From positions 116,609-180,608 of the forward strand of contig JACPGT010000013.1 in assembly GCA_016188965.1 (NCBI GenBank): a DNA stretch of 64,000 bases. The letters run 5' to 3'. Source of the DNA: Candidatus Micrarchaeota archaeon (GTDB lineage: Archaea > Micrarchaeota > Micrarchaeia > Norongarragalinales > Norongarragalinaceae). This document shows positions 1 to 64,000 of the stretch, piece by piece (within the stretch, counting starts at the first letter, position 1; each line of letters begins with the position of its first letter). The notes beneath the pieces are model-generated. The model saw only the letters and a list, made by a program, of their open reading frames with translations. It was not told where the DNA came from and ran no database searches. The position numbers and the translations under genes are program-made.

Positions 1-365
1 AACGTGCCAATTGGGTTCAACCCTAAACTTTTTGCTGCGCTGCGGGCCGGAGCCTCGTCGATGCAGACGACGGGGAGACGATTTTCCAAAGCCAACGCCA
101 AGACCGAAGATTCACCCGCATCTAAAAAGGGCAACTCCAAGCGTTTTTTCACTTTCCGGACTTGGATGGACTTGCGTTGGACGGCCGCATCGATGACGCG
201 GGCATCCGGCTCCTTCTTCTCAAGACCCATCGTGACGGCTTCGTCGTAAACCGCCGGGGGAATCCATAAAGGTGTTTCAAACGTGTCCAAAAGCCAGTCC
301 AATTTTTTGGACTTGGCGAAGGTAATGAGGACGGATGAGTCCGCCACGGCGCGGACCTTATGCAT
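1..365 (-). CDS. PIN-domain toxin (DUF3368-like), 3'-partial at window edge
   Basis: Reverse-strand translation from ATG at 365 gives MHKVRAVADSSVLITFAKSKKLDWLL...CIDEAPARSAAKSLGL with no stop before position 1. Acidic residues and the D-rich core are typical of the PIN partner of UPF0175. The start overlaps the upstream antitoxin stop by 8 nt. Confidence 0.5.
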   Translation of the reverse strand, partial: MHKVRAVADSSVLITFAKSKKLDWLLDTFETPLWIPPAVYDEAVTMGLEKKEPDARVIDAAVQRKSIQVRKVKKRLELPFLDAGESSVLALALENRLPVVCIDEAPARSAAKSLGLNPIGT

Positions 366-678
366 GCAGGTCCTCCTCCAAATCAGATTGGCCGTAATGT
401 AAAGAGACGCCGCGACGGGCCAGTTCCGCATTCATCTCCCGCAGGCTCAAGCCGGCGATTTCGGCAGCCTTGGCGGTCGTGGCCCGGCCGTTGACGTATT
501 CCTCAATCGCCTTTTCCAGCAAAGCCTTGGACAAGCCTTTTTCCAAGACGTAACGGAAGACGAAACTTGAATCGGTCGCCGGCAGGAAACCCTTGACTTT
601 TTCCAGACGCGCCAATTGGGACTCTTCCAACCGCAGCGAAACAGTCTTCATGAAAAACCACCAAGTAATACGATGCAA
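358..678 (-). CDS. UPF0175-family antitoxin (HTH), paired with the downstream PIN gene
   Basis: 106-aa ORF ending ...LSLREMNAELARRGVSLHYGQSDLEEDL. The size, C-terminal HTH-like segment and overlap with the PIN gene are typical of UPF0175/DUF3368 pairs. Confidence 0.55.
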   Translation of the reverse strand: MHRITWWFFMKTVSLRLEESQLARLEKVKGFLPATDSSFVFRYVLEKGLSKALLEKAIEEYVNGRATTAKAAEIAGLSLREMNAELARRGVSLHYGQSDLEEDLHA

Positions 679-797
679 TAATTGGTATTAAATCGTTGGC
701 AAACCGGTACTCTGCCATCCATGAACTCGGAGCGAAAAACCTTCCGCAAACGGACGTCCGAACCATTTATTTCCTCGCAAAGCGTAATGAGCCCATC

Positions 798-1922
798 ATG
801 CGCATCCTCATGCTGAACTTGTTCTTTCCGCCGTACGAAGGCGGCACCGAGAAGCACGTGTACGAAGTCAGCCGACGGCTGGCGAAAAAGCACGACGTGA
901 CGGTGCTGACGGCGCGGCTGCCCGGCACCAAGAAAGAAGAAACCGTGGACGGCATCCGCGTGGTGCGCACCCCCGCATGGGTGCTCAAAGATTTGCCCGG
1001 CCCCCTGCCGCCGCCGGTGCCCTTGATGCCCGAACACGCCGCCGACGTCCGACGGCTCCTGAAACAACACGACGTCCTGCACGCCCATAACCGATTCTTT
1101 TACGGACTTGACTTGGTCAACTGGACGAAGAAAGCCAAAAAGCCGCTGTATTTGACGTTGCACAACGCACGCCCCGACGGCATCGACTTTTCCACCGATT
1201 TTTGGGGCCAGGCGTACGACGACACCATCGGAAAGACCATCATGAACGCCTGCACTGGTGTGCTCGGCGTTAGCCGAAACACGCTGGACGTGACGCTGCC
1301 CAAGAAGTTCAAAGGCAAGACCGCCGTGGCGTACAATGGCGTGGACGGCACCGTTTTCCGGCCCCAGGCAAGCGGCGTGAAAGACCGCCTCGGCATCGAA
1401 CGCATGGTGCTCTGCGTGGCGCGCTTCGTGCCCCAAAAAGGCCTCGAATACCTGCTGGACGCCATGGCCGACGTGGACGCCGATTTGGTGCTCGTCGGAC
1501 GCGGACCCTTGGAGAAAAAACTCAAAAACCAGGCCAAAAAGCTGAAAATCGAAAACCGCGTGCACGTATTGACGCAGAAGATTACAAACAAAGAACTCGC
1601 GACGTACTACGCCGCGGCCGACGTTTTTTGTTTGCCGTCGTTGTGGGAGCCGTTCGGCATGGTCGCCGCCGAAGCCCTCGCTTGCAGCGTACCCGTCGTC
1701 GCTACGCGCATCGGCGGATTGCCGGAAGTCGTCCGCGACCCAAAAGACGGATTCCTCGTTCCTCCCAAAAGCCCCCACGCGCTTTCCAAACGCATCCAAC
1801 ACCTGCTGGACGACCCCAAAAAAGCGCGGAAAATGGGCCAAAGCGGCCGCGCGCACGTCCTGAAGAAGTTCACGTGGGAGAAAACCGCGGAAGCGTACGA
1901 AAAAATGTACCGGAACCGCTGA
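798..1922 (+). CDS. Glycosyltransferase family 4 (GT-B, 'group 1')
   Basis: MRILMLNLFFPPYEGGTEKHVYE N-terminal domain and the classic C-terminal EPFGMVAAEALACSVPVVATRIGGLPEVV motif. ATG at 798 is chosen inside the longer ORF 696..1922. Confidence 0.85.
   Translation: MRILMLNLFFPPYEGGTEKHVYEVSRRLAKKHDVTVLTARLPGTKKEETVDGIRVVRTPAWVLKDLPGPLPPPVPLMPEHAADVRRLLKQHDVLHAHNRFFYGLDLVNWTKKAKKPLYLTLHNARPDGIDFSTDFWGQAYDDTIGKTIMNACTGVLGVSRNTLDVTLPKKFKGKTAVAYNGVDGTVFRPQASGVKDRLGIERMVLCVARFVPQKGLEYLLDAMADVDADLVLVGRGPLEKKLKNQAKKLKIENRVHVLTQKITNKELATYYAAADVFCLPSLWEPFGMVAAEALACSVPVVATRIGGLPEVVRDPKDGFLVPPKSPHALSKRIQHLLDDPKKARKMGQSGRAHVLKKFTWEKTAEAYEKMYRNR
1711..1922. repeat. Copy A of a repeated segment: the native 3' end of the GT4 gene (model for copies B and C)
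   Basis: ggattgccggaagtcgtcc (1718-1736) and gaagaagttcacgtgggagaaaaccgcggaagcgtacgaaaaaatgtaccgg (1863-1912) recur in degenerate form at 3196-3245 and 4904-4995. Confidence 0.6.
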
Positions 1923-1949
1923 AACGAAAAAAATGGCGAACGGTAAAAA

Positions 1950-3086
1950 TCAGGGCGTCCGAGGTCCGGCCAGCAGCCATTCTTCGACCGTCTTGCACTC
2001 CGCACCCCGAGGCAAAACGGCGTCCACCGGTCTGGCCGTCAAAAGAAGGCCGCGTTCCGCCATCTTCATTCCGGACTGCAGGCCCTCCAGCTCGCGTGAA
2101 GGAAGCGAATCCCCGGAGAATACTTGGACTGCAAGCCGTGCCTTGCCGGGAGCCGTCGCGACAAAATCACACTCTGCCGTCCCGCCCAGGTATGCCAGGT
2201 CATAACCGCGGCGCGCCAATTCGACCGCCACCACGTTTTCCAGACGGCGGCCGAAATCCGGGCTTTCCGAAACGCTCACCGACTTCTGCAAACCCGTATC
2301 CCAGGCATAATGCTTGGTATCGGCCACCAACCGCTCACGAGGAGAGCGGACTAACGGAGGCACTCGCAACACCAAAAACGCGTCGACCAGTCCGTCCACG
2401 TACGACCGCAGGGTCGGCTGGCTTATGCCCAAGGCATCCGCCGTCTTTTTCGACGAGATGACTTTGCCGCTTTCCGACAGCAACAAGATGGCCAGGTCCT
2501 TCAACGAGTTGACTTCCCGAATGCCCTTGCGCGCCGCCACGTCTCGCAAGACCGCCAACTCGAAATACAGCCGATGCAAGGTGGGCGCATCATTCGTGCG
2601 CAACACGCATTCCGGATAACCCCCCACGCGGAGGTATTGCTCGAACGAGTTCAGGCCCCACGCCCGGGCATTACGGAACGACAAGGGCAACACATGCTGG
2701 GGAACGGCGCGGCCGGCCAGGATGGTGCTGATTTCCTTGGATAGAAGCGACGCGCTGGAACCAGTCACCAACACGTGGTGTCTGCCATACTCGATTTCTT
2801 CCCGCACCAGGCGCTCCCAACCGGACAACGTCTGGATCTCATCCAGCACCAGCAAACCGCCTTTGGGTACGGCCTTAACCGCGTCAGCCAGTGCCGGGAC
2901 GGAAGACGGAGCGCCGGTCTTTTCCAAGTCAAAATACTGCCCCTGGCCCCCTTTAGACTGCCACGCATCCAACAGGCGCAACGCCAGCGTGCTTTTGCCC
3001 GCCCGTCGCGGCCCGATCAAAGCTAACGCTTCCTTCCAGGACAATTTCCCGAAAAGGCCCAATTCCTCCTCCCGCGGCAACGACAT
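1950..3086 (-). CDS. AAA+ ATPase with C-terminal DUF4143-like domain (COG1373-type)
   Basis: Walker A GPRRAGKSTLAL near the N-terminus and Walker B LLVLDEIQ. TATA-like TTTATTTATA lies about 25 nt upstream of the ATG in an AT-rich spacer (3087-3200). Confidence 0.8.
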   Translation of the reverse strand: MSLPREEELGLFGKLSWKEALALIGPRRAGKSTLALRLLDAWQSKGGQGQYFDLEKTGAPSSVPALADAVKAVPKGGLLVLDEIQTLSGWERLVREEIEYGRHHVLVTGSSASLLSKEISTILAGRAVPQHVLPLSFRNARAWGLNSFEQYLRVGGYPECVLRTNDAPTLHRLYFELAVLRDVAARKGIREVNSLKDLAILLLSESGKVISSKKTADALGISQPTLRSYVDGLVDAFLVLRVPPLVRSPRERLVADTKHYAWDTGLQKSVSVSESPDFGRRLENVVAVELARRGYDLAYLGGTAECDFVATAPGKARLAVQVFSGDSLPSRELEGLQSGMKMAERGLLLTARPVDAVLPRGAECKTVEEWLLAGPRTP

Positions 3087-3195
3087 AATGAAAACATGAT
3101 TTCAGCACATATAAATAACTATCGTATAAATAAAAAATACTTAAATACAGTGAAAGTAGAGGGAGGCATTCAAGTACACAGACAGTCGCCAGCAC

Positions 3196-3245
3196 GCTTG
3201 AAGAAGACCATGGGACAAGACGGCAAAAGCGTACGAAAAGATTTA
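3196..3245. repeat. Copy B: degenerate duplicate of the GT4 3' end
   Basis: tgaagaagaccatgggacaagacggcaaaagcgtacgaaaagat aligns to GT4 1863-1910 at about 75-80 % identity. It abuts the AbiEii stop codon. Confidence 0.55.
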
Positions 3246-4040
3246 TTCGTTTTGAAGCAAGGACAGGACGGACGCGACGACTTCGTCGGCGATCGGCCCG
3301 AATTCCGGGGGACTCTTCATCAAAACGCCCAATTCAGAACGCCATATCTTGGCTTTGGATTGGACGGCAGATGCGAATTCATCGCGAGCGAAACGAACAT
3401 CGTAATACTTCAATTTCTTGTTCACCGAATCCAAATCCGTCCGGACGCCTTTTCGCAGCAAAAACCATGCGTCGTAGACATCGCGCGCCTTGTCCCGTGT
3501 CAATAACGCCCGTATTTTTTCCGACAGAATCTCCGCGGAATCCAAGGCGTAAACGGTGTACGGCCGGATGTCGTCATACGGAGGCACGACCCTTCGCGCC
3601 TGCGCAGGCAAAAGCGGTTTCTCGCGAAGACTCAATTCCAACGTCAGATGCTGCATGCTTTTGGCCTCGCCGTTGAAAAGAGGGCCCGCTAGCTGGACTT
3701 TGAAGGATGCGGAACGCTCATCCGTGAACCTGCGGGATAAGCGCGGCTTGAAATCGTCAACGGTGGCCAACGCGTGTTCAACCCACTCAAGCGGGCTTCT
3801 ATCCGCAGAGACCGTGAAATCCAAATCCTCCGAAAAACGGTCCAGACCCATCGTTTTCTGCAAGCACGTGCCGCCTTTGAACACGAATTCCGTCGTGGTC
3901 TTTGAATAGACGGCCCGCAGCAACTGGTGCTGCAGGTAATCCTTCTCCGCTTGGTACAAGTGGAAGCCCAGCGTCCTTGCTTTTCGCGCCAACTCCTCCC
4001 GCGTAATCATTCCATCGCCTCGTTCACCAGGATGCGCCAC
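3243..4040 (-). CDS. AbiEii/AbiGii-family nucleotidyltransferase toxin (DUF1814)
   Basis: MITREELARKARTLGFHLYQAEKDYLQHQLL...FVFKGGTCLQKTMGLDRFSEDLDF is the hallmark N-terminus of AbiEii nucleotidyltransferases. Alternative start at 4010. It overlaps the upstream AbiEi gene. Confidence 0.8.
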   Translation of the reverse strand: MAHPGERGDGMITREELARKARTLGFHLYQAEKDYLQHQLLRAVYSKTTTEFVFKGGTCLQKTMGLDRFSEDLDFTVSADRSPLEWVEHALATVDDFKPRLSRRFTDERSASFKVQLAGPLFNGEAKSMQHLTLELSLREKPLLPAQARRVVPPYDDIRPYTVYALDSAEILSEKIRALLTRDKARDVYDAWFLLRKGVRTDLDSVNKKLKYYDVRFARDEFASAVQSKAKIWRSELGVLMKSPPEFGPIADEVVASVLSLLQNE

Positions 4041-4720
4041 GCCGCGTTCTTGCTGCCGCGGGAAGGCAAATTCGGATTCAACAAGCCATAGGACGGGGTC
4101 ACGAGCTTCCTCAAACCCGATGCATCCAGACCGGCCCGCTCCATCAGGAAACCCAGGCGCTTGGCCACGATCGGCGAATCGAACCGCTTTGCATACTCCA
4201 CCAATTTGGACGCGTCCAACTGCCCGACTGCGGACGCTGCCTCGGTAATGGGTAAATGCTCCGGTAGGTACAAACCGTCCAGCACCGCCTTTTCAGGCTC
4301 GGCCACCGTTACCGAGCCATACCGCTTGAACCCGAAATAGCGGAAAGCTGAAAGACGGATGAAAACAAAACGCGCGGATCCCACCGTCGCCGTCTTTTTC
4401 GGTTTTGGACAGGCGAGTTGGAGGGTGCGCGGCAATTGGGACGTCAAACCGTGGAATGACAACGCCGACAAGAACGACACGTACCCCACACCAAAGGCTT
4501 CAGCGATTTCGAACGGGGTGCGATCGGCGAGGACGAACTTGCCCCGCTCGACGCGGGCGATGGCTCCTCGTTTGATTGCTCGGGCCAGGAACAATTTGAC
4601 GTACTCCGGCTTTTTGCGCATCACGCGGGCGGCATCTGCAAGGGTGAACGACGTCAAGCCCAGTCCGGATAATTCCTTCATGAATTCGAACAACTTCACG
4701 ATTCCACACCCTACCTCCAC
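4007..4720 (-). CDS. AbiEi-family antitoxin/transcriptional regulator (type IV TA)
   Basis: 237 aa with an N-terminal wHTH-like segment (TSFTLADAARVMRKKPEYVKLFLARAIKRGAI), located immediately upstream of and overlapping AbiEii. Confidence 0.7.
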   Translation of the reverse strand: MEVGCGIVKLFEFMKELSGLGLTSFTLADAARVMRKKPEYVKLFLARAIKRGAIARVERGKFVLADRTPFEIAEAFGVGYVSFLSALSFHGLTSQLPRTLQLACPKPKKTATVGSARFVFIRLSAFRYFGFKRYGSVTVAEPEKAVLDGLYLPEHLPITEAASAVGQLDASKLVEYAKRFDSPIVAKRLGFLMERAGLDASGLRKLVTPSYGLLNPNLPSRGSKNAAWRILVNEAME

Positions 4721-4903
4721 ACCGGATTAGTTCATAAGTTAATAAAGATATCTTTTTTGATATCTTTAAGCATACATAAACACAAACTCGAAGTATTTTG
4801 TGAAACCACAACGGCCGAAAGCAGCGAAAACGAGAAGCCCGATTCGGGATTAGCAGGGTGAAAAACAAAAGAGCATTGTCGAAAAACCGGGACGGAATCC
4901 GAC

Positions 4904-4995
4904 AGCAAAATCAGCGGGTTGCCGGAAGTCGTCCAAAAAAAGCTCAAAAAAAAGGGGGGACAAGACGGAAAAAGCATACGAAAAAATGTATCATG
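4904..4995. repeat. Copy C: degenerate duplicate of the GT4 3' end with an internal deletion
   Basis: cgggttgccggaagtcgtcc matches 1714-1736 (22/25). ggacaagacggaaaaagcatacgaaaaaatgta matches copy B and the GT4 terminus. Confidence 0.55.
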
Positions 4996-5110
4996 CGGCA
5001 GCTTAGCTTCGCGGGTCGAGCCGCCGGCACCGCAACGGTCCGACAAAAACCGGCAGCCGACGGACAAAGCCCGGCGCGGGGTAGGCGTGCGGGCAAGCAC
5101 GTAAAGGCAC

Positions 5111-6715
5111 TCACTTCGCGAGGTGTTCGCCCATCAAGCGCATTTTTTCCGACGTCAGCGTCCAAGGCGAAACCTTGTTGCCCGGTTCAACCAAGGTATT
5201 TGGAACGTCGGAAAAGTTGAGGTATTTCCATCGCTCGGAAATGCGCGGGTCTTTGAAACGCTTGAGGGATTCTTCGAACGGTTTGGCGCCGCGCGCGGCA
5301 AAGCCATCCAGGCCTACGAACGGCACGTGGTGGCGTTTGAGCACGTCGGCATAATGGTTCAAACCGTCCACGCTTTGCAAAGAATTCGGATAAAACAAGC
5401 CGCCGGCGCCGGAAACGTACGGCTTGACGGTTTGCGCCAGTAGCGAAATCTCGTCGGCTTGCGCGGAAAAAAGCGCCGGGTCGTGCGGCAACAAAGGCGA
5501 GAACACGACCGAGACGTTCGCCTTGCCTCCGAACGCCGCGTGCACCGAGCGGAAAGCCTCGCGCACCGCGCCCAAGGGCTGGACCAAATCCTTATTCTCT
5601 TTCCAATAATACGGGGAACGCGGAGAATTCAAGCCGGGGGCGAATTGCAGCGTGGCGGGCCCGAATTCGGAGACGTCTTTGGCAATGGAATCCAGCGTGG
5701 CGTGGTACTTCGGGACGTTGTACAGGCCTTCCGTCGGCTCCAGCACGAAGTGCGGCCGCACGCCGGCCTGCACCATGGCACGCAAGTCGTCGCGCTCCTC
5801 CGGCGTGAAAAAACCGTTCCCGGGCTGGCGCATCCAGCGTTGTTGCGAGTCCTGGTTAAGGCGGATGAAGACGGAGTTGCCGGAAAAACGCACGCCGCTT
5901 TTGTGGCCCAAATCGGCCAACGCCTCGTGCGGCACGAAATGCACCGGCGTTTTGGGAACCGGCCCGACGACTTCCCGACCCTGCGATTGACGCCAGGACG
6001 CCAACGGGTACGCGCCGATGGCGACGCGTTGCGCGAACGAAGACGCCGCCTTGTCCGAAAAGGGCCCTTCCGAAAGGAAGCGGATCAGACGCATGAAAGG
6101 GTTGGTTCCGGCCAAACCCACGGCAGCGGTGGTGACGCCAGCGGCTCCCACGGCCGCGCCACCGAGGAACTTGCGGCGGGAAATCGGGCGCTCCCAGAAC
6201 GGCAGTTTCTCGACGGCAGGATCAACGACTTGGAAAGTATGGCGGCCAATCTTGAATTCCAGGTCGTGTTGCAGAACGATCCGATCTGATGGCGTCAACA
6301 AACGACTGCGGAACGCTTCGGGCTCCCGCACGTGCACATCGCCTTGACGCCTGAACAAAACATATTGACCCGAAGCCAAACGCTGGATAACGGCATGACG
6401 CAGTTTGACGTCACTGGATTTCGGCAAGTGAAAACGAGGGCCGGGACGGTGGCCCAAAGAAACGGCATCACCGGCCTTGAGCGACAAGGATTCTTCTTGA
6501 AATGCACCCGGACGTGGGCGACCGATTCGACGAATGATAAAATCCATATCAATCCTTTTCGCATAACGGAATAAATATAGCCCGCGCAGGCCCACAAGAA
6601 GACGGGAGACGGTGGACAAAAAATGCAGACCAAAAGAATTCACCTCGAACGTGTGAAATTGGCCATCCAAAGAAGAAAACCCGTATCTATATGCGTGGTG
6701 TGCGGTGCTAACCAA
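5111..6715 (-). CDS. FHA-domain protein with a single TM (twin-Arg-like SRRKFLGGAAVGAAG) and a large extracytoplasmic domain of unknown function; probable true start near 6547
   Basis: FHA-like stretch SSDVKLRHAVIQRLASGQYVLFRRQGDV...RIVLQHDLEFKIGRHTFQV, then a hydrophobic helix, then about 320 aa that could be hydrolase-like (unverified). Confidence 0.5.
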   Translation of the reverse strand: MVSTAHHAYRYGFSSLDGQFHTFEVNSFGLHFLSTVSRLLVGLRGLYLFRYAKRIDMDFIIRRIGRPRPGAFQEESLSLKAGDAVSLGHRPGPRFHLPKSSDVKLRHAVIQRLASGQYVLFRRQGDVHVREPEAFRSRLLTPSDRIVLQHDLEFKIGRHTFQVVDPAVEKLPFWERPISRRKFLGGAAVGAAGVTTAAVGLAGTNPFMRLIRFLSEGPFSDKAASSFAQRVAIGAYPLASWRQSQGREVVGPVPKTPVHFVPHEALADLGHKSGVRFSGNSVFIRLNQDSQQRWMRQPGNGFFTPEERDDLRAMVQAGVRPHFVLEPTEGLYNVPKYHATLDSIAKDVSEFGPATLQFAPGLNSPRSPYYWKENKDLVQPLGAVREAFRSVHAAFGGKANVSVVFSPLLPHDPALFSAQADEISLLAQTVKPYVSGAGGLFYPNSLQSVDGLNHYADVLKRHHVPFVGLDGFAARGAKPFEESLKRFKDPRISERWKYLNFSDVPNTLVEPGNKVSPWTLTSEKMRLMGEHLAK

Positions 6716-7261
6716 GTGCGCAGCCCGTTGGCCGAATTTTTATTGCACCAATGGTTTCAAGATCAACGCCATCCGCAAACCGGCAAGAAGTTGGATAACG
6801 TCCGCGTTTCTTCACGCGGCATGCGAGCAATCTCCGGAGAGGCACTACCGAAAAACGTGCGAGCCATGCTGTTGGAACACGTGCACGCTCAAAATCCAAT
6901 CTACGTAACCCGACGCGCCGAAATGTTTCGCACGCAGGACTGCCAACCCCCGCGCCGAGTGTTGGCCCAACACCATCTGATACTCTTTCTGGAACCGGCC
7001 GACCGCGATGCATTCATCAACCAATTCTCAGAACCTGAATCACGCGCCGAAGCTGTGCGAAAAGCTTGGACGCTTAAGGGCTTGGCCTTGAATCAAGAAG
7101 ACCGATCCGACTCGGATTCGAATCACGTTCCGGATCCAGGACGATTGCACCAAACCGGAAATCGGTGGCAGAAAACCATTCTTCGCCAAGTTCGAAACCT
7201 CTGTAAACTTGCATTCAACCGGGTGATCGAACCGAACAGCAGCACGCCGATCACACCGTAA
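6623..7261 (+). CDS. Low-molecular-weight protein tyrosine phosphatase / ArsC-fold phosphatase
   Basis: P-loop ICVVCGANQVRSPLAE (CX5R-S) plus downstream SRG...YVTRRA pattern. A GTG at 6653 is an alternative start. Confidence 0.55.
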   Translation: MQTKRIHLERVKLAIQRRKPVSICVVCGANQVRSPLAEFLLHQWFQDQRHPQTGKKLDNVRVSSRGMRAISGEALPKNVRAMLLEHVHAQNPIYVTRRAEMFRTQDCQPPRRVLAQHHLILFLEPADRDAFINQFSEPESRAEAVRKAWTLKGLALNQEDRSDSDSNHVPDPGRLHQTGNRWQKTILRQVRNLCKLAFNRVIEPNSSTPITP

Positions 7262-7413
7262 TCCCATCCCAGCAAATCGAGGAAAACAACTAACGCGGCC
7301 ATGCTGAATCGTTACGTCAGAAAATAGCCCGGAAAAAAAACGTGAATTCAAAAAAAAACGGAACGTTTTAGCGTCCAGCACAACACGTCACGGGCCCTGT
7401 CGGCCAATATGAT

Positions 7414-7425
7414 GGTATAAAAAGG
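7414..7425 (+). promoter_or_regulatory. Archaeal TATA box (GGTATAAAAAGG) centred ~27 nt upstream of ATG 7446, implying a leaderless mRNA
   Basis: seen in sequence. Confidence 0.55.
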
Positions 7426-7445
7426 CAGAAGAAAAAAAACCACTC

Positions 7446-8879
7446 ATGGAATTGGTTTTACCCCGTCCCCGCGCCGAGGAAGGAATCCGATGGCGTTGGC
7501 CGGATTCCGGCATCATCCGAGACTTATTCCAACGAATAAGTCCACGGGAACGAATCACCGATCCTCGTGTCGCTGCACAACACCACTATTTGGAACAATT
7601 GGGTCAACAAGATCGCGCGCGCTCGGCGTCTTGGACAAAAACGCTCTATCGATTAACCGGGGGCCGGACCGGCTACCTTCAGGAATTGAACCGTTTCAAC
7701 CGAAGCCTGCCATCCATGCACAAGGATTGCAAGATGAGTGTCGTCATCGCGGCGGCCAACGAGGAACAGAACATTACCCGAACGTTGGAAGGCTGGACCA
7801 CGCGCCAACATCGGGTCAATCCAAACGATTACGAAATCGTCGTGTTGGTCAATAAGCCAAACGCGGCAGCGAAATGGGACAAGACGGCCGATCGCGTGCG
7901 CGAATTCCAACGCAAGAATCCCCGGTACAGAATCCGACTGGTCCAAAAAGAGTTCAATTTTCCCGAACAGGACATCGGCCTGAACGGCCAGAGAATCACC
8001 AAAGGCGTGCACATGGGGCTTATATTCAAATTCGCATCCGACCTATCATTGTTGCGCAACCTGAACAGGAAAAGCACACAAAAAGCCAATCACATGATCA
8101 TTACGTCTGGCGGAGACGTGGTCGCGCGGCACCCCAAGCTTGTTCGCTGGCTCCTGGCACAAGGACAAAAGGAACCGGGAGCTGACTTCTTGAAAATCGG
8201 TTACGGCTTGGCTCCGTCCGTAGCCCGACGAGTGCCGTTGTATTGGGCGTTTCATAATTACCGCAACGCGTTTTCGGACGTCTACAACGGTACGCGCCCC
8301 CGAAGGCATGGCGCATTCCGCGCGGCCGCGTATGCTGGCGTAGGGGGGTTCAATCCCGATCGCAACGTCGCGGAGGAAATCGAGTTTGGAAAGCGTTTGA
8401 CGGATGCCGGCGCGGTTATTTCAGAGCCCGAATTCATTGGAGTCTTGGACAATCCCCGCCGAAGCCTGCACACGCTTCTGGCCAACCGCCCGATGGTCGG
8501 AGAGTACCGTAATTTTGATGCGGACGAAGCGCTCAAAGACATGGGGGAAGGCCATCTCAGACAAATTCCGCCATGGGCTTTGCTGAACGCTCAAAACCTG
8601 TCGCGGGAAGTCTCGTCCCATTTCAACGCGTACATGCAACGGATGCGTCAGATGCGTACGCCGGGTTGGTTTACCAAAACACAGCGAATGCTGGCGGCCG
8701 GCATGGAACAAATCGGCTTGACGCCGGCGGATTACCGCGTGCAAGTCCAGCAGACACCGACGGGACGTATCACGGGAGCGCGCGTGCAAATACTGAATGT
8801 GGAGAAAGTCTGGCAAGCTCACCGGCAAAGCCTCCAAAGTCAGACGCATTCGTGGGTGCGCCAGGCACCGATGTTCTAG
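7446..8879 (+). CDS. Glycosyltransferase family 2-like protein with an N-terminal extension
   Basis: MSVVIAAANEEQNITRTLEGW...YEIVVLVNKPN resembles the GT2 N-terminal signature (SVVIPxYNEE...EIIVVDD). The start is supported by TATA at -27. Confidence 0.4.
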   Translation: MELVLPRPRAEEGIRWRWPDSGIIRDLFQRISPRERITDPRVAAQHHYLEQLGQQDRARSASWTKTLYRLTGGRTGYLQELNRFNRSLPSMHKDCKMSVVIAAANEEQNITRTLEGWTTRQHRVNPNDYEIVVLVNKPNAAAKWDKTADRVREFQRKNPRYRIRLVQKEFNFPEQDIGLNGQRITKGVHMGLIFKFASDLSLLRNLNRKSTQKANHMIITSGGDVVARHPKLVRWLLAQGQKEPGADFLKIGYGLAPSVARRVPLYWAFHNYRNAFSDVYNGTRPRRHGAFRAAAYAGVGGFNPDRNVAEEIEFGKRLTDAGAVISEPEFIGVLDNPRRSLHTLLANRPMVGEYRNFDADEALKDMGEGHLRQIPPWALLNAQNLSREVSSHFNAYMQRMRQMRTPGWFTKTQRMLAAGMEQIGLTPADYRVQVQQTPTGRITGARVQILNVEKVWQAHRQSLQSQTHSWVRQAPMF

Positions 8880-8963
8880 AGGACGCGCCAAAAAGGCGGA
8901 GACAATAATAATATACTCGGCCTTATCTCGAAATATGAGACTCACATTCAGGAGGAGAGAGGC

Positions 8964-9791
8964 ATGCAACGGCTGAACGGTTTTGAGCGGGAACTTTTGG
9001 AAAAAGAGCAGCGTGCCCAGCCTCAACTGCGGGAATTCAAACAGACCGTGGCCGGCCACGTCCGGGATGAGATGCGGGGACAGCACACGTACGATTTTGA
9101 ATTGCGTGCCGGCGTTCACGGACAGGAAACGGCATTTGATGTAACACACGTTAACGAAGCCTCGGCCAACGCATATCGCGGACGCATCAACGCCGCGATC
9201 AAAAAATACGAACAGGCTCTTGCTGATGCTGGCTGGAACGTAACGACTGAGCACCGGAAGTACGAGTCCGAAGTTGCGGGGCCAGTGCACCACACCATCC
9301 TGCGCATGAGCGCATATGGAACCGCCAGGCCCAGCAACGCACCGGCTGAGTTCGGGCAGGACCTTCACGAAACGGCCCAGAAGTCCCAGAAACGATCCTC
9401 TCGGCCGAGCATTCCAGCGGTGTTGCGCGACTTGGAGTTGTTCCAGCAGCGCGTGCAGCGTGCAATCAAAGCCGCGAACAAAAGTCTCGGCGCATATGGG
9501 CCGCTTGGAACTGGTAAAAAATTCAATATAGGTATCTTGACTCAGAACAGCAGAGAGGCGGCCTTACTACACCGACGGATTTCGGACATCGCGGCTCACC
9601 ACCAGTCATCATTGAACGCCGCGGGGTGGAGAGTAAAACTTACGCCCTGGAAGTTTACGGGAAAAGCTGTTTGGTTGGACATTGAACATGCAAGAGCCAA
9701 GCCATGGCACTGGCTTCCGGCCGCCCAGCCGGAAGGCCTGCGCAAAGCGCTCAGCGAAATCAAGCAAACTGTAATTCCAGATTCCCGATAA
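8964..9791 (+). CDS. Hypothetical protein
   Basis: Clean 275-aa ORF preceded by TATA-like AATAATAATATACT and an SD-like CAGGAGGAG 8 nt before the ATG. Confidence 0.5.
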   Translation: MQRLNGFERELLEKEQRAQPQLREFKQTVAGHVRDEMRGQHTYDFELRAGVHGQETAFDVTHVNEASANAYRGRINAAIKKYEQALADAGWNVTTEHRKYESEVAGPVHHTILRMSAYGTARPSNAPAEFGQDLHETAQKSQKRSSRPSIPAVLRDLELFQQRVQRAIKAANKSLGAYGPLGTGKKFNIGILTQNSREAALLHRRISDIAAHHQSSLNAAGWRVKLTPWKFTGKAVWLDIEHARAKPWHWLPAAQPEGLRKALSEIKQTVIPDSR

Positions 9792-9893
9792 GCCGTGACA
9801 ACTGGAATGAATCGCGAGCGGACGCTTGGAGTTTAGAAAAAGCCGCTTTTCGAACGCAGCACTCCGAAAAGCGAATTGTCCAAAGGGGCGGTT

Positions 9894-10331
9894 TCAGGCG
9901 AATCGCAGCAGCGACACGGAGAGGGCTTCCTTGCCGCGCTGGGGCGGCAGGCTGGCCAAGGCGTGCGAGTAGATGGCGGGGAAGTTTTCGAAGGCCTGCG
10001 TCAGGCTCGGCAAGCGGGATTGCTTTTCAAGATATGCGCCGACTTTCTTGCGGATGCCGCGGTCGTCGCCCAACGCGATGAGCAAGGTGACGACCAGGGA
10101 GTGCAGGGCGGGCAGCTTGGCGTGTTTGGCGAAGTTGGCGTCGCGGATGGATTGGAAGAACGCCTTGAGGAACGCCTGGGCGTCGCGGTACATGGCGGCT
10201 GTGGCCTTGAAGGGCTTCTTGAGGTACTTGGTCTTGGATAAAAGTTCCATCTGGGCGATTAGGCGCGAGCGGACCAGCGGGTTTTCGGACCAGTGCTTGA
10301 TTTTCTTGGATAAATCGGAACTCAACGACAT
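9894..10331 (-). CDS. Hypothetical all-helical protein, last gene of the His-rich protein operon
   Basis: 145-aa ORF 25 nt downstream of the 927-aa gene, on the same strand. Confidence 0.5.
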   Translation of the reverse strand: MSLSSDLSKKIKHWSENPLVRSRLIAQMELLSKTKYLKKPFKATAAMYRDAQAFLKAFFQSIRDANFAKHAKLPALHSLVVTLLIALGDDRGIRKKVGAYLEKQSRLPSLTQAFENFPAIYSHALASLPPQRGKEALSVSLLRFA

Positions 10332-10356
10332 GTACGGGTTTCACCTCAATTCGACA

Positions 10357-13140
10357 TCAATGTAAGCGGACCGTGCGGCGCTCCATCACGCGGGCGGCAT
10401 GTTCGTACGGCATCGCGGAACCGTATTCATGGATGGGGGCACGTTCTCCGCCGGCGTGGCCGTACACGCCGCTTTCGGCCAAGGCGCGGCTGACGGCGCC
10501 GGGCAGGTGTTCGTAGGGGGCTCCGGACATCGACGGGTGGGCCATCATGCCGGCCAGGCCGTGCAGAGCTTGTTTGTTGGCGGAAAAGTAGGATTCGTAC
10601 GTGCCGTGTTCTTCGTGGCCCAGGGCGTAAGGCGCAGGAAAGTGGCCGCGTTCGACCAAGCGGTCCAACGCACGGCCGACGAGTTTGCGTGCCTTGCGGG
10701 AGCTGCGGATGGCCGGCTGTTCCAAGGACTGTGGCAATTCGGATTGGTATGGCGTGGCCGTTTCCGCTTGGGGGGCCGGCGCTCCGTAGGCGTGGGCGTC
10801 TTGGGGGCCCATGTGTTCGTAGCCTTCTTCGTGTTCGTACGGCTCGCCATGTCCGTAGGGTTCTTCGTGCCCGTAGGGGTGTTCCGCTTCCGGCTCGTGC
10901 GCGCCGTAAGGCGCTTGCTCTTCCGACGGCTTGCCTTGTTCTCGGGGCCCGTATTTTTTCATCCATTCGGCAGCGTAGTGGCCCATCCATTCATGCATGT
11001 GGTCTTGCATCTGGCCCCAGTGGAATTGGGGTGCGAAGTTGAATTGCGGCGCGAACATGTTGTACATCGGAGGCATGGCGGCGTGCGGATATCCTACTCC
11101 GGCAAAAGCGTGGGCGCTGGCGTACGCGTGGGCGTCGTGGAATCCGGGACCGAAGGCCACGGGGGCCGCGTGTCCGAACGCCATGGGGCCGAACATGCCC
11201 GCTCCGGCGGCTGCCACGGGCGCCATGGGCATGCCGTGGCCGGCGTATGCGGAAGCGTGAGCATACGCTCCCGGAAACATCATTGGGCCAAAGCCTGCGT
11301 GGGCGGAAGCGTGGGCGAAAGCGCCTGGGTACATGGCGGGTCCATATCCGGCGTAAGCCGATGCGTGGGCAAAGGCACCGGGAAACATGACCGGCGCGGC
11401 GTGGCCCAAGATCATCGGGTGCGGCACGCCGGGGGCGATGTGCGGGTTGTAGTGGAAAGGCGCGTAGTTGAATTGGCCCATGAAGATGGGTCCGAACTGG
11501 GGGTGGAATCCGGCAATGGGAGCGGGCCGCTCAAACGGGGTAGGCCGGGTCTTGGAACGCCGGGGCGTACGCCGAACCGGTTCTTCCGCGGGCTTCGGAA
11601 TCTCGTAGGACGGCTCGATGACGCCGGGTTCTTCATTCGCCGTGTACGGAGTTTCGTACGGAGTGTCCCCGGTTCCGTAAGGGTCTTCGTAGGGTTCGAC
11701 GATTCCTTCGTGTCCGGGCGGCAGTTGGATTCCGGGAAGCGTCTTGGGATCGGCGCCGGTCAGCAGACCTAAGATGGCGGCCCAACCCGGATGCACGGGG
11801 CTTCCGGCAGCGGCCAAGGCGGCTTGGTTTTTCAATTCACCCAACAAGGGGCCGGCATTGCCCCAGTCGACGTGGGCCGTGACGCTTTTGACAAAGGGGC
11901 TGTATTGCGCCAATGCATGGATTTTTTGGACAAGAAGGCCTTGGTGGGCGGCGATTTGGGCAGGGGAGAGGGAGTCCATGGAGCCGAATTGTGTGTGGGC
12001 GCCTTTAGTCAGAAAGCCGGCGGCCAATTGCGGGTCGATGTTGCCGCGGCTGAGGATGCCTTGCAGGTGGATTTTGTTGCCGACCATGGCCGCGCCGGTC
12101 TGCGTGTCCAGCCGGATGTTGAGGTTTTCGTGGATGGACTGGAATAATTCATTGTGCTGCTGTACGGCGTTGCGTAGCGCATCGATCTGGGCTTGCTGCG
12201 CGCCGTGGCCCAACTGCCCGTCGGCATATCCGGCCAGTCCCATGGCCAATGCGCCGCCGAGGATTTTGTTGAACGAACCGGCGGCGCCCATGTCGGCGTC
12301 TTTTTGCGCTTCCAAGATGTGGAACAGAAAGTCTTTTTCGTTCTGGGCCAGGCCGCTGGGTTCGATGATGTTCTTGGCGAACGCTTCCTCGCGGGCGCGG
12401 TTGCCTTTGAGGGATTGGTAGAAGCTCTTGCCGGAGGCGCTTCCGTTCTGTAGGAGGGTGCCGATGCCGTTGTCAACGGCGTGCGCTTCGGTATGCATGC
12501 GGTTGCGGCTCCAGTGATCGAGGAAAGCCAAGCCGAAGAGGCTGGACAATTCCGCTTTCTCGTGTTGTTCCAGTTTTTCGACTTGTCCGTTCGCGGGGTT
12601 GACCCAGCGGTCCTGGAGCGCATCCGTCAGGATGGCCCGGACGTTGTCGCGGTGCGTGTCATTGTTGACCAACGCGGTAATCTGGCCCAGGTTGATCGCA
12701 CCGCCGCCTAAACCCATGCCGGCGAACAAGGTGCGCACGGTGCTTTGGCCTTCTGAAGAGAGGTTGAGGTTGCCGTACTTGCGGGAAAGGGAGCCGCCGA
12801 GGGCGTGGTCCAGAAGTTCGGCGGAACGTTTGTGGCTGGAGATGGATGAAACGCCTTGGCCGAAGTTGATGAAGCCCTTGGCGCCCACCAAGGCGGCGGG
12901 AAGCGACCAGCCGCCGGAGAGGGCGCCTACCATGCCGAGCGCGCCGGCGTTGGCAAATGCGTTGCGGACGAAGTCGCCCATGTCGGCTTTGGGGCCGCGG
13001 GATTTGGATTTGGAAATCTTGAAGCCTTGGCGGATGTTGTCGTAGAAACGACGCCGGATGTATCCGGGTCCGCCCGGCATGTCGGCGTCATGCCCGCCGA
13101 ACCAAGAGTCCCATATGGCCATAACCAAAGTTACCATCAA
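10357..13140 (-). CDS. His/Ala/Tyr/Pro-rich largely low-complexity protein (927 aa) with tandem 18-aa repeats; unknown function
   Basis: Ordinary N-terminal ~550 aa, then ...FPGAFAHASAYAGYGPAMYPGAFAHASAHAGFGPMMFPGAYAHASAYAGHG... and PYGHEEPYGHGEPYEHEEGYEH. No signal peptide. TTG/ATG start. Confidence 0.6.
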   Translation of the reverse strand: MMVTLVMAIWDSWFGGHDADMPGGPGYIRRRFYDNIRQGFKISKSKSRGPKADMGDFVRNAFANAGALGMVGALSGGWSLPAALVGAKGFINFGQGVSSISSHKRSAELLDHALGGSLSRKYGNLNLSSEGQSTVRTLFAGMGLGGGAINLGQITALVNNDTHRDNVRAILTDALQDRWVNPANGQVEKLEQHEKAELSSLFGLAFLDHWSRNRMHTEAHAVDNGIGTLLQNGSASGKSFYQSLKGNRAREEAFAKNIIEPSGLAQNEKDFLFHILEAQKDADMGAAGSFNKILGGALAMGLAGYADGQLGHGAQQAQIDALRNAVQQHNELFQSIHENLNIRLDTQTGAAMVGNKIHLQGILSRGNIDPQLAAGFLTKGAHTQFGSMDSLSPAQIAAHQGLLVQKIHALAQYSPFVKSVTAHVDWGNAGPLLGELKNQAALAAAGSPVHPGWAAILGLLTGADPKTLPGIQLPPGHEGIVEPYEDPYGTGDTPYETPYTANEEPGVIEPSYEIPKPAEEPVRRTPRRSKTRPTPFERPAPIAGFHPQFGPIFMGQFNYAPFHYNPHIAPGVPHPMILGHAAPVMFPGAFAHASAYAGYGPAMYPGAFAHASAHAGFGPMMFPGAYAHASAYAGHGMPMAPVAAAGAGMFGPMAFGHAAPVAFGPGFHDAHAYASAHAFAGVGYPHAAMPPMYNMFAPQFNFAPQFHWGQMQDHMHEWMGHYAAEWMKKYGPREQGKPSEEQAPYGAHEPEAEHPYGHEEPYGHGEPYEHEEGYEHMGPQDAHAYGAPAPQAETATPYQSELPQSLEQPAIRSSRKARKLVGRALDRLVERGHFPAPYALGHEEHGTYESYFSANKQALHGLAGMMAHPSMSGAPYEHLPGAVSRALAESGVYGHAGGERAPIHEYGSAMPYEHAARVMERRTVRLH
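11240..11401. repeat. Three tandem imperfect 54-nt repeats inside the 927-aa gene, encoding the AFAHASAYAG(Y/F/H)GP(A/M)M(Y/F)PG units
   Basis: ccggcgtatgcggaagcgtgagcatacgctcccggaaacat / cctgcgtgggcggaagcgtgggcgaaagcgcctgggtacat / ccggcgtaagccgatgcgtgggcaaaggcaccgggaaacat. Confidence 0.8.
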
Positions 13141-13203
13141 GGAGGTTTAAAAATGCTCGCGTTTATGCGGGGGCATTCGCGTGGAAAAATCAAGCGGTTG
13201 CGC

Positions 13204-14937
13204 TCAACGGTACATGCGACGCGCCAGGCTGATGAGCCGGGTGTGGACTTCGTGGTGGCTGGCGCCGGGGATGGCGGCGCTGGTGGGGCGGATGGAGTGG
13301 ATGGCGTTGCGATACTCGTTGCCGAAGCCGTCGCCGCCTTCCATGATGTGGTCGCGTACGGCATTGATGCGGCCGCCGTGTACGGCGTCGTAGGCGTTTT
13401 TCAGTCCGCCCTCTTGGAACCGGACGTGCTTCTCGAGGGCGAGTTGGTTGAATTCGGATGCGACGTAGTTGGCGCGCCGCGGGTCGGTTCCGGCGTGGTG
13501 CAGGACGCCGCGCAACAGGGCCGCATGCAGGTGTTCGGCGACGTCGGCGGGCATGGCCGGATGCGCCAACGTGCGCACCACGTCCAGCAGGTTGGCCTTG
13601 CGCCGGGACAGCGCTTCTTCGAACGTTCCGCTTAATTGCTTGTCGGAAAAACCGAAGGGGTTCAAACCGGGCAGTCGGCCTTCTTGTTTGAGCGCGTCCA
13701 ATTCGCGGCCCAATGTGGCGCGGGCCTCTTTTGACGTGAAGATGTCCTTGTGCAGGAGCACCTGCATCAGTTCGGTCGCGTGTGGAGTCCGGGGTTCGGC
13801 TACCGGCGGTGTGCGGAACGGGTCGGAAGGACGGAATGCGTCCTCATGCGTGGAACCGTATGGATGCTCGGAGGGAGCCTGGCCGGGCATGAATCCATGC
13901 AGGCCCATCTGTTGCCAGTGTTCCGGCGGCACGTGCGCCAAGTGGGGGGCAAACCACGCGTATTGCGGAGCCCAGCCCGGATGAGCGGCGCCGAGAAGCG
14001 GACCGGCGTGGCCGCCTGGAAAAACGGGTGCGCCGTGGCCCGCCGGCATCACGGGGGCGTAGGGAAACGAGTGGTACGGGCCGTGGCCGAACATGGCCGG
14101 CTCGAAGGTGGGTCCGACGTGCGGCGCTTGAGGCGAAAAATGCGAGGGATGCATGCCGGGAAACAGGTACGGTCCGGCTTCGGGGCCCAGCCACGACGGG
14201 TGGGGCACGCCGTACGGCATGGACGGGTCGAAATGCGGAGGGAAACCGTAGGGCCCATAGGGCATGGCGCCGTATGGCGATCCGCCGGGAAAACCGGGCG
14301 GTCGTCCCGTTTGCGGACCCGTCCGCTCGCCGGGTCGTTGCGAACCAGGAGTGTTCGCACCGCGTTGCGTTCCGGGCGGCCTATCCGGTTGGCGCGAAGC
14401 GTCATGCGCCTCGGAGGCGGCGTGGTTGATGAGGTTGAGGAATTGGTGGAAGGGGTTGTTGGGGTTGTACCCGTTGAGTTCGCCGTAGGCCGCTTGGCTT
14501 TGAAGATGGGTGAAGAAGGAATCCAGGTTTCCGTGCCAGTCCAGAGGCTGGCCGCGTTTGTCGCTAAGTACGCCGGCTAAGCGGGCTTTGAGGGTGGCGT
14601 GTTGGGGGTCGTTGACGAGTTGTTCGACGGCGCGGGCAAGCAGGGCGTGGTTGTCGCCGAATTTTCCGACCATGGGAAAATCGGGGTCGTAGTCTTTGTG
14701 GCCGGGAAGGAGTTTCGAGGCGGGAACGTCGTTGACCGTTGCGAAGGATTTGCCGGACGGAAGCTTGTCTAGCCGGATGCGGTGCCGGACTTGGAAGAAT
14801 GAAGCGGGCAACAGTTCAGAGTGCAGGACGGCGGGTGCTTCCTGCATTTTTGGCAAAGGGCGAGCGTGGGTCGGTCCGCCTTCGTCGAGTTCTTCCTCGC
14901 CTTCCTCCGCATGAGCATGGTCTGACATGGGTGACAT
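13204..14937 (-). CDS. His/Pro/Gly/Tyr/Phe-rich low-complexity protein (577 aa), probable paralog of the 927-aa protein
   Basis: ...PYGPYGFPPHFDPSMPYGVPHPSWLGPEAGPYLFPGMHPSHFSPQAPHVGP...PPEHWQQMGLHGF. It shares GVPHP and HW.QM motifs and a similar C-terminal tail with the 927-aa protein. Confidence 0.6.
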   Translation of the reverse strand: MSPMSDHAHAEEGEEELDEGGPTHARPLPKMQEAPAVLHSELLPASFFQVRHRIRLDKLPSGKSFATVNDVPASKLLPGHKDYDPDFPMVGKFGDNHALLARAVEQLVNDPQHATLKARLAGVLSDKRGQPLDWHGNLDSFFTHLQSQAAYGELNGYNPNNPFHQFLNLINHAASEAHDASRQPDRPPGTQRGANTPGSQRPGERTGPQTGRPPGFPGGSPYGAMPYGPYGFPPHFDPSMPYGVPHPSWLGPEAGPYLFPGMHPSHFSPQAPHVGPTFEPAMFGHGPYHSFPYAPVMPAGHGAPVFPGGHAGPLLGAAHPGWAPQYAWFAPHLAHVPPEHWQQMGLHGFMPGQAPSEHPYGSTHEDAFRPSDPFRTPPVAEPRTPHATELMQVLLHKDIFTSKEARATLGRELDALKQEGRLPGLNPFGFSDKQLSGTFEEALSRRKANLLDVVRTLAHPAMPADVAEHLHAALLRGVLHHAGTDPRRANYVASEFNQLALEKHVRFQEGGLKNAYDAVHGGRINAVRDHIMEGGDGFGNEYRNAIHSIRPTSAAIPGASHHEVHTRLISLARRMYR

Positions 14938-14950
14938 TGGGTTTGGGCGG

Positions 14951-14960
14951 AAATAAAAAA
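14951..14960 (-). promoter_or_regulatory. TATA-like box (reverse strand TTTTTTATTT) upstream of the His-rich operon
   Basis: About 28 nt upstream of the second in-frame ATG (14928), consistent with a leaderless transcript. Confidence 0.45.
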
Positions 14961-15138
14961 GAGGCGGCTTTGGGCGTTTCTTGATTTCCGGGAGGAAACG
15001 GCTGCGACCGGCATCTCGGCGGGAAGTGTTGCCGGAAAGGGAGAGCGGAGAATAAAAAGAAGGCAGTGCGGTTCCGGCGGAAAATGAAAAAAAAAAAGAG
15101 AAAAAAGTTTGGAAGAAAAGGATGTGCGTCTTTTTGAA

Positions 15139-15723
15139 TCAGGAAGTCGGCGTGGATGGGCCGCATTTCGCCGAGTAGAGGCTGTAGTCGGCGAGGGAAA
15201 TGTCGTCCTTGAGGGATTCGGGGATGGAGGCGACGAAGTACAGCGAGTAATCGCCGCAGGGCACGAGGCCTTGCACCATGTGGAGGGTTTCGCCGAATTC
15301 GTCAGGCGCGATGCGGTACTGCAAGCGGAGGATGCGGCGTCCGTCGACGGTCTGGACGGTTTCGGAATCAGGCGGGACGGCCAATTCGTCAAACGCGATG
15401 TCCTTGAGTTCTTCCAGCGTATACGTGCCGTTCACGACTTGGAAGACGAACGTCTCGGATAGGCCGGAGGGGCCGGGGGCGAAAAAAAGGGCGGTTTTGC
15501 CGTCTTCGACTTCCAACGGGTAGCCGACGGGGTAGCGGATGGAGTAGCCGCGCACGGCGTCGGTGAAAGCCAAGCTGTGCGACTCGTACTCGTCTGAATA
15601 AGAGACGGTCGTGGAAGCCGGTGAAAGCAACTCGGATGACCACGGGCCCAAGTCGGTGAAGAAGTAAGCGAACAAAACGGCGGCGGCGAACACCAGGGGT
15701 AGTGCGAGCGAGCGCAGGTTCAT
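15139..15723 (-). CDS. Small secreted or membrane-anchored protein, co-transcribed with the 3349-aa gene (4-nt overlap)
   Basis: Signal/anchor MNLRSLALPLVFAAAVLFAYFF. Confidence 0.55.
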   Translation of the reverse strand: MNLRSLALPLVFAAAVLFAYFFTDLGPWSSELLSPASTTVSYSDEYESHSLAFTDAVRGYSIRYPVGYPLEVEDGKTALFFAPGPSGLSETFVFQVVNGTYTLEELKDIAFDELAVPPDSETVQTVDGRRILRLQYRIAPDEFGETLHMVQGLVPCGDYSLYFVASIPESLKDDISLADYSLYSAKCGPSTPTS

Positions 15724-18700
15724 GGTTTGGATCCTCCGGTCTGGCCTTTGGACAGCAGGCGGGTCAAGGCCTGGTCCGCGGCGGACAGTTTGGCGGCGCC
15801 TTCGGCGTCTTTTCCTGCCCGGAATGCGGCAATGGCCTGGTTGGCAAGGGCGATGATGGAGCGGCGGTCGGCATCGGACAGGGAATTCTTGAAACCGTCG
15901 GTGTTGACCTGGTCGATGAGGGCCTGCGCCGCTTGGATCTGCACTTGGCGGGCGGTGACTTTCGGATTCTCGGCCGCGGGCTGGTATTCCTTGAACCCGA
16001 CGGCGGGCAACGGCGCATAGTCGATGGACGAGCCGGGCGGAAGTTTCAACAGCTGGAGGTCAGCGGGCAGCAGGGGGGCTTCCTCCGGCAGGAAGATGGA
16101 GCCGATGAAGCGAGGGTCGACCAGCGCGTCGTCGTTGAATCCGACGACGAGGCCGTACGCTTGGGATTGGCCGTCGGGCCACTGCAACAAGCGGAAGCAG
16201 GTGCCCGAATTGCCGCAGAGCTTCGAGACGCTGATGACGTTGCCGGACTCGCATAAGCCGGACGCGCCCTTGATGCAGATGCTTTCGGCCGACGGCTTTC
16301 CTTTTTCGGTGTGGACGGCGATGACGTGACTGCCGCTGGAGTCGGCCGACACTTGGATCTGCACGGGCCGAAAATCGGTGTTGAACAGGAAGGCCGAAAG
16401 AAATGCCGCGAATGCGCTGGCGCCGCGGGCGAGGCGGGCGCGTCCGTCGGCGTTCAGTAGCTTGCGGGCCGCGGCTTGCTGGTCGGCCAGCGTTGCTTCC
16501 GCATCCGCCAACAACGACGGCGTCAACTTGGCGGGTTTTCCGTCGCGGTCGTACAGCTGCAAGTCGGCCAGCGCTTTGGCTTTCTGGGCAGGAGTCTTGG
16601 CGCCTTTAAGGAATCCGGTGGAGTCAAGACGGTTGGCACCGACCTCGGTAACCGACGCCACGCCTCCGAATGACGCGCCGATTTCGACGCCTTGGCGTCG
16701 GAACGCGTCGGAAAGATCGGTGAAGCTCAGCGCACCGTCTTCGAATCGTTTGACAATCGCCGCGCCGGTTTCGCCTGCGGCATTCGGGAATTTTCCGGTT
16801 TTGACGATGTCGTTGATGGCCGGCGCCAAACCAGTGCCCACGTCGGCAGATTGGATGAGTTGCAGGTAGCGGCTTTCCTTCTTCAATTGATCCAATAGGA
16901 CCTTGTTCTGCGCCGCGGTGCGTTTGCCTAAAGCGGTAACCACGTCAGCATCCGGAGCCGTATCCGGCAGGCTCAATTTTGTGCGCAAGAGTACGCCTGC
17001 TTCTTTTTCCAACGGCTCGAGGGCTTCGCCCATGAGGTTGGTCCGCATCGCGTTGCTGGAATGGATTAGAAACTTGGCGCCGCTGCCTTTTTCACTCGTG
17101 ACAATCAGGAATTTGGATTTCTCACCCGTAAGCTGTTCCAGCAGATACTCCTGGTTGGCCGCGGTCTGGAAGTAGTTCAGTCGGTCCAATTCAGCCATGC
17201 ATCCGGCGGGATTGCCACTGCAGCGGGTGAGCACACCCGCTGGAATCTTGTTCGTGGACCCTTTCAGTACTTCAAAAGTCTGGGGGCCGAATTCCGGCGA
17301 CTGCATCAGGGCCGAAAAAGTGGAGCGAAGGCGCGCCGTCAACGCATCGCCTTGCAAGCTGGCGGGGCCGGCGAGGCCCAGGTTTTCGACGAAGAACTGG
17401 CGGGCGGCAACGGGGTTTTCCTTGATTAGGTTGGTGGAAACCATGGCGTAACCTTGCTTGACTTTCGCCGGGTCCTTGCTGCCGATGAGGGCCGCGGCTG
17501 CCTTCTTGTCATCCGGCGACAGAAGCGCCATGCCGTGGAACAACGCATTGCTGAACGCATTTTCAGGTTTTCCGTTTCCGGCGTCATAGAACGCGCGGAC
17601 GGCTTGTTCCGTGGTGCGGCGGCCTTGCGCGCCGAAGAAGCCTTGGGCGGCAAAGGAGCTGGTCGCGGCTTGTATGTTCTTGCGATACGACTCGCCGGGC
17701 ATGAGGTTGATCATGTAGGAGCGGGCCGCGACTCCGCCGCTGTAGACTTTGTTGGGGGATAAGCCTTGACGCAGGACTAAAGTGATGGGAACAACTGGCG
17801 GCGTGGCGGTGACGTCGGGGCCGGCCAGATTCTCCAGGTACGCGACCGTCGCGCCGCCGACGATGCTCTGCAGGGCGAACGAGCCGACGGCGGAGCGCAT
17901 GGCGGTTCCTGTCAGGGTCGAACCGAGGGTCGTCGTGGACGTGGCGCGGAGCAACTGGGCTTCGGCGGCCAGGGGCTTCCAACCGCCGAAGAACGGATTG
18001 GCCATTTCGACCATGCCGGCTAATACCGACGAAGTGCAGGCTTCCAGGGCGCGGCAGGACAAGACGCTTCGGCCTTGGAAATATTCGGCCACGGCGCCGG
18101 CGCCGCAGCCGGATGCGGCGGTGATGAGGCGGTAGTTGGTGATGAAGGAGCGGACTCCGACGAGAAAGGAGGATCCGCCGGTGGCCGTGACGGAGGCGGG
18201 GTTGGCCGCTGCGATGGCTTGGAGGAGCGCCAGGCCCGTGACGGTGAGGCCCAACTTCGTCAGGACGGGTCCTCCGGTGCGCCAGCAGAAGTTCGCGTTC
18301 TCGTACGGAATGGCAGGACAGGGCTTGTCTTCGAATCCGGGTTTGTTGCAGTACTTGATTTTCGCGTCTTTGGCGTTGGCGCCGAACGCGGAGGCGTACG
18401 TCATCTTGACGGCGAGGGCGTCCTTGTCGTTGGCGTCCGAGCCGTACGTACCTAGCACGCCTTGGCGGAGGCGGCCCACGCTTTCCAGCATGGCGGCGAC
18501 TTTGCCTTTGTCGCCGGAGTTGACGGCGGATTGCGCCAAGCCGCCGACGGCGTTGAGCGTGTTCCAGGAAAAGACTTGCTTGACGGCGCCGATGACGCTG
18601 CCGGTGCCCAACTGGTTGCCGGCGTACGACACGGGCGTGTCGGCCGTCAGAAGCGCCGCGTTGGCCAAGTTGACGGGGCATTCCTGGAGTTTTTCGACGT

Positions 18701-21700
18701 TCAGCTCGACTTGCATGTGGCCCATCCATTCGGACACTGAACTTCCTTGGATGCCGCAGGCGGGGTCAAGGCGGGCGGTGAGCCGGTAGATGCCGCAGCC
18801 GTTGAACAGGATGCGGCCGGAGCCGGAGGATTGGACGACGACTTGGTTGATTTCGGGGAAGAACTGCGTCTTGATTTGTGATTCCCACTGCAGGGACTGC
18901 GCTAAGGTGTCATCGCCGGACAAGGCGCCTTCCGTCAATTGCAGGACCGTGGATTTCTGGAATTGCTTTCCGCTGTCGAGGGACTGGCAGAACGCCGAAA
19001 GGCCGGAAAGTTCGGTGGCTTGGCCGTTGTTGTTGATGCGTTGGTTGACCAGTTCGCGGAACGTGCTGGCGAACGAATAGACGGCGCGTTCGGCCTGGCC
19101 GCTGGTGCAGAAGAATTTCTTGCAAGTGCGGAAGTCCAGAAGGTTCTGGTACGCCTGCGTGCGGGCTTGCGCTTCGGTCTTGCGTTCCGCTTCCTTCTGT
19201 GCTGCGGACTTTTCCGGTTCCGGCGGATTCGCCGCGGCGGCTTCGGCCGCGGAAGGCGTCAGAGCCGGCGGCGCGTTGGCGGACGGCGCGTCGGCAAAGG
19301 CAAGCGTTTCGTAGGACGCGAGGCCCATCTGGCCTTTCTGCTTGGGCGTCGCCGTGCGGGGGTCGAAGAAAGGCACGGCTTTTCCGATGGGCGAGTACGG
19401 ATAGAGCGAAGAGGAGGGTCCGGGATTCCAGACGTGGACGTTGATCGTCTTGGTGGGGTTGAACGAATCGCCCAGAAAGTCGATGATGTAAGGGCCTTGT
19501 TTTCCTTGGCTTCCGGGGTTGGACACGCAGGAAAGCAGCATCACGTCGGCCGGCTTGATTTCCGCCCCGGTCTGCAGCTGGAAGGTCGTCTTGGACCCGC
19601 CTTCCACGCGCGTGCACGTCATGAGTCCGGCGCCTGCGCCCGAGATGGACTTGACGCGGACGGGCTTTTCCTCGTTGTTGACGATGGCGAAGAACAATTC
19701 GTGCCCGGCGCTCTTGAAGTACAGCTTGTCCGCGCCGGTGCCGCCGGCGATGCCGGCCAGTTCCGCCGTGTCGTAGTTGACCGATACGGCGTTCAAGTCG
19801 ACGAACTGCTTTTGATCCTGGTAGGCCTGGCAGTCCGACTCCTTGGCGTCGAAAATCATCTTGACGGGCAGGCGGTGTTTTTCGGATTCGGAAACGGGCT
19901 CGCCGTTGACGTCGTTGAACTTGAACGCGTACCGGCCTTCCATGGACGGCGGCACTTTGCTTGCCGAAATGCATTTGTCTTTCCAAAGCACGTCCGGCGG
20001 TAGGCTGAATTCAAGGGTGAAGGCGCGGCAGTTGGACTGGCCTTCCACGGACGGCTCGACCGCGAGGCGTTGGCGCTTGCCGTAGGCGCTGGGTTCCGAG
20101 AAGTAGGCGCGTTCGGAAGGCACCTTGGAATCCGTCGAATCGGCTCCGGCGATGGCTTGGAAGATGGGCTTGTGTTCAGCGGACACGGCTTGGGCCGGCT
20201 CGGACGTGACGGCGTCCAGGATGATGCTCTGTTTGCCGCTGTTGAACAGGCAGATTTCCTTCTTCTGGGTGAACAATTCCGGATTCTTGTTGCTGAACGT
20301 GATTTCCAGCACGCCCATCTTGCCGTCCTTGTCCAAAGCGGCAAAAACGTCTTCCGCCGTGATGGACACGTCGAGGCGGCCGGATCCTTTCTCGCATACG
20401 GGCAGGAAGGAAAGCGACGAGCCCTTGGGCATCAGAAGGCCGGAACCGGAGTACTGGGGCGGCATGGCGGCCTGGATCTTCTGGCCGTTTGGATGAAGCG
20501 TGATTTTCTTGGCGCTGCCCAACTGCGTCAACGAGCCGGATTTCGAGCCGAACGAGATCGGCGTCAGGACGCCCAGGTCCACGTCGGCCTGGTTTTCCTT
20601 GAAACTGGCCAGGACGCGCTGGGGCATGGATACCACCGATTTTTCGGCGAAGGACACCTTGGCTTCCTTCAGCGTGTCGGCGACGTCCTTTCCGGCAGCG
20701 TCCTTGAGGCACGCCGTCAGCTCGACGGCATCCGACGTGCGGATGCTTTTTTCCTCGGCGTCCGACGCGTCGCCTACGGTGAACTCGCTGTCGGTCGAAA
20801 AAACAATTTTCTTGACGGCCGGGCTATGGAACACTTCGGCCGTCCCCGAGCCGCCGCTGACGGAGAATACGAGGCGGGCCGAATCGTCGCAGGCCGGCAG
20901 GATGGCTTCGTACCCTTTCGCCGTCTTCTGTACCGCCGTTCCGGTCGGCAGGGTGAAAGCCACGGAGTCCGGAGGCGCGTACGTGAAGGAACACTTGGCC
21001 ACTGAAGCCGGGTCGTAGGGAATGCGGGCGTGGGCGCCTTTGAGGTAAGTCAAGGCGTTGTCGCGGGCTACGCGCAGCACGTTCTGGCTTAGTTGTTTGG
21101 ACACGCTAAGCGTCCAGGATGCCTCGACCACGGCGTCGTCGGAAAGCTTCAGCGCGTTGCGTCCGTCCTGCGTCTTGAATGCCTTGGGCGAAGGGCCATG
21201 CACGCTCAAGGCGTAGGACAGGGGCATGCGCAGTTCGAACGCCTCCTCGATGGGCAAATCCTTGACGGCACTGACGCGCGCACGGGAGACGAACAAGGAC
21301 GTGCCGGACGGCAGCATGAGCGTGCCTTTCTGAACGTCTAAAGCGGCGCCGTCGCCGAAAGCTAGGCGTTCGCCTCCGGGCAACTGGATGGCCTTGAGGT
21401 TCTGCAAGTGGGCATCGGACTGCGGTTTGGAAAGGTAAGACAACGAATTGGCGGCGTTGGGCGTCTTGGGCTGCACATTCTTGCGTTCGACCGTGCCGGG
21501 CAACAAGTCGAACTGCGCGTCGGTAGGAAGCTTGATCTCGACGGAGTCCGGCGGCAGCAGGTTCTGCAACGCATCGTAGTTGAAGGGAATACGGCGGAAC
21601 GTGACCGGCTGCAAAGGCGGCACGCGCACGCCGGCGGCGGAGAGCCGGGCGTTGCCCTGCGCCTGCGGCGTTTGCACGCCGGGCGGCAGGATGATCTGCG

Positions 21701-24700
21701 CGTTGTCCAGCGTGACGAGCATCTGTCCGGACGCGCCGAAGGGCTGGTAGTCGGCATCGGACGGCAGGTTGAGCGTCACGCCCAACGGGAACGAAATGGT
21801 CCAGCCGCCTTCCGGCAAGGCCTGCACGTAGCGGCGGTCCAGGACGAACGCCGTGCCTTGCGGCACCTGGGCGTCGATGGGTGTGACGGACGCGCCGGTG
21901 CCGAACCACAGCAATTCACGCGTAGGCAACAAGACCGACGTGCTGCCGTCCGGGTTGGACTTGCTGCGGGCGTTGGCCAGAAATTCCATGCGTACGTCCA
22001 CGGGCAACGTGAGGCGGTAGCCGTTGGGAGGCTGGCAGGCCAAGCTGGCGGTGGAGACGTCGAGGTTGACCGAAGCCGTCTTCTTCGAGGACAGGCCCTG
22101 GAACGAACCGTATACGGTCAGAGCGCCTTTTTTCTGCAGGTCTTCGCTGAAGCAGTCGATTTCACGCGGCAGGAAGGCCTTAATGGTGAACGCGTCCTGC
22201 GAGCCGGGCGGCAGAGTGAGCGACGCCGGCTGGATGGAAAGGCCCAGGGTCTGCTCGACGTTGAACACCATCGGGTACGCGCCCGTATTGGACACCGTCA
22301 TCTGGACGGACTGCGTCTTGTCCTTCGGCGGCTCCAGGTTGAACTGCAGCGCGTCCGGCGAGACGGACCACGACTCGTCGATGGCCGTCTGCGAAAACAC
22401 CGCGTCAACGGTGAACGGCACGTCGAACGACTCGGAGTAGCCTTTGCCGGACACGCGGACGTGCACCGTGCCCCGCACTTTTTCCTTCAATTGGCCCGCT
22501 TTCTTGGCGATTTCCAGGACGGATTCCTTGATGGCGGCCTTCAGGTCGAACGACGCCGTGCCGCTTGCGGCCAAGGACAGCGACGTCGTCGAAAGCGTCA
22601 CGTCGGTAATCTGGCCGCCGGCGTCCAGCGAAACGCTGATGGAGGCACGCAGCTTGTCGGCAAGCCGGTTGGACAATTGGACGGACGCCGAAGCGGGCTC
22701 CTTGGAATCCACGCTGATGACCAACGCTGGAGGCGTGATGTCAACGGCCTGCTCCGGCGGTTGCACGGCAATCGAGCCGGAAAACGGCCGGTAGCCGTCC
22801 TTCGTCACTTCGAACGAAATAGGCGCAAGCGAGTCAGGCTCAATCTCGTCCACGACGTAGACGCCGGACGCGTTGCCCGATTCGACGGCCTCCCGATCAT
22901 CGACGCTCACGCGGGCCCCCGTCACGGACTGGCCCAGCGTGTCCTTGACGGTGAACACCAATTTCGACACGCTCAAGGCCTCGACGCGGTCCGGACGCAC
23001 CGATACGACCAGCCCGGGCGTGCCCGGAGAAAAGACGCTCACGAAGGCCTCCGTCTCGAAGAGAACCGATCGGCCGTCCGAGACGTTGATCGACAACGGC
23101 GCGTCGGCTGACAGGCGGACGGCTTGGAACGAGAACTCGGCCGAACTGCGACCAGCGTCGGCCCGGATGCGGGCCGCCGAAGGCGTCAGGGATGCGACGC
23201 TGGAATTGCTGCGGCCGGAAAGAAGCACGATGGCCGGCGTGCCGGACGACACGCCAAGGACGCCGTCGGATGAGAGGCCGAAGACGTTGACGACCAACGA
23301 CGCCTTCTGTCCCCACGGCAGGTCGAGGCGCGAGCTCTTGCGTCCCTTGTACGAAAAATGCCACTGCACGCACACGTTTTCGGTGCACGTGCCGGAAAAC
23401 GAGACGGACAGGCGGGCGGATTCGGTCAGGCCTTCCGCCGGCGAACGCAGCGTCTCGACGGGAGTGAAGAAAGCCGAACGGTGGGAAAGCACGACGGTGC
23501 CGCTGGAAGGCGTCTTGAAACGCAAGCTAAACTGGCGCGAGCCGTTGAACGGCCCGTACTCGAACAGCACGCCGGTCGCTTCCTGGACTTCGACGGCCGC
23601 CGGCGCAAGCACCGTCACGAAGCCGGACAACTCGGGGTTGCGCATCGACTTGAACGAAAAGCCGCCCACTTTGTTGAACACGACCGAACGATTCTGGCCG
23701 TCGGGAATCGTGACGCTCTGACCGTCGTCGAAAACGATGAAATGCGTCACGTTGTCCTGGTTGACGAACCAGACGGACCCGCCTTGCGTCACTTCGAAAG
23801 AGGGCTGGGAAAAGCCATCCGGACCGATGTCGACGGGCGGCACGTCGGGCAACGCTCGGTTCTCCGCCGAGCCTTTCTTGGAAACCCGCGCGCCGACGCC
23901 TTGGCCACCCAGCACGGCCGCGCCTTCGAGGGCCACTTCACCTTCGGCTTTCGAGAACGAAACGCCGGGCGACACGATGGCGTAACGCGCCTCGTACTCG
24001 CTCAACGGCGAGAGGGAATGGACCTTGCGGCCGGAAACGTCGAAAACGCCGTCGAAACGCAGCCTCACGTTCTGCGCCACCTGGCTGGACGTCAGTTCGA
24101 ACGTCAACGGCGGCATGCCGGCATACACGGGCAGAGGGGAGGCATCCATCGACGAGTAGCCGTCCGCGCTGACGTGAAACTGCGCGTCCTCGCTTTCAAG
24201 GACGGCGATGGAACAGGCGCCTTTGGAATCCGTCTTGCACGACGCGTTGGACCACGAGACTTTGGCATTGGCAAGGCCGTTGCGCGAAAAATGGTCCACG
24301 ACGGACACTTTGACGCCCACCGACACGGGCGGGAACTGCAAGTCGACCTGCGTCTCGTTGGAGTCTGCATCGAGCGCGACGGAGCCGCTGGAAACCGAAC
24401 GCACGCCGTCGGATGCCACCACTTGGATGACGCGGAGCGGCACGTCGTCGAACACCTGCACGCCGTCCTCGCCCGTCAGCCGCACCGGCAAGCCCAACGG
24501 CTTGGACTTTTCGTCCAGAAGAAAGACGGACACGCGCGACGCGTCAGTGCCTCGGCGGTCCGTCACGTGCACGCGGACGCGGGTCGATTGGTTGTCGGAA
24601 TCTTCCAGCACGACCAACTGGTCCTTCTGGATGGACGGCACGTACTTCGGCAGGAAGCCGGCCTTGTAGACGGAGACGGCCAACGACGACGAATGCGACA

Positions 24701-25769
24701 CGTTGAAAATCGCGATTCCTTCCTCGGGGAACGACTCGCCGGCCAGCTTCGCACCCACATACAGCCGCACCAAGGGCGAATAGACGGCGTTGCCCGCAGA
24801 ATCCTTGACCGTGACGCGCACGCCGGAGAACGCCGGCGGCAACGCCGAAAGCGCCACGGACACCGTCTCATCCGGCCGCGTCACGTTGACGTCTTCCGAC
24901 GCTTCGGAAAAACCTTCGGCCGACACCACGACCCGGACAGAACCGCCCAGAGGCACGTCCAACGCCGGCGCCGAGCCGTCTTCCGACGTTTCCGCCGTCC
25001 TCAACAAGGCATCGGCCTGAAAGACGCGGACCGACGCGTTGGCCACCGGACCGCCGCCGACTTTGGCCTCGACCACGCGCACGTGAAGACGCGCGTCCGT
25101 CGCCTGGTCTTTCTTCATCGGCACCAGCATGACGTACCGGTTCGACTCGCCGACCTGCACGCGCTGCTCGTCCGGCGTGAAGCCCTCCTGCTCGGCCTTC
25201 ACGACGTACTCGGAATTCTTGGGAACCGAAAACGAGAACGACGTCTGCTTCGCCACTTGATCGATGACCTTGCCGTCCGCATCCGACAGCGTCAGCGTCG
25301 GCGCGTCCGCCGCCTGCACGTCCACCACCAAGCTGACGCCTTGCGCTTCCTGGAGGCTGGCCGACACGCTTTTGCGCGACGTCTGGCCCGCCTTGACCGT
25401 CAGGTCGAAATTCGGCTCGGAAAACACGGCGGACGACGAGAAGACGTTGACGTTGACTTTGCCTGCCGGCACTTGGTCGAAAGACGCCTTGCCTGACGCG
25501 TCGGTCGACGCCGACGCTTTGAAGGACCCGGAATCCGTCAGCGTGACGGACACGCCCGGCAAAGGCTCGCCGGCGAAACTGGACGCCGAAACGACGACCG
25601 AACCCGTCGATGGGCCTTGGTTGAAAAACACAAACGCTATGCCCGCGATCAAAAGCAGGGCAATGACAAGCAAGGCGGCCGGCGGAATGCCTTTTTCCTG
25701 CAAGGCGTCTGCCCAGCTGCGGAAAGGCAAGCCCTGCTCGTCCGACCACTCGAAAAACGATTCAAACAC
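15720..25769 (-). CDS. Giant (3349 aa) membrane-anchored surface protein with many CarboxypepD_reg-like/Ig-like beta-sandwich repeats and a large non-repetitive C-terminal half
   Basis: GTG start. N-terminal ...ALQEKGIPPAALLVIALLLIAGIAFVFF anchor. Repeats of the type GVSVTLTDSGSFKASASTDASGKASFDQVPAGKVNVNV. TATA-like CCCTTTTTATTCC about 40 nt upstream. Confidence 0.85.
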   Translation of the reverse strand: MFESFFEWSDEQGLPFRSWADALQEKGIPPAALLVIALLLIAGIAFVFFNQGPSTGSVVVSASSFAGEPLPGVSVTLTDSGSFKASASTDASGKASFDQVPAGKVNVNVFSSSAVFSEPNFDLTVKAGQTSRKSVSASLQEAQGVSLVVDVQAADAPTLTLSDADGKVIDQVAKQTSFSFSVPKNSEYVVKAEQEGFTPDEQRVQVGESNRYVMLVPMKKDQATDARLHVRVVEAKVGGGPVANASVRVFQADALLRTAETSEDGSAPALDVPLGGSVRVVVSAEGFSEASEDVNVTRPDETVSVALSALPPAFSGVRVTVKDSAGNAVYSPLVRLYVGAKLAGESFPEEGIAIFNVSHSSSLAVSVYKAGFLPKYVPSIQKDQLVVLEDSDNQSTRVRVHVTDRRGTDASRVSVFLLDEKSKPLGLPVRLTGEDGVQVFDDVPLRVIQVVASDGVRSVSSGSVALDADSNETQVDLQFPPVSVGVKVSVVDHFSRNGLANAKVSWSNASCKTDSKGACSIAVLESEDAQFHVSADGYSSMDASPLPVYAGMPPLTFELTSSQVAQNVRLRFDGVFDVSGRKVHSLSPLSEYEARYAIVSPGVSFSKAEGEVALEGAAVLGGQGVGARVSKKGSAENRALPDVPPVDIGPDGFSQPSFEVTQGGSVWFVNQDNVTHFIVFDDGQSVTIPDGQNRSVVFNKVGGFSFKSMRNPELSGFVTVLAPAAVEVQEATGVLFEYGPFNGSRQFSLRFKTPSSGTVVLSHRSAFFTPVETLRSPAEGLTESARLSVSFSGTCTENVCVQWHFSYKGRKSSRLDLPWGQKASLVVNVFGLSSDGVLGVSSGTPAIVLLSGRSNSSVASLTPSAARIRADAGRSSAEFSFQAVRLSADAPLSINVSDGRSVLFETEAFVSVFSPGTPGLVVSVRPDRVEALSVSKLVFTVKDTLGQSVTGARVSVDDREAVESGNASGVYVVDEIEPDSLAPISFEVTKDGYRPFSGSIAVQPPEQAVDITPPALVISVDSKEPASASVQLSNRLADKLRASISVSLDAGGQITDVTLSTTSLSLAASGTASFDLKAAIKESVLEIAKKAGQLKEKVRGTVHVRVSGKGYSESFDVPFTVDAVFSQTAIDESWSVSPDALQFNLEPPKDKTQSVQMTVSNTGAYPMVFNVEQTLGLSIQPASLTLPPGSQDAFTIKAFLPREIDCFSEDLQKKGALTVYGSFQGLSSKKTASVNLDVSTASLACQPPNGYRLTLPVDVRMEFLANARSKSNPDGSTSVLLPTRELLWFGTGASVTPIDAQVPQGTAFVLDRRYVQALPEGGWTISFPLGVTLNLPSDADYQPFGASGQMLVTLDNAQIILPPGVQTPQAQGNARLSAAGVRVPPLQPVTFRRIPFNYDALQNLLPPDSVEIKLPTDAQFDLLPGTVERKNVQPKTPNAANSLSYLSKPQSDAHLQNLKAIQLPGGERLAFGDGAALDVQKGTLMLPSGTSLFVSRARVSAVKDLPIEEAFELRMPLSYALSVHGPSPKAFKTQDGRNALKLSDDAVVEASWTLSVSKQLSQNVLRVARDNALTYLKGAHARIPYDPASVAKCSFTYAPPDSVAFTLPTGTAVQKTAKGYEAILPACDDSARLVFSVSGGSGTAEVFHSPAVKKIVFSTDSEFTVGDASDAEEKSIRTSDAVELTACLKDAAGKDVADTLKEAKVSFAEKSVVSMPQRVLASFKENQADVDLGVLTPISFGSKSGSLTQLGSAKKITLHPNGQKIQAAMPPQYSGSGLLMPKGSSLSFLPVCEKGSGRLDVSITAEDVFAALDKDGKMGVLEITFSNKNPELFTQKKEICLFNSGKQSIILDAVTSEPAQAVSAEHKPIFQAIAGADSTDSKVPSERAYFSEPSAYGKRQRLAVEPSVEGQSNCRAFTLEFSLPPDVLWKDKCISASKVPPSMEGRYAFKFNDVNGEPVSESEKHRLPVKMIFDAKESDCQAYQDQKQFVDLNAVSVNYDTAELAGIAGGTGADKLYFKSAGHELFFAIVNNEEKPVRVKSISGAGAGLMTCTRVEGGSKTTFQLQTGAEIKPADVMLLSCVSNPGSQGKQGPYIIDFLGDSFNPTKTINVHVWNPGPSSSLYPYSPIGKAVPFFDPRTATPKQKGQMGLASYETLAFADAPSANAPPALTPSAAEAAAANPPEPEKSAAQKEAERKTEAQARTQAYQNLLDFRTCKKFFCTSGQAERAVYSFASTFRELVNQRINNNGQATELSGLSAFCQSLDSGKQFQKSTVLQLTEGALSGDDTLAQSLQWESQIKTQFFPEINQVVVQSSGSGRILFNGCGIYRLTARLDPACGIQGSSVSEWMGHMQVELNVEKLQECPVNLANAALLTADTPVSYAGNQLGTGSVIGAVKQVFSWNTLNAVGGLAQSAVNSGDKGKVAAMLESVGRLRQGVLGTYGSDANDKDALAVKMTYASAFGANAKDAKIKYCNKPGFEDKPCPAIPYENANFCWRTGGPVLTKLGLTVTGLALLQAIAAANPASVTATGGSSFLVGVRSFITNYRLITAASGCGAGAVAEYFQGRSVLSCRALEACTSSVLAGMVEMANPFFGGWKPLAAEAQLLRATSTTTLGSTLTGTAMRSAVGSFALQSIVGGATVAYLENLAGPDVTATPPVVPITLVLRQGLSPNKVYSGGVAARSYMINLMPGESYRKNIQAATSSFAAQGFFGAQGRRTTEQAVRAFYDAGNGKPENAFSNALFHGMALLSPDDKKAAAALIGSKDPAKVKQGYAMVSTNLIKENPVAARQFFVENLGLAGPASLQGDALTARLRSTFSALMQSPEFGPQTFEVLKGSTNKIPAGVLTRCSGNPAGCMAELDRLNYFQTAANQEYLLEQLTGEKSKFLIVTSEKGSGAKFLIHSSNAMRTNLMGEALEPLEKEAGVLLRTKLSLPDTAPDADVVTALGKRTAAQNKVLLDQLKKESRYLQLIQSADVGTGLAPAINDIVKTGKFPNAAGETGAAIVKRFEDGALSFTDLSDAFRRQGVEIGASFGGVASVTEVGANRLDSTGFLKGAKTPAQKAKALADLQLYDRDGKPAKLTPSLLADAEATLADQQAAARKLLNADGRARLARGASAFAAFLSAFLFNTDFRPVQIQVSADSSGSHVIAVHTEKGKPSAESICIKGASGLCESGNVISVSKLCGNSGTCFRLLQWPDGQSQAYGLVVGFNDDALVDPRFIGSIFLPEEAPLLPADLQLLKLPPGSSIDYAPLPAVGFKEYQPAAENPKVTARQVQIQAAQALIDQVNTDGFKNSLSDADRRSIIALANQAIAAFRAGKDAEGAAKLSAADQALTRLLSKGQTGGSKP

Positions 25770-25922
25770 GGATTCTTTGACCCTAGTCTACGAGGGCAAG
25801 GGGGAATAAAAAGGGATGGCGGCTGCGGGCTTGAAAACCACAGGACGAAACCCGACACGGAGGCAAACGAAGCAGTAAAAAGGCCGGAAACAGAAAAAAC
25901 GTAAGAAGAAAAGGCAAACCGT

Positions 25923-26204
25923 ATGGACGTAAAAACCATCAAACGTAAAATAGCATCCATCCTCCAGCGGCACCACGTGAGCCGCGCAGGTGTGTTCGGA
26001 TCCGCTGCCCGTGACGAAATGCGCAACGACAGCGACGTAGACATACTGGTCCGATTCAAAAAAAACATCGGCCTGCTGGAATTCATCGCTCTCAAACTAC
26101 AGCTTGAAAAGGCGTTGGGATGCAAAGTCGACCTCGTGGAATACGACTCGCTCAAGCCGGCCCTCCGGGAAAAAGTCCTGGCTCAAGAGGTCCGCCTCGC
26201 ATGA
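25923..26204 (+). CDS. Minimal nucleotidyltransferase (MNT) antitoxin of a HepT/MNT pair
   Basis: GVFGSAARDEMRNDSDVDILV nucleotidyltransferase motif. The stop overlaps the HepT start (ATGA). Confidence 0.8.
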   Translation: MDVKTIKRKIASILQRHHVSRAGVFGSAARDEMRNDSDVDILVRFKKNIGLLEFIALKLQLEKALGCKVDLVEYDSLKPALREKVLAQEVRLA

Positions 26205-26560
26205 AGCGCGACATCGGAGTCTACCTCGACGACATCCTGGAGAGCATCCTGCTCATCCGCGAATACGTCCGAGGAATGGACCGGGACGACTTCAACGCCA
26301 ACATGCAGACGAAAGACGCCGTCTTGCGACGGCTTGAAATCATCGGCGAAGCCGTCAAAAACATCCCCGAATCCATCCGCGTCCAGCACCCCAAAATGCC
26401 TTGGAAGGAAATCGCCGGCATGCGCGACATCCTGATTCACGCGTATTTCGGCGTCAACATGGACCGCGTGTGGACCACCATCAACAAAAACATCAACGAA
26501 CTGGAAGCCACGATTTATAAAATCAAGATAACCGGTTCGAAAAAAAAGCCAAACCCGTGA
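26201..26560 (+). CDS. HepT (DUF86) RNase toxin
   Basis: MKRDIGVYLDDILESI... and the Rx4HxY motif (RDILIHAY). Confidence 0.8.
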   Translation: MKRDIGVYLDDILESILLIREYVRGMDRDDFNANMQTKDAVLRRLEIIGEAVKNIPESIRVQHPKMPWKEIAGMRDILIHAYFGVNMDRVWTTINKNINELEATIYKIKITGSKKKPNP

Positions 26561-26755
26561 CGACCTCGCGGTCACCTAACACGCCGAAAGAAAGCGAAGA
26601 CGCCAACGTCAGGGGCAGGTTAATCTTGCCGGAATGCATCCGCCCATCCGCGAAAAAGGCACCCGCCCTTCTCATCCGACCAACTCGAAGAAAGGCTCAA
26701 ACACTACGCTATAGCAAACCAAGAAAGTAACCCGACTCAATAGTCTTGGTTTCCG

Positions 26756-26912
26756 CACAAATTGTCCGGCAATTTGTGGGACATCACAAAACCGCTACGG
26801 TTTTGTGTGGCCTTGCGGAAGTATCCGCAAGACCCGCAAGTCTTGGAAAGACTTGCTAGGTGCTATCTAGCAAAGCTTGCCAAATAGTCGTGAAACATGC
26901 AAGCTTTGCTAT
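26756..26912. repeat. Five consecutive inverted repeats (hairpins) in a convergent intergenic region
   Basis: CACAAATTG-TCCGG-CAATTTGTG (26756-78); CACAAAACCG-CTA-CGGTTTTGTG (26785-807); TTGCGGA-AGTA-TCCGCAA (26813-30); GCAAGTCTT-GGA-AAGACTTGC (26836-56); CTAGCAAAGCTTGC...GCAAGCTTTGCTAT (26867-912). Confidence 0.7.
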
Positions 26913-26974
26913 AAACCCCCGTTCTACGAGGGAAGAAGGAAAAAAGGAGTGCGAATGAAATTGAAAATTCAAAA

Positions 26975-29932
26975 TTACCCATAGCATTGGTTAGTTGCGG
27001 TGCTAGGAAAGCCAGTGCATAGAGCGTATTTACCTAAACTGCCGCACTGCGACTGGGGCACGTAGTAGTCGCCCGACATACAACTGCATTTTATTATGGG
27101 TTGTACGCTGCAGCCCCTTCTGTTAGTACAGTCAGAAGTTGAGATGCTGCTGCAGGCCAAACCTTGAAATGCCGAATCCGAATAGGCAACCGCGCAACAA
27201 GTCAACCCCGCTTGGCAGACGAAGTTGCCGTTGCCTTGGAAGTTTTTCGTCTGATAACACTGGCTGTTGGCCAAACACCTTCCGTTGGTCCTGGTCGGCG
27301 TCAGACTACAGGGAGAACCTTCGCCAACAGTAGTTGGTCCGGAGCCTACGCGAGGGGGTTGAACTCCAGGCGGGGCGCCCTGGGGGAGGGGGGGCGAAGA
27401 GACAACACAACACTGAATATTGGAAGCTGAATACTGCGTGCAAGTTCCACCTTGGCTTGACGAATACGAAGTACCACCTTTCTGCGTACAGGCATTAGTA
27501 GTTATACATGTCCCTTTCTTTCCGCCGGCAGTACAGGCCTGACCCGGAGCGGGATCTTTTCGTGGTTCACCACCGCCGGAGGATTGGGGCCCTCCGCTTG
27601 GAGCACCGCCACCGCTGCTGCGAGGGGCGTCCCCGGAATCTACGCGTTCAGGTGTTCGAACGGGTTCCGACTCGACTTGCTTGAATTCTTCCAAGCCCTT
27701 GACGTCGAACGGCTTGGCGGGCTTCGCGCCCAAGTCCTTCAAAGTCGTTTGGTCCAGCGGGGTGGAGCAATACACTTTTTCAGGCGTGGTCGAGGCGGGG
27801 CTAGTGTCGGCAGCCGGCTGGGTTTGACTCGTCGGCGTGCGGGTGAACCATTGGTGGACGAATACCTTCACGGCGACGGCTTGTCCGAAACCGACGTTGA
27901 ACGCCTTCACTACAGGGTTGGAAACCGCGTCGGAACTCGTGAATTTATAATAGTTGAATCCGGAAGCCGTCGTCGCTGTCTTGAGCGCAGTCGGTGACTG
28001 GAGGCCGTTGACAGGCACGCCGGAAACCGACTCTGCCGTCGAAGGCGGGCCGTCGTTGTCGACGAAAAACAATCCGGCTGCGACTGGCTCGCCGTAGTCG
28101 ATGGAAGAATACGGCGCAGAATATACCCGCCCCCAGATATCGTCGCCATTGGCCCGGGTCGCCGGCAAATCACCATTCGTCGGGTTCCTATCGGGTTTGG
28201 CCGGCTTTTCTTCTTTCTTCCTTTCGGCGGCAGGCACCTTGCCTTTCATGCCAGCGACTTTGATTTTAAGGTCTTTTTCCAAGTCCAACGAGAGGGGAGT
28301 CTCGGCCTTCAACGCGGCTTGTAGGGCTTTGTAAATAGGGCTATCGGGCTCAACTTCGTTGCACGCTTTGTCTTTGTCCGTCGCGCCAAAATTCTTCTTG
28401 CCCTCACCGGCATTGACGCAATACTTGCTCCATAACGCCCCGGGCCAAGCGGGCACCCAATCGTCGAAGTTGGCGGGTTTGCCGCCTTCTTTGAGTTGGA
28501 CGGACTGCAACGAAATGCTGAAGAACACGGCGGGCGCCGGTTGGGCCCCTGAAGCTGGAGCTGAACTGGCGGCACTTGACGCCGTGCCGGTTGCAGCCGG
28601 AGGCGTGCTGACCGGGGCGTTTTTCAGCTGGATGGTGAAATCGATTTTGCCGCCTTTGCCGTCAAAAGAACCGGGTTTGACGTTGACTTTGACCGCACTG
28701 ATGCACGTCAAGTCCAAGCCTTGGCGCTCGGCCTGTTGCCTGAGTTCGTGGCCTAGTTGCTTCGCGTCCGTCAACACGCGGGACGGCGAGGCCTGTGCGG
28801 GGTGGCCGCCGGTGGCGGTTGGCGTAGTGCCGTCACAAATCGCGGAGGCTTGTTTGTCGCCGGTTTGGGTCAGTTTGCATTTTTTGAGTAATTCGGTTGA
28901 ATCGCGGCCTTCGTCGAGGACGTACGCCAGCAATTCTTGGGTGTATTTCTGTTGTTCTTCGCAAGACGCGGGCCGCGTGGAACCCGCAGAAGATGACGCG
29001 TCACTCGATATGGTCGGTCCGCTTTGGCAGTAGGTTTGCGCGGATAGCGTGGTTCCGGATAATTTCAGCAAGGAAAACGAAGCGGATGAATCCGGGTACG
29101 ACGCGTCGATCGTCACGCCGTCTTTGGGCGGCAACCCGTTTTCGACTGGGATATATTTGCCTTTGACTTGCGCTTCGATGTATTCCTTGAAGGGTTTTTC
29201 TTCCGCTTCCGGATTGGCAAACCCGACGGGCCACTTGTTCAAGTTGTACAGCGTCATGCCGGAAGTCGAGACGGCGGAAGGCGACGAAGACGAGGACTGC
29301 ATTTGGGTGGTGCCAACAACCGGGGTGAAGGCCTGAACAACAGAGGAGGGGGGTCGTGCAGCCACCGCTGCGGGTCGAATTCCCCCTGAACCGGGATCCG
29401 AAACAGAATCGGGAGCGGGTTCGGCTGGAGGGCGGGAACCGGAGGAGCCGGTTGGTCCAGAAGCGACGGCAGTACCCGGAGAACCACCCGCGCGTTTGGC
29501 GGCTAACCACGTTTTGAATCCGGCGATATCTTCGGTGCCAATAGTTATCAGAGCGGTTAGTAAATCGGGGTCGGCTTTCAACGTCTTAAAGCAATCCGCT
29601 CCAGAAAATTGATAATTACGGCTGAGGCGACCATAAACCGCCGTGTTGTCAGCAAATATTTTCTTTTGGGTAGACCCAGGAAAAACTTCTACGGGCGCTT
29701 GTTCTTGCGCGTACTCGCGGTCGCAAATATTGTTTTGTACGGGTAATCGAAAAGCATTTCCGGAGTCATAGTCCACGTTGGCACCAAAATCGAAAGAGGC
29801 AGTACCCGTTTCAAAATTTAGCGTATTTCCGACGACCAACCCGGTCATGACGCGGTCGGGTCCGGCGGCAAATAAGGCCGCGGCGACGAGGGCGGCGAAG
29901 GCGACGGCGGCGATGAAGTTTTGGGAAGACAT
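26975..29932 (-). CDS. Secreted 985-aa protein with Ser/Thr/Pro-rich linkers and a Cys-rich C-terminal module
   Basis: Signal peptide MSSQNFIAAVAFAALVAAALFAAGP. More than 30 Cys in the last ~200 aa (CTAGGKKGTCITTNACTQKGG...CSVQPIIKCSCMSGDYYVPQSQCGSLGKYALC). Confidence 0.75.
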   Translation of the reverse strand: MSSQNFIAAVAFAALVAAALFAAGPDRVMTGLVVGNTLNFETGTASFDFGANVDYDSGNAFRLPVQNNICDREYAQEQAPVEVFPGSTQKKIFADNTAVYGRLSRNYQFSGADCFKTLKADPDLLTALITIGTEDIAGFKTWLAAKRAGGSPGTAVASGPTGSSGSRPPAEPAPDSVSDPGSGGIRPAAVAARPPSSVVQAFTPVVGTTQMQSSSSSPSAVSTSGMTLYNLNKWPVGFANPEAEEKPFKEYIEAQVKGKYIPVENGLPPKDGVTIDASYPDSSASFSLLKLSGTTLSAQTYCQSGPTISSDASSSAGSTRPASCEEQQKYTQELLAYVLDEGRDSTELLKKCKLTQTGDKQASAICDGTTPTATGGHPAQASPSRVLTDAKQLGHELRQQAERQGLDLTCISAVKVNVKPGSFDGKGGKIDFTIQLKNAPVSTPPAATGTASSAASSAPASGAQPAPAVFFSISLQSVQLKEGGKPANFDDWVPAWPGALWSKYCVNAGEGKKNFGATDKDKACNEVEPDSPIYKALQAALKAETPLSLDLEKDLKIKVAGMKGKVPAAERKKEEKPAKPDRNPTNGDLPATRANGDDIWGRVYSAPYSSIDYGEPVAAGLFFVDNDGPPSTAESVSGVPVNGLQSPTALKTATTASGFNYYKFTSSDAVSNPVVKAFNVGFGQAVAVKVFVHQWFTRTPTSQTQPAADTSPASTTPEKVYCSTPLDQTTLKDLGAKPAKPFDVKGLEEFKQVESEPVRTPERVDSGDAPRSSGGGAPSGGPQSSGGGEPRKDPAPGQACTAGGKKGTCITTNACTQKGGTSYSSSQGGTCTQYSASNIQCCVVSSPPLPQGAPPGVQPPRVGSGPTTVGEGSPCSLTPTRTNGRCLANSQCYQTKNFQGNGNFVCQAGLTCCAVAYSDSAFQGLACSSISTSDCTNRRGCSVQPIIKCSCMSGDYYVPQSQCGSLGKYALCTGFPSTATNQCYG

Positions 29933-29942
29933 GACAAACGGC

Positions 29943-32900
29943 CTAACTCGATGAAGCTATGCATCGGCAAATTACCTTGCCGTCACTACCAGGAGTCTTC
30001 CCAGGAGGCGTTAGTAAATCCAAATTGGGACCGCATTTTCCGTTTCCGGATTGGCTGCGGTCGGACGCCATACTGCACGTGAACGACATATCGGCCTTCT
30101 GTCCGCGGCATCCTCCAATAGACTCGCTGCTGCACGTGGAATCGTCTCTTGTCGCTTTGGGGGCATGTGACAATTCTTGGGCCTGAGTGCTGACGGGCGC
30201 GTTGCTTTGGGTGGTGGTCGCGCCTTTGGGCACCCAGTTTTGGATTTCGTATTTCTTGCCGTCGGCGGAGAGTTTGAGGTAGGGAAATCCGCGGTACTCT
30301 TCCTTCAAAGTCTGCGAGCCTTTCGGCCGGTTGGCGGATGGCGCGTCGGATGCTTGCGTCCAGAGGCGCGGGTCGTATTGGGCAGGGGTGGAGGACATGC
30401 GGTCGAAGCGTTCGAATTCGACGTTGTCGCCCGTCTGGCTTGCGCCGGTCAAGTCGGCTTTGATTTGGTAGACTTTGATGCCGCCGGAGTTTCCGGCTTC
30501 TTTGACGGGCAGGGCGATGACGGGTTGCAAGTCGGCGATGACGGGTTTGCGGTTGGAGTAGACGCCGCGGCTGTAGCCGTACCATTGCTGTTGTTGCTGC
30601 ATGAACGGGTTGAAGTATCCGGTGTTCAGTTGGCCTTGGTATTGGAAGGCGTTGAGGATGTCCGAGTGGCAGCCGGCTTGTTGCCATCCTTGTCCGAAGG
30701 CGTCGCCGAAGCTTTGCTGGATGGTCGGGTCGTTCACGTAGCCTGGGTAGTAGCCTTGGCCTGGGTAGAAGTTGGACTGGTACGGGTTGTAAGGCACTTG
30801 TCCGCCGCCGAGCGCGGGGTTGACGGCCGCGCCGCCGCTGATTCCGCCACCGTAAGGATTGGCGCCGCCGTAGGGGCTGCCGTAGGGGTTGTAGCCGCCG
30901 CTGAATCCTTGCTGGTCGTAGTATCCCGGCGTGTTCTGGTTGTAGCCGTAGATGGGCGCGATGCCGCTCTGTTGGCATTGTTGGCGCGTCTGGGCCAAGG
31001 GATCCTGTCCTTGCCGGATGCAGGCTTCGTATTGTGAACGCAGGGCCATGTATTCGCGCAAGGCGTCCTGCATGGCTTGCTGGTATAAGCGTTGGTACGC
31101 CTGTCCGTCGCCGCCGTTGAGCCCGAGGGGGTCTTCGTAGGCCAGCGTGTCGACGGAGGCGAGGTATTGGACGGCAAAAGCGTTCAGCGCGGTCTTGACG
31201 GTTTCAAGATAAGCCGTGGCTTGTTCCGGCGTGCAGTAGTTGGCGCCGGAGCATGAATACGCGCCTTCGCTTGCGCCGACGTTGCCGACGATGTCGTATT
31301 GGTCAAGTCCGACGGGTGCGGGCTGGATCGTCACTTGCAGGGGCAATTCGGTGGCGGTCGTGGCCGTGGCGCCGGATTTCAAGGTGAGTTTGTCGTCTTT
31401 CTTGAGCGTCAGCGTGGTGGCGCGGGCGTCGGTGCCGGCTACGACGAAGTTGGTCAGGCCGGCGCCGTTGAGGATGAACTGGACTTGTTTGGATTGGATG
31501 TTGTTGGCAAAAACGGCGGGTTCCTCGAAGCTTAATCCGGTTTTTCCACGCAGGGTGATGGCGCCGGAGGGCATGGCGATGAAGGCCAAGTGATCCGCTT
31601 GGCTTTGCGCGGTTTGGACGGCGAAGTGGACGATGTAGTCGCGGGCGTCGAGGTTGACGCCGGTGCCGAATGGCTTGAGTTTGACTTGGAAGCCGTCTTT
31701 TCCTTTGCCGATGGGTTCGACCTTGATTTGGCCGTCTTGTCCCGCGGTGTATTGGACGCATTGGGCGCGGGGACGGAAGGTCACGACGAAGGTGCGCGTC
31801 TGGCGGGTGAGGAGGCCGACTTGGGACTGCAGGTTCTGTTTGATGTCGGTGAAGATGTCGTTGACGCCGGAGAACTTGCCGACTTCCTGGATTTCGTAGC
31901 AGGGATTGTTGTACTGCGTCAGGATGTCGACGGTGTTGAACAGCTGGTTCTCGACGCTGAAGGCCAAGGCGTTGTACGGCACGATGGGGAAGATGGGCTT
32001 GGTGCAGGAAATGCCGCTGGCGGACGGCGTGCATCCGTCGCCGGCTTTCTTGAGCGCCACGCCGCGTTGCGTCGCCGTCAGTTGGGTGGGTGCTGACGCG
32101 GCGGTGACTTGCTGGGGATAGTTGCCCAGCGTTTGGGCGCCGAGGTAGTAGCCGAGGTATTTGGAGAAGATGTTCTGGAAGTTGAAGTTAGGCGCTTGGC
32201 AGACTTGCGACACGGGGATGCAGCATTGCTGGCCTTCCGCGCATACGGCGGCGGTGGCGGAGGGAGTAGGCGTGGGCGTGCCGTAGGGGTTGGGTGGATT
32301 TTCCGAGAAGTAGGGCGGAAGCCCCGTGTTGTACGGCGATGGGCCGTATGGGTAGCCGGGGACGTTGGAGTATGGCGTGTAGCCGGTGGGCCACGTGGGC
32401 GAGGATGGCTGGTACGTGGACGGGATGAAGCCGTTGGGACAGGATTGGCCCAGCGCGACGCATTGGCCGCCGCGGGCGGCGCAGTCCGCACCGGGTACGG
32501 GCGTGGGCGAAGGCGAGGCGTTGCCCGGCTGGGGCGAAACGGTTGGCGTGGGGCTGGCAGACACGCCGCATTGTGAGGATAGGACGGCAATCGAGCTGCC
32601 GAGTGCTTGTCCGTTGACGGTTTCGGCGTTGAACGCCAGGAAGCATTCCCCGTCCGTCGTGGGCGTGAGGAGGATCCGGGTGTCTTTTCCGGGCTTGACG
32701 CGGAAGTTGGCGGACGACGAGCCGGACGCGCCGTGTACCGGCGGGGTAGTCGTGGCCGTGGTGCTCAAGACGCGCATGGAGGCACAGGCCGTTCCGGCGA
32801 ACGAGGCGGCGACTTTCAGTTCGGCGTTGACGCGCGAGGACACGGTCAGGGTGGTGGGGTTCTTGCAGTCGAGTTCGACGTTGGAAATGTCGGAGCCAAA

Positions 32901-35900
32901 TTCGAGCGGTTCGGTGGCGTTGGCCGCGACTTGGGCTTCTCCTTCCTGGAATCCGTCACGCGAGGCGACGACGGCGAACAGGCCGGGCGCGTGGGGCCGA
33001 AGTTTCTTGAACTTGTAGATGCCGTCTTGCCCGTTGTCCTTGGAGCCGTCGCCTTGGAGGGTGATGGGCTCGTTGGGGAATCCGTCAAAAGGCGAGCCCT
33101 GCGTTTCCTTCAAGGTGAGGCGGGCGTCGGTGACGGGAACGTTGCGGTCGGACTTGACGTCGACCGTCAGCGTGTTATCCTGTAGCGTTTCGATGGCCGT
33201 CGGTGAGGGCACGATGACGAACGTGCCGGTGCCTTGGACGACGACGAAGCGGTTCACGTCGAGGATGGCGCCGGGCGTGTCGGAAAACGCAAGATTGAAG
33301 CGGGAACTGGCCGTCGGCAGCAGTGCTTTGGCAAAGAGGGTGCCGTTGGTGCGTTGGAAGAACGACAAGGGGATGCTGACGGTGGTGGAAGCAGGGCTGA
33401 CGGGCGTGAGCGTGCCGAAGTCGTAGCCGGTGATTTGGACGGACGGGCTGGTCGTGATGCTCAAGCGGGGCGCGTCAAGGGCTTCGAAGGCGCGCAAATC
33501 GATGGAGACGTTGAACGTCGAGCCAGCGTCTACGCGGAGGCCGTTGGCCGCGCTGGCCGTGGCCGAGTAGAAGCGGGTGGAGAGGCAGGCGCGGTCGTTG
33601 CAGTCGCTCTTGCCGTCGATGACGGGCAGCTTGATGGTGACGGTCTGCGCATAGCAGGAATCCAAATCGGCGGTCTTTTCTAGGCCTCCGAAGCGGGGGT
33701 CTTCCGGCTTGCGGAGGTTGATTTCGCCGGCCTGGGCATAGAGGCGGTAGTGCAGCACGACTTCGTCGCGGGGCTTCGCGTCGGGCTTGACGAATACGTC
33801 AGCGGCCACGGTGCCGGCGCCGAATTGCGAGGAATACGTCCAGTCGATCCATTGGATGGGGCCGTTCTGGTCGCCCAAGTCGTCGGTGCAGGACGGGCCG
33901 GGGTTGAAGCGGCCGCCCTTGACGATTTCGGCAGCCGAGGGTTGGGAATAGTCGCCGAACGTCGCAATGGATTGTGCCGCGTCGGCCTGCGTGCCGACGC
34001 GGAGGAACACGCCGGCTTTGCGGGCGTTGGACGGCAGGTTGAACGAGACGGCGAAGGAGTAGATGCGGCCCTTGTCCAGCGCCGTGACGTTGCGGCCATT
34101 CTCGTCCAGGACGGCGTAACTCAACACGGTCAACTGGTTGGCCAGCGACGAGGGCAGCAGGTAGAGTGACTTGTGCATGGTGGCGCTAGGCTCGACGGAG
34201 AATTCCTCGGACGACAGTCCGACGTAGCCGGAGGCGTTGGCGTACAGCACGAGGTTGCGGTTCGCCGGTACTTGGATGGAGCAGGCCGTGCCGTTGCTCT
34301 GGCACGTGCCGACGACGCGGTTGGTCGACGAGAGGGCCGCGGTGAACGTGGCGGACATGGCCGAGCGGTTCGCCGCGTCGAATGCTTTGGCCGAGACGAA
34401 CGCCGTGGCCGGTTGCAGCATGATGCGCATCGATTTGGGTTCCAGGCCGATTTCGACGATGTCGCTTTGTCCGCTTTGGGCGCCGTACACCGCGGTGGCC
34501 TTGACGCGCTTGAGCGGCAGGTTTCCAAAGACGGTGGCGCCGTCCAGTTCCGTGTCTTGAGCCGGCAGGCCCAGGGGGAATCCATCATGCGTCTGCAGGG
34601 TGACGGTCGCGCCGGAGACGGCCGCGCCGGTGTCATCGATAACGGAGACGTTCAGAGAACCGTGGTTGCCCACCAGCACGCGGTCCAGCACTTGTTGCGT
34701 GAATTCGCCGCCCGTCAGCACGCGCGTGGTGGCCGGCAAGTAGCCTTCGGCCCATACCGTGGCGTATACGCGGGCCGACGGCGCGATGTCGAAACTGACT
34801 TTGCCGTCGTCATCGGTAAGCGTCATGTCGGACACGGCGCGCAAGGCCGCTCCTGACAGGTAGAGCCGCACTTGGGCGCCTGGAATCGGGGATTTAGCCG
34901 AGTCGACGGCTTGGAGGGAGACTTTCGAAAAGTCCGTTCCGCCGCCGGTGGTCGTCTTTTTGGGCAGTTGGACGAAGAAGTCGGTGTCCGACGCGGTGAC
35001 TTTCGAGTCGAACGTGTGCAAGCTGAAATCGTTGCTGTCCGGGTCGAACGTGGCGTAGACTTCGACGCCCAGCGGGACGTTGTCGAAACGCGCCACGCCT
35101 TGGGAATCCGTCGCCGAAGAATCCAGAGTTTCGGCGTTGTCGTTGCGGTACAGCGTCACGAGGCCGGACAGGCCGTTGCCCTGCAGGTCCAGTACTTCGA
35201 CGCGCACCGTCGCCGAACCGGGTTGGACGGATGGATTGGGAGTGACCGTTCCGCCGCCTCCGCCTCCAGAGGAGTATAGCGTGACGGAGCAGGAAGAGCT
35301 GCTCGTAAGGCAGGACTGCGTCGTGCTTTCGTAGCCGTCATGTGAGACGGCCAGCGTCACGGCCGGGGAAGAAGGCGGCACGGAAAGCGTGACGCGTCCT
35401 TGGGCGTCGGTCTGTCGGGTGACGAATTCGCCGGTCAACGGGTCCTGGAAACGCACTTCGGCGTTGCTCAAGGGGAATTGGTTGTCGTCGTTGACGAAGA
35501 GCACCAACGAGCCGGACCCGCCGGCGGAACCGCCCGCGGCCTCCAACGAGATGGAAAACGTGGCCGACGACTTGCCGGACGGCAAGGGGAATTCTTTGGA
35601 GAAGGCGTTGTATCCAGCAGCCGCGTCGATGCGGATGGTAATCTTCTTGGAGTAGGGCACTGATTCGAAGTTGGCCACGCCATTTTTCGTCTTGGCGGAC
35701 AACTCGTCGTCGCCGGAGGAAAGCCTGACCAGGATGCTTTCAAGGTTGACAGAATCCGGCCCCGTGACCTTGACGGCCACGTTGACGGCGCCGGAATTGC
35801 CAAGCGGCGGAAAACCGCCACCCAGGACGGACATGGCGGCGAACGCGCCAATGCCGAGGATGAGCAGGACTCCGAGGAAGAAGAAAGGCATGGAAGGCAT

Positions 35901-36020
35901 GCCGCGGTCTTCGAGGGGATTGATGAACCATTCATAGACCTTGATGCCGGAATTCTCAAGGCCGTCCATGAAGCGGTAATACGTGTCTTCCAACGATTGG
36001 TATAACTCGTTCAAGCCCAT
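29943..36020 (-). CDS. Giant (about 2025 aa) membrane-anchored surface protein with Ig-like/CarboxypepD_reg-like repeats, a Q/N/Y/G-rich low-complexity segment and a Cys-containing C-terminus
   Basis: Start taken at MGLNELYQSLEDTYYRFMDGLENSGIKVYEWFINPLEDRGMPSMPFFFLGVLLILGIG (ATG 36020), because of the TATA box TTTATATAAG at 36049-36058 and homology to the 1804-aa N-terminus. The ORF-tracker extension to 36284 is probably untranslated. Confidence 0.8.
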   Translation of the reverse strand: MGLNELYQSLEDTYYRFMDGLENSGIKVYEWFINPLEDRGMPSMPFFFLGVLLILGIGAFAAMSVLGGGFPPLGNSGAVNVAVKVTGPDSVNLESILVRLSSGDDELSAKTKNGVANFESVPYSKKITIRIDAAAGYNAFSKEFPLPSGKSSATFSISLEAAGGSAGGSGSLVLFVNDDNQFPLSNAEVRFQDPLTGEFVTRQTDAQGRVTLSVPPSSPAVTLAVSHDGYESTTQSCLTSSSSCSVTLYSSGGGGGGTVTPNPSVQPGSATVRVEVLDLQGNGLSGLVTLYRNDNAETLDSSATDSQGVARFDNVPLGVEVYATFDPDSNDFSLHTFDSKVTASDTDFFVQLPKKTTTGGGTDFSKVSLQAVDSAKSPIPGAQVRLYLSGAALRAVSDMTLTDDDGKVSFDIAPSARVYATVWAEGYLPATTRVLTGGEFTQQVLDRVLVGNHGSLNVSVIDDTGAAVSGATVTLQTHDGFPLGLPAQDTELDGATVFGNLPLKRVKATAVYGAQSGQSDIVEIGLEPKSMRIMLQPATAFVSAKAFDAANRSAMSATFTAALSSTNRVVGTCQSNGTACSIQVPANRNLVLYANASGYVGLSSEEFSVEPSATMHKSLYLLPSSLANQLTVLSYAVLDENGRNVTALDKGRIYSFAVSFNLPSNARKAGVFLRVGTQADAAQSIATFGDYSQPSAAEIVKGGRFNPGPSCTDDLGDQNGPIQWIDWTYSSQFGAGTVAADVFVKPDAKPRDEVVLHYRLYAQAGEINLRKPEDPRFGGLEKTADLDSCYAQTVTIKLPVIDGKSDCNDRACLSTRFYSATASAANGLRVDAGSTFNVSIDLRAFEALDAPRLSITTSPSVQITGYDFGTLTPVSPASTTVSIPLSFFQRTNGTLFAKALLPTASSRFNLAFSDTPGAILDVNRFVVVQGTGTFVIVPSPTAIETLQDNTLTVDVKSDRNVPVTDARLTLKETQGSPFDGFPNEPITLQGDGSKDNGQDGIYKFKKLRPHAPGLFAVVASRDGFQEGEAQVAANATEPLEFGSDISNVELDCKNPTTLTVSSRVNAELKVAASFAGTACASMRVLSTTATTTPPVHGASGSSSANFRVKPGKDTRILLTPTTDGECFLAFNAETVNGQALGSSIAVLSSQCGVSASPTPTVSPQPGNASPSPTPVPGADCAARGGQCVALGQSCPNGFIPSTYQPSSPTWPTGYTPYSNVPGYPYGPSPYNTGLPPYFSENPPNPYGTPTPTPSATAAVCAEGQQCCIPVSQVCQAPNFNFQNIFSKYLGYYLGAQTLGNYPQQVTAASAPTQLTATQRGVALKKAGDGCTPSASGISCTKPIFPIVPYNALAFSVENQLFNTVDILTQYNNPCYEIQEVGKFSGVNDIFTDIKQNLQSQVGLLTRQTRTFVVTFRPRAQCVQYTAGQDGQIKVEPIGKGKDGFQVKLKPFGTGVNLDARDYIVHFAVQTAQSQADHLAFIAMPSGAITLRGKTGLSFEEPAVFANNIQSKQVQFILNGAGLTNFVVAGTDARATTLTLKKDDKLTLKSGATATTATELPLQVTIQPAPVGLDQYDIVGNVGASEGAYSCSGANYCTPEQATAYLETVKTALNAFAVQYLASVDTLAYEDPLGLNGGDGQAYQRLYQQAMQDALREYMALRSQYEACIRQGQDPLAQTRQQCQQSGIAPIYGYNQNTPGYYDQQGFSGGYNPYGSPYGGANPYGGGISGGAAVNPALGGGQVPYNPYQSNFYPGQGYYPGYVNDPTIQQSFGDAFGQGWQQAGCHSDILNAFQYQGQLNTGYFNPFMQQQQQWYGYSRGVYSNRKPVIADLQPVIALPVKEAGNSGGIKVYQIKADLTGASQTGDNVEFERFDRMSSTPAQYDPRLWTQASDAPSANRPKGSQTLKEEYRGFPYLKLSADGKKYEIQNWVPKGATTTQSNAPVSTQAQELSHAPKATRDDSTCSSESIGGCRGQKADMSFTCSMASDRSQSGNGKCGPNLDLLTPPGKTPGSDGKVICRCIASSS

Positions 36021-36048
36021 AGGTCCACCAGAGAATAGTTTCGCACTC

Positions 36049-36058
36049 TTATATAAAC
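36049..36058 (-). promoter_or_regulatory. Canonical archaeal TATA box (TTTATATAAG on the reverse strand), ~27 nt upstream of the TSS and ~6 nt leader to ATG 36020
   Basis: seen in sequence. Confidence 0.6.
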
Positions 36059-36231
36059 GTAAACAATTGCCCGCGAGGGAAAAAGGACGCGGGTTTAAGA
36101 AAAAAACAGGAGAAAGAAGCCCGGGTAAATGAAGCAAAAACGCGGGCCGCCGGCCCATCCGCGTCGCGTCACCGGCCAGCACCCGGGCAAACGCTGAAAA
36201 ACCAAGGACCGAATCAGAAGTCCGAACCGTC

Positions 36232-36660
36232 ATGAACTGGTACCAGCATTTCGCCGTCTCGCTTGCGGCCTGCCATCTGCTCAACGTGGCATCCGCGACG
36301 CCGTGGACCGGGCCGTTATTGGCCGCCGCCGCGCTGGGCGCGTGGCTTCCCGACGTAGACCATCAGAAAACCCGCATCTTCCACTTCGCACTCGCCGTCG
36401 TCTTCGCACTCGCTTTTTCATTCGTTTTCCTGACGGTCAACTTCCCGTTTTCCGCGAAGGTCTTCGCCGCCACGGCCGCAGGCTTTGCATCGGCGCTTTT
36501 ATTGTGGCTCATCAAGCCGCGTCACCGCGGCGTCACGCACCATGGGCTTGCCGCCGCCGTCTTCGGAATGCTGGTCTACGTCGTGAGCCAGAACGCGTCC
36601 GTGGCGGTCAACGGTTTCCTGGCGTACGGCATGCATTTGGTTGCGGACTGGGTTTCGTGA
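36232..36660 (+). CDS. YdjM-like membrane-bound metal-dependent hydrolase (DUF457/COG1988)
   Basis: Four predicted TM helices and the conserved WLPDVDH motif. It is the only plus-strand gene embedded in the giant-gene block. Confidence 0.55.
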   Translation: MNWYQHFAVSLAACHLLNVASATPWTGPLLAAAALGAWLPDVDHQKTRIFHFALAVVFALAFSFVFLTVNFPFSAKVFAATAAGFASALLLWLIKPRHRGVTHHGLAAAVFGMLVYVVSQNASVAVNGFLAYGMHLVADWVS

Positions 36661-36791
36661 GAAGAACTAGCGTATAGCAATATCGATGCGCCCCAGGACA
36701 AACAACGCGACGGCGTATTTATTCCGAAAAAAGCCTGCGGGCCGATGAAAAAAAGAGGATGCGTAAGCCGAAAGAAATGGCGAAAATACGC

Positions 36792-39700
36792 TTAACCGAT
36801 GTAACCGCCGGAAGGCCCGCCGGATAAGCTGCCTGGTCCGCCCAAGTTGTCTTTGCTGAAGTATCCTTGGGCGCCGTTGCACGAGCCGCCCGTGGCAAAG
36901 GACGCCATCATCGCGTAGGGGCCGAGGGATTTCATCACGGTGTTGGCCACCATGCTCTTGGCTAGATCCTGGGCGGCCGTCTTGGAGAACGGCTGGCAGT
37001 CGGAAGACAAACCGAGGTGGATGACTTGCGTGAATTGCCGGCCTGATGGGAACGACTCGACACACGCAGGCTTGGGTTTGCAAAGGGCGACGCAGCCTTT
37101 GGCCGCCAAAGCCTTGGCGTCGGCAATTTGCTTGTCCAAATCCGCGCCGAAGTCGGCGCCGTATTCCGACGCGACGTCAAGGGCTTTTTGAGTCGCGAGC
37201 TTTTCGGCCTCCAATTTAGCCGCTTCCGCTTCGTAACGGTCGGACGTAGGGCAGGCGAACTGCGACTGCTGGGGCCAGAGGCCGAACGGAATCTCGAAAA
37301 GGGGAGGACGCATGGCGTTGCACTTTTGTTTTGTGGCGGCCAATTGCTGAACGTCCTTGTCATAAGCCAAACGCGTTTGAGTCACGGCTTGTGCAGCGGT
37401 CTTAGCCAACGCAAGCGCGGCGGCGGTTTTAGTCTGCGCCGCGCTTGCAAGGCCGGATGATTCAGCAGCAGCAGCAACGGCCGCAGCGCTTCCTGCATCG
37501 GTCGCAGGAGGATTGGCCGCCTGAAGTGCTTTAAGGGCGGACTGCCGAGAAGTCTCCACTGCACCAATGTCAATCGTGAATTCCGCTTCCAGCTTTTGAG
37601 CGGCGGCAGTTGCAGGCCCGGGCGAAGATGCGGCAGGTGACGGGAGAGCAGTCGTTGACGTTTCTTCAGGTAGATTTGTCTGCGCGATAGCTTCAGATAA
37701 GGCCGTTTTCGCATTGAATAGGTTCAAGCGGGCGGCGCCATCAGCAGTGACGGCTTGCCCATTGGGTGCAATCGCGCCGTCATAGCCAGGAGCACAGCCC
37801 ATTTTGGCGCAGGGGACGCAGACTCCTTCGGTACAGGTGTAGGCCGGCACTTTTGAATTCGTTACACTGGACGACTTTGCGCCCTTGGACGCCGCTTCCG
37901 CAGCGATAGCTACGTTCACTCCGCTTTGAAGCTGTGTGACAGCAGCCTGGAGAGCCGTTCCAGCCTGCTTCAAATCAGCCTTTTCCGCAGCAATCTTCTT
38001 CTGAAGCGTCACGACTTGGTTGCCCAGCGCTTCGCATTGTTGTTTGTAGACGGGGGCTAACGTGAAGATGGCGAGTTTCGTGTCGGGTTTGGTGTGTTCT
38101 TCCGACGCCTGGTTCTGCGAGGGAAGGGCCGGGTTCTTGCCGGTGACGACTTGGTTGCCGGCGGCGTGGAGGAAGCCGCAGAGCAGCAGGCCTTGTCCGC
38201 GGCCGTCGAAGCTCTGTTCGAGTTTCATGGCTTGCGCCGAATAGGTGAACGTGTTGCCGTCGAGGCTTGACGCGGTGACGTGGTACACGCCGGGCAGTCC
38301 GCCGCATCCGGCTCCGACGCGTTGCACGCCCAAGATGTCGAAGGCCTTGTCCGCGCCTTCCGTCAGTTGCATGACGGTGGAAAAGACGAAGGGTTCGCGG
38401 GTGATGGGAGGCGTAGTGGCGAAAGACAAAGAAGAGCCAAAGGACGGAGCAACGGAGTCGGGGCGGTTTTCGAACGATGCCGCAACGCCGTCGGAGTCCG
38501 CGGAGGCGGCCGGAAGAGCCGTCCAGCTGCCGAGGAGCTGGACTTGCACCGAGCGTTGTGATTCTGAATCGGACCACGTGATGGCGGTGACTTGGAAGCG
38601 CAAGCCGTTGCCTTCGTAAAACTCGCCTTGCTGTTTGGAAATCGCGGTCAGCACAGTGCCGGCGGGGGAGCGGATGTCGAAGCCGGCATACGTCGTGCCG
38701 GAGGCTTGCAGGATTTCGGTGAGTTTGATCTGGTTGCCGTTGGCCGCGGTCTTGACGTCGTTGACGTGCAGGGTGACGGGGGTCGAATCCGCGGATGCCG
38801 ACGGAGTCGGCGTGGGAGTGGATGTGGCAGACGGCGTGGGAGTCGGGGTGATGAATGCCGTGGCCCTGGCCGTCGCGGAAGGAGTGGGAGTAACCGACGC
38901 GGTGGCGGAAGGCGACGCGGATGCCGACGGAGTCGGCGTAATGGAAGGAATGGCGGTGGGAACCGGCGTGGGTTGTGCCGAGGGAAGGGCCGTGTCTTGG
39001 CCGCGGCGGAACATGGTGGCGACGGCCGTGTTCTTGGCCGCGGTCTGGAAATGGCGCAATGCCTGCAAGGCGGCCTGGCCCGAACACCATCCTTGCGCGC
39101 AGGACAAATAGTCGGAGGCGGTTTCGACGCGGGGGCCCATGGTGCCGATGCCGTCGAAGTAGGCCGGGGCGTTGTTGTACGTCCATTGGCCGACTTGCGC
39201 GTCGCCGTCGAGCAACGTGAGGGTGCCGGGGCCGGACCAGGAAAAAGCGGCGGCTCCTTGGGCGGCAACGGCGATGGAGCCGGATGCCCCCAGCGGTGTC
39301 AAGGTGCGGGTGCCGGCCTGTTTCTGGTTGATGACGTATAGCAGTTTGGCGGTTTTTTCGCCTTCGTCAAGCGTGGCCGGCGCGGTGTTGATGGAGGTGG
39401 CGGATTGGGCGTTGATGCGGATGGGCAGTTTGATCTGGCTGTTGGGCGCGCAGATGGCAGCCAAAATGAGGTTGGCGTCTCCTTGGGGTAGGATGACTTC
39501 GTTGGCTTTGACGGAAGCCGGGCAATCGGGGCGGTAATCCTTCGCTTCGAACGCCAGCGACGTGCGGCCGAGCTGGTAGCAGCCGGAGTGGGTGGCTTCG
39601 ATGCGCGTCTCGATGGCGCAGGACGGCTCGTCGGTGATGCGCAACGGAACGCTGTCTCGGGGGTAGATGGGGTCGACTTGCAGCGTGATTTCGGTGGCGT

Positions 39701-42206
39701 CGGCCTCGACTTTTCCGGTGGCGGGGTTGTAGTGGATGTTCACGGACGTCGTAAAGGTGCCTGCCGTGGGCAGGACGGTGGGCGTGGCGGGTCCGGGCGT
39801 GGGCGTCGGCGTGCCCTGGAGCGTGCCGCTGATGCCGCGCACGAGGGGTATCTTGTATTCGTACGTGCGGGGGTAGCAAAGCGCGGCCTGCGCGTCGGGC
39901 GGATCACGGGCGGAAAGCAGGCCGCTGTTCGTCTGCGTGGCGAAGTAGAGGGACAATGGCTGGTTGGAGCGGGCGTCGGGTTTGATTTGGAGCAGGAAGG
40001 TGGCGATGCGGACGGCGGGTTGGTTGAAGCGGAGTTCGACCCATTTGTAGCCGTCGGAGTTGGACACCAAATGGGAAGCAAGGTCCTGGCAGTTGGCCGA
40101 AGGGTTGTACGTAGAGCTGCGCAGGACGGCATCCGCGCCGGTGTATTCGGCGATGTAGGCGTCGTCGGACTCCATGTCCGCTTTGCTTCCGACGCGCAGG
40201 TAGATGCTCTGGTTCGTGGCCGACGCCGCGGGCGTGGCGTTCAGTTCGACGACGTATTGCTGGCCGGTCTTAAGCTGGCTGACGCGCTGACCGGACAAAT
40301 CGCGGATCTGTACGAGCCCGACTTGGGCGCCTTGCGTCGCGCTTTGGGGGATGAGTACCGCGGGCAATACGCGGTTTTCGCCGTCCAAAAGCACGAGGTC
40401 GGCCACGAAGGGGACATGTTCGGCTTTGGTCAGGATGACGTGCGTCTGGACCTGGGCGGGAACGTCGGAAAAGCGGGAGGAGCCGTTGGTGTCGGTGGTG
40501 GCGTCGGCAAAGGCCTGGCCTTGGCTGTCCACGTGTACGGAGACGGACGCAAGTGCCGCATTGTCCAGAGCGGAGACGGCGCTGACGCGCAAGGCGGCGC
40601 GGTGGATGGTCAACTGCAGCCGCAGACGGCTTCCGCCTTGTTCGATGCTGACGCGGGCCGTCGCGTTCTGTCCGGCATGCTCGGCCAGCACGTCGTAGGC
40701 CGAGAGGGAAAGCTCGCTAAAGACGGCCGAGCCGGAAAAGTCCGTGGATTGGGCAGGGGAGGCCAAGCGGCCGTTCTGGAAGAGCGTGACGCGGGCACCG
40801 GAGAGCGCGGCGCCGTACTCGTCCTGTACGGCGACGGTGAGGGCGGCCGAGTTGAAGGCCGTGGCCTTTTCCAAGGTGAAGACGTTGTCTTTGCCGGCCT
40901 GCAAGTCGGCCGTCTTGGACAGGTAGCCGTCGGAGTCAAGATAGACGTAGTACGCGCCGGGCTGCACCTGCAGTTCCCAACGCTCGCCTTCATACGTGGC
41001 CAGTTCGATCAAGGGAGCTTTGATGATGCGCGCAGAGAACGGAAGCGGGTTGCCTTGCACGTCCTGGGCGCGGATGACGGTGTCCAATGCGTTGCCACCA
41101 CCGGAGCCGCCGGACGCGTCCAGCGTGATGAGGATTTGGGTGTCTTCCGTCACGGTCTGGGGGCGCGACGAGCCGTCGTAGAGGGGAAAGTTGGCGACTT
41201 GCGCGGTGACGAACACGCTGGAGCCCATTTCGGCGGAAAACGCGGCTGCACCGGCAACGGTGTCGCTTTCACCCAAGAGCGTGCCGCCCGCGCCATAGAG
41301 ACGGACGTGGCCTTCCAAAGGCCCAGCGCTGGAAGACAGTTGGATGGTGACTGCGCCGAACGTGGCCAGCTGGGTCGAATTGCCGTCGCCGCCGCCCGCG
41401 CCGTTGCCGCCGGAACCGGAGCCGTCGCCCGAACCCCCCGAGCCGACGTCACCGCCGCCGAAGAAGGACCCGCTTAAGGACTTCAGAAAGACCGTGGTCT
41501 GTCCGCCGTCGCGCACGGCCAGCGTCTCGGTCTTGTAACCTTCCTTGCTGACGCGGATGTTCGTCAAAGCCGCTTTGGGCAAAACCGCGCGCCCTTGTTC
41601 GTCCGTGGCCTTCGTTCCGCTGCCGTCCTCCGACACGTACAACACTTGGGCCGCCGTCACGGGTTGTTCCGACCCGGCATCCAGCACCACGACGGTCAGC
41701 ACGTTGTAGTCGACGGAGCCGGGATCCGGCAGGTCCTCCGTGCCCGGCGGCGTGGACTTCAGATCGGCTTTAAGCGTGCTTTGCCCCGCGCTGGCCTTGA
41801 GCGTCAACGTCTTGAAGCCGGACTTGCTGACGCGCACCGTCAAGGCGGAGCCAGGCAGGCCGTCGAACGTGATTTTTCCTGCCTTCGTCTTGCCTTGGGC
41901 GATGATGGAGTCTTGGAAGAGGATTTGCACGTCGGCGCCGTCCACGGCCTGCCCCGCGGACTGGACCGTGATGGAAAGACTACGCGTGCCGCCGTCGGCC
42001 TGCGACGTCAACAGCACAAGCGCGCCGCCGACAAGGGCCACGAAGAGGAGGATAAAGACGGGAAGCGACGGGATGCCGCGGGCCTCGATGGGCGTGACGA
42101 AGAAATCCATGAAGGGCACGCCGGCGGTCTGTAGGCCTTCGGCAAAGCCGTAGTACGCCTCCTCGATGGAATCGTAGACGGCCTTGAGGGAATCGAAAAT
42201 ACCCAT
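36792..42206 (-). CDS. Giant (1804 aa) membrane-anchored surface protein with beta-sandwich repeats and an Ala/Gln-rich coiled-coil-like C-terminal region
   Basis: N-terminus MGIFDSLKAVYDSIEEAYYGFAEGLQTAGVPFMDFFVTPIEARGIPSLPVFILLFVALVGGALVLL. TATA-like TTTTTATCC at 42228-42236 (reverse), ~25 nt upstream. Confidence 0.8.
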   Translation of the reverse strand: MGIFDSLKAVYDSIEEAYYGFAEGLQTAGVPFMDFFVTPIEARGIPSLPVFILLFVALVGGALVLLTSQADGGTRSLSITVQSAGQAVDGADVQILFQDSIIAQGKTKAGKITFDGLPGSALTVRVSKSGFKTLTLKASAGQSTLKADLKSTPPGTEDLPDPGSVDYNVLTVVVLDAGSEQPVTAAQVLYVSEDGSGTKATDEQGRAVLPKAALTNIRVSKEGYKTETLAVRDGGQTTVFLKSLSGSFFGGGDVGSGGSGDGSGSGGNGAGGGDGNSTQLATFGAVTIQLSSSAGPLEGHVRLYGAGGTLLGESDTVAGAAAFSAEMGSSVFVTAQVANFPLYDGSSRPQTVTEDTQILITLDASGGSGGGNALDTVIRAQDVQGNPLPFSARIIKAPLIELATYEGERWELQVQPGAYYVYLDSDGYLSKTADLQAGKDNVFTLEKATAFNSAALTVAVQDEYGAALSGARVTLFQNGRLASPAQSTDFSGSAVFSELSLSAYDVLAEHAGQNATARVSIEQGGSRLRLQLTIHRAALRVSAVSALDNAALASVSVHVDSQGQAFADATTDTNGSSRFSDVPAQVQTHVILTKAEHVPFVADLVLLDGENRVLPAVLIPQSATQGAQVGLVQIRDLSGQRVSQLKTGQQYVVELNATPAASATNQSIYLRVGSKADMESDDAYIAEYTGADAVLRSSTYNPSANCQDLASHLVSNSDGYKWVELRFNQPAVRIATFLLQIKPDARSNQPLSLYFATQTNSGLLSARDPPDAQAALCYPRTYEYKIPLVRGISGTLQGTPTPTPGPATPTVLPTAGTFTTSVNIHYNPATGKVEADATEITLQVDPIYPRDSVPLRITDEPSCAIETRIEATHSGCYQLGRTSLAFEAKDYRPDCPASVKANEVILPQGDANLILAAICAPNSQIKLPIRINAQSATSINTAPATLDEGEKTAKLLYVINQKQAGTRTLTPLGASGSIAVAAQGAAAFSWSGPGTLTLLDGDAQVGQWTYNNAPAYFDGIGTMGPRVETASDYLSCAQGWCSGQAALQALRHFQTAAKNTAVATMFRRGQDTALPSAQPTPVPTAIPSITPTPSASASPSATASVTPTPSATARATAFITPTPTPSATSTPTPTPSASADSTPVTLHVNDVKTAANGNQIKLTEILQASGTTYAGFDIRSPAGTVLTAISKQQGEFYEGNGLRFQVTAITWSDSESQRSVQVQLLGSWTALPAASADSDGVAASFENRPDSVAPSFGSSLSFATTPPITREPFVFSTVMQLTEGADKAFDILGVQRVGAGCGGLPGVYHVTASSLDGNTFTYSAQAMKLEQSFDGRGQGLLLCGFLHAAGNQVVTGKNPALPSQNQASEEHTKPDTKLAIFTLAPVYKQQCEALGNQVVTLQKKIAAEKADLKQAGTALQAAVTQLQSGVNVAIAAEAASKGAKSSSVTNSKVPAYTCTEGVCVPCAKMGCAPGYDGAIAPNGQAVTADGAARLNLFNAKTALSEAIAQTNLPEETSTTALPSPAASSPGPATAAAQKLEAEFTIDIGAVETSRQSALKALQAANPPATDAGSAAAVAAAAESSGLASAAQTKTAAALALAKTAAQAVTQTRLAYDKDVQQLAATKQKCNAMRPPLFEIPFGLWPQQSQFACPTSDRYEAEAAKLEAEKLATQKALDVASEYGADFGADLDKQIADAKALAAKGCVALCKPKPACVESFPSGRQFTQVIHLGLSSDCQPFSKTAAQDLAKSMVANTVMKSLGPYAMMASFATGGSCNGAQGYFSKDNLGGPGSLSGGPSGGYIG

Positions 42207-42538
42207 GCAGAAGGGACGAGGAGGCCGGATAAAAAGGTTTAGACGGCAGGAGAAGCGGAAAAACCGGGAAAAGCAAAAAGAAGGGAGAGAAAAAGAAAAA
42301 CCGGGAAAAGAAATACGGAAAAAAAAACCGAAGGAAAAAGTGGTTGAGAAAAAAAGAAAGCCGCATCAGATGAAGAAAGACGGTAAAAGAAAACGAGAAA
42401 AAAAGAAGGGAAGAAAAAAAGTGAAAACAAAGAAAAAGAGGAAGGAAAAAACCGGAAAAAATATGAAACCTGGGAGAACCGGCACCGGAAAATAGGGGAA
42501 AAAAGGAAGAGCGCGGCGGCGTTTGAAAGTGAAGCCGC

Positions 42539-43204
42539 CTATGCCGTGTATTCTTCCTCGAACTTGACGGACGTGACGCCATCCAGCACGGAAAACGCCT
42601 GTTCGATGAAGCGGAATTTCTTCAGCACCACGTCGGCCGCCATGTCCCGCTTGAGGGCCAGTTTGACCGACACGGAACCGTCCTTGAACGACGCCTCCGC
42701 CGACAACAACTTCCGCCCCAAGGCTTGGGCCTTGTCCTCGGCGGACCGGTACACCTTCTTCACCGTGAAATCGTACTGCACCGTCTTGCCGGCCAAGTCG
42801 GAATTGAAGTCGACGCGCACGCGGCCGCCATCCACGCTCTGCACTTTCGCCGGCCGGCCATCCATCTCCAACACCAAGCCGGGATAAGGATCGATCTTCT
42901 GTTCGCGGAACGCCGCCAGCGGCACCAAACGCACCAAATCCGGATTGCGGTTGCCGAAAGCCTTCTCCGGCGGCAGCTTGACGCTCTGCGCTTTTCCTTC
43001 CTCGGCACCCTGCAACGCATCATCCAAGCCTGGAATGACTTGGCCCTTGCCCACGGCGACCAGAACGGGGCCGTACGCGGCTTTCTCGTTGAAGATGCCG
43101 GCGGTCTTCGCCGCATCCGCCGACGTCGTGTCGAACAATTGGCCCTCGGCCTTCGCCGAGTACTCCAATTCGACCAAATCATTCTTCGAAACGTTCAAAG
43201 CCAT
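42539..43204 (-). CDS. Long-type archaeal FKBP peptidyl-prolyl cis-trans isomerase (FKBP + IF domain + C-terminal domain)
   Basis: MALNVSKNDLVELEYSAKAEGQLFDTTSA...GKGQVIPGLDDALQGAEEGK...VDFNSDLAGKTVQYDFTV. Start ATG at 43204 inside the longer listed ORF. Confidence 0.85.
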   Translation of the reverse strand: MALNVSKNDLVELEYSAKAEGQLFDTTSADAAKTAGIFNEKAAYGPVLVAVGKGQVIPGLDDALQGAEEGKAQSVKLPPEKAFGNRNPDLVRLVPLAAFREQKIDPYPGLVLEMDGRPAKVQSVDGGRVRVDFNSDLAGKTVQYDFTVKKVYRSAEDKAQALGRKLLSAEASFKDGSVSVKLALKRDMAADVVLKKFRFIEQAFSVLDGVTSVKFEEEYTA

Positions 43205-43227
43205 AGTATTCAAACCACCTGGAAAAA

Positions 43228-43962
43228 TCATTGGGAAGCGTTCGAACCGGACGCGACGGGCGAAGCAGACGCCGAAGCGTTGCCGGCCGACGCGTTGACC
43301 GAAGGCTCCGGCGACGCGGACGCACCCGCCGCAGGCGACGCCGTGCCCCCCCACGCGGACAGGACGTCCGATTCGAGCTGTTGGGCCGTGACGGACACGA
43401 ACTGGTTGTCCTGCACCACGACGGTGACGGACAGCTCCGCCTCGTCGCCCACGTCCAGCGAAGGCGAGACGAACGCCTGAAAACCCGCAAAGCCCTGATT
43501 CGAGAAATACGCGTCCAACTGGCGCGCCGACACGTCCTGCGAACCGGTCGACGTGTTCAACTCCAACTGCGCCGGAATCAAGTCCATGCCAGCCGAGCGG
43601 AACAGCGGCGCCTGGCAGGCGTCCGCCACACGCGATTCGACGAAGTCCAACGAAGCGTTCTTTTCGAACTGGATGGCCAACACGTCCGGCGAGGCGAACA
43701 AGGCATTGCGCACGCCCGGATAGGTCCGCAGTTCCTCATCCAACTTCGTGGCCGCACCGCACACCGCCAAACCGGCGTAACCCAGCTGAAGCACCTTGCC
43801 GCGCACCTGCGCGGTTCCCGAGAACGACAACGGCGTCGGACTCGGCCCGCCGTCGGCATCCGACGAACGCGCGGTGGAAAGGCCCAAAAAGACCGTCTCA
43901 CCCACGAAGACGACGATCAACAACAACGCGCCGTACTTGAGCAACTGATCGCGAGAAACCAT
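43228..43962 (-). CDS. Membrane-anchored hypothetical protein with a Ser/Ala/Asn-rich C-terminal tail
   Basis: MVSRDQLLKYGALLLIVVFVGETVFLGL anchor. C-terminal ASPAAGASASPEPSVNASAGNASASASP carries several N-x-S sequons. Confidence 0.5.
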   Translation of the reverse strand: MVSRDQLLKYGALLLIVVFVGETVFLGLSTARSSDADGGPSPTPLSFSGTAQVRGKVLQLGYAGLAVCGAATKLDEELRTYPGVRNALFASPDVLAIQFEKNASLDFVESRVADACQAPLFRSAGMDLIPAQLELNTSTGSQDVSARQLDAYFSNQGFAGFQAFVSPSLDVGDEAELSVTVVVQDNQFVSVTAQQLESDVLSAWGGTASPAAGASASPEPSVNASAGNASASASPVASGSNASQ

Positions 43963-44177
43963 GATTCGTTCACAACCACAACGCCAGCCTCGGTCCATCC
44001 GGACAGCCGGGCGGACAAACGGCGGACTAAAGACTACATGACCCAGAAAGCCGGCGCATTAAAAGGCGGCAGAAAAGGGAATCGATACGCAAGACTCTGG
44101 AAAAAAACCTATAAAAAGACTCGTCTGGTCCTTCGGAAACGCCCGAAGAACCGTCATCCGCAAAAAAACGGTGCCGT

Positions 44178-44846
44178 TCAATTGGGACAGGCATCCGCCA
44201 ACGTCAGCATGACGCTGGGACCCAAGGTCCGGCGGTACTGCGCACTGCCATTGATATGCGTATAATCCAACAACGTCAATTCCACGTCGTAACGCGCATT
44301 GAAGCACTTCATCGTCAACGCGTACTTGTAATACGGACCCGTCTCGCCTTCGGTAAGCGACACGCGTTTTTCCGTGCCATTGGCGCCAACCACCGTGCGA
44401 ACCGTGTCGAACGCGCCGAACGCGTTTCCTTTGGACGGCCGGATGAAAATAGTGTACTGGTACGCCGCCTGGGTGTCATCCACCACCCACACGTTCTCCG
44501 CACTCTCATACGCCTTGCGCGAATCGTTGAACGCCGCATTCACCGCCACGTTGAACTCCGCCGCGAACTTTGCCAACGTAGGCACGCCGGCAGGCGCGGC
44601 GGTCGACACAGGCTTAGCCGAAGGCAACGTCGTCGGCTTGGCCGACGCGATGTACGGGATGCGGGCCGTCGGACTGGCTGACGCTGCAGCCGAAGGCGAT
44701 GCGGCCGCCACCGTCACGGACGGACTAGGCGACGCCGCGACCGAAGGCAACGCCGTAGGCGACGCCAACGGCGCGGAAGGCTGCGTACAACCGGCCAACA
44801 ATAAGCCGAACACTACCAAACCGTAAACCAGATTCTTGAAATCCAT
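44178..44846 (-). CDS. Lipoprotein (lipobox LLLAGC) with a Pro/Ser/Ala-rich linker and a globular C-terminal domain
   Basis: MDFKNLVYGLVVFGLLLAGCTQPSAPLASPTALPSVAASPSPS... Confidence 0.6.
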   Translation of the reverse strand: MDFKNLVYGLVVFGLLLAGCTQPSAPLASPTALPSVAASPSPSVTVAAASPSAAASASPTARIPYIASAKPTTLPSAKPVSTAAPAGVPTLAKFAAEFNVAVNAAFNDSRKAYESAENVWVVDDTQAAYQYTIFIRPSKGNAFGAFDTVRTVVGANGTEKRVSLTEGETGPYYKYALTMKCFNARYDVELTLLDYTHINGSAQYRRTLGPSVMLTLADACPN

Positions 44847-44919
44847 GACCAGAAAACACCCACTATAATGACTCCGAACAAAGATAAAAACCGAACGCCC
44901 CGCCCGCGACGCCGGCCCG

Positions 44920-45000
44920 AGCTGGCGCTGAAAAAAACAAACGGGAAAGAAAAAGGGAAAAAAGAAAAAAGGGAAAAGGGGTCTTTCGACCCCCTTTTTC
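44920..45000 (-). terminator. Hairpin (GGGGTCGAAAGACCCC on the reverse strand) followed by a long pyrimidine/T-rich tract, immediately 3' of the S-layer-like gene
   Basis: Plus strand 44978-44993 ggggtctttcgacccc preceded by an A/G tract at 44920-44977. Confidence 0.55.
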
Positions 45001-45005
45001 AGAGC

Positions 45006-47843
45006 TTAGCGGCCCTGCAGGCTGTCGGCATTCTGCGACAACCAGGCGATCAGGCTGTTGGCAGCCGACGTCGTGTCCGACGCCGAGTAGCCGTAGACCA
45101 GGATCTTGTCACCCTGGACCTTGACCACCGGTTCATCCGAAGCCGAGGCAGCCGGAGCACCCGAGAGCGCCGAAGCGGCGACCGAGTTGACCAGCGGACC
45201 ACCGACGACGATCAGCGGCTGAGCACCAGCCGAGGCATCCGTCACGACCAGCGGAGACGCGGCCGTGTCCAACGGCGTGACCACGAAGGCCGTCTCCTGC
45301 GAAGGCTTCAAGCCGTCCGCGCCGGAAACTGAACCACCCGTCGAGCCACTCGACGCGCCCGCAGCCGTGATCGTCTTGACCACGACTTTGTAGCCGTTGT
45401 TGTCCAAAGCGGTTTCGCCCGCCTTGAAGTCCGTCGTCGCCTTGTTGGCGCCCGTGTCCGTTCCTGCCGTCGACAGCGTCGTCAAAGCATGAGCCAGCGT
45501 CGTCGCGTACTGAATTTCCGCGTTCGTCAAGCTCAAGGCCGCCAACTTGCTGCCACGAGGCGAGATGTAGCCCACTTCGTACAGCGTCGGCGTCGTAGCC
45601 GTCGTCGTGTACGTAGCCGCACCCAACGCCGTCAGCGGGAAGTAACCACCCGTGGCCGTGCCGCTTTCCAGCGACAAGTGAGGCGTGCTCGAGCTCGCCT
45701 GGCTTACACCCAGCGAGAAAGCGCCCTGCACGGAGTCTTCCGTCGTGACGTACTCGGGAACGAACAAACCACGGCGGATCGTCGTCATGTCACCCGCTTC
45801 GAAGCCAGCCGGCGTGATACGCAGGTAGACGAAGTTCGGTCCGTAGTTGTACTTCACGAAGTTGCTGCCCACGTTGTAGGACACACCCGTCGCGCCCTGG
45901 CCCGGCGTAATCGTGCCGTTCCAGTTCTCGAAGTTGATGCGCACCGTACCGGCGGCCAGACCCATCAGGGTGCCGTCAACCGTGGCGTTGCCGTTCGCGT
46001 TCGTCAGGACGATTCCCGAAGGCGTCAAGCGCGCGGCCGAAGCCGTCACGTTCGAAATCGCGGCTGCCGGGAACGTGGCTGCCGTAGCGAAGCCCGTGTC
46101 CGTACCGAAGGTCCAGACGCCCGCCATCATCGTCGAGTTGGCGGCCGTGTTGTTCGTGAACCGGGCACCCGTGCCGAAGTCGTAGACTTTCGCGCCCGTA
46201 CCCGTGCTGATGCGCACGTTGGTGGCGGACGTCGTGTAGGCCGCACCGGCCAGCACCATGGTGGTGCTGTAGTACGGTACGAAGTTCGACGTCGTCGGGT
46301 CACGGAAGAAGACCGTACCCGCAGAGCCGTTGCCAGCCGCCGTGGCGTCCGAGATGATGTAGAATTCACGGGCGTTGGTCGGGGCCGAAGCGGCGTCCGA
46401 GAAGTCGAACGGCGAGGTCAGCGTCGACTGTGCCAAGATGTAGGACAAATCGACGGTCGTCGTGTCCGTGGCGCTGGTCTGGAAGCTCTGCGAACCCGTC
46501 GCGAACGTCAGCTTGTCGTAGGAGACGTCGGCCAGGCCGTTGTACGTGAGCTTCATCAGGGCAGGCTTGTCCAGGAAGTTCAGCGAGTCGCCCTTGTTCA
46601 GGTCCGACGCGACCGAGCGCGTCAGTTGGACGCGGGCCAGCGAGTGACCGTAGGACGTTCCGCCTCCGACGAGGTTGACGCGCCAGTTCGTGTTGTCCGT
46701 GCTGACCGAGCTGGATTGCTGCAGGGCCAACTTGTCGGAAAAGACGCTGACTTGCGCGTAGCTGGTCTGACCCAGACCGGCGAAGACCTGGAAGACGCGG
46801 ATGACGATACCATTCTTGTTGTATTCGCCATCTTGCTGCAGCGTCGTCGTGTCGATCACGTTGCCGTTGGCATCGCTGACTTCGAACGAAACGGACAGCA
46901 ACTGCGCCGTACCGGTCGGGACGGCCGAGATGTCCTTGAGCTTGGCGGAAATGCCGTTCGGGGACGTGACAGTGTCACCGATCTGCATGAACTCCTTGTA
47001 GGAGACTTCCTTACCCAGCGTCAGAACTGACGTGGCAGGCAGGGCCGTGTCCGAGTTGAAGTTGTCCATGCCGACGATAATCCAGTCCGCGCCCAAAAGC
47101 TTGACCTTGACGCGGTGCTTGGTCGTCTTGTAGGTGTCCGAGCAGGTCGAGTCGTCCGGCGTGAATTCCGTACAAACCTGGATGGGGTTCGTAAAGATGG
47201 ATTCGTACGCGACTTGCGGGTTCTTGGCCTTGACCGTCTTGGTCGAGGCGTCGTACTGCGTCTTGGAGTAGACGTAGTAGCGTTCCTCCTGCGTGTACGA
47301 CTTGGACACTTGCGAGTCCGTAATCGCGCCCTTGAAGGCCAAAGCCGATTCCGAGGACGTGATCTTGCGGCCAGCGCTGGCGAACGGAGACGTTCCGCCC
47401 AGGATGGTGTTGGTGCCCGTCAGGTCGTTGACGCGGTCATCCGTCGTGTTCGTGTCCAGGAAGCCTTCGACGTAGGTCTTCATCTGGTAGGCCACGTTCG
47501 GGTTGACGCCCGGCGTCGTGATTTCCAAGGAGACTTTGTCATCCGTGGAGGTCGTGCTGGCCGTACCGCCCGAGCAGGACAGCAGGTCAGCGCCCAGGAC
47601 GGTGATGTCCTGCGACGTGTAGGCCATGTTGCCGATCATAGCGGCAATGTTGGCTGCGGCGACGGCGTCCGAGGGTTGGGCCTGGGAGCCGACGACGATC
47701 TTCAGGTTCGGAGCACCGTTCGAGAAAAACGGGAAGTTGCTCAGACCGCTGGAGTCCACTTGGACTGCGCCAGCAAAAGCGGCGCCCAGCAATGCAGCGC
47801 CGGCAGCAGCCGTCGCGATTTTCTTGACGTTCAAACTTTTCAC
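45006..47843 (-). CDS. S-layer-like major surface glycoprotein (945 aa)
   Basis: GTG start preceded by SD GAGGTGG (47848-47854, reverse). Signal peptide MKSLNVKKIATAAAGAALLGAAFAGAV. Thr/Ser/Ala/Gly-rich, very low Cys, dozens of N-x-S/T sequons. A strong terminator follows. A TATA-like TTTAAAAACC lies about 150 nt upstream. Confidence 0.6.
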   Translation of the reverse strand: MKSLNVKKIATAAAGAALLGAAFAGAVQVDSSGLSNFPFFSNGAPNLKIVVGSQAQPSDAVAAANIAAMIGNMAYTSQDITVLGADLLSCSGGTASTTSTDDKVSLEITTPGVNPNVAYQMKTYVEGFLDTNTTDDRVNDLTGTNTILGGTSPFASAGRKITSSESALAFKGAITDSQVSKSYTQEERYYVYSKTQYDASTKTVKAKNPQVAYESIFTNPIQVCTEFTPDDSTCSDTYKTTKHRVKVKLLGADWIIVGMDNFNSDTALPATSVLTLGKEVSYKEFMQIGDTVTSPNGISAKLKDISAVPTGTAQLLSVSFEVSDANGNVIDTTTLQQDGEYNKNGIVIRVFQVFAGLGQTSYAQVSVFSDKLALQQSSSVSTDNTNWRVNLVGGGTSYGHSLARVQLTRSVASDLNKGDSLNFLDKPALMKLTYNGLADVSYDKLTFATGSQSFQTSATDTTTVDLSYILAQSTLTSPFDFSDAASAPTNAREFYIISDATAAGNGSAGTVFFRDPTTSNFVPYYSTTMVLAGAAYTTSATNVRISTGTGAKVYDFGTGARFTNNTAANSTMMAGVWTFGTDTGFATAATFPAAAISNVTASAARLTPSGIVLTNANGNATVDGTLMGLAAGTVRINFENWNGTITPGQGATGVSYNVGSNFVKYNYGPNFVYLRITPAGFEAGDMTTIRRGLFVPEYVTTEDSVQGAFSLGVSQASSSTPHLSLESGTATGGYFPLTALGAATYTTTATTPTLYEVGYISPRGSKLAALSLTNAEIQYATTLAHALTTLSTAGTDTGANKATTDFKAGETALDNNGYKVVVKTITAAGASSGSTGGSVSGADGLKPSQETAFVVTPLDTAASPLVVTDASAGAQPLIVVGGPLVNSVAASALSGAPAASASDEPVVKVQGDKILVYGYSASDTTSAANSLIAWLSQNADSLQGR

Positions 47844-48251
47844 GGAACCACCTCGACGAACATCGTTCGTCTAGTTACCAAAACAACTTGCGGCCGTAAC
47901 CCGACGGACGTTGCTTTTCATTTCCCAAACCCCGGGAACAACGACAGTCCGTCCGGCCTTTAGCCGAAGCGGAATACTTATCGGAACCCGGTTTTTAAAC
48001 CTTTCCAAAACCTTACGCTGTTTGACGAATAGCCCTCGGACAGGCCAAAACAGGCCGAAAAGGGGTCGAAAATCCGACGTTTGTCGAAAACCGGACGAAA
48101 CAGCGGCCATGCGCCTCACCCTCCCCTTTGCCTCGGAGCCCCCCCCACCGGCCGGCACGCGGTTTGGAATTGCTGGAGATTATTAGGATTTTCGTCATAT
48201 ATAATATAGGCGAAGCCAAACCCAAATGGCGAATATGTTACTACCAACAAG

Positions 48252-48260
48252 TTTATAAAT
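48252..48260 (+). promoter_or_regulatory. TATA box (TTTATAAAT) for the small membrane-protein gene cluster
   Basis: Centred ~27 nt before the inferred TSS, with a 12-nt leader to ATG 48295. Confidence 0.5.
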
Positions 48261-48294
48261 AATGATTGTGAGTAATATAGCAGGCGAAAAAAGC

Positions 48295-48678
48295 ATGGCG
48301 CATGAATTCAACTCCCAACAAATCAAGCAGGTCGTCTCGGCCAACAAGGCCAAGTTCACCGGCGAGCACGGGCACGGACCGAAGGAATTCGAGCAGACGA
48401 CCATGTTCATCCCGGTGGCCACGGAAGGAAAAGCCGTCATCAACGTGCAGACGCGTCAGAAATTCCTGACAACGGGCATCACGAACTGGCGTATGTACCA
48501 CTTCCACCGCGCGGCGGCCATCATGGGCGCCGTGGCGGCCGTGTGGCTCATCTTCATCAACCCGTACCTCTCGGCGGCAGCCGGCATGGCCTCGGCCTGG
48601 AGCTATGGCGAGTACCTGAAGAAGGATTTCACGATCAACCACATCTACAAGAGCCGTCACCTGCTGGAAAGCACGTAG
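48295..48678 (+). CDS. Small membrane protein, paralog family member 1
   Basis: MAHEFNSQQIKQ...TNWRMYHFHRAAAIMGAVAAVWLIFINPYLSAAAGMASAW. One or two TM helices. Confidence 0.45.
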   Translation: MAHEFNSQQIKQVVSANKAKFTGEHGHGPKEFEQTTMFIPVATEGKAVINVQTRQKFLTTGITNWRMYHFHRAAAIMGAVAAVWLIFINPYLSAAAGMASAWSYGEYLKKDFTINHIYKSRHLLEST

Positions 48679-48709
48679 GCGGAAGGAAAGGAACGAGGAT
48701 TCGTAAAAC

Positions 48710-49156
48710 ATGAGTGGACATGGACCCGTGGACCCGCGCGACCACCTGCTGCACGACATCGAGTCGACGGCCACGCCGGCGCACCACGCGGCGGAGGACG
48801 TCGAACACGCCATGCACGAGGCCCACGAAGAGCACGCGCAGGGCATCAGCACGGCGGACCACCCCCCGCACGTGTCGTACATGCCCATGGAAGTGGACCG
48901 CACGGTCCCGCCCAACCTGCGCCAGTTCACGCGGTGGGAATACCTCTCCGAATACGTCGAATGGTGGCGCCAGGGCGTCACGTCGAAAGTGCAGTCCGTG
49001 GTCTTTTTGGGCCTCGGGTTGCTGACGCTGGAAACGTTTCCGCCCGGCGCGTTGTTGATGTTCGCCTTGTCGGCGCGCCATCAGGACCTGGCCTGGATGT
49101 ACGACTTCATCGCCAAGAAGTTCGGCGCCTCCCGTACCTTGACGCTGGTCGATTAG
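48710..49156 (+). CDS. Small His-rich membrane protein, paralog family member 2
   Basis: His-rich N-terminus (HAAEDVEHAMHEAHEEHAQG). LRQFTRWEYLSEYVEWWRQGVTSKVQSVVFLGLGLL is similar to the 50227 ORF. Confidence 0.45.
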   Translation: MSGHGPVDPRDHLLHDIESTATPAHHAAEDVEHAMHEAHEEHAQGISTADHPPHVSYMPMEVDRTVPPNLRQFTRWEYLSEYVEWWRQGVTSKVQSVVFLGLGLLTLETFPPGALLMFALSARHQDLAWMYDFIAKKFGASRTLTLVD

Positions 49157-49301
49157 GAACGAAGAAAAACCTCTTTCATTTTTTTCAAAAAAACGAAAAA
49201 ACCCAAAAAAAAGGGAAAGCACGCGACACGGAAAAAACCGGAAAAGTCGCGAAAAAAGCCGAAAAACCTCGAAAAAAACCAACCAAACGTGAAACCGAAA
49301 A

Positions 49302-49508
49302 ATGGCGGAAGAAATCTACGAAGAAAAGGACGCGCCGTGGGAGACGCACTTGATGTCCTTCCTGGAGGACATGGGCCTAGTCAAGATCATCGACGGCCCG
49401 ACGGACTTCAAGACGGGCATGTTCGACCACGGATTCATCCTGCCGGATTGGATCATCAACGCCATCGTGGTGCTGACGGTCCTGTACTGGCTCTTCACGG
49501 TGAAATAA
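49302..49508 (+). CDS. Small (68 aa) single-TM protein
   Basis: ...ILPDWIINAIVVLTVLYWLFTVK. Confidence 0.4.
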   Translation: MAEEIYEEKDAPWETHLMSFLEDMGLVKIIDGPTDFKTGMFDHGFILPDWIINAIVVLTVLYWLFTVK

Positions 49509-49509
49509 G

Positions 49510-49983
49510 ATGGCCATGACCAACTACACAAGCTCGCACCTCGTCGAGTACGTCGAGAAGACCGGCGCCGCCAAAATCGAGGGGAAGGCTCAAGGCGGGC
49601 ATGACGCCCACGGCCAGAGCGGCCACGGAGGCGGCGACCACGGACGCCAGCTGCACCACATGTACGTGCCCATGAAGCAAGTGGGCCACATGATGGAAGG
49701 CGGCAAGAAAGTGCCGGTGCACAACCTGCACGTGCACACCCGTGCCCAGTTCCTCTCGGGTTTGGTGGACAGCGGCTTCCGCACGGGCGCTCTGGGTACG
49801 GCATACCGGTCGTACTTCTATGCCATCGTGTTCTTCGTGCTGACGGTGCTGACGTACAACGTCAGCCTGTACGTGGCCGCGGTGTTCGCGTACATGGCGG
49901 GCCTGCACTGGTCGCGCCGTCTGATCGAGCCGCCGTGGTCCGTCACCTGGTTCAAAGGAAAGGCCCTGTACCACACGAAGTAG
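49510..49983 (+). CDS. Small His/Gly-rich membrane protein, paralog family member 3
   Basis: GGHDAHGQSGHGGGDHGRQLHHMYVPMKQVGHMMEGG, then two TM helices. Confidence 0.45.
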   Translation: MAMTNYTSSHLVEYVEKTGAAKIEGKAQGGHDAHGQSGHGGGDHGRQLHHMYVPMKQVGHMMEGGKKVPVHNLHVHTRAQFLSGLVDSGFRTGALGTAYRSYFYAIVFFVLTVLTYNVSLYVAAVFAYMAGLHWSRRLIEPPWSVTWFKGKALYHTK

Positions 49984-50226
49984 AAAACGACCATTCATTT
50001 CTTTTTTCATTTATCCAAAAAAAAGCAAATGCAAAAAAACCAAAAAAAAAACAAAAAACGCGAACGAGAAAAACGAAGGAAAACCGGATCGGAAAAGAAA
50101 GAAAACGAACGAAAACGCGAAGCAAAAAAAACAAAAAAAAGGAAAAAGCTGAATCCGCAATACGCGGAAAACGAACAAAAACAGGAAAAAAGCAAGCCAA
50201 CTTCGAAATAGCGAAGGTGTGAAAAG

Positions 50227-50532
50227 ATGAGTTCCGATATCGAGCACAACCCCGGCGTCGTCGTGTCCATGGGTATCACCGAAAGCAAGGTACCCATGCT
50301 GCGCGCCACCACGCGGTGGGACTACGTGTCGCGCTTCTTGGCCGTGTGGAAGGAGTACGTCCGCTTCCAGATCTACTACGGCGTGCTGCTCATTTTGGGC
50401 ATCTACCTGCTCTTCGTGCAGCCCGTGCTGGCCGTGCCGGCGCTGGCGGGTGCCGCGTACTTCTACCAGCTCAAGGAGTTCCGAAAAGAGCGCACCCTGC
50501 GATCGAAACGTACCGTCATCATCGGACACTAG
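50227..50532 (+). CDS. Small membrane protein, paralog family member 4
   Basis: LRATTRWDYVSRFLAVWKEYVRFQIYYGVLLILGIYLLFVQ parallels the 48710 ORF. Confidence 0.45.
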   Translation: MSSDIEHNPGVVVSMGITESKVPMLRATTRWDYVSRFLAVWKEYVRFQIYYGVLLILGIYLLFVQPVLAVPALAGAAYFYQLKEFRKERTLRSKRTVIIGH

Positions 50533-50831
50533 GCGCAGAAGGCCCTAAATAGGGTCGAAAATGCCGAAAGGACGAAACAACGTACGGAAACGGAAAGGCA
50601 CACCGCCGAAAAAAAGACGCACAGTGCCTTTTCCCTCTTTTTGCATTTTTTTCCAAAGCAGCCGGTGGGCCAATGCCGACGGATGCGTCTTTTTCATCTT
50701 TTCCAAGGCCCAGCGAAGCATCGTTCCGCAAAAGCCCGCAACCCCAACCGAACCGTTAAACGGATGCGCCGCAAAGCCGCGGAACGAACGCGCCTAGACT
50801 AGTCGGCCGGACCGTTGCGAAGGCTTCCCGC

Positions 50832-50842
50832 AACCCTTAAAA
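50832..50842 (+). promoter_or_regulatory. Promoter motif AACCCTTAAAA (TATA core CTTAAAA), ~28 nt upstream of ATG 50867
   Basis: The same 11-mer recurs at 54839-54849 and 55342-55352. Confidence 0.45.
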
Positions 50843-50866
50843 TCCTCTGGTATCAACCATTCAGCT

Positions 50867-50944
50867 ATGCGTCTTGAACAGCTGGAGAAATTGTTGCAGC
50901 GCCAAGTCCGCGCCCACGCCAGCAAGCGCATCATCAATAACTAG
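50867..50944 (+). CDS. Putative leaderless 25-codon leader ORF MRLEQLEKLLQRQVRAHASKRIINN ending in tandem Asn codons (AAT AAC TAG), 9 nt upstream of tRNA-Asn
   Basis: ATG lies 28 nt after the TATA core. The last two sense codons are Asn. The stop codon is 9 nt before the tRNA 5' end. Confidence 0.3.
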   Translation: MRLEQLEKLLQRQVRAHASKRIINN

Positions 50945-50953
50945 TTTTCAGAG

Positions 50954-51067
50954 GCCCTGGTAGCTCAGCCGGTAGAGCGGCTGACTGTTAGCTTTTTTGG
51001 CGGCGGTTTTTCAAAGCCAAGAACGCCAGACATCAGCAGGTCGTTGGTTCGAGTCCGACCCAGGGCG
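50954..51067 (+). tRNA. tRNA-Asn (anticodon GTT) with a ~41-nt intron at the canonical 37/38 position; no encoded CCA
   Basis: Acceptor GCCCTGG/CCAGGGC+G; D-arm GCTC-AGCCGGTA-GAGC; anticodon arm GCTGA-CTGTTA|intron 50991-51031|A-TCAGC; T-arm GTTGG-TTCGAGT-CCGAC. Mature length 73 nt. A T-rich tract follows. Confidence 0.8.
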
Positions 51068-51135
51068 CTTTCATTTTTTCAGTTCTTCATACATTATTTT
51101 TTCCAGTCGTCTGAAAGTCGTTCGTCGTGTGTGCC

Positions 51136-51417
51136 ATGGAAGTGCGGAAGGTTCTGGAAAAAATCGCGGCCGCCCAGCGCGTGCCGTTGGACGAGAGGGA
51201 AAAAGAGACGTTCAGCCACCAGATTAGCCAAGTGTTGGCGGCGTTTGACCGGCTTGACCAGGTCGACACAAAAGGCGTGCCGCCGTCATACCACCCCGTC
51301 GACATCCCGGCACAATTGCGGCCCGACGAAATCGAGCCGTCACCGGCGCCGGTGGCCAACGCCCGCCGCACCGAGAAAGGCTACATCAAAGGCCCGAGGA
51401 TGATGAAGACGGCATGA
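51136..51417 (+). CDS. gatC: Asp-tRNA(Asn)/Glu-tRNA(Gln) amidotransferase subunit C
   Basis: About 94 aa, MEVRKVLEKIAAAQRVPLDEREKETFSHQISQVLAAFDRLDQVDTKGVPP. Overlaps gatA by 4 nt. Confidence 0.75.
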   Translation: MEVRKVLEKIAAAQRVPLDEREKETFSHQISQVLAAFDRLDQVDTKGVPPSYHPVDIPAQLRPDEIEPSPAPVANARRTEKGYIKGPRMMKTA

Positions 51418-52715
51418 CGGACCGCTTTGAAACTCTGGAAAAGGTGCGCCGCGCCGATGCCAATTTTTCCTGCATGGCATTCGTGCCCGAGTCGTTGGGC
51501 CAGCCGGCTGGCGGTCCGCTTTCCGGCACGTTCTTGGGCATCAAGGACAACCTCTGCGTGCAAGGCATGCCAGCGCAGGCCGGCTCGAAGATATTGGAAG
51601 GCTACATGCCGCCTTTTTCGGCCACGGCCGTCTCGCGTTTGCAGCAAAAAGGCGCCACCGTCGTGGGAAAAACAGTGATGGATGCGTTCGGTTTCGGGAC
51701 GTTCAACGCCAACACGTACAAGGTTCCTAAGAACCCGCACGACGTGTCACGGGCGGCGGGCGGCTCGTCCGGCGGATGCGCCGTGCTCACCGCGGCGACC
51801 GGCATTCCGTGCGTGGCGGAGTCGACCGGCGGAAGCATCAGCGCGCCGGCGGCCTTTTGCGGCGTGGTGGGCGTGACACCGACATACGGCAAAGTCAGCC
51901 GGTACGGCCTCATCGATTACGCCAACAGTTTGGACAAGATCGGTTCCATGGCCGCAACAGTGCGCGAGGCGTTCGATTTGATTGACGCCATGGCCGGTCC
52001 GGATGCGTTGGATTCCACTTCGCTGGTGCCGGCGCCGATGAAAAAAATCCAAGGCAAAGTGGCCGTGGTCAGCGAGTTGTTTGAAAAAGCCGAGGCCGGC
52101 GTGCGCACGGTTGCGATGCAAGCCGTGGAAAAACTGGAGCAGACCGGCGTGGCCGTCGAGGAAGTCCGGCTGGAGCACACCGAAAACGCTTTGTATGCAT
52201 ATTATATTCTGGCCATGGCCGAAGCGTCGACAAACTTGGCCAAGTTCGTGGGCCTGCGCTATGGCCAACAGCCGGCGCCGGAGGAATCCGAGACGTATAC
52301 CGATTATTTCACGCGCGTGCGCGAGCTTTTCGGACCGGAGGAGAAGCGCCGTATACTGTTGGGCAGTTTCGCCCGCACCGCCGGTTACCGCGGCAAGTAC
52401 TACGACAAGGCCGCGCGCGTGCGGACCTTGGTCATCCGCGAACTCAAAAACCTGCTGGAAAAATACGATGCGTTGTTGATGCCATCCATGCCGTGCGTGG
52501 CCCCTCGGTTTTCCGACATCGAAAAATTGTCGCCGTTGGAGCATTACGCGATGGACGTGTGCACCGTGCCGGCGAATTTGGCCGGATTGCCGCATGCCAG
52601 CGTGCCGGTCGGCACATCGCAAAGCATGCCAGTGGGCTTGCAGATCGTCGCGGATCATTTCCAGGAAGGCATCGTCCGCCATTACGGCGAGGCCGTGGAG
52701 GGGCAACGCACATGA
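51414..52715 (+). CDS. gatA: Amidotransferase subunit A (amidase-signature family)
   Basis: Amidase signature GGSSGGCAVLTAATGIPCVAESTGGSISAPAAFCGVVGVTPTYGKVSRYGLIDYANSLDKIG. Confidence 0.9.
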   Translation: MTDRFETLEKVRRADANFSCMAFVPESLGQPAGGPLSGTFLGIKDNLCVQGMPAQAGSKILEGYMPPFSATAVSRLQQKGATVVGKTVMDAFGFGTFNANTYKVPKNPHDVSRAAGGSSGGCAVLTAATGIPCVAESTGGSISAPAAFCGVVGVTPTYGKVSRYGLIDYANSLDKIGSMAATVREAFDLIDAMAGPDALDSTSLVPAPMKKIQGKVAVVSELFEKAEAGVRTVAMQAVEKLEQTGVAVEEVRLEHTENALYAYYILAMAEASTNLAKFVGLRYGQQPAPEESETYTDYFTRVRELFGPEEKRRILLGSFARTAGYRGKYYDKAARVRTLVIRELKNLLEKYDALLMPSMPCVAPRFSDIEKLSPLEHYAMDVCTVPANLAGLPHASVPVGTSQSMPVGLQIVADHFQEGIVRHYGEAVEGQRT

Positions 52716-54139
52716 ACGCCCCCGCCGCCCTACAGGCCGAAGATGACGGCCTCAAAATCGGGCTTGAGACGCACGTGACGCTTAACACCAAGACCAAGTT
52801 GTTCTGCGGTTGCAACGCGAAGGCGCCGGCGGACGCGTTGCCAAACCAGTACACGTGTCCGACGTGCCTAGGCCTTCCGGGATCCAAGCCGCGGCTGAAC
52901 GGAAAAGCGGTGGAATTGGCGGTGCGGGCGGCGCAGGCGCTCACTTTCGACATCGATTTGGACAGCCGTTTCGCACGCAAGACGTACTATTACCCGGATT
53001 TGTCCAAAGATTACCAAATCACGCAGTACGATCGGCCGCTGGGGTTGCGCGGAAAACTCAAGGTCAGCGAAAACTCCGTAGACCTCACCCGGCTTCACAT
53101 CGAGGAGGATCCGGCGCAGATCGTGTATCCGCATGGCAACATGGCCAACAGCACGTACAGCCTGCTGGACTACAACCGATCAGGAATGCCGCTGCTGGAA
53201 ATCGTGACGGAGCCGTGCCTCAAGAGCCCTATGGATGCCAAAGCCTATTTGGAGGAATTGTTCCGCCTCTTGGCGTATCTGGGCGTGATCGACGCCAAAG
53301 CCGAGCGCGTGATGAAGACGGATGCGAATATATCCATCCGCGGCGGCCAGCGCGTCGAGATCAAGAACATCACGTCGTTTGCCGCGGTCGAAAAAGCGTT
53401 GCAGTCCGAACGCTTCCGCCAGAAAAAAATGCTACAGACCGGAAAAACCATCGAACGGCAGACGCGGCTGTATTCCGAGGAGACGGACACCACGCTTCTG
53501 ATGCGGACGAAAGAGCAGGAAGAGGATTACGGCTACATCGTCGAGCCGGACCTGCCGCCCTTGACGCTTTCGCACGAGTACGTCGAATCCGTGCGTGCCG
53601 CGACCAAGGAGTTGCCGGAAAAGGCCATCACACGCCTGGCAGGCGTCGTTCCGGCGCAATACGCACCCATCCTGGTGTACCAGGGATTGCTGCCGTACTT
53701 CGAATCCTCCAGGACCGCGGACAAGAACCTCTTGGCGCGCTGGACGTGCGGCTACTTGTTGAAGGCCATGAACTACAATGACATCGACGCGCCGGATTCG
53801 GCGTTGCCGGTTGCCGAATTGGACGCATTGCTTGCCGCCATCCAAAGCGGAAAAATCACGGAACGCGCCGCCATGGAGTACATCAAGCGCATGGTGACGG
53901 AGAAGAAGACTTTTGCGGCCGTCATGCAGGCCGGAAGCGTCGGATTGGCAGAAAGCGGCGCGCAAACGGCGGCCGACGCGTTGGTATTGAAGATCATCTC
54001 CGAAAACGCGAAAGCCGTGGCGGAATACCGCGCCGGCAAAGCCAAGTCCCTCGAATTCCTGGTAGGTCAGTTCCTGCGGCAGAACCTCGGGCTTCATCCC
54101 AACGAAGTCCGGGAATTGTTCAGGAAAAACATGGCGTAA
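52712..54139 (+). CDS. gatB: Amidotransferase subunit B
   Basis: MNAPAALQAEDDGLKIGLETHVTLNTKTKLFCGC... (ATG overlapping the gatA TGA) and the GatB/YqeY-like C-terminus. Confidence 0.9.
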   Translation: MNAPAALQAEDDGLKIGLETHVTLNTKTKLFCGCNAKAPADALPNQYTCPTCLGLPGSKPRLNGKAVELAVRAAQALTFDIDLDSRFARKTYYYPDLSKDYQITQYDRPLGLRGKLKVSENSVDLTRLHIEEDPAQIVYPHGNMANSTYSLLDYNRSGMPLLEIVTEPCLKSPMDAKAYLEELFRLLAYLGVIDAKAERVMKTDANISIRGGQRVEIKNITSFAAVEKALQSERFRQKKMLQTGKTIERQTRLYSEETDTTLLMRTKEQEEDYGYIVEPDLPPLTLSHEYVESVRAATKELPEKAITRLAGVVPAQYAPILVYQGLLPYFESSRTADKNLLARWTCGYLLKAMNYNDIDAPDSALPVAELDALLAAIQSGKITERAAMEYIKRMVTEKKTFAAVMQAGSVGLAESGAQTAADALVLKIISENAKAVAEYRAGKAKSLEFLVGQFLRQNLGLHPNEVRELFRKNMA

Positions 54140-54233
54140 CGCCAACGTTGTTTCTCCTCTTTTTTAGTCAGGGTTGATTTTCCTTCTACTCAACATTTAT
54201 ATTATAATGTATATGATAAACGCGGTGAGGTGG

Positions 54234-54446
54234 ATGCAGGTCGTGTTTGAAGCGGAAATTCGACAAGTGGGGACATCTCTCGGCGTACTGATTCCGGCCA
54301 AAATAGTCCGACAGAAGCACTGGAAAAAAGGGACGCGGGTATTCGTTACGTTTCTGGATATCGACGAAAAGGCCATAAAAAAAGGATTCGGAATGGGAAA
54401 AGGGATGAAGCCGTACCAGAAAGTAAAATGGAGCAAATGGGAATAA
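54234..54446 (+). CDS. VapB-type antitoxin (AbrB/SpoVT-fold)
   Basis: MQVVFEAEIRQVGTSLGVLIPAKIVRQKHWKKGTRVFV. Preceded by an AT-rich box TTATATTATAATGTATATG and SD GGTGAGGTGG. Confidence 0.6.
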   Translation: MQVVFEAEIRQVGTSLGVLIPAKIVRQKHWKKGTRVFVTFLDIDEKAIKKGFGMGKGMKPYQKVKWSKWE

Positions 54447-54447
54447 C

Positions 54448-54822
54448 ATGCTACTGGACTCTTCCGCGTGGATCGAATACTTCCTTGCAACGGCTAAGGG
54501 AAAAAAAATCCTCCAATGGCTGACCGGCGGTCCTGCCTACGCCAGCGCCATCAGCTATGCCGAAATCACCCGGTGGGCATTGCGGTCAGGGCAATCGCCG
54601 GAACCTTTCATCCACCAGATGGAAAAGGTCGCCCGCGTTCTGCCAATGGAAAAAAACACGCTGGTCGCGGCCGGATACATGACTGCCGATCGCAAAAAAA
54701 CCCATGAAAAGTGGGGCTTGGCGGATGGGATCATGTATGCTACAGCCCGAAAACATGGCCTCGAATTGCTGACCGTGGATCACGATTTCAAAGGCCTTGA
54801 AAACGCCATCATCATCGAGTAG
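54448..54822 (+). CDS. VapC PIN-domain toxin
   Basis: MLLDSSAWIEYFL...AEITRWAL...TVDHDFKGL. Begins 2 nt after vapB. Confidence 0.75.
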   Translation: MLLDSSAWIEYFLATAKGKKILQWLTGGPAYASAISYAEITRWALRSGQSPEPFIHQMEKVARVLPMEKNTLVAAGYMTADRKKTHEKWGLADGIMYATARKHGLELLTVDHDFKGLENAIIIE

Positions 54823-54878
54823 GCGGACCCCCGCCCCCAAACCCTTAAAACCCCCTTTTGTCACTACTGACGGGTAGT

Positions 54879-55250
54879 ATGGGTTTTTTTGATTGGGCGT
54901 ATTCGGCGAAAGACGAGACGCTATGGCTTCTCGGCCTGCTCGTGGCCACTTTCGTCTTTCTAGGCATGGGTTCCGCCGGCTGGGGCACCGGAGCGTCGTT
55001 CAACGCCTGGGGCGCTTTTTTGGAAGTGTTCAAGGTCGTCATCGGCATCCAACTGGTCTTCGGATTCATCGCGTTGCTCTTGAGCCTGCTGCCGTTGGTG
55101 GTCGTCGTGCTCATCGGCCTTCTGGGCGCGTATTTGTTCAACCGCCTGGTCGGCTCCGTCAGCCTGACGGAAGGCATGGCGGCTCTGACGGGCGGCACGT
55201 CGTTGCAGAGCATCGTCGTGTTCGCCCTCATCGTGCTGCTGCTACTGTAA
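54879..55250 (+). CDS. Integral membrane protein (hypothetical)
   Basis: Three or four TM helices. ATG 54878-80 lies ~30 nt after the AACCCTTAAAA motif (leaderless). Confidence 0.4.
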   Translation: MGFFDWAYSAKDETLWLLGLLVATFVFLGMGSAGWGTGASFNAWGAFLEVFKVVIGIQLVFGFIALLLSLLPLVVVVLIGLLGAYLFNRLVGSVSLTEGMAALTGGTSLQSIVVFALIVLLLL

Positions 55251-55460
55251 AACGCAAACCGGCAACATCGCGACACGAAGGAAAAACCAAGAAAAAACTC
55301 ACGCACGGATGGCGGCGGCAGAGAAAGTCCGCCTCCGCAACAACCCTTAAAAACCTTCAACCCGTAAATCCATTCAGGCACGAATTTTTCGCCCGTTTTT
55401 GGTCCAGAGGCCTCCATTTGCGTCGGAAGGTTGCCGGGCCGGAAGAAAGGGAAAAACCAC

Positions 55461-57128
55461 ATGACGCCGAAAAAGCCGGAATCCGAACAGGAAGCACTCA
55501 TCAAAAGCCTGGCCAAGAAAACGGACGAGCACGAGTTCTACACGCCCATCCCCAAGAACTACCAATTTGGCAAGACCAAGTACGTGTTCGTGACCGGCTC
55601 CGTGATTTCCGGCGTGGGAAAAGGCATATTCTCCGCATCGTTATCCAAGCTCTTGAAGGACCAGGGCCTGCACGTGGAGGCCATGAAGTTCGACGGCTAC
55701 CTCAACGTGGATGCCGGCACCTTAAACCCCTACCGCCACGGCGAAGTGTTCGTGCTAGACGACGGCACGGAATGCGATATGGACCTCGGCACGTACGAGC
55801 GCTTCTTGGACCAGGACATCTCGAAAGACAACTATTTGACGGCCGGAAAACTCTTCTCGCAGATCATCGCCAAGGAACGCGCCGGCGAATACCTAGGCCG
55901 CGACGTGCAGTTCGTCCCGCACGTGACCGGCGAAATCAAGGCATTCATCCGCCATTTGGCGCTCAAGACTGAAGCGGACGTCGTCGTCATCGAAGTCGGC
56001 GGCACGGCGGGCGACATCGAATCGGCCTATTTCCTGGAAGCCCTGCGTGAACTGGCGTATGAAGAGGGCGCGGGCAACAGCTGCTTCGTCAACGTCACCT
56101 ACATCCTGAAGCCCTCCGCTTTGGGCGAACATAAGAGCAAGGCGGCACAACTGGGCATGCGCACGCTGATGAGCCTAGGAATCCAGCCGCAGCTGATCGT
56201 ATGCCGCTCGCGCGAGGCCATACCCGAGAAGATCCGTGAAAAACTATCCATCTTTTCCAACGTCCCCGTCGACCGCGTCATCGGTCTTGAGGATTTGCAA
56301 AGCATCTACCAGGTACCCTTGAAACTGAAGGAATGCAAAGCCGACGAAACGGTGTGCGACATCCTGCAACTCAAGGGCAAGCTCAAGGCGCAGGAAAAGG
56401 CGTTGGCGCTTTGGGAAGAATTCGAAAAGAAGATGCACGAAGCGAAGAAGGAAGTTCACGTGGCCATCACCGGCAAATACACCGGCTTGCATGACGCGTA
56501 CGCGTCCATCCTCAACGCCTTGGAGCACGCCGGCGAAGCGAATCGCGCGCACGTCAACGTGCACTGGGTAGACACCACCAAAATCGAGACGCTGAAAGAA
56601 GCTTCCGAGGCGCTCAAGGGCATGGATGGCGTCATCGTGCCCGGCGGATTCGGCGCCCGCGGAGTGGAAGGCAAAATCCTCTGCGTCCAACACTGCCGCG
56701 AAAACTCCGTGCCGTACTTCGGCTTGTGTTATGGATTCCAGATGGCCGTCATCGAATTCGCGCGCAACGTCTGCAGCATCAAGGGCGCGCACACGACGGA
56801 AGTCGAGCCGGAATGCAAGGACGACGTCATCGACATCCTGCCGGAACAGAAGGAAAAGGAAGGACTTGGCGGCAACATGCGCCTCGGCGGGCACAAAGTC
56901 GAGATCAAGAAGGGGACGCTGGCCGAGAAATTGTACGGCGATTCGTCGGCGCACGAGCGCTTCCGCCACCGCTACGAATGCAACCCAAAGTACATCGACG
57001 TCTTGGAAAAAGCCGGCCTCGTGTTTTCCGGCAAAGCGCCGCACCACCCCATCATGCAGATTCTGGAGCTTCCCGAATCCAAACACCCGTTCTTCGTGGG
57101 GGTTCAGTTCCACCCCGAATTCACCTCC
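55461..57128 (+). CDS. pyrG: CTP synthase, with a ~30-aa N-terminal extension and lacking the last ~25 residues (no in-frame stop until 57890)
   Basis: KYVFVTGSVISGVGKGI P-loop, the glutaminase triad region GLCYGFQ, and ...FFVGVQFHPEFTS, after which the frame runs into an unrelated gene. Confidence 0.85.
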
Positions 57129-57129
57129 C

Positions 57130-57813
57130 GCCGGCATCGGCGCCGCTTGCGCCAAGGCGTTCGCCGACAAAGGGGCGCGCGTGGTCATCCACTACAAGTC
57201 GGCCAAGACCAAAAAAGAAGCCGAAAAAATCGCCAAACAGTGCAGGGCCGAACGGTGCGTGCAAGCCGACGTCGAGTCGTTGGACGAATGCAAGAAGCTC
57301 ATCGACGCCGTGGTGAAGAAATGCGGCCGCATCGACGTCTTGGTGAACAACGCCGGAATGAACACGCCTACACCCGTCGGCAAGACGGACGCGGCCACGT
57401 GGGAAAAAATCGTCAACACCAACCTCCGCGCTCCCTTCTTCCTCGTCCAGTACGCGTTGCCACACCTGCCCGCCGGCTCGGCCATCGTCAACCTAGCATC
57501 CATCCGCAGCTTCCGCACCCGGCCCAGCGTCGCTGTGTACTCGCTGACCAAAGCCGGCGTCAAGTCGCTGACGGAGACGATGGCCAACGAACTGGCGCCC
57601 GGCATCCGGGTGAACGCCATCGCGCCAGGCTACGTCGACACCGACATGTTGCGTGCTTTTCCACCGGAAAAAATCGAACAATTCCGACAAAGCGCGGCAC
57701 TGAAGCGGATCATCCGACCCGACGAAATCGCCCACGCAGCCGTCTTTTTGGCCGAGAACGACGCCGTCACCGGCCACACCCTTGTCGTGGACGGCGGCTA
57801 TTTGATCCAATGA
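57130..57813 (+). CDS. Short-chain dehydrogenase/reductase (FabG-like), missing ~12 N-terminal residues and its own start codon
   Basis: Frame +1 relative to pyrG: (A)GIGAACAKAFADKGARVVIHY...NNAG...YSLTKAGVKSLT (S-Y-K catalytic residues)...VDGGYLIQ*. Confidence 0.8.
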   Translation, partial: AGIGAACAKAFADKGARVVIHYKSAKTKKEAEKIAKQCRAERCVQADVESLDECKKLIDAVVKKCGRIDVLVNNAGMNTPTPVGKTDAATWEKIVNTNLRAPFFLVQYALPHLPAGSAIVNLASIRSFRTRPSVAVYSLTKAGVKSLTETMANELAPGIRVNAIAPGYVDTDMLRAFPPEKIEQFRQSAALKRIIRPDEIAHAAVFLAENDAVTGHTLVVDGGYLIQ

Positions 57814-57891
57814 CTCGCTGGGGGCCAAAAACAAAAACTCACCGGCCAGTTCGTCCAACGATTTTTATCCCGCATTCGGCACCGCTGTAGC

Positions 57892-58680
57892 ATGCTCATC
57901 GTACGACAATACTATTCGGCCGACTTCGTGCCGGTGCTGCAAGCCGAAGGATGCGACATCGTGCTTTCCAATGGCGCGACCGTGAACCTGGCATTGTCCA
58001 CAGACGTTTACTGCTTAGGCTACACGCAGCAAGGCGCGCGCCATGACTGTCCGAAAAAAGCGACGGGCAAAAAGCAATGCGCGACGTGCGCCAAGGAAGA
58101 TGATTTCCTATCGTGCCTGCGGTGCGACGGCGCCACGTGCCTACAGTTCACGCCGCAATGGAAGGAGGATTGCTTCGGCAAGGATTATACCGTGTACCTG
58201 GCCAGTTTCGGCGACAAAGTCAAAGCGGGCGTGACCCAGACTGCGCGCGTGCGCAAACGGTGGGTCGAACAGGGCGCCGATTATGCCGTGCGCGTCTTTT
58301 CCGGCCTCAACGGCCAACAAGCCCGCGTCATCGAATCCGCTTTGGTGCGTTCCGGTTACATCGGGCGGCACACCACGGCGGAAAAACTTCAGTTGCCGAC
58401 GCCGGTGGAATCCGCCATCCAAGACGAGTTGGAAAGCGATTCAATCCGCCGAGTCACGAAGTTGTTCCAGAAGAACGCTTTGGAGCCGAAAATCGAGAGC
58501 ATGCAAAGCCACTACCCGGCTATTACCACGGCAAAAAGCACGGATTACCTCAACGGCACGGTGTTGGGGGCCAAAGGACCCGTGCTGTTTTTGGAGCAGA
58601 ACGGCGCCGACCGCGTCTTCGGCCTGCCGAACGCCGTGGGCCGCAAGGTCCTGACGCACACGTTGTCCGCATTTGCCTGA
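57892..58680 (+). CDS. Hypothetical protein with Cys cluster (CPKK...CATC...CLRCDGATC)
   Basis: Clean 262-aa ORF; possible zinc-ribbon. Confidence 0.45.
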   Translation: MLIVRQYYSADFVPVLQAEGCDIVLSNGATVNLALSTDVYCLGYTQQGARHDCPKKATGKKQCATCAKEDDFLSCLRCDGATCLQFTPQWKEDCFGKDYTVYLASFGDKVKAGVTQTARVRKRWVEQGADYAVRVFSGLNGQQARVIESALVRSGYIGRHTTAEKLQLPTPVESAIQDELESDSIRRVTKLFQKNALEPKIESMQSHYPAITTAKSTDYLNGTVLGAKGPVLFLEQNGADRVFGLPNAVGRKVLTHTLSAFA

Positions 58681-58916
58681 TTTCCTGGAAAAAAGGGCGC
58701 AACGCGACGGCTCTGTTGAAAGAGTCAAAGAAGCAACGGATGATGCCATGGCGGAAGGCAACTGGAAAACGAAAGCAACGACAAATTCCTTCGGCAACTG
58801 CAAACGCCTTTCATTTATTTTGTTTCAAACCAAAACGCTTTTTTTCCTCTTTTTCCGATTTTCAACAAGACCCAACGCAGCGCGGGATTTATTAATTTGG
58901 CACCGCCTACAGCACA

Positions 58917-59399
58917 GTGATGAACGTCTTGATCGTGTATGAAGGCGCAGCCGTGAAACCGTTGGCCGACGCCATCGCGCAAGGCGCGCAGGAATTGAAT
59001 GCGACGGTGGCCGTCAAGACCGCAGCGGAAAAACCGCCGTGGGCAGGTTGCGACTTCGTCTTCGCCGGCGGGATGCTGGATAAAGGATTCTCCGTCCAGA
59101 AATACCTGGAAACAAAAGACGTCTCCAAGACCAAGTTGGCGCTTTTCTGCGTAAAGAAAGGCGCCGGCAACCTCGACTTGGCCGTCCAGACGCTGCAGCA
59201 GAAAGGGGCGCAAGTGGAGAGGAACACCTTTTCCGCCCAACTGCAGGGACCTCTGTCCTTCGTCGGCGTGGGCAAGCTGAAGGATGCCGACTTGATTCGT
59301 GCCCGCGGATTCGGCGAACGCACGCTGAACGTGGCATTCAGCTTGGGCATCGCGAAGGATACGGAAAAAGCCGACAAAATCAAGGGCTACGTCAAATAA
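58917..59399 (+). CDS. Hypothetical protein, possibly flavodoxin-like fold
   Basis: MNVLIVYEGAAVKPLADAIAQGAQ resembles a flavodoxin-fold N-terminus. TATA-like TTTATTAAT lies ~25 nt upstream. Confidence 0.35.
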   Translation: MMNVLIVYEGAAVKPLADAIAQGAQELNATVAVKTAAEKPPWAGCDFVFAGGMLDKGFSVQKYLETKDVSKTKLALFCVKKGAGNLDLAVQTLQQKGAQVERNTFSAQLQGPLSFVGVGKLKDADLIRARGFGERTLNVAFSLGIAKDTEKADKIKGYVK

Positions 59400-59499
59400 A
59401 CGAAAAAAAGAAGAATCCTTCAAAAAAAGCAGTGGCGAAATCCGAAAAAAGGACGGGATCGTTGCACAAGTCGCCTTTTTGCAAAGCGTTGACTTCTTT

Positions 59500-60069
59500 T
59501 CAAAGCGTCCGGATGGTGGGCAAAAGCCGTCCTTCCAAGGCATGCCGCTCAACGCGCAGGTTCAACTCGTGGAACTTGCGAGTGAGGTACTTGCGCACGC
59601 GGAACTCCCACTCCGGATGGATGCTGAACACGCCGTTGTCCGACAGCTTGACCAAGCAGATGTTGAGGCGGCCTTCGTGGTCCTTGTACTCGGTGAAGCG
59701 TTTGGCGTTCTGGTGGAAGAATTTCTGCACCTGTTCCTCGGAAAAGAGGCTCTTGGAATCCGACGCGCCGGGAAAAAAGGAGAAAGGCGCCAAAAGCGCG
59801 TTACCGGCCTGTTGCGCCAGGATGGCGCTTTCCGCCGCTTCGTCCATGTGACGCAGGCGGCCGAGGGCCGACGTCTTGAGCGAATCGACCAATGCGTCCA
59901 GTTCCTTAGAGTCACGCTTGCCGGCCACCGCGCCCTGCACGTACACGTAGACGTCTTCCGGCGTCTCGGGCCCGTTGACCAGGCAGTACAACGCCAACAG
60001 GTGCAGCTTGGAGATGCGGCTCCAGCGGTAGGCGTCGTCCAACAGGTTCAGCAGTTCTTTCTGAAGCAT
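59500..60069 (-). CDS. Hypothetical helical protein
   Basis: Start MLQKELLNLLDDAYRWSRISKLHLL chosen inside the longer ORF. Confidence 0.45.
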   Translation of the reverse strand: MLQKELLNLLDDAYRWSRISKLHLLALYCLVNGPETPEDVYVYVQGAVAGKRDSKELDALVDSLKTSALGRLRHMDEAAESAILAQQAGNALLAPFSFFPGASDSKSLFSEEQVQKFFHQNAKRFTEYKDHEGRLNICLVKLSDNGVFSIHPEWEFRVRKYLTRKFHELNLRVERHALEGRLLPTIRTL

Positions 60070-60230
60070 GGGGAGTGAACCGCAGATACAACGTGGCGAT
60101 GTAATATTAGGCTTGGGAAACAGTGGCGGCGAAAAAAGCCGAAGACTCAAAAGGAAGCGAAGGCAAACCCCCCAAAAAGAAAAGCTAGGCGCCCCAAAAG
60201 AAAAGCAGAGTGCGCGCGAATCGGAGGGAA

Positions 60231-61730
60231 TCACTCATACCGAATCGTCGCCGGCGGCTTCTGAGAAATATCGTAAAAGACCCTATTGACGCCTTCGACT
60301 TCGCCCAGAATGCGCGAAGCGACTTTCTGCAAGAGCTCCGGCGGCAGACGAACCCAGTCCGCCGTCATCACGTCCTTGCTCTCGACCGCCCGCAGCACGA
60401 TGGGGTATTCATACGAGCGTTCGTCGCCCTTGACGCCGACGGTGCGCACCGGCAGGATGGCGGCGAAAGCCTCGAACATCCTGTCGTACCATCCGGCTTT
60501 CCGCAATTCGTCGATGAAAATGTAATCCGCCTCGCGTACGGCGTGCAACTTGTCCGGCGTGACTTCCCCGACGACGTTGATGGCCAAACCAGGACCGGGG
60601 AACGGGTGGCGCTTGAGGATGGCCTCCGGCACGCCCAATTGTTTTCCAAGTTGGCGGACTTCGTCCTTGTACAATTCGGCCAAAGGCTCCAACACCTTCC
60701 ACTTCATCTTCTCCGGCAGAGTCAGGTTGTGGTGGCTCTTGATCTTGGACGTGGCCTTGCCGCCGGCGGCCGCGCTTTCCACGCGGTCAGAAAAAATGGT
60801 GCCCTGCGCCAAGTATCCGACGTCGGGGACGCTCTGCGCCGCCTTTTCGAACGTTTCGACAAAGAGGTGGCCGATGATCTTGCGCTTCTTCTCCGGATCG
60901 CTCACGCCCTTGAGCGCGTACAGGAATTCCTTGGACGCATCGACAAAGACGAAGTGGTCGAAGTCGTTGAAGAATTCCTGGATTTCTCGAGTCTCGTTCT
61001 TGCGCATCAGGCCGGTGTCAACGTAAATGGGAAACAATTTTTTGCCGACGGCTTGCCGCAGCAGGAAGGCCGCGACGGTAGAGTCCACGCCGCCGGACAC
61101 GCCGATGACGACGTTCTGCGAACCCACGCGCTGGCGCATCTCGGCGATGAGCGCGTCCTTCGAAAACGTGCCGGGCGTTTTTTTGGCTTTGCAGATGGTA
61201 AACGCGAAGTTCTGAAGCACCGCGTTGCCGCAGGGCGTGTGGTGCACTTCCGGGTGGAACTGAAGGCCATAAATCGAACCCTTGGCGTAGGCCGCGATCG
61301 AGTCGCCGCTTTTGGCCAGGACTTCAAAGCCGGAGGGAAGCACCAACACGCTGTCACCGTGCGAATACCACACTTTTTCTTTAGGATGCAATCCGTCCAG
61401 CACGCCTTCGGCCTTGACCACGTCCAGTTCGCGTTCGCCGTACTCACGCGTGGCGCGCTCGACTTTCCCGCCGAAATGGTTCGCGATGAATTGGTGGCCA
61501 TAGCAGAGGCCGAGGATGGGAATGCCCAGGTCGAAGACCTTCGAATCGGGCCGGGGCGCGTTCGAAGCATAGACGCTGGACGGACCTCCCGAAAAGACAA
61601 TGCCCTGCACGCCGGCAATCTCGGCCGCTGGCACGTCGTGGGCAAAGAGGCGGACCGGCACGTGCAAGTCGCGCAGGCGCCGCGCGATCAAGTGCGTGTA
61701 TTGACCTCCGAAGTCCAGTACGGCAATCAT
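60231..61730 (-). CDS. guaA: GMP synthase (glutamine-hydrolysing), fused GATase + ATP-PPase form
   Basis: MIAVLDFGGQYTHLIARRLRDL..LGLCYGHQ...VIGVSGGVDSTV...IRYE (C-terminal). Confidence 0.9.
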   Translation of the reverse strand: MIAVLDFGGQYTHLIARRLRDLHVPVRLFAHDVPAAEIAGVQGIVFSGGPSSVYASNAPRPDSKVFDLGIPILGLCYGHQFIANHFGGKVERATREYGERELDVVKAEGVLDGLHPKEKVWYSHGDSVLVLPSGFEVLAKSGDSIAAYAKGSIYGLQFHPEVHHTPCGNAVLQNFAFTICKAKKTPGTFSKDALIAEMRQRVGSQNVVIGVSGGVDSTVAAFLLRQAVGKKLFPIYVDTGLMRKNETREIQEFFNDFDHFVFVDASKEFLYALKGVSDPEKKRKIIGHLFVETFEKAAQSVPDVGYLAQGTIFSDRVESAAAGGKATSKIKSHHNLTLPEKMKWKVLEPLAELYKDEVRQLGKQLGVPEAILKRHPFPGPGLAINVVGEVTPDKLHAVREADYIFIDELRKAGWYDRMFEAFAAILPVRTVGVKGDERSYEYPIVLRAVESKDVMTADWVRLPPELLQKVASRILGEVEGVNRVFYDISQKPPATIRYE

Positions 61731-61747
61731 GAAAGCATTCCTTCGGG

Positions 61748-62845
61748 CTATCGCTTAGCGTAGTTGGCCGTGTCGTCAAAGTCCATCAACGAATGCGGGT
61801 GGCTCTCGGTGAAACCCGACGACGTGATGCGCACGAAACGCGCTTTCTTTTGGAATTCGTCAAGATTCTTGGCGCCGACATACACCATGGCCTTGCGCAA
61901 GCCGCCTTCGAACTGCGTGATGACGTCCTCGACCGAGCCGCGGTACTTCGTCAAACCGGAGACGCCTTCCGGAACATGGCTTTTCTTGAACGCGTCATAC
62001 CGGTTGGCATGGTTGGCCTTAAGCGATTCGACCGAACCCATGCCTCGATATTTTTTGTATTTCTGTCCGTCGACCTCGACCAATTCACCCGGCGACTCGT
62101 CGCAACCGGCGAAGATATTGCCCATCATGCCGCACGACGCACCGGCGGCAATGGCTTTGGCCAAATCGCCGGAGTACTTGATGCCTCCGTCGGCGATGAC
62201 GGGAACCTTGTGTTGGGAAGCAACGTCGGCCACTTCGCTCACGGCCGTCAATTGCGGGACACCAATCCCAGTAACTACCCTCGTGACACATATACTACCG
62301 GGCCCAAGACCAGTTCGGAGTCCGTCGGCTCCAGCCGAAATCATCTGCTCGGCCGCTTCGCGGGATACGATGTTGCCAGCCACCACGTCGGCACCCATCT
62401 TCTTGTACCGCTTGACAGCCTCGATGACGCTTTTACGGAAGCCATGCGCCGTGTCGATGACCAAAAAGTCGACTTCCTTGGCCAACAAGGCCGAGACGCG
62501 TTCGTCGTCCTGCGGTCCCACGGCGGCGCCCACAGGCAGTTCTTGGGCCTTGACGTAAGCCACGTGCTCGACTTGCTTGGCAACCGGGATGTTGTAGTGA
62601 ATCACACCGATTGCTCCCCGTTTGGCCATGGCAACCGCCAATTTACCCTCGGTGACGGTGTCCATGGGCGAAGAAACGATGGGGACCTGGATCTTGAGGT
62701 TGCGCGTAATATGGGTGGACACATCGATGTCGGCGATGGCGACTTCCGAGTAGCCGGGTTGCAGAAGGACGTCGTCAAACGTGATGGCTTCCGGCGCGTC
62801 GGTCAGCTTCTTGGTAAATCCAGTCGATCCGGCCATGTAAACCAC
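61748..62845 (-). CDS. guaB: IMP dehydrogenase-family protein lacking the CBS subdomain (365 aa)
   Basis: ITFDDVLLQPGYSEV...VSSPMDTVTE...GIGVIH...ADGGIKYSGD...GSICVTR. Confidence 0.8.
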   Translation of the reverse strand: MVYMAGSTGFTKKLTDAPEAITFDDVLLQPGYSEVAIADIDVSTHITRNLKIQVPIVSSPMDTVTEGKLAVAMAKRGAIGVIHYNIPVAKQVEHVAYVKAQELPVGAAVGPQDDERVSALLAKEVDFLVIDTAHGFRKSVIEAVKRYKKMGADVVAGNIVSREAAEQMISAGADGLRTGLGPGSICVTRVVTGIGVPQLTAVSEVADVASQHKVPVIADGGIKYSGDLAKAIAAGASCGMMGNIFAGCDESPGELVEVDGQKYKKYRGMGSVESLKANHANRYDAFKKSHVPEGVSGLTKYRGSVEDVITQFEGGLRKAMVYVGAKNLDEFQKKARFVRITSSGFTESHPHSLMDFDDTANYAKR

Positions 62846-62978
62846 TCGCGATGTTCTTGAAAAAAACCGTCCGGGCTGGAGGGGAAAAAAAGTTCAAGCA
62901 CGCAAAAGTGCTTTCTTTTTTAATTGGTCGAATCAGGTTAAAAAGGGTTGCGAGGGCATGGTTCTGTTCAGTTAACGG

Positions 62979-63371
62979 TTGGTCGGAAGTGCCGTTCGGT
63001 TGGTGTTCAAAACGGTTGGCGCAATGGAACCTCAAAACAAACAGCCAAATGCAGACAAAACGGGCATTAAAAGACCGGAACCTAACTACCTAATGGATAA
63101 AGTTTGGGCGAATTTAACAACAACTTTATTCCTTTTTGTAGTGGCGCTAAGCCTAATCGTACCCCTATTCTTTCATAACTTTGTTGGAAACTATTTTTCT
63201 GACCTGCTTTCAGTTTTAAAACTAGTTTACGATTTGGCCGCAACCACCAACTTCGCCCCGATTCAAAGGGCATTAGCCTTAGCCCTTTTCGCAATAATCT
63301 ACCTTTTCTCGGACAAGACCAGAGCCTACGAGCCAATGCAAAAGTTTGCACAAAAATACATGGGGCTCTAA
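62979..63371 (+). CDS. Hypothetical membrane protein in the low-GC tail
   Basis: GC about 40 %. TM helices LFLFVVALSLIVPLFF... An ATG at 63024 is an alternative start. Confidence 0.35.
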   Translation: MVGSAVRLVFKTVGAMEPQNKQPNADKTGIKRPEPNYLMDKVWANLTTTLFLFVVALSLIVPLFFHNFVGNYFSDLLSVLKLVYDLAATTNFAPIQRALALALFAIIYLFSDKTRAYEPMQKFAQKYMGL

Positions 63372-63812
63372 ATGAACGGCTTTGAAAGCGATAAAATAGT
63401 AAACGCAATTGACGAGGGTTCAATAGACCAGTTGTTGTTAGGGGCAACATTGGCCGCAGGCGCTTTACTGCTCGGATTCAAAGAATACTTCAAAGACAAC
63501 CTACAAGCCACAGTAATATTCTATCTAATTTTAGCACTCCTACTGATATTCGTAGTACGCGCCACCGGAATTCTATTCAAGCGACCCTTATTGAAAAACT
63601 TGTCAAAGTTTTTGTTCTCGATACTATTGTTCTTTTTCTGGCTTGTGGCAATTTACTTCACTATTGCCGCAGTCATCACTCCGGCCATTTTTTCGCTACT
63701 CAACGCAATCTACCTCAAGGGCATAGCCGTCCTGATTCAACCCTATTTCGCCATCGTGCAAGAACTCATCGCATTTTATATTTTTATGAAACTTGAAGAA
63801 CTCACACAGTAG
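63372..63812 (+). CDS. Hypothetical membrane protein in the low-GC tail
   Basis: Four predicted TM helices; starts at the upstream stop. Confidence 0.4.
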   Translation: MNGFESDKIVNAIDEGSIDQLLLGATLAAGALLLGFKEYFKDNLQATVIFYLILALLLIFVVRATGILFKRPLLKNLSKFLFSILLFFFWLVAIYFTIAAVITPAIFSLLNAIYLKGIAVLIQPYFAIVQELIAFYIFMKLEELTQ

Positions 63813-64000
63813 CCGCAAGACTAGCGTTGAACGTTTCCCCAGCATTTTTGTTCGAATCGGCATCCGGCGCATTTTCGCTTGTTCGTGACTTTTTCAGTTA
63901 AATCTCTAACCGTGAGGCACTTGTGCATTGCAAGAAGCTTTCCCTCAATAACGCGGTCAATTTCTTTCGTATAGGGTCGTCGCCAAAAAATCTCTCCCGT

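Follow-up and report, generated by a model that had tools for sequence, protein, structure and literature searches.

A conserved N-terminal segment on giant surface proteins of Micrarchaeota and Iainarchaeota, apparently an undescribed anchoring or sorting domain

Three giant surface proteins with a common N-terminus

The window analyzed here, a stretch of 64,000 nucleotides from a Candidatus Micrarchaeota archaeon (contig JACPGT010000013.1), encodes three giant surface proteins, A, B and C, along with protein D and a YdjM-family membrane protein (Table 1). A, B and C together account for 21.5 kb of a genome that is likely ~1 Mb in size (estimate), and the giant genes are found near an S-layer gene. 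The CarboxypepD_reg, Big_1, Ig-like and PEGA domains of such proteins suggest that their bodies are extracellular, and for ultra-small symbiotic archaea these giants probably serve as the principal contact surface.

An orthologue of C (43% identity) is encoded in the Micrarchaeota MAG JACQQD010000008.1, orthologues of B are found in seven related loci (L004, L009, L011, L013-16), and gene D is kept downstream of B in relatives. Tandem, co-oriented carrier genes, two or three each, are present in 14 loci including the window. An A-type gene follows a B-type gene in L009 (after a D-like gene), L017, L025, L028 and L029, an order kept across distant lineages.

Table 1. Genes, N-terminal modules and membrane helices in the window (positions are those of the window).
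Feature	Position	Strand	Content or evidence
Gene C, 1804 aa	36792..42206	-	Module, membrane helix, CarboxypepD_reg-type beta-sandwich repeats, Cys-containing C-terminal end
C module, residues 1-49, MGIFDSLKAVYDSIEEAYYGFAEGLQTAGVPFMDFFVTPIEARGIPSLP	42060..42206	-	Translation; 84.9 bits; AlphaFold2 helices 3-27, 32-42
C membrane helix, residues 50-66, VFILLFVALVGGALVLL	42009..42059	-	Sole hydrophobic segment; maximal 19-residue mean 2.88; AlphaFold2 helix 47-67
YdjM-family (PF04307) polytopic membrane protein, 142 aa	36232..36660	+	Pfam 40.5 bits against a cut-off of 29; candidate partner
Gene B, 2025 aa from ATG	29943..36020	-	Module, membrane helix, CarboxypepD_reg, Big_1, Ig-like, Cys-rich C-terminal tip
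B module, residues 1-45, MGLNELYQSLEDTYYRFMDGLENSGIKVYEWFINPLEDRGMPSMP	35886..36020	-	Translation; 93.4 bits
B membrane helix, residues 46-66, FFFLGVLLILGIGAFAAMSVL	35823..35885	-	Sole hydrophobic segment, hydropathy scan
Gene D, 985 aa, between B and A	26975..29932	-	Ordinary hydrophobic N-terminus, without module, Cys-rich C-terminus
Gene A, 3349 aa	15720..25769	-	Short module, membrane helix, CarboxypepD_reg and PEGA-like repeats
A-type short module, residues 1-30, GTG start, MFESFFEWSDEQGLPFRSWADALQEKGIPP	25680..25769	-	Translation; 29.2 / 18.8 bits
A membrane helix, residues 31-49, AALLVIALLLIAGIAFVFF	25623..25679	-	Hydropathy scan; maximal mean 3.05

An acidic, aromatic-rich segment of 30-49 residues opens all three giant proteins, and the only membrane helix of each comes next. 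A preliminary description of this DNA had recognized a conserved N-terminal module here, placed directly before a hydrophobic segment; the three ORFs do begin with the sequences it quoted, and a hydropathy scan identifies that segment as the sole one of its kind in each protein (a second peak in A, at residues 2502-2520, is marginal at 1.62). Smith-Waterman alignment of the pre-membrane segments of B and C scores 118, far beyond shuffled controls (19.5±3.9, n=5000, none as high), while A aligns with B and with C at 33 each (p ~0.005). Against an HMM built from database homologues only, with the window sequences left out, B scores 93.4, C 84.9 and A 29.2 bits, and A still reaches 18.8 bits once the A-type subfamily is also dropped. 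The next-best of 868 six-frame ORFs scores 2.3 bits, and no further window ORF was found to carry the module.

By its sequence, A is a shortened, divergent member of the family. Its N-terminus, MFESFFEWSDEQGLPFRSWADALQEKGIPP, aligns with the ..W(E/Q)SFLDWSDE(K/Q)GLP...LEEKG(I/V)PSLP signature of the A-type subfamily (P0088, P0119, P0133, P0148), an alignment in which about two thirds of the module is retained rather than the distal half described earlier. The interval formerly assigned to it, 25634-25769, includes ~15 residues of the membrane helix, and the module itself covers 25680-25769. The GTG start of A is confirmed by the orthologue in L009 (12023..), which has ATG at that codon, and an in-frame stop lies 7 codons upstream. 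The ATG start of B matches those of homologues such as P0002, which begins MGLSEFYHGLEDAYYNF.

A family confined to giant proteins

A profile of the three N-termini was run in an exhaustive HMMER search of 1.84 billion representative protein clusters, returning 557 clusters at E<=1e-3, 116 of them at E<=1e-10. Among the best 150 of the 557, which were inspected, the match lies inside the first 40 residues in 149, and 94 of these 149 proteins are at least 1000 aa long. The short matches sampled are partial or sit on contigs of 1.1-10.4 kb (10 of 10, one without a contig on record). Complete carriers span 1,346-3,689 aa without exception among the matches inspected, as do all 22 complete carriers in related loci, gathered with a tight 8-sequence alignment (1,346-2,929 aa). 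Among the matches inspected the module is thus restricted to giant proteins, bearing out the expected enrichment in large surface proteins. Taxon names, available for 17 clusters only, are Micrarchaeota, Norongarragalinales and Diapherotrites/Iainarchaeum, all DPANN archaea, and the source names of carriers include thrombospondin type 3 repeat. Because the same segment heads hundreds of giant proteins in two groups of tiny symbiotic archaea, it represents a real domain. The top-scoring match, P0001, was rejected as a false positive: this 840-aa protein contains 12 internal repeats, each resembling profile positions 5-28. Word-indexed homologue searches with the three N-termini, residues 1-600 of C or a 127-sequence alignment came back nearly empty; low-complexity or transmembrane words appear to have swamped their candidate lists.

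The N-termini have no Pfam or NCBIfam match at E<=10, which includes YSIRK (PF04650) and KxYKxGKxW (TIGR03715), and ESPR (PF13018) is matched neither by them at that threshold nor by the full proteins. The unrelatedness to ESPR proposed earlier therefore stands. Neither sequence nor fold similarity to the module was found among PDB chains. It is not mentioned in the literature on DPANN giant proteins or the Micrarchaeota S-layer, and the core string GIPSFP is absent from the literature searched. The module is a candidate new Pfam or NCBIfam family and, with 557 clusters, a short specific tag that retrieves carriers from metagenomes even though their bodies are unalignable.

AlphaFold2 modeling on 127 sequences (pLDDT 96.6, pTM 0.75) predicts two helices followed by the membrane helix. 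The first element (..Y..[IL]ED.YY.F.D.L..) is a long, amphipathic helix with many acidic and aromatic (Tyr, Phe) residues; the second consists of a G-[ILV]-P turn and a short helix, [VI]Y.[WF]F..P[IL]E; and the third is a cap-and-turn, E-x-x-G-[IV]-P-S-[FLM]-P, running straight into a membrane helix of ~20 residues with GG at its middle. Past the helix follow 1.3-3.7 thousand residues of beta-sandwich repeats and Cys-rich tips. The cap-and-turn forms the family core, and near-invariant positions are E37 (99%), P42 (99%), S43 (93%), [FLM]44 (99%), P45 (97%), Y15 (93%) and E11 (93%).

Sequence pairs are on average 46% identical over the module, against 29% over the membrane helix and 22% over the following 150 aa, a contrast inflated by the choice of matches on module similarity. 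The shared N-terminus might simply be left over from the ancestry of fast-diverging paralogous surface proteins, with no special function, and the carriers are indeed paralogues or orthologues with similar first beta-sandwich domains. This reading is very improbable: conservation of the module is about double that of the neighboring ectodomain, the bodies are no longer alignable (by BLASTP, B and C align only across their first ~230 residues), several positions are 93-99% invariant in at least two DPANN phyla, and the alignment-based fold prediction is of very high confidence.

The preliminary description had stressed an invariant [RK]-G before the helix. Across the family this is the least conserved part of the junction, with R/K in 66% and G in 89% of sequences. 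The pair resembles archaeal class III signals (PibD/FlaK), which likewise place a charged residue and Gly before an N-terminal helix and serve archaeal surface structures. On a type IV pilin-like reading, prepilin peptidase would cut after [KR]-G, which directly precedes the helix in A, B and C and in roughly two thirds of family members, and the helix would drive fibre assembly. We consider this reading close to untenable. None of 152 sequences has the FlaFind-type pattern [KRDE][GA][ALIFQMVED][ILMVTAS]{3} at the junction, and the 23 pattern matches inspected fall further downstream (listed examples at residues 79-96, beyond the helix). Pro occupies +2 in 99%, N stands in place of G in 9%, and 34% lack R/K. 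The leader, at 30-76 residues, is folded and acidic rather than short and basic, and the cargo is 1.3-3.7 thousand residues, not a small pilin. Tat, lipobox, YSIRK and KxYKxGKxW readings were dropped on motif and profile tests (of 152 sequences, none has an RR motif and one has a lipobox Cys following the hydrophobic segment).

The membrane helix as a proposed anchor or possible signal peptide

The 19-residue hydropathy mean of the membrane helix is 2.5-3.05 across A, B and C, and the uncharged stretch has a median length of 22 residues (146 sequences). Long enough to span the membrane and the single N-terminal segment of its kind, the helix agrees in length and number with an uncleaved type II (N-in) Sec signal anchor. 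Its hydrophobicity appears more typical of a transmembrane anchor than of signal peptides like the Ala-rich ones on the neighboring S-layer and D proteins. No C-terminal transmembrane segment or sorting signal was found in the 21 complete carriers inspected, whose C-termini are soluble and mostly Cys-rich. An archaeosortase-family enzyme cannot act on these C-termini, since they lack a helix, and a role as archaeosortase or exosortase substrates was dropped for the want of a C-terminal hydrophobic segment in the same 21 carriers.

The reading we favor, with about an even chance of being right, is that giant surface proteins of Micrarchaeota and Iainarchaeota are held by an uncleaved N-in/C-out signal anchor whose cytoplasmic end is the module, a folded cap that would fix topology and retention and may offer docking. 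We infer the cytoplasmic placement, which the preliminary description took as given, only from the extracellular character of the remaining protein; absence of cleavage, roles in topology and retention, and any docking are likewise deduced. Where a targeting or sorting signal had been proposed, the module could equally be a structural cap, a retention element or an assembly handle of an uncleaved anchor.

Charge offers little guidance. The module is net acidic in 90% of sequences (mean -3.3), and by the positive-inside rule alone an acidic N-tail is translocated as easily as retained, which counts against the anchor reading. K/R residues within 15 residues of the helix average 1.05 on the N flank and 0.81 on the C flank; these barely differ, and orientation would have to come from something else, such as a folded N-domain. 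In the mechanism we propose, the membrane helix would engage the Sec translocon co-translationally, by which time the N-terminal hairpin would be out of the ribosome and folded. Being folded already, the hairpin could not cross the membrane, and this would fix the N-in orientation despite almost no positive-inside signal. It would then remain as a cap at the inner membrane face, where it would hold in place the one helix that anchors a very long surface protein under force, and might offer a common docking surface. Candidate partners there are the co-encoded paralogues, or a membrane protein of which the YdjM-family product encoded next door is an example. The tandem carrier arrays lend some weight to the idea of a shared handle. 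To our knowledge, archaea lack SecA; a dedicated N-terminal cap, possibly with a partner gene, would provide an inroad to how they insert, orient and hold an ectodomain of 2,000-3,700 residues on one helix.

The module might instead be the long structured n-region of an extended signal peptide that is cleaved off. It would slow or control the targeting and translocation of very large cargo, and signal peptidase would then cut away module and hydrophobic segment together, freeing the giant protein into the S-layer space. The closest precedent is ESPR, found on proteobacterial autotransporters and two-partner-secretion proteins, which is likewise a conserved extension before an export segment and, like the module, present only on very large exported proteins. 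The likeness is a functional analogy only, as the sequences are unmatched. ESPR is ~25 residues long, basic/hydrophobic, Gram-negative and lost with its cleavable signal peptide, whereas the module is ~45 residues long, acidic, aromatic-rich, archaeal and predicted to form a helical hairpin, before a helix that looks like a permanent anchor. Small residues past the helix give C a plausible signal-peptidase site (LLTSQA|DGG), G- or S-rich stretches occur there family-wide, and the S-layer gene close by makes non-covalent attachment conceivable. Conservation past the helix is poor, however, the hydrophobic segment seems longer and more hydrophobic than the neighbors' signal peptides, and no C-terminal anchor, lipobox or sortase signal would keep a cut protein on the cell. 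We regard cleavage as unlikely, while giving it appreciable weight.

Two known anchoring systems resemble the uncleaved anchor. Giant RTX adhesins (LapA, MpIBP) stay attached through a small N-terminal domain that folds on the cell side, while the rest of the repetitive adhesin is outside. As in the module, a cell-side fold holds a giant protein; unlike it, the RTX retention module is bacterial and is not known to have a membrane helix. Once type I secretion is over it blocks a TolC-like pore in the outer membrane, from which a dedicated protease frees it. Archaeal S-layer stalks (Sulfolobales SlaB, Staphylothermus tetrabrachion) are also long, carry one membrane helix and are encoded near or with the S-layer protein. 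Their anchors are C-terminal and are not known to have a conserved cytoplasmic domain, whereas the window proteins carry an N-terminal anchor with a conserved cap and are several times larger. A stalk-type anchor has been proposed for the Micrarchaeota S-layer (bioRxiv 10.1101/2021.04.28.441871).

A YdjM-family neighbor and possible processing

The preliminary description suggested looking for a co-occurring processing or secretion component, and one candidate emerged: the YdjM-family gene, head-to-head with gene B in the window with starts 212 bp apart. The pairing recurs: 17 loci, the window among them, have a YdjM-family gene and a carrier gene head-to-head, and in 14 of these the distance between the two starts is 57-212 bp. 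As a partner of the module, as opposed to the giant proteins in general, the YdjM-family product is a candidate. Conserved His/Asp motifs in the protein stand beside K/R-rich loops (PDVDHQKTR, KPRHRGVTHH), which our reading of the sequence would place in the cytoplasm, on the same side as the module. The protein is a putative metal-dependent hydrolase.

These features raise an alternative to the uncleaved anchor, in which the module is a handle for dedicated N-terminal sorting or processing and a membrane enzyme, the YdjM-family protein being the prime candidate, acts at E-x-x-G-I-P-S-F-P on the cytoplasmic face through cleavage, modification or hand-over to surface assembly. The near-invariance of E37 and P-S-[FLM]-P exceeds what a structural turn usually needs, so that the junction, where conservation peaks for the family at 93-99%, could be a recognition or processing site. 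The head-to-head pairing extends to diverged loci (L012 and L017 score only 65-79 bits), and the His/Asp motifs of the YdjM-family protein adjoin the presumed cytoplasmic loops. Against this, roughly every second locus with upstream sequence lacks a YdjM gene nearby, we know of no catalytic activity for the family, and the two genes may be neighbors because YdjM is co-regulated with the giant proteins, not because it acts on the module. Helix 1 is likewise closed by G-I-P (G25, [ILV]26, P27), which suggests a repeated structural cap or turn, not a cleavage site. A processing handle therefore seems decidedly doubtful to us.

A more specific version, to which we assign a similarly slim chance, casts the module and the E-x-x-G-I-P-S-F-P junction as the substrate tag of an N-terminal sorting system of Micrarchaeota and Iainarchaeota, in which the YdjM-family protein would recognize the acidic hairpin at the inner face of the membrane. 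The co-encoded giant paralogues would then be processed by it, or built by it into a heteromeric organelle for host contact. PEP-CTERM and PGF-CTERM signals (exosortase/archaeosortase) likewise combine a short Pro-containing motif with a single membrane helix, though they sit at the C-terminus, have a basic tail and expose the motif on the outer face. If true, the sorting reading would supply a first function for the widespread YdjM/DUF457 family and would define a counterpart to archaeosortase sorting at the opposite protein end.

No sortase homologue is present among the called genes of the window. Upstream of the carrier arrays in one lineage only lie an archaeosortase-family gene (TIGR04178, 32.8 bits) and a gene for a 418-aa partner.

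A conserved N-terminal segment on giant archaeal proteins

The translated N-termini of A, B and C, the three minus-strand giant proteins of the window, bear out the sequences quoted in the preliminary description. The 30-49 residues ahead of their sole membrane helix (the module) align better than shuffled controls: the B and C segments score 118, against 19.5±3.9 for shuffles, 0 of 5000 of which reach 118, while the A-B and A-C pairs each score 33 (p≈0.005). An HMM built from database homologues alone gives B 93.4, C 84.9 and A 29.2 bits; with the A-type subfamily left out, A still scores 18.8 bits, and the next of 868 six-frame ORFs scores 2.3. This subfamily includes A and the database proteins P0088, P0119, P0133 and P0148; in it the YY pair is replaced by W/F, and P-P-[AL] often stands in place of P-S-[FL]. 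The start codon of A is a GTG seven codons past a stop. The A orthologue of the related metagenome locus L009 has an ATG at this codon (sequence MFESFFDWADEQGLPFRSWADGLQEKGIPP); the short A module is therefore genuine. The shared module was thus confirmed overall, with corrections to its motif and reading.

An exhaustive HMMER search of 1.84 billion representatives, using a three-sequence profile of the A, B and C N-termini, matched 557 proteins at E≤1e-3 and 116 at E≤1e-10. In the best 150 of the 557, the match falls inside the first 40 residues in 149 and inside the first 10 in 118; their median length is 1670 aa, and 94 have at least 1000 aa. The sole exception among these 150 is the best-scoring match itself, P0001, a false positive: an 840-aa protein in which a unit of about 68 aa is repeated 12 times in tandem, each copy with VIGAVYDSIEDHYNIVSV, mimicking module helix 1. 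Of ten shorter matches that were checked, the five that have a source name all bear the flag 'partial'; four of the rest come from contigs of 1.3-6.4 kb, and for the last the record lists no contig. Every complete ORF of a module-bearing protein (carrier) from 36 metagenome loci and locus L004 (22/22) measures 1,346-2,929 aa. The suspected enrichment in large proteins therefore holds, since the complete carriers all have at least 1,346 aa and the short matches examined are mostly partial or from small contigs. The family is large and unannotated, and among the matches inspected it occurs on giant proteins only.

Carrier sources are Candidatus Micrarchaeota, Candidatus Norongarragalinales / Norongarragalina meridionalis, Candidatus Diapherotrites / Iainarchaeum and 'archaeon', and none of the 17 named clusters has a bacterial or CPR name. 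Their annotations are limited to hypothetical, carboxypeptidase regulatory-like and thrombospondin type 3 repeat. The module is absent from Pfam, NCBIfam and the PDB: with the A, B and C N-termini as queries, Pfam-A and NCBIfam gave nothing at a limit as loose as E≤10, and the best match of the module profile to PDB sequences had an E of only 0.42. A literature search found no paper describing the module.

BLASTP aligns B and C only over their first ~230 residues, best across the module. For 109 carriers, identity averaged over pairs falls from 46% across the module to 29% across the membrane helix and 22% across the 150 residues beyond it, a contrast inflated by the selection of the matches on the module. 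Neutral ancestry of the shared N-terminus, third by weight among the alternatives considered, is very improbable.

Module anatomy and membrane topology

Conserved module columns (152 sequences)
Position	Residue and frequency
7	Y 87%
11	E 93%
12	D/E 87%
14	Y 85%, remainder W/F
15	Y 93%
17	F 66%
19	D/E 98%
21	L 82%
25	G 77%
26	I/L/V 93%
27	P 66%
29	Y 76%
35	P 80%
37	E 99%
39	R/K 66%
40	G 89%, N 9%
41	I/V 89%
42	P 99%
43	S 93%
44	F/L/M 99%
45	P 97%

The [RK]-G pair, originally described as invariant before the hydrophobic core, is not. By the column frequencies it is the more variable part of the junction, and the strictly kept part is E-x-x-G-[IV]-P-S-[FLM]-P. Both helices of the module close with the motif [LI]-E-x-x-G-[ILV]-P, likely a repeated helix cap and turn. 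The membrane helix that follows is Leu/Ile/Val-rich, with G at position 56 in 51% and at 57 in 67%. AlphaFold2 (127-sequence alignment; pLDDT 96.6, pTM 0.75) predicts helices at 3-27, 32-42 and 47-67; a Foldseek search of the PDB with this predicted structure returned zero matches.

Each giant protein of the window has one strong hydrophobic segment (19-residue hydropathy 2.5-3.05), and across the family the median length of the uncharged stretch is 22 residues. Inspection of 21 complete carriers revealed neither a hydrophobic segment nor a sorting signal, of archaeosortase type or other, at the C-terminus; most of these proteins end in a Cys-rich region. The bodies of the giant proteins match CarboxypepD_reg, Big_1, Ig-like and PEGA (Pfam), domains of extracellular type. 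The single segment, its uncharged length, the lack of a C-terminal anchor and the nature of these domains argue for an N-in/C-out topology with the N-terminal helix as sole anchor. Flanking charges do not help to decide topology: K/R near the helix average 1.05 on the N side vs 0.81 on the C side, and the net charge of the module is negative in 90% of cases, with a mean of -3.3.

The initial proposal of a targeting or sorting signal stands only in part: the module is a real, conserved N-terminal unit on giant proteins, but it resembles none of the known signals tried. A Tat motif was found in 0/152 sequences and a lipobox in 1/152, and the ESPR, YSIRK and KxYKxGKxW profiles gave no match. A class III signal, the last alternative by weight, is highly implausible; the prepilin-type pattern occurs at the junction in 0/152 sequences, with Pro at +2. 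The S-layer protein and D, the product of the gene between B and A, have ordinary Ala-rich signal sequences, and the module is therefore not the organism's general export signal.

In bacteria, giant surface proteins are already known to carry a conserved N-terminal extension (ESPR), and a cleaved, ESPR-like extended signal is the weightiest alternative, though unlikely; the archaeal module is unrelated to ESPR in sequence, predicted structure, charge and probable fate. Best supported is an uncleaved N-terminal signal anchor in which the module would form a conserved folded cytoplasmic cap ahead of the helix. What the analysis shows is the module's anatomy, distribution and context. We infer that this cap would leave the ribosome before the membrane helix and, once folded, would retain the N-terminus on the inside, a task that no charge bias performs. 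It could afterwards secure the single helix that holds the very long ectodomain. The excess of conserved aromatic/acidic surface and the mid-helix GG suggest that the cap also packs against something, which may be the face of the membrane, paralogues encoded alongside it or a partner protein.

Genomic neighborhood of the carriers

Features of the window and of related metagenome loci
Feature	Locus	Coordinates	Strand	Remarks
Gene A	window	15720-25769	-	3349 aa giant protein
Gene D	window	26975-29932	-	985 aa; N-terminus ordinary hydrophobic, C-terminus Cys-rich
Gene B	window	29943-36020	-	2025 aa giant protein
Gene C	window	36792-42206	-	1804 aa giant protein
YdjM-family gene	window	36232-36660	+	head-to-head with B, starts 212 bp apart
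YdjM-family gene	L004	7538-7963		head-to-head with carrier gene
S-layer protein gene	window	45006-47843	-	S_layer_C (PF05124)
S-layer gene	L004	15871-18822
S-layer gene	L006	4411-5907
D gene	L009	9152-11902
D gene	L011	14554-16182
D gene	L013/L014	from 15892
Exosortase/archaeosortase gene and 406-418-aa partner	L026	7393-9361		equivalents in L025, L027, L028, L030, L032, L033
tRNA	window	50954-51067	+	114 nt; Rfam, 57.7 bits
AbiEii toxin and AbiEi antitoxin pair	window	3243-4720	-	AbiEii: PF08843, 107 bits

The gene context of the giant array is archaeal; the window also encodes an FKBP26-type isomerase, pyrG and guaA. The closest named relative, the groundwater 'Candidatus Micrarchaeota' MAG JACQQD010000008.1, has a C orthologue (43% identical), a B orthologue and an S-layer gene. 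Carrier genes form co-oriented tandem arrays, of three in the window, L025 and L028 and of two in eleven more loci. Close relatives (L009-L011, L013-L016) keep the order C, B, D, and distant lineages (L025, L028, also L017 and L029) have two B-like genes followed by an A-type gene. D, which has no Pfam match, is conserved directly downstream of the B-type gene and probably belongs to the same operon and surface assembly as the giant genes.

An S-layer gene lies a few kb from the giant array in the window and two relatives. According to a published suggestion, the Micrarchaeota S-layer might require a separate membrane-anchored stalk protein (bioRxiv 10.1101/2021.04.28.441871), which makes the giant anchored proteins candidate stalks.

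Clustering of neighbor genes brought out a membrane protein, 141-146 aa in most loci, of the YdjM family (PF04307; 40.5, 49.5 and 34.1 bits vs a cut-off of 29). Its gene is head-to-head with a carrier gene in 17 loci (the window, L004 and 15 others), and at 14 of these loci the starts are 57-212 bp apart; the arrangement persists for the diverged copies of L012 and L017. Its conserved His/Asp motifs flank K/R-rich loops that are presumably cytoplasmic. We know of no function for the family; that the pairing is conserved suggests a function connected with the giant surface proteins. The gene is missing from about half of the loci with upstream sequence, and in L006, L021 and L024 arginyl-tRNA synthetase is the upstream neighbor instead. 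A reading of the module as the tag by which a dedicated processing or sorting enzyme, for example this protein, recognizes its substrates ranks second among the alternatives and is decidedly unlikely.

Upstream of the array, only the L025-L033 lineage has an exosortase/archaeosortase-family gene (TIGR04178, 32.8 bits vs a cut-off of 23) together with a 418-aa gene, and carriers show no C-terminal signal to match. The two genes overlap just upstream of the YdjM gene and giant array; the 406-418-aa partner has an N-terminal hydrophobic segment.

Other features of the loci

The D-A interval (25770-26974) spans 1.2 kb with no convincing gene; GC is 0.54 in the 26-28 kb bin vs 0.60-0.65 across most of the giant genes, and only about 120 bp separate D from the A-type gene in L009. 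The gap may be what is left of an insertion, or it may be regulatory. Downstream of A, two large minus-strand ORFs (927 and 577 aa, within 10357-14937) have no Pfam match and no hydrophobic N-terminus.

Between the C-like and B-like genes of L013, L014 and L016, two orphan ORFs of 100 and 112 aa (at about 3860-4160 and 8040-8380) match only the final ~80 residues of C. Among them stand genes for an AAA_14/DUF4143 ATPase and AbiEii-like proteins, which have window homologues at 1950-3086 and 3243-4040. Integrated elements may have copied the 3' end of gene C here, or the ORFs could serve as spare cassettes for the C-terminus. In the window, the ATPase gene adjoins the AbiEii/AbiEi pair, a type IV toxin-antitoxin or abortive-infection module in a DPANN genome. 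The tRNA, missed by ARAGORN in bacterial mode, probably contains an intron.

Follow-up and report, generated by a model that had tools for sequence, protein, structure and literature searches.

Organization of the tRNA-Asn/gatCAB locus

The window, by which we mean the whole stretch of DNA that was analyzed (64 kb), carries on its plus strand a short open reading frame (ORF) positioned directly in front of a tRNA-Asn gene, with the genes for an Asp-tRNA(Asn) amidotransferase downstream. The features of the locus are as follows.

50829..50842, plus strand: archaeal promoter, CGCAACCCTTAAAA, composed of a BRE-like CGCAACC and then a TATA-like TTAAAA (50837-50842)
50843..50866, plus strand: TATA-to-ATG spacer of 24 nt, fixed in length and free in sequence
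50867..50944, plus strand: 25-codon ORF, predicted to be leaderless, encoding MRLEQLEKLLQRQVRAHASKRIINN*; ATG at 50867, TAG stop at 50942-50944
50936..50941, plus strand: tandem Asn codons AAT (50936-50938) and AAC (50939-50941), the last two sense codons of the ORF
50945..50953, plus strand: linker of 9 nt, TTTTCAGAG, from the stop codon to tRNA nucleotide 1
50954..51067, plus strand: tRNA-Asn(GUU); exon 1 50954-50990, intron 50991-51031, exon 2 51032-51067
51074-51079 and 51097-51102, plus strand: two T6 runs, after the tRNA and before gatC
51136-51417, plus strand: gatC
51414-52715, plus strand: gatA
52712-54139, plus strand: gatB; gatC, gatA and gatB together encode the Asp-tRNA(Asn) amidotransferase

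The tRNA gene was identified by a match to Rfam family RF00005 at 50954-51067 (57.7 bits against a gathering threshold of 29, E = 7.6e-10). Parsing of the exon boundaries places an intron of 41 nt after position 37, the Rfam alignment having about 42 inserted nucleotides, and the anticodon loop CUGUUA gives the anticodon GUU (Asn). ARAGORN returned no tRNA on the window; it misses tRNA-Asn because of the intron. Every related locus has an orthologous tRNA with an intron, the exons being 0.94-0.98 identical and the intron 0.62 identical, and no other tRNA gene was found in the window or in approximately 150 kb of related loci. Neither a T-box nor any Rfam family besides tRNA matched the 64-kb window at the gathering threshold.

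The amidotransferase genes, which the first-pass annotation had placed downstream of the tRNA, are indeed present there as ORFs spanning 51136-54139. Their start and stop codons overlap in the manner typical of operons, GatA is 100% identical to an NCBI protein of that name from Candidatus Micrarchaeota archaeon, and the orthologues contain the Pfam domains GatC, Amidase, GatB_N and GatB_Yqey. The ORF sits within the tRNA-Asn unit beside gatCAB in all nine lineages that possess it. The spacer between tRNA and gatC measures 43-101 nt in eight of the nine ORF-bearing loci, and in locus L008 a gene for a 243-aa protein lies between the two; no obvious Shine-Dalgarno sequence or conserved promoter was observed before gatC in the ORF-bearing loci. 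A run of five to seven T residues (T5-T7) begins no more than 12 nt past the tRNA in every locus, so that co-transcription of the tRNA with gatCAB is not established. The two T6 runs of the window are probably archaeal oligo-T terminators between tRNA and gatC, of the U-tract type (PMC8716108). Elsewhere, gatCAB clusters with other partners of the pathway, as in the aspS-gatCAB arrangement of a Woesearchaeota genome.

Promoter and predicted transcription start

The promoter element CGCAA(C/T)CCTTAAAA, or a near variant of it, is common to all nine ORF-bearing loci, and identity within this block is 0.77 compared with 0.26 farther upstream. Between the TATA-like hexamer and the ATG the sequence is scrambled (identity just 0.47) and the distance is held, at 24 nt in eight of the ORF-bearing lineages and 25 nt in the ninth (L006). 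The first-pass annotation had recognized the promoter-like motif followed by an ATG, which we confirm, and had set the two 28 nt apart; the interval from the hexamer to the ATG at 50867 is 24 nt, a difference of counting only. Long genes in the window show the same TATA-to-ATG spacing of 23-26 nt. Counting both strands, a TATA-like hexamer with an ATG 22-26 nt away occurs five times in the 64-kb window, and three of these pairs head long genes (378, 921 and 70 aa).

Because the length of the spacer is fixed while its sequence is free, we predict that transcription starts at the A of the ATG or right next to it, which would make the mRNA leaderless. The putatively leaderless arrangement proposed earlier for this ORF extends across nine lineages, with TTAAAA lying 24-25 nt before the ATG in each. 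A second, tRNA-proximal promoter within the ORF was considered and rejected: the candidate ATCAATAAC is positioned just 14-21 nt from the 5' end of the tRNA, too near for an archaeal TATA box.

Conservation and coding signature of the ORF

Read directly from the sequence, the 25-codon frame ends in Asn-Asn-stop 9 nt before the intron-containing tRNA-Asn, exactly as first described. An open frame of 25 codons is by itself unremarkable in DNA of 57% GC; this one recurs in nine distinct Micrarchaeota lineages, within one clade of tiny groundwater archaea, and is always 25 codons long and free of indels. It begins with ATG and ends with AAT-AAC-stop in all nine. The test set beforehand was conservation of the ORF and of its terminal Asn codons in relatives, and both are retained in all nine of the lineages that have the leader of approximately 87 nt. 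DNA identity over the ORF is 0.82; the flanking spacers reach 0.47-0.49 and gatC 0.72. The linker TTTTCAGAG is identical in the window and in L002, L004, L005 and L017, is replaced by TTTTCAGAT in L007 and by CTCTCAGAGG in L001 and L006, and is 11 nt long in L008.

Seven residues of the peptide are invariant among the nine lineages (M1, E4, E7, K8, L10, N24 and N25), and the C-terminal RIINN is kept in eight of them. The most divergent comparison described here is that with the peptide of L008, which is 40% identical overall to that of the window, with 15 of 25 residues differing and N24 and N25 still present. In statistics that rest on nine related lineages and 72 nucleotides, synonymous changes make up a fraction of 0.41 in the frame of the ORF, a value that 14 of 5000 shufflings of the columns attain, and of 0.09-0.31 in the five alternative frames; pN/pS comes to 0.38 when pooled (p = 5e-4; 23 synonymous changes on 62 sites and 32 non-synonymous changes on 226 sites in independent pairs), and dN/dS of the ORF ranges from 0.03 to 0.49. 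This substitution pattern indicates that the ORF is translated, and by the same alignments the peptide is under purifying selection at the amino-acid level along its whole length, as expected of a genuine small protein.

Two other origins for the signal were examined and rejected. An antisense ORF of 47 aa on the minus strand (50794-50937) has a synonymous fraction of 0.21, equal to the shuffle level, and is interrupted in L001. The idea that the ORF is what remains of an integrase or another gene at a site of integration into the tRNA was discarded in view of the purifying selection that acts on it across lineages.

The ORF is unannotated in nearly all records that contain it, and an exact look-up led only to two JGI gene calls, both nameless. 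Searches of Pfam, NCBIfam and PDB with the 25-aa peptide gave no meaningful match, and a profile search with duplicated peptides gave no candidate in a database where short proteins are apparently not indexed. No copy of the ORF away from the tRNA-Asn/gatCAB locus and no paralogue was found in the window or in the related loci, and viral contigs scanned for the end of the ORF joined to the start of the tRNA gave no match.

The terminal asparagine codons

The last two sense codons, AAT and AAC, are the sole Asn codons of the ORF and are invariant in both amino acid and nucleotide in nine of nine lineages. Since Asn makes up 3.46% of codons in the long ORFs of the window, the chance that both of the last codons would specify Asn is approximately 0.0012, and the chance of a tandem Asn anywhere in the ORF is approximately 0.03. 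The look-elsewhere effect for a match between peptide and tRNA is small, because the window has one tRNA gene only. AAT is the minor Asn codon of this genome, accounting for 17% of usage (91 AAT versus 449 AAC), and it is never replaced by AAC in the nine lineages, whereas five of the six other conserved two-fold codons in the ORF vary; the invariance of AAT-AAC is only suggestive when set against these other two-fold sites (approximately p = 0.1). Two features expected of an attenuator are thus found here, namely tandem cognate codons and the placement of a short ORF after the promoter, as 5' leader of tRNA-Asn. The fixed length of the peptide and its invariant C-terminal N24/N25 are also the sequence features expected of an arrest sensor of the TnaC or arginine attenuator peptide (AAP) type.

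Relatives without the ORF and loci with decayed tRNA copies

Promoters of the CGCAA(C/T)CCTTAAAA type are also present in the ORF-less loci L009 and L011, where they drive tRNA-Asn directly from a CGCAAYCCTTAAAA box positioned 29-33 nt before the gene; L020 likewise has no ORF. Given that in relatives lacking the ORF this promoter lies right before the tRNA, the ORF looks as if 78 nt had been inserted, in one Micrarchaeota subclade, exactly where transcription began in an older unit of promoter and tRNA-Asn.

The tRNA that adjoins the ORF in L001 and L006 is a decayed pseudogene, followed by T-runs and then by the real tRNA with a TATA-like box of its own. Comparison of the L005 and L006 ORFs gives six synonymous and two non-synonymous changes, and the ORF is still under purifying selection beside the pseudogene. 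Since the ORF is retained in this setting, any cis effect on the adjacent tRNA is dispensable in L001 and L006.

RNA structure of the leader

No conserved RNA structure was detected in the leader, for which RNAalifold gives a consensus energy of -9.1 kcal/mol, a covariation term of +0.91 and a single compensatory pair. Unusual stability was likewise not found, with z-scores of -0.56 for the leader and -1.55 for the leader plus tRNA, and the leader folds separately from the tRNA. The alternative RNA folds spanning leader and tRNA that the first-pass annotation had suggested looking for were not found by either measure, nor were the mutually exclusive terminator and antiterminator structures of an attenuator at the end of the ORF. 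A TTTT follows the stop codon in six lineages and is absent in L001, L006 and L008; strong runs of T5-T7 are seen only past the tRNA. The motif UGAUGA on the minus strand would suggest a C/D-box sRNA, but one is unlikely because the matching candidate D box, CUGA, is not conserved and is absent in L001; it also has no Rfam match.

A model for the ORF and its alternatives

The model that we favor, to which we assign a probability of roughly 0.4, is that the ORF is a micro-gene whose translation runs to its end only if Asn-tRNA(Asn) is available, by which it feeds back on the asparagine-tRNA pathway. The micro-gene would form the 5' leader of the tRNA-Asn primary transcript, with transcription starting at the A of the ATG, 24 nt past TTAAAA, and ribosomes would load on the leaderless 5' end and read the 25 codons. 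An RNase P cut at tRNA nucleotide 1 is predicted to release an 87-nt mini-mRNA and the pre-tRNA. The peptide would be a basic amphipathic helix bearing the invariant E4, E7, K8 and L10, and its release would require the decoding of two consecutive Asn codons right before the stop codon, the first of them the rare, wobble-read AAU. The ORF may in this way serve the tRNA-dependent asparagine pathway, which consists of tRNA-Asn and GatCAB, as a device gated by Asn-tRNA(Asn).

The position of the stop codon relative to the tRNA can be read against the dimensions of the archaeal ribosome, whose footprints span 27 nt and extend 15 nt from the P site to their 3' edge (PMC7261190). Taking this 15-nt distance and the 9-nt linker together, the 3' edge of a ribosome with the stop codon in the A site would fall at 50954, on the first nucleotide of the tRNA. 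With Asn-tRNA(Asn) in good supply, the peptide would be made and the terminating ribosome would extend just to the RNase P site; when Asn-tRNA(Asn) is scarce, ribosomes would stall 3-6 nt farther upstream and the peptide would stay unreleased. Its effect could come from the peptide, once released, through a partner in the pathway, from the presence of the ribosome beside the RNase P site, or from both. A point against the model is that the sign of a cis effect is ambiguous: a ribosome stalled near this site would, if anything, delay maturation of tRNA-Asn when Asn-tRNA is scarce. Only tentatively do we propose that this is the first case in Archaea of aminoacyl-tRNA supply being sensed by ribosomes, that it is also the first such sensor placed within a tRNA gene's 5' leader, and that it tunes tRNA-Asn and possibly GatCAB through occupancy, peptide or both.

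The principal competing explanation is that the ORF encodes a small protein unrelated to asparagine decoding, which borrows a strong tRNA promoter and RNase P processing and in which Asn-Asn matches the tRNA by coincidence, as a structural or binding motif; we regard it as a possibility to be taken seriously, with the odds against it. It draws on the purifying selection over the whole peptide, the helix-like pattern of invariant E4/E7/K8/L10, the maintenance of the ORF beside pseudogene tRNAs in L001 and L006 and the failure to find an RNA switch structure, and Asn-Asn conservation would also be expected if the RIINN C-terminus served a protein function unrelated to decoding. Archaeal small proteins of such size that act on enzymes are known, for example the 23-aa sP26 (10.1101/2020.05.06.080432). 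Against this explanation stand an Asn-Asn terminus with the low probability given above, the persistence of N24 and N25 in L008 despite the divergence of that peptide, the rare AAT kept in every lineage, and an ORF never seen outside the tRNA-Asn/gatCAB locus of the window and related loci. A different kind of element, in which the 87 nt work at the RNA or DNA level, for example by folding as a pre-tRNA leader, by binding a protein or by giving rise to a small RNA, and the frame is incidental, appears very improbable: synonymous enrichment is found in exactly one frame, ATG, stop codon and length are kept without an indel down to 40% protein identity, signals of structure and covariation are absent, and tRNA is the sole Rfam family in the window. 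Such an element would be consistent with the peak of nucleotide conservation at the 3' end, ATCATCAATAACTAGTTTTCAGAG, which includes synonymous positions and the untranslated linker, and with the C-box-like UGAUGA on the reverse strand.

Attenuation-type sensing, the interpretation offered by the first-pass annotation, supposes that only the Asn codons matter and that a stalled ribosome alters termination or read-through into tRNA-Asn and gatCAB, with no role for the peptide. The observations from which it started hold, in that nine of nine lineages keep tandem cognate codons in an ORF, predicted to be leaderless, that heads the tRNA-Asn/gatCAB locus, and it is also consistent with the short spacer between tRNA and gatC in eight of the nine loci and with a gatC that has no obvious Shine-Dalgarno sequence or conserved promoter. 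A Rho-like, ribosome-sensitive role in quality control has been hypothesized for archaeal FttA and would suit it as well (PMC11616081). The proposal falters on conserved alternative hairpins, which were not found, on the post-stop TTTT, which is absent in L001, L006 and L008, and on the terminator-like T5-T7 run past the tRNA in all loci; the 243-aa gene of L008 separates tRNA from gatC, the pseudogene and T-runs of L001 and L006 part the ORF from the real tRNA, and selection along the entire amino-acid sequence is left unexplained. Classical attenuation of the trp/his/leu type fits poorly, and attenuation as proposed by the first-pass annotation seems improbable here. To our knowledge no archaeal mechanism linking the position of a ribosome to termination more than 120 nt downstream has been described, which counts against it further.

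Comparison with known systems

Sensing of amino-acid supply by ribosomes on leader peptides is a textbook bacterial mechanism, and we found no archaeal example in the literature, nor any tRNA gene reported to have as its 5' leader a conserved ORF that is translated. The Micrarchaeota ORF resembles the bacterial attenuation leaders (trpL, hisL, leuL, pheL and thrL) in that a short ORF with tandem cognate codons heads the unit of its pathway. Two such tandem codons are all that trpL carries, and rare sensing codons, CUA in the case of leuL, have their counterpart here in AAT. It differs from them in being archaeal and predicted to be leaderless, in having a tRNA as the next gene and no terminator or antiterminator hairpins, and in the selection that acts on the whole peptide; hairpin-dependent termination is not used in archaea.

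A ribosome-arresting peptide is the second point of comparison. TnaC (24 aa) and the fungal arginine attenuator peptide (24 aa) are sensors that work by arrest of the ribosome at the stop codon or close to it, and the peptide described here shares with them a size of about 25 residues, a fixed length, a conserved sequence with key residues at the C-terminus and a position upstream of genes for metabolism of the respective amino acid. There is no sequence similarity to either, E4, E7, K8 and L10 are farther from the C-terminus than typical arrest motifs, arrest is hypothetical in the present case, and a downstream target of the Rho type is not known.

Control of the same pathway by other means is reported in bacteria: in 2012 Saad et al. 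reportedly described T-box regulation of the tRNA-dependent asparagine operon (gatCAB) of Clostridium acetobutylicum. The quantity sensed, charging of tRNA-Asn, would match that proposed here. T-boxes (surveyed in PMC2494555) are bacterial structured RNAs that bind uncharged tRNA directly and without translation, and the Micrarchaeota window has no T-box match.

The leaderless short ORFs of mycobacteria that contain poly-Cys stretches, the 'Cys ribulon' of Canestrari et al., sense an amino acid through cognate codons, and a ribosome stalled on them opens a structure concealing the next gene's ribosome-binding site (10.1101/834739). As in those systems, the ORF is a first cistron, here predicted to be leaderless, with consecutive cognate codons, was unannotated and was recognized by its conservation, and ribosome pausing is a candidate for its action. 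It has only two sensing codons, belongs to another domain of life and shows no structure of the mycobacterial kind. Downstream the correspondence ends: the next gene is a tRNA, so there is no ribosome-binding site to unmask, and gatC has no Shine-Dalgarno sequence of its own.

If the ORF is instead a small protein without a part in decoding, the closest parallel is sP26 of Methanosarcina mazei, a 23-aa protein that binds glutamine synthetase (10.1101/2020.05.06.080432). The size and the archaeal host are similar, and a role near an amide-nitrogen enzyme would be plausible here; in its abstract sP26 is not described as embedded in a tRNA transcript or as ending in codons cognate to a neighboring tRNA. 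This plainer reading would place one more conserved protein, of 25 aa, in the small proteome of the DPANN archaea, of which little is known, and with it an mRNA presumably released from a tRNA precursor by RNase P.

The comparison with bacteria has a further implication. Where an organism makes asparagine on tRNA-Asn alone, through GatCAB, the tRNA gene is in effect a biosynthetic one; a leader ORF with terminal tandem Asn codons heading tRNA-Asn is exactly what the bacterial logic predicts. The locus is therefore a candidate for sensing asparagine supply in a way that has yet to be described for archaea, and its 87 nt plus tRNA offer a small test system for asking whether archaea regulate RNA processing or transcription by coupling them to translation.

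A predicted leaderless ORF ahead of tRNA-Asn and gatCAB

Direct reading of the region preceding gatCAB, which encodes the Asp-tRNA(Asn) amidotransferase, together with ORF calling and Rfam, gave the following features.

50829–50842, +, promoter-like CGCAACCCTTAAAA with the TTAAAA hexamer at 50837–50842 (direct reading of 50500–51500)
between 50842 and the ATG at 50867, +, TATA-to-ATG spacer of 24 nt (direct reading)
50867–50944, +, 25-codon ORF MRLEQLEKLLQRQVRAHASKRIINN, ending AAT AAC TAG at 50936–50944 (sequence and ORF call)
between the ORF stop and the tRNA, +, 9-nt linker TTTTCAGAG (direct reading)
50954–51067, +, tRNA-Asn (Rfam, 57.7 bits)
starts at 51136, 51414 and 52712, +, gatC, gatA and gatB with overlapping start/stop codons

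The tRNA was missed by ARAGORN. Its intron is an insert of ~42 nt after CUGUUA in the anticodon loop in the Rfam alignment (41 nt, 50991–51031, by exon-boundary parse), and the anticodon is therefore read as GUU, for Asn. Two T6 runs lie between the tRNA and gatC. The GatA protein is 100% identical to an NCBI protein named GatA from Candidatus Micrarchaeota archaeon. The layout thus agrees with the first-pass annotation, except that the promoter-to-ATG distance, previously put at 28 nt, measures 24 nt from the hexamer end.

Relatives were collected as contigs carrying related GatA proteins, which form a tight Micrarchaeota group (62–89% identity; next matches ≤56%), and as metagenome contigs matching TTAAAA followed at 95–125 nt by tRNA-Asn exon 1, with the intervening sequence unconstrained. 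All five metagenome matches contain the ORF. In the nine ORF-bearing lineages (the window, L001, L002, L004–L008 and L017) it is exactly 25 codons long and ends in AAT AAC followed by TAG or TAA, so that both the ORF and its terminal Asn codons, whose loss in relatives was to have refuted the original proposal, are retained throughout. The TTAAAA-to-ATG distance is 24 nt in eight of the nine and 25 nt in L006. Because this distance is fixed while the spacer sequence is scrambled, the transcription start is predicted to lie at the ATG. A spacing of 23–26 nt likewise separates box and ATG in three of the window's long genes (encoding 378, 921 and 70 aa), and a TATA-like box and ATG so arranged occur in only five configurations in the 64 kb.

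Selection on the coding sequence

Mean pairwise DNA identity is 0.82 in the ORF, 0.72 in gatC, 0.64 in the tRNA intron, 0.49 in the tRNA-to-gatC spacer and 0.47 in the TATA-to-ATG spacer. Synonymous changes make up 41% of codon differences in the ORF frame versus 9–31% in the five other frames, a share reached by only 14 of 5000 column shuffles. Nei-Gojobori dN/dS is 0.03–0.49, and pooling four phylogenetically independent pairs gives pN/pS = 0.38 (23 synonymous changes over 62 sites, 32 nonsynonymous over 226; binomial p = 5e-4). Residues M1, E4, E7, K8, L10, N24 and N25 are invariant across the nine lineages; the L008 peptide, MCQEKQEKMLQCMHHARYSHLTVNN, is only 40% identical to that of the window, yet keeps them all. 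The peptide has no match in Pfam, NCBIfam or PDB and no paralogue in the window or fetched loci, and the only gene calls are two nameless ones from JGI. Whatever its function, the ORF is very probably a real, selected, coding micro-gene.

An explanation of this conservation by RNA structure was ruled out. The consensus fold of the leader has a positive covariation term with one compensatory pair, its stability is no greater than that of shuffles (z = −0.56), and when leader and tRNA are folded as one complete transcript, the two are predicted to form separate structures. The check for alternative folds across leader and tRNA that was suggested earlier thus yielded no switch structure.

Origin of the ORF and its persistence beside a decayed tRNA

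L009 and L011, the nearest relatives without the ORF (GatA 64–65% identical to that of the window), carry the same CGCAAYCCTTAAAA box as ORF-bearing loci 29–33 nt before tRNA-Asn, giving an inferred leader of about 5–9 nt, and the ORF is also absent from the related locus L020. This comparison of loci suggests that the ORF arose when 78 nt were inserted precisely where transcription of an older promoter–tRNA-Asn unit began, with a 9-nt leader remnant left.

Downstream of the ORF, L001 and L006 have the opening 15 nt of the tRNA and next a homologous segment of 155–208 nt (L001:3322–3476; L006:1667–1874), which in alignment with the intron-bearing tRNA-Asn reads as a decayed copy of it. The initial 15 nt are undamaged, and motifs resembling those of the intron, for example CGCGCCAAAAA, survive; T-runs lie inside, and a AATAAAAC box stands at the end, ~27 nt before the real tRNA. 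Rfam finds one tRNA only in each locus. The two copies are about 77–84% identical, and in both loci the ORF stops with TAA and the linker reads CTCTCAGAGG, though they are not sister lineages (GatA 71% identical); recombination, or duplication of the tRNA in tandem long ago, may account for the resemblance. The L005 and L006 ORFs differ by six synonymous and two nonsynonymous changes, so purifying selection persists beside the decayed copy, which argues that the ORF functions without needing a functional tRNA directly downstream.

Ribosome geometry and codon choice

The footprint of an elongating Haloferax ribosome is 27 nt long and extends 15 nt from the P site to its 3′ edge (PMC7261190). 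When the A site holds the first Asn codon, the calculated edge falls at ~50948; with the second it falls at ~50951, and with the stop codon at 50954 (tRNA nucleotide 1). The 9-nt linker would therefore be about the shortest permitting termination without tRNA unfolding, and by the same footprint geometry ribosomes occupying any of these three final positions would sit on or beside the RNase P site. Asn accounts for 3.46% of codons in long ORFs of the window, and AAT for only 17% of Asn codons. Codon 24 is AAT in all nine lineages and five of the ORF's six other conserved two-fold codons vary, a fixation that is suggestive only (about p = 0.1). Every locus has a T5–T7 run after the tRNA, and the loci compared share no conserved promoter or Shine-Dalgarno motif before gatC. 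The tRNA–gatC linkage is otherwise tight (43–101 nt), but in L008, the most divergent ORF-bearing lineage, it is interrupted by a 243-aa gene without a Pfam match (1985–2716).

Possible functions

We tentatively favor, at a probability of about 0.4, a translated micro-gene whose peptide would itself matter and whose completion would depend on Asn-tRNA(Asn), so that the ORF would feed back on the tRNA-dependent asparagine pathway. This is the reading that uses all observations. A small protein unrelated to asparagine is somewhat less likely, as it leaves unexplained the invariant Asn-Asn-stop (chance ~0.0012, or ~0.03 for two adjacent Asn codons at any place in the ORF, with a single tRNA in the window), the retained rare AAT codon and the restriction of the ORF to the tRNA-Asn/gatCAB locus.

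Classical hungry-codon attenuation, the sensing mechanism proposed in the first-pass annotation, gains from the conservation of the ORF and its terminal Asn codons in all nine lineages, but is improbable in pure form: it accounts neither for selection on the whole peptide nor for the L001/L006 arrangement, and the RNA switches, alternative hairpins included, were not found. Set beside the coding signature, a noncoding element is the least probable reading, and a very unlikely one. The earlier interpretation is partly supported; any mechanism by which the ORF acts is a proposal, and the ORF merits experimental follow-up.

Neighboring genes

An Asparaginase_2 (PF01112) gene lies directly upstream of the ORF/tRNA-Asn promoter in L006 (645–1508), L008 (699–1559) and L011 (1247–2110), forming an asparagine-themed cluster with tRNA-Asn and gatCAB; none occupies this position in the window. 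In the Woesearchaeota outgroup locus L021 (797–3787), gatCAB is preceded not by tRNA-Asn but by an AspRS-type synthetase gene (tRNA_anti-codon and tRNA-synt_2 domains), itself preceded by a Translin-domain gene, and gatCAB therefore tends to adjoin pathway partners. L009 (2395–2425) and L011 (2610–2640) carry a duplicated tRNA-Asn 3′ fragment (…TCGAGTCCTGACCTCGGGCGCTCTTTTT) 80–230 nt downstream of the real tRNA, which looks like the att-site scar of an element once integrated there.

Within the window, a leaderless-looking 70-aa ORF and a 124-aa ORF (MLLDSSAWIEYF…) directly after gatB (54234–54822) resemble an antitoxin/PIN-domain toxin pair. The CTP synthase ORF (55431–57890) encodes 819 aa versus 577–585 aa in relatives, with an Arg-rich tail after the conserved FHPEFTS motif, suggesting a frameshift or lost stop near 57100, whether assembly error or real. 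Three giant minus-strand ORFs (15720–25769, 29943–36284 and 36792–42206; 3349, 2113 and 1804 aa; block GC >60%) and an S-layer-like 945-aa protein (45006–47843), the one among them scanned against Pfam, probably represent the large surface proteins that DPANN archaea typically have. At 49170–49300 and 50015–50200, long intergenic tracts rich in A and in purines, with degenerate repeats of approximately 10 nt (CGGAAAAAAC, AAAACGAACG), come after T-runs, between small conserved genes without Pfam match, and yield spurious Lys-rich ORFs.

Comparison with known systems

TnaC and AAP are 24-aa arrest peptides, which the ORF resembles in length and peptide conservation. Our literature search turned up neither a leader-peptide sensor described in archaea nor a tRNA gene reported to carry a conserved ORF within its 5′ leader, and an FttA-based, ribosome-sensitive termination check is only hypothesized for archaea (PMC11616081). 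The alternative hairpins that define trp-type attenuators have no counterpart at the ORF, and the masked ribosome-binding site of the mycobacterial leaderless type is missing from it, so it is not to be classed with either. In proposed working, bacterial leader-peptide sensors come closest, above all the short, leaderless poly-Cys ORFs known from mycobacteria (10.1101/834739).
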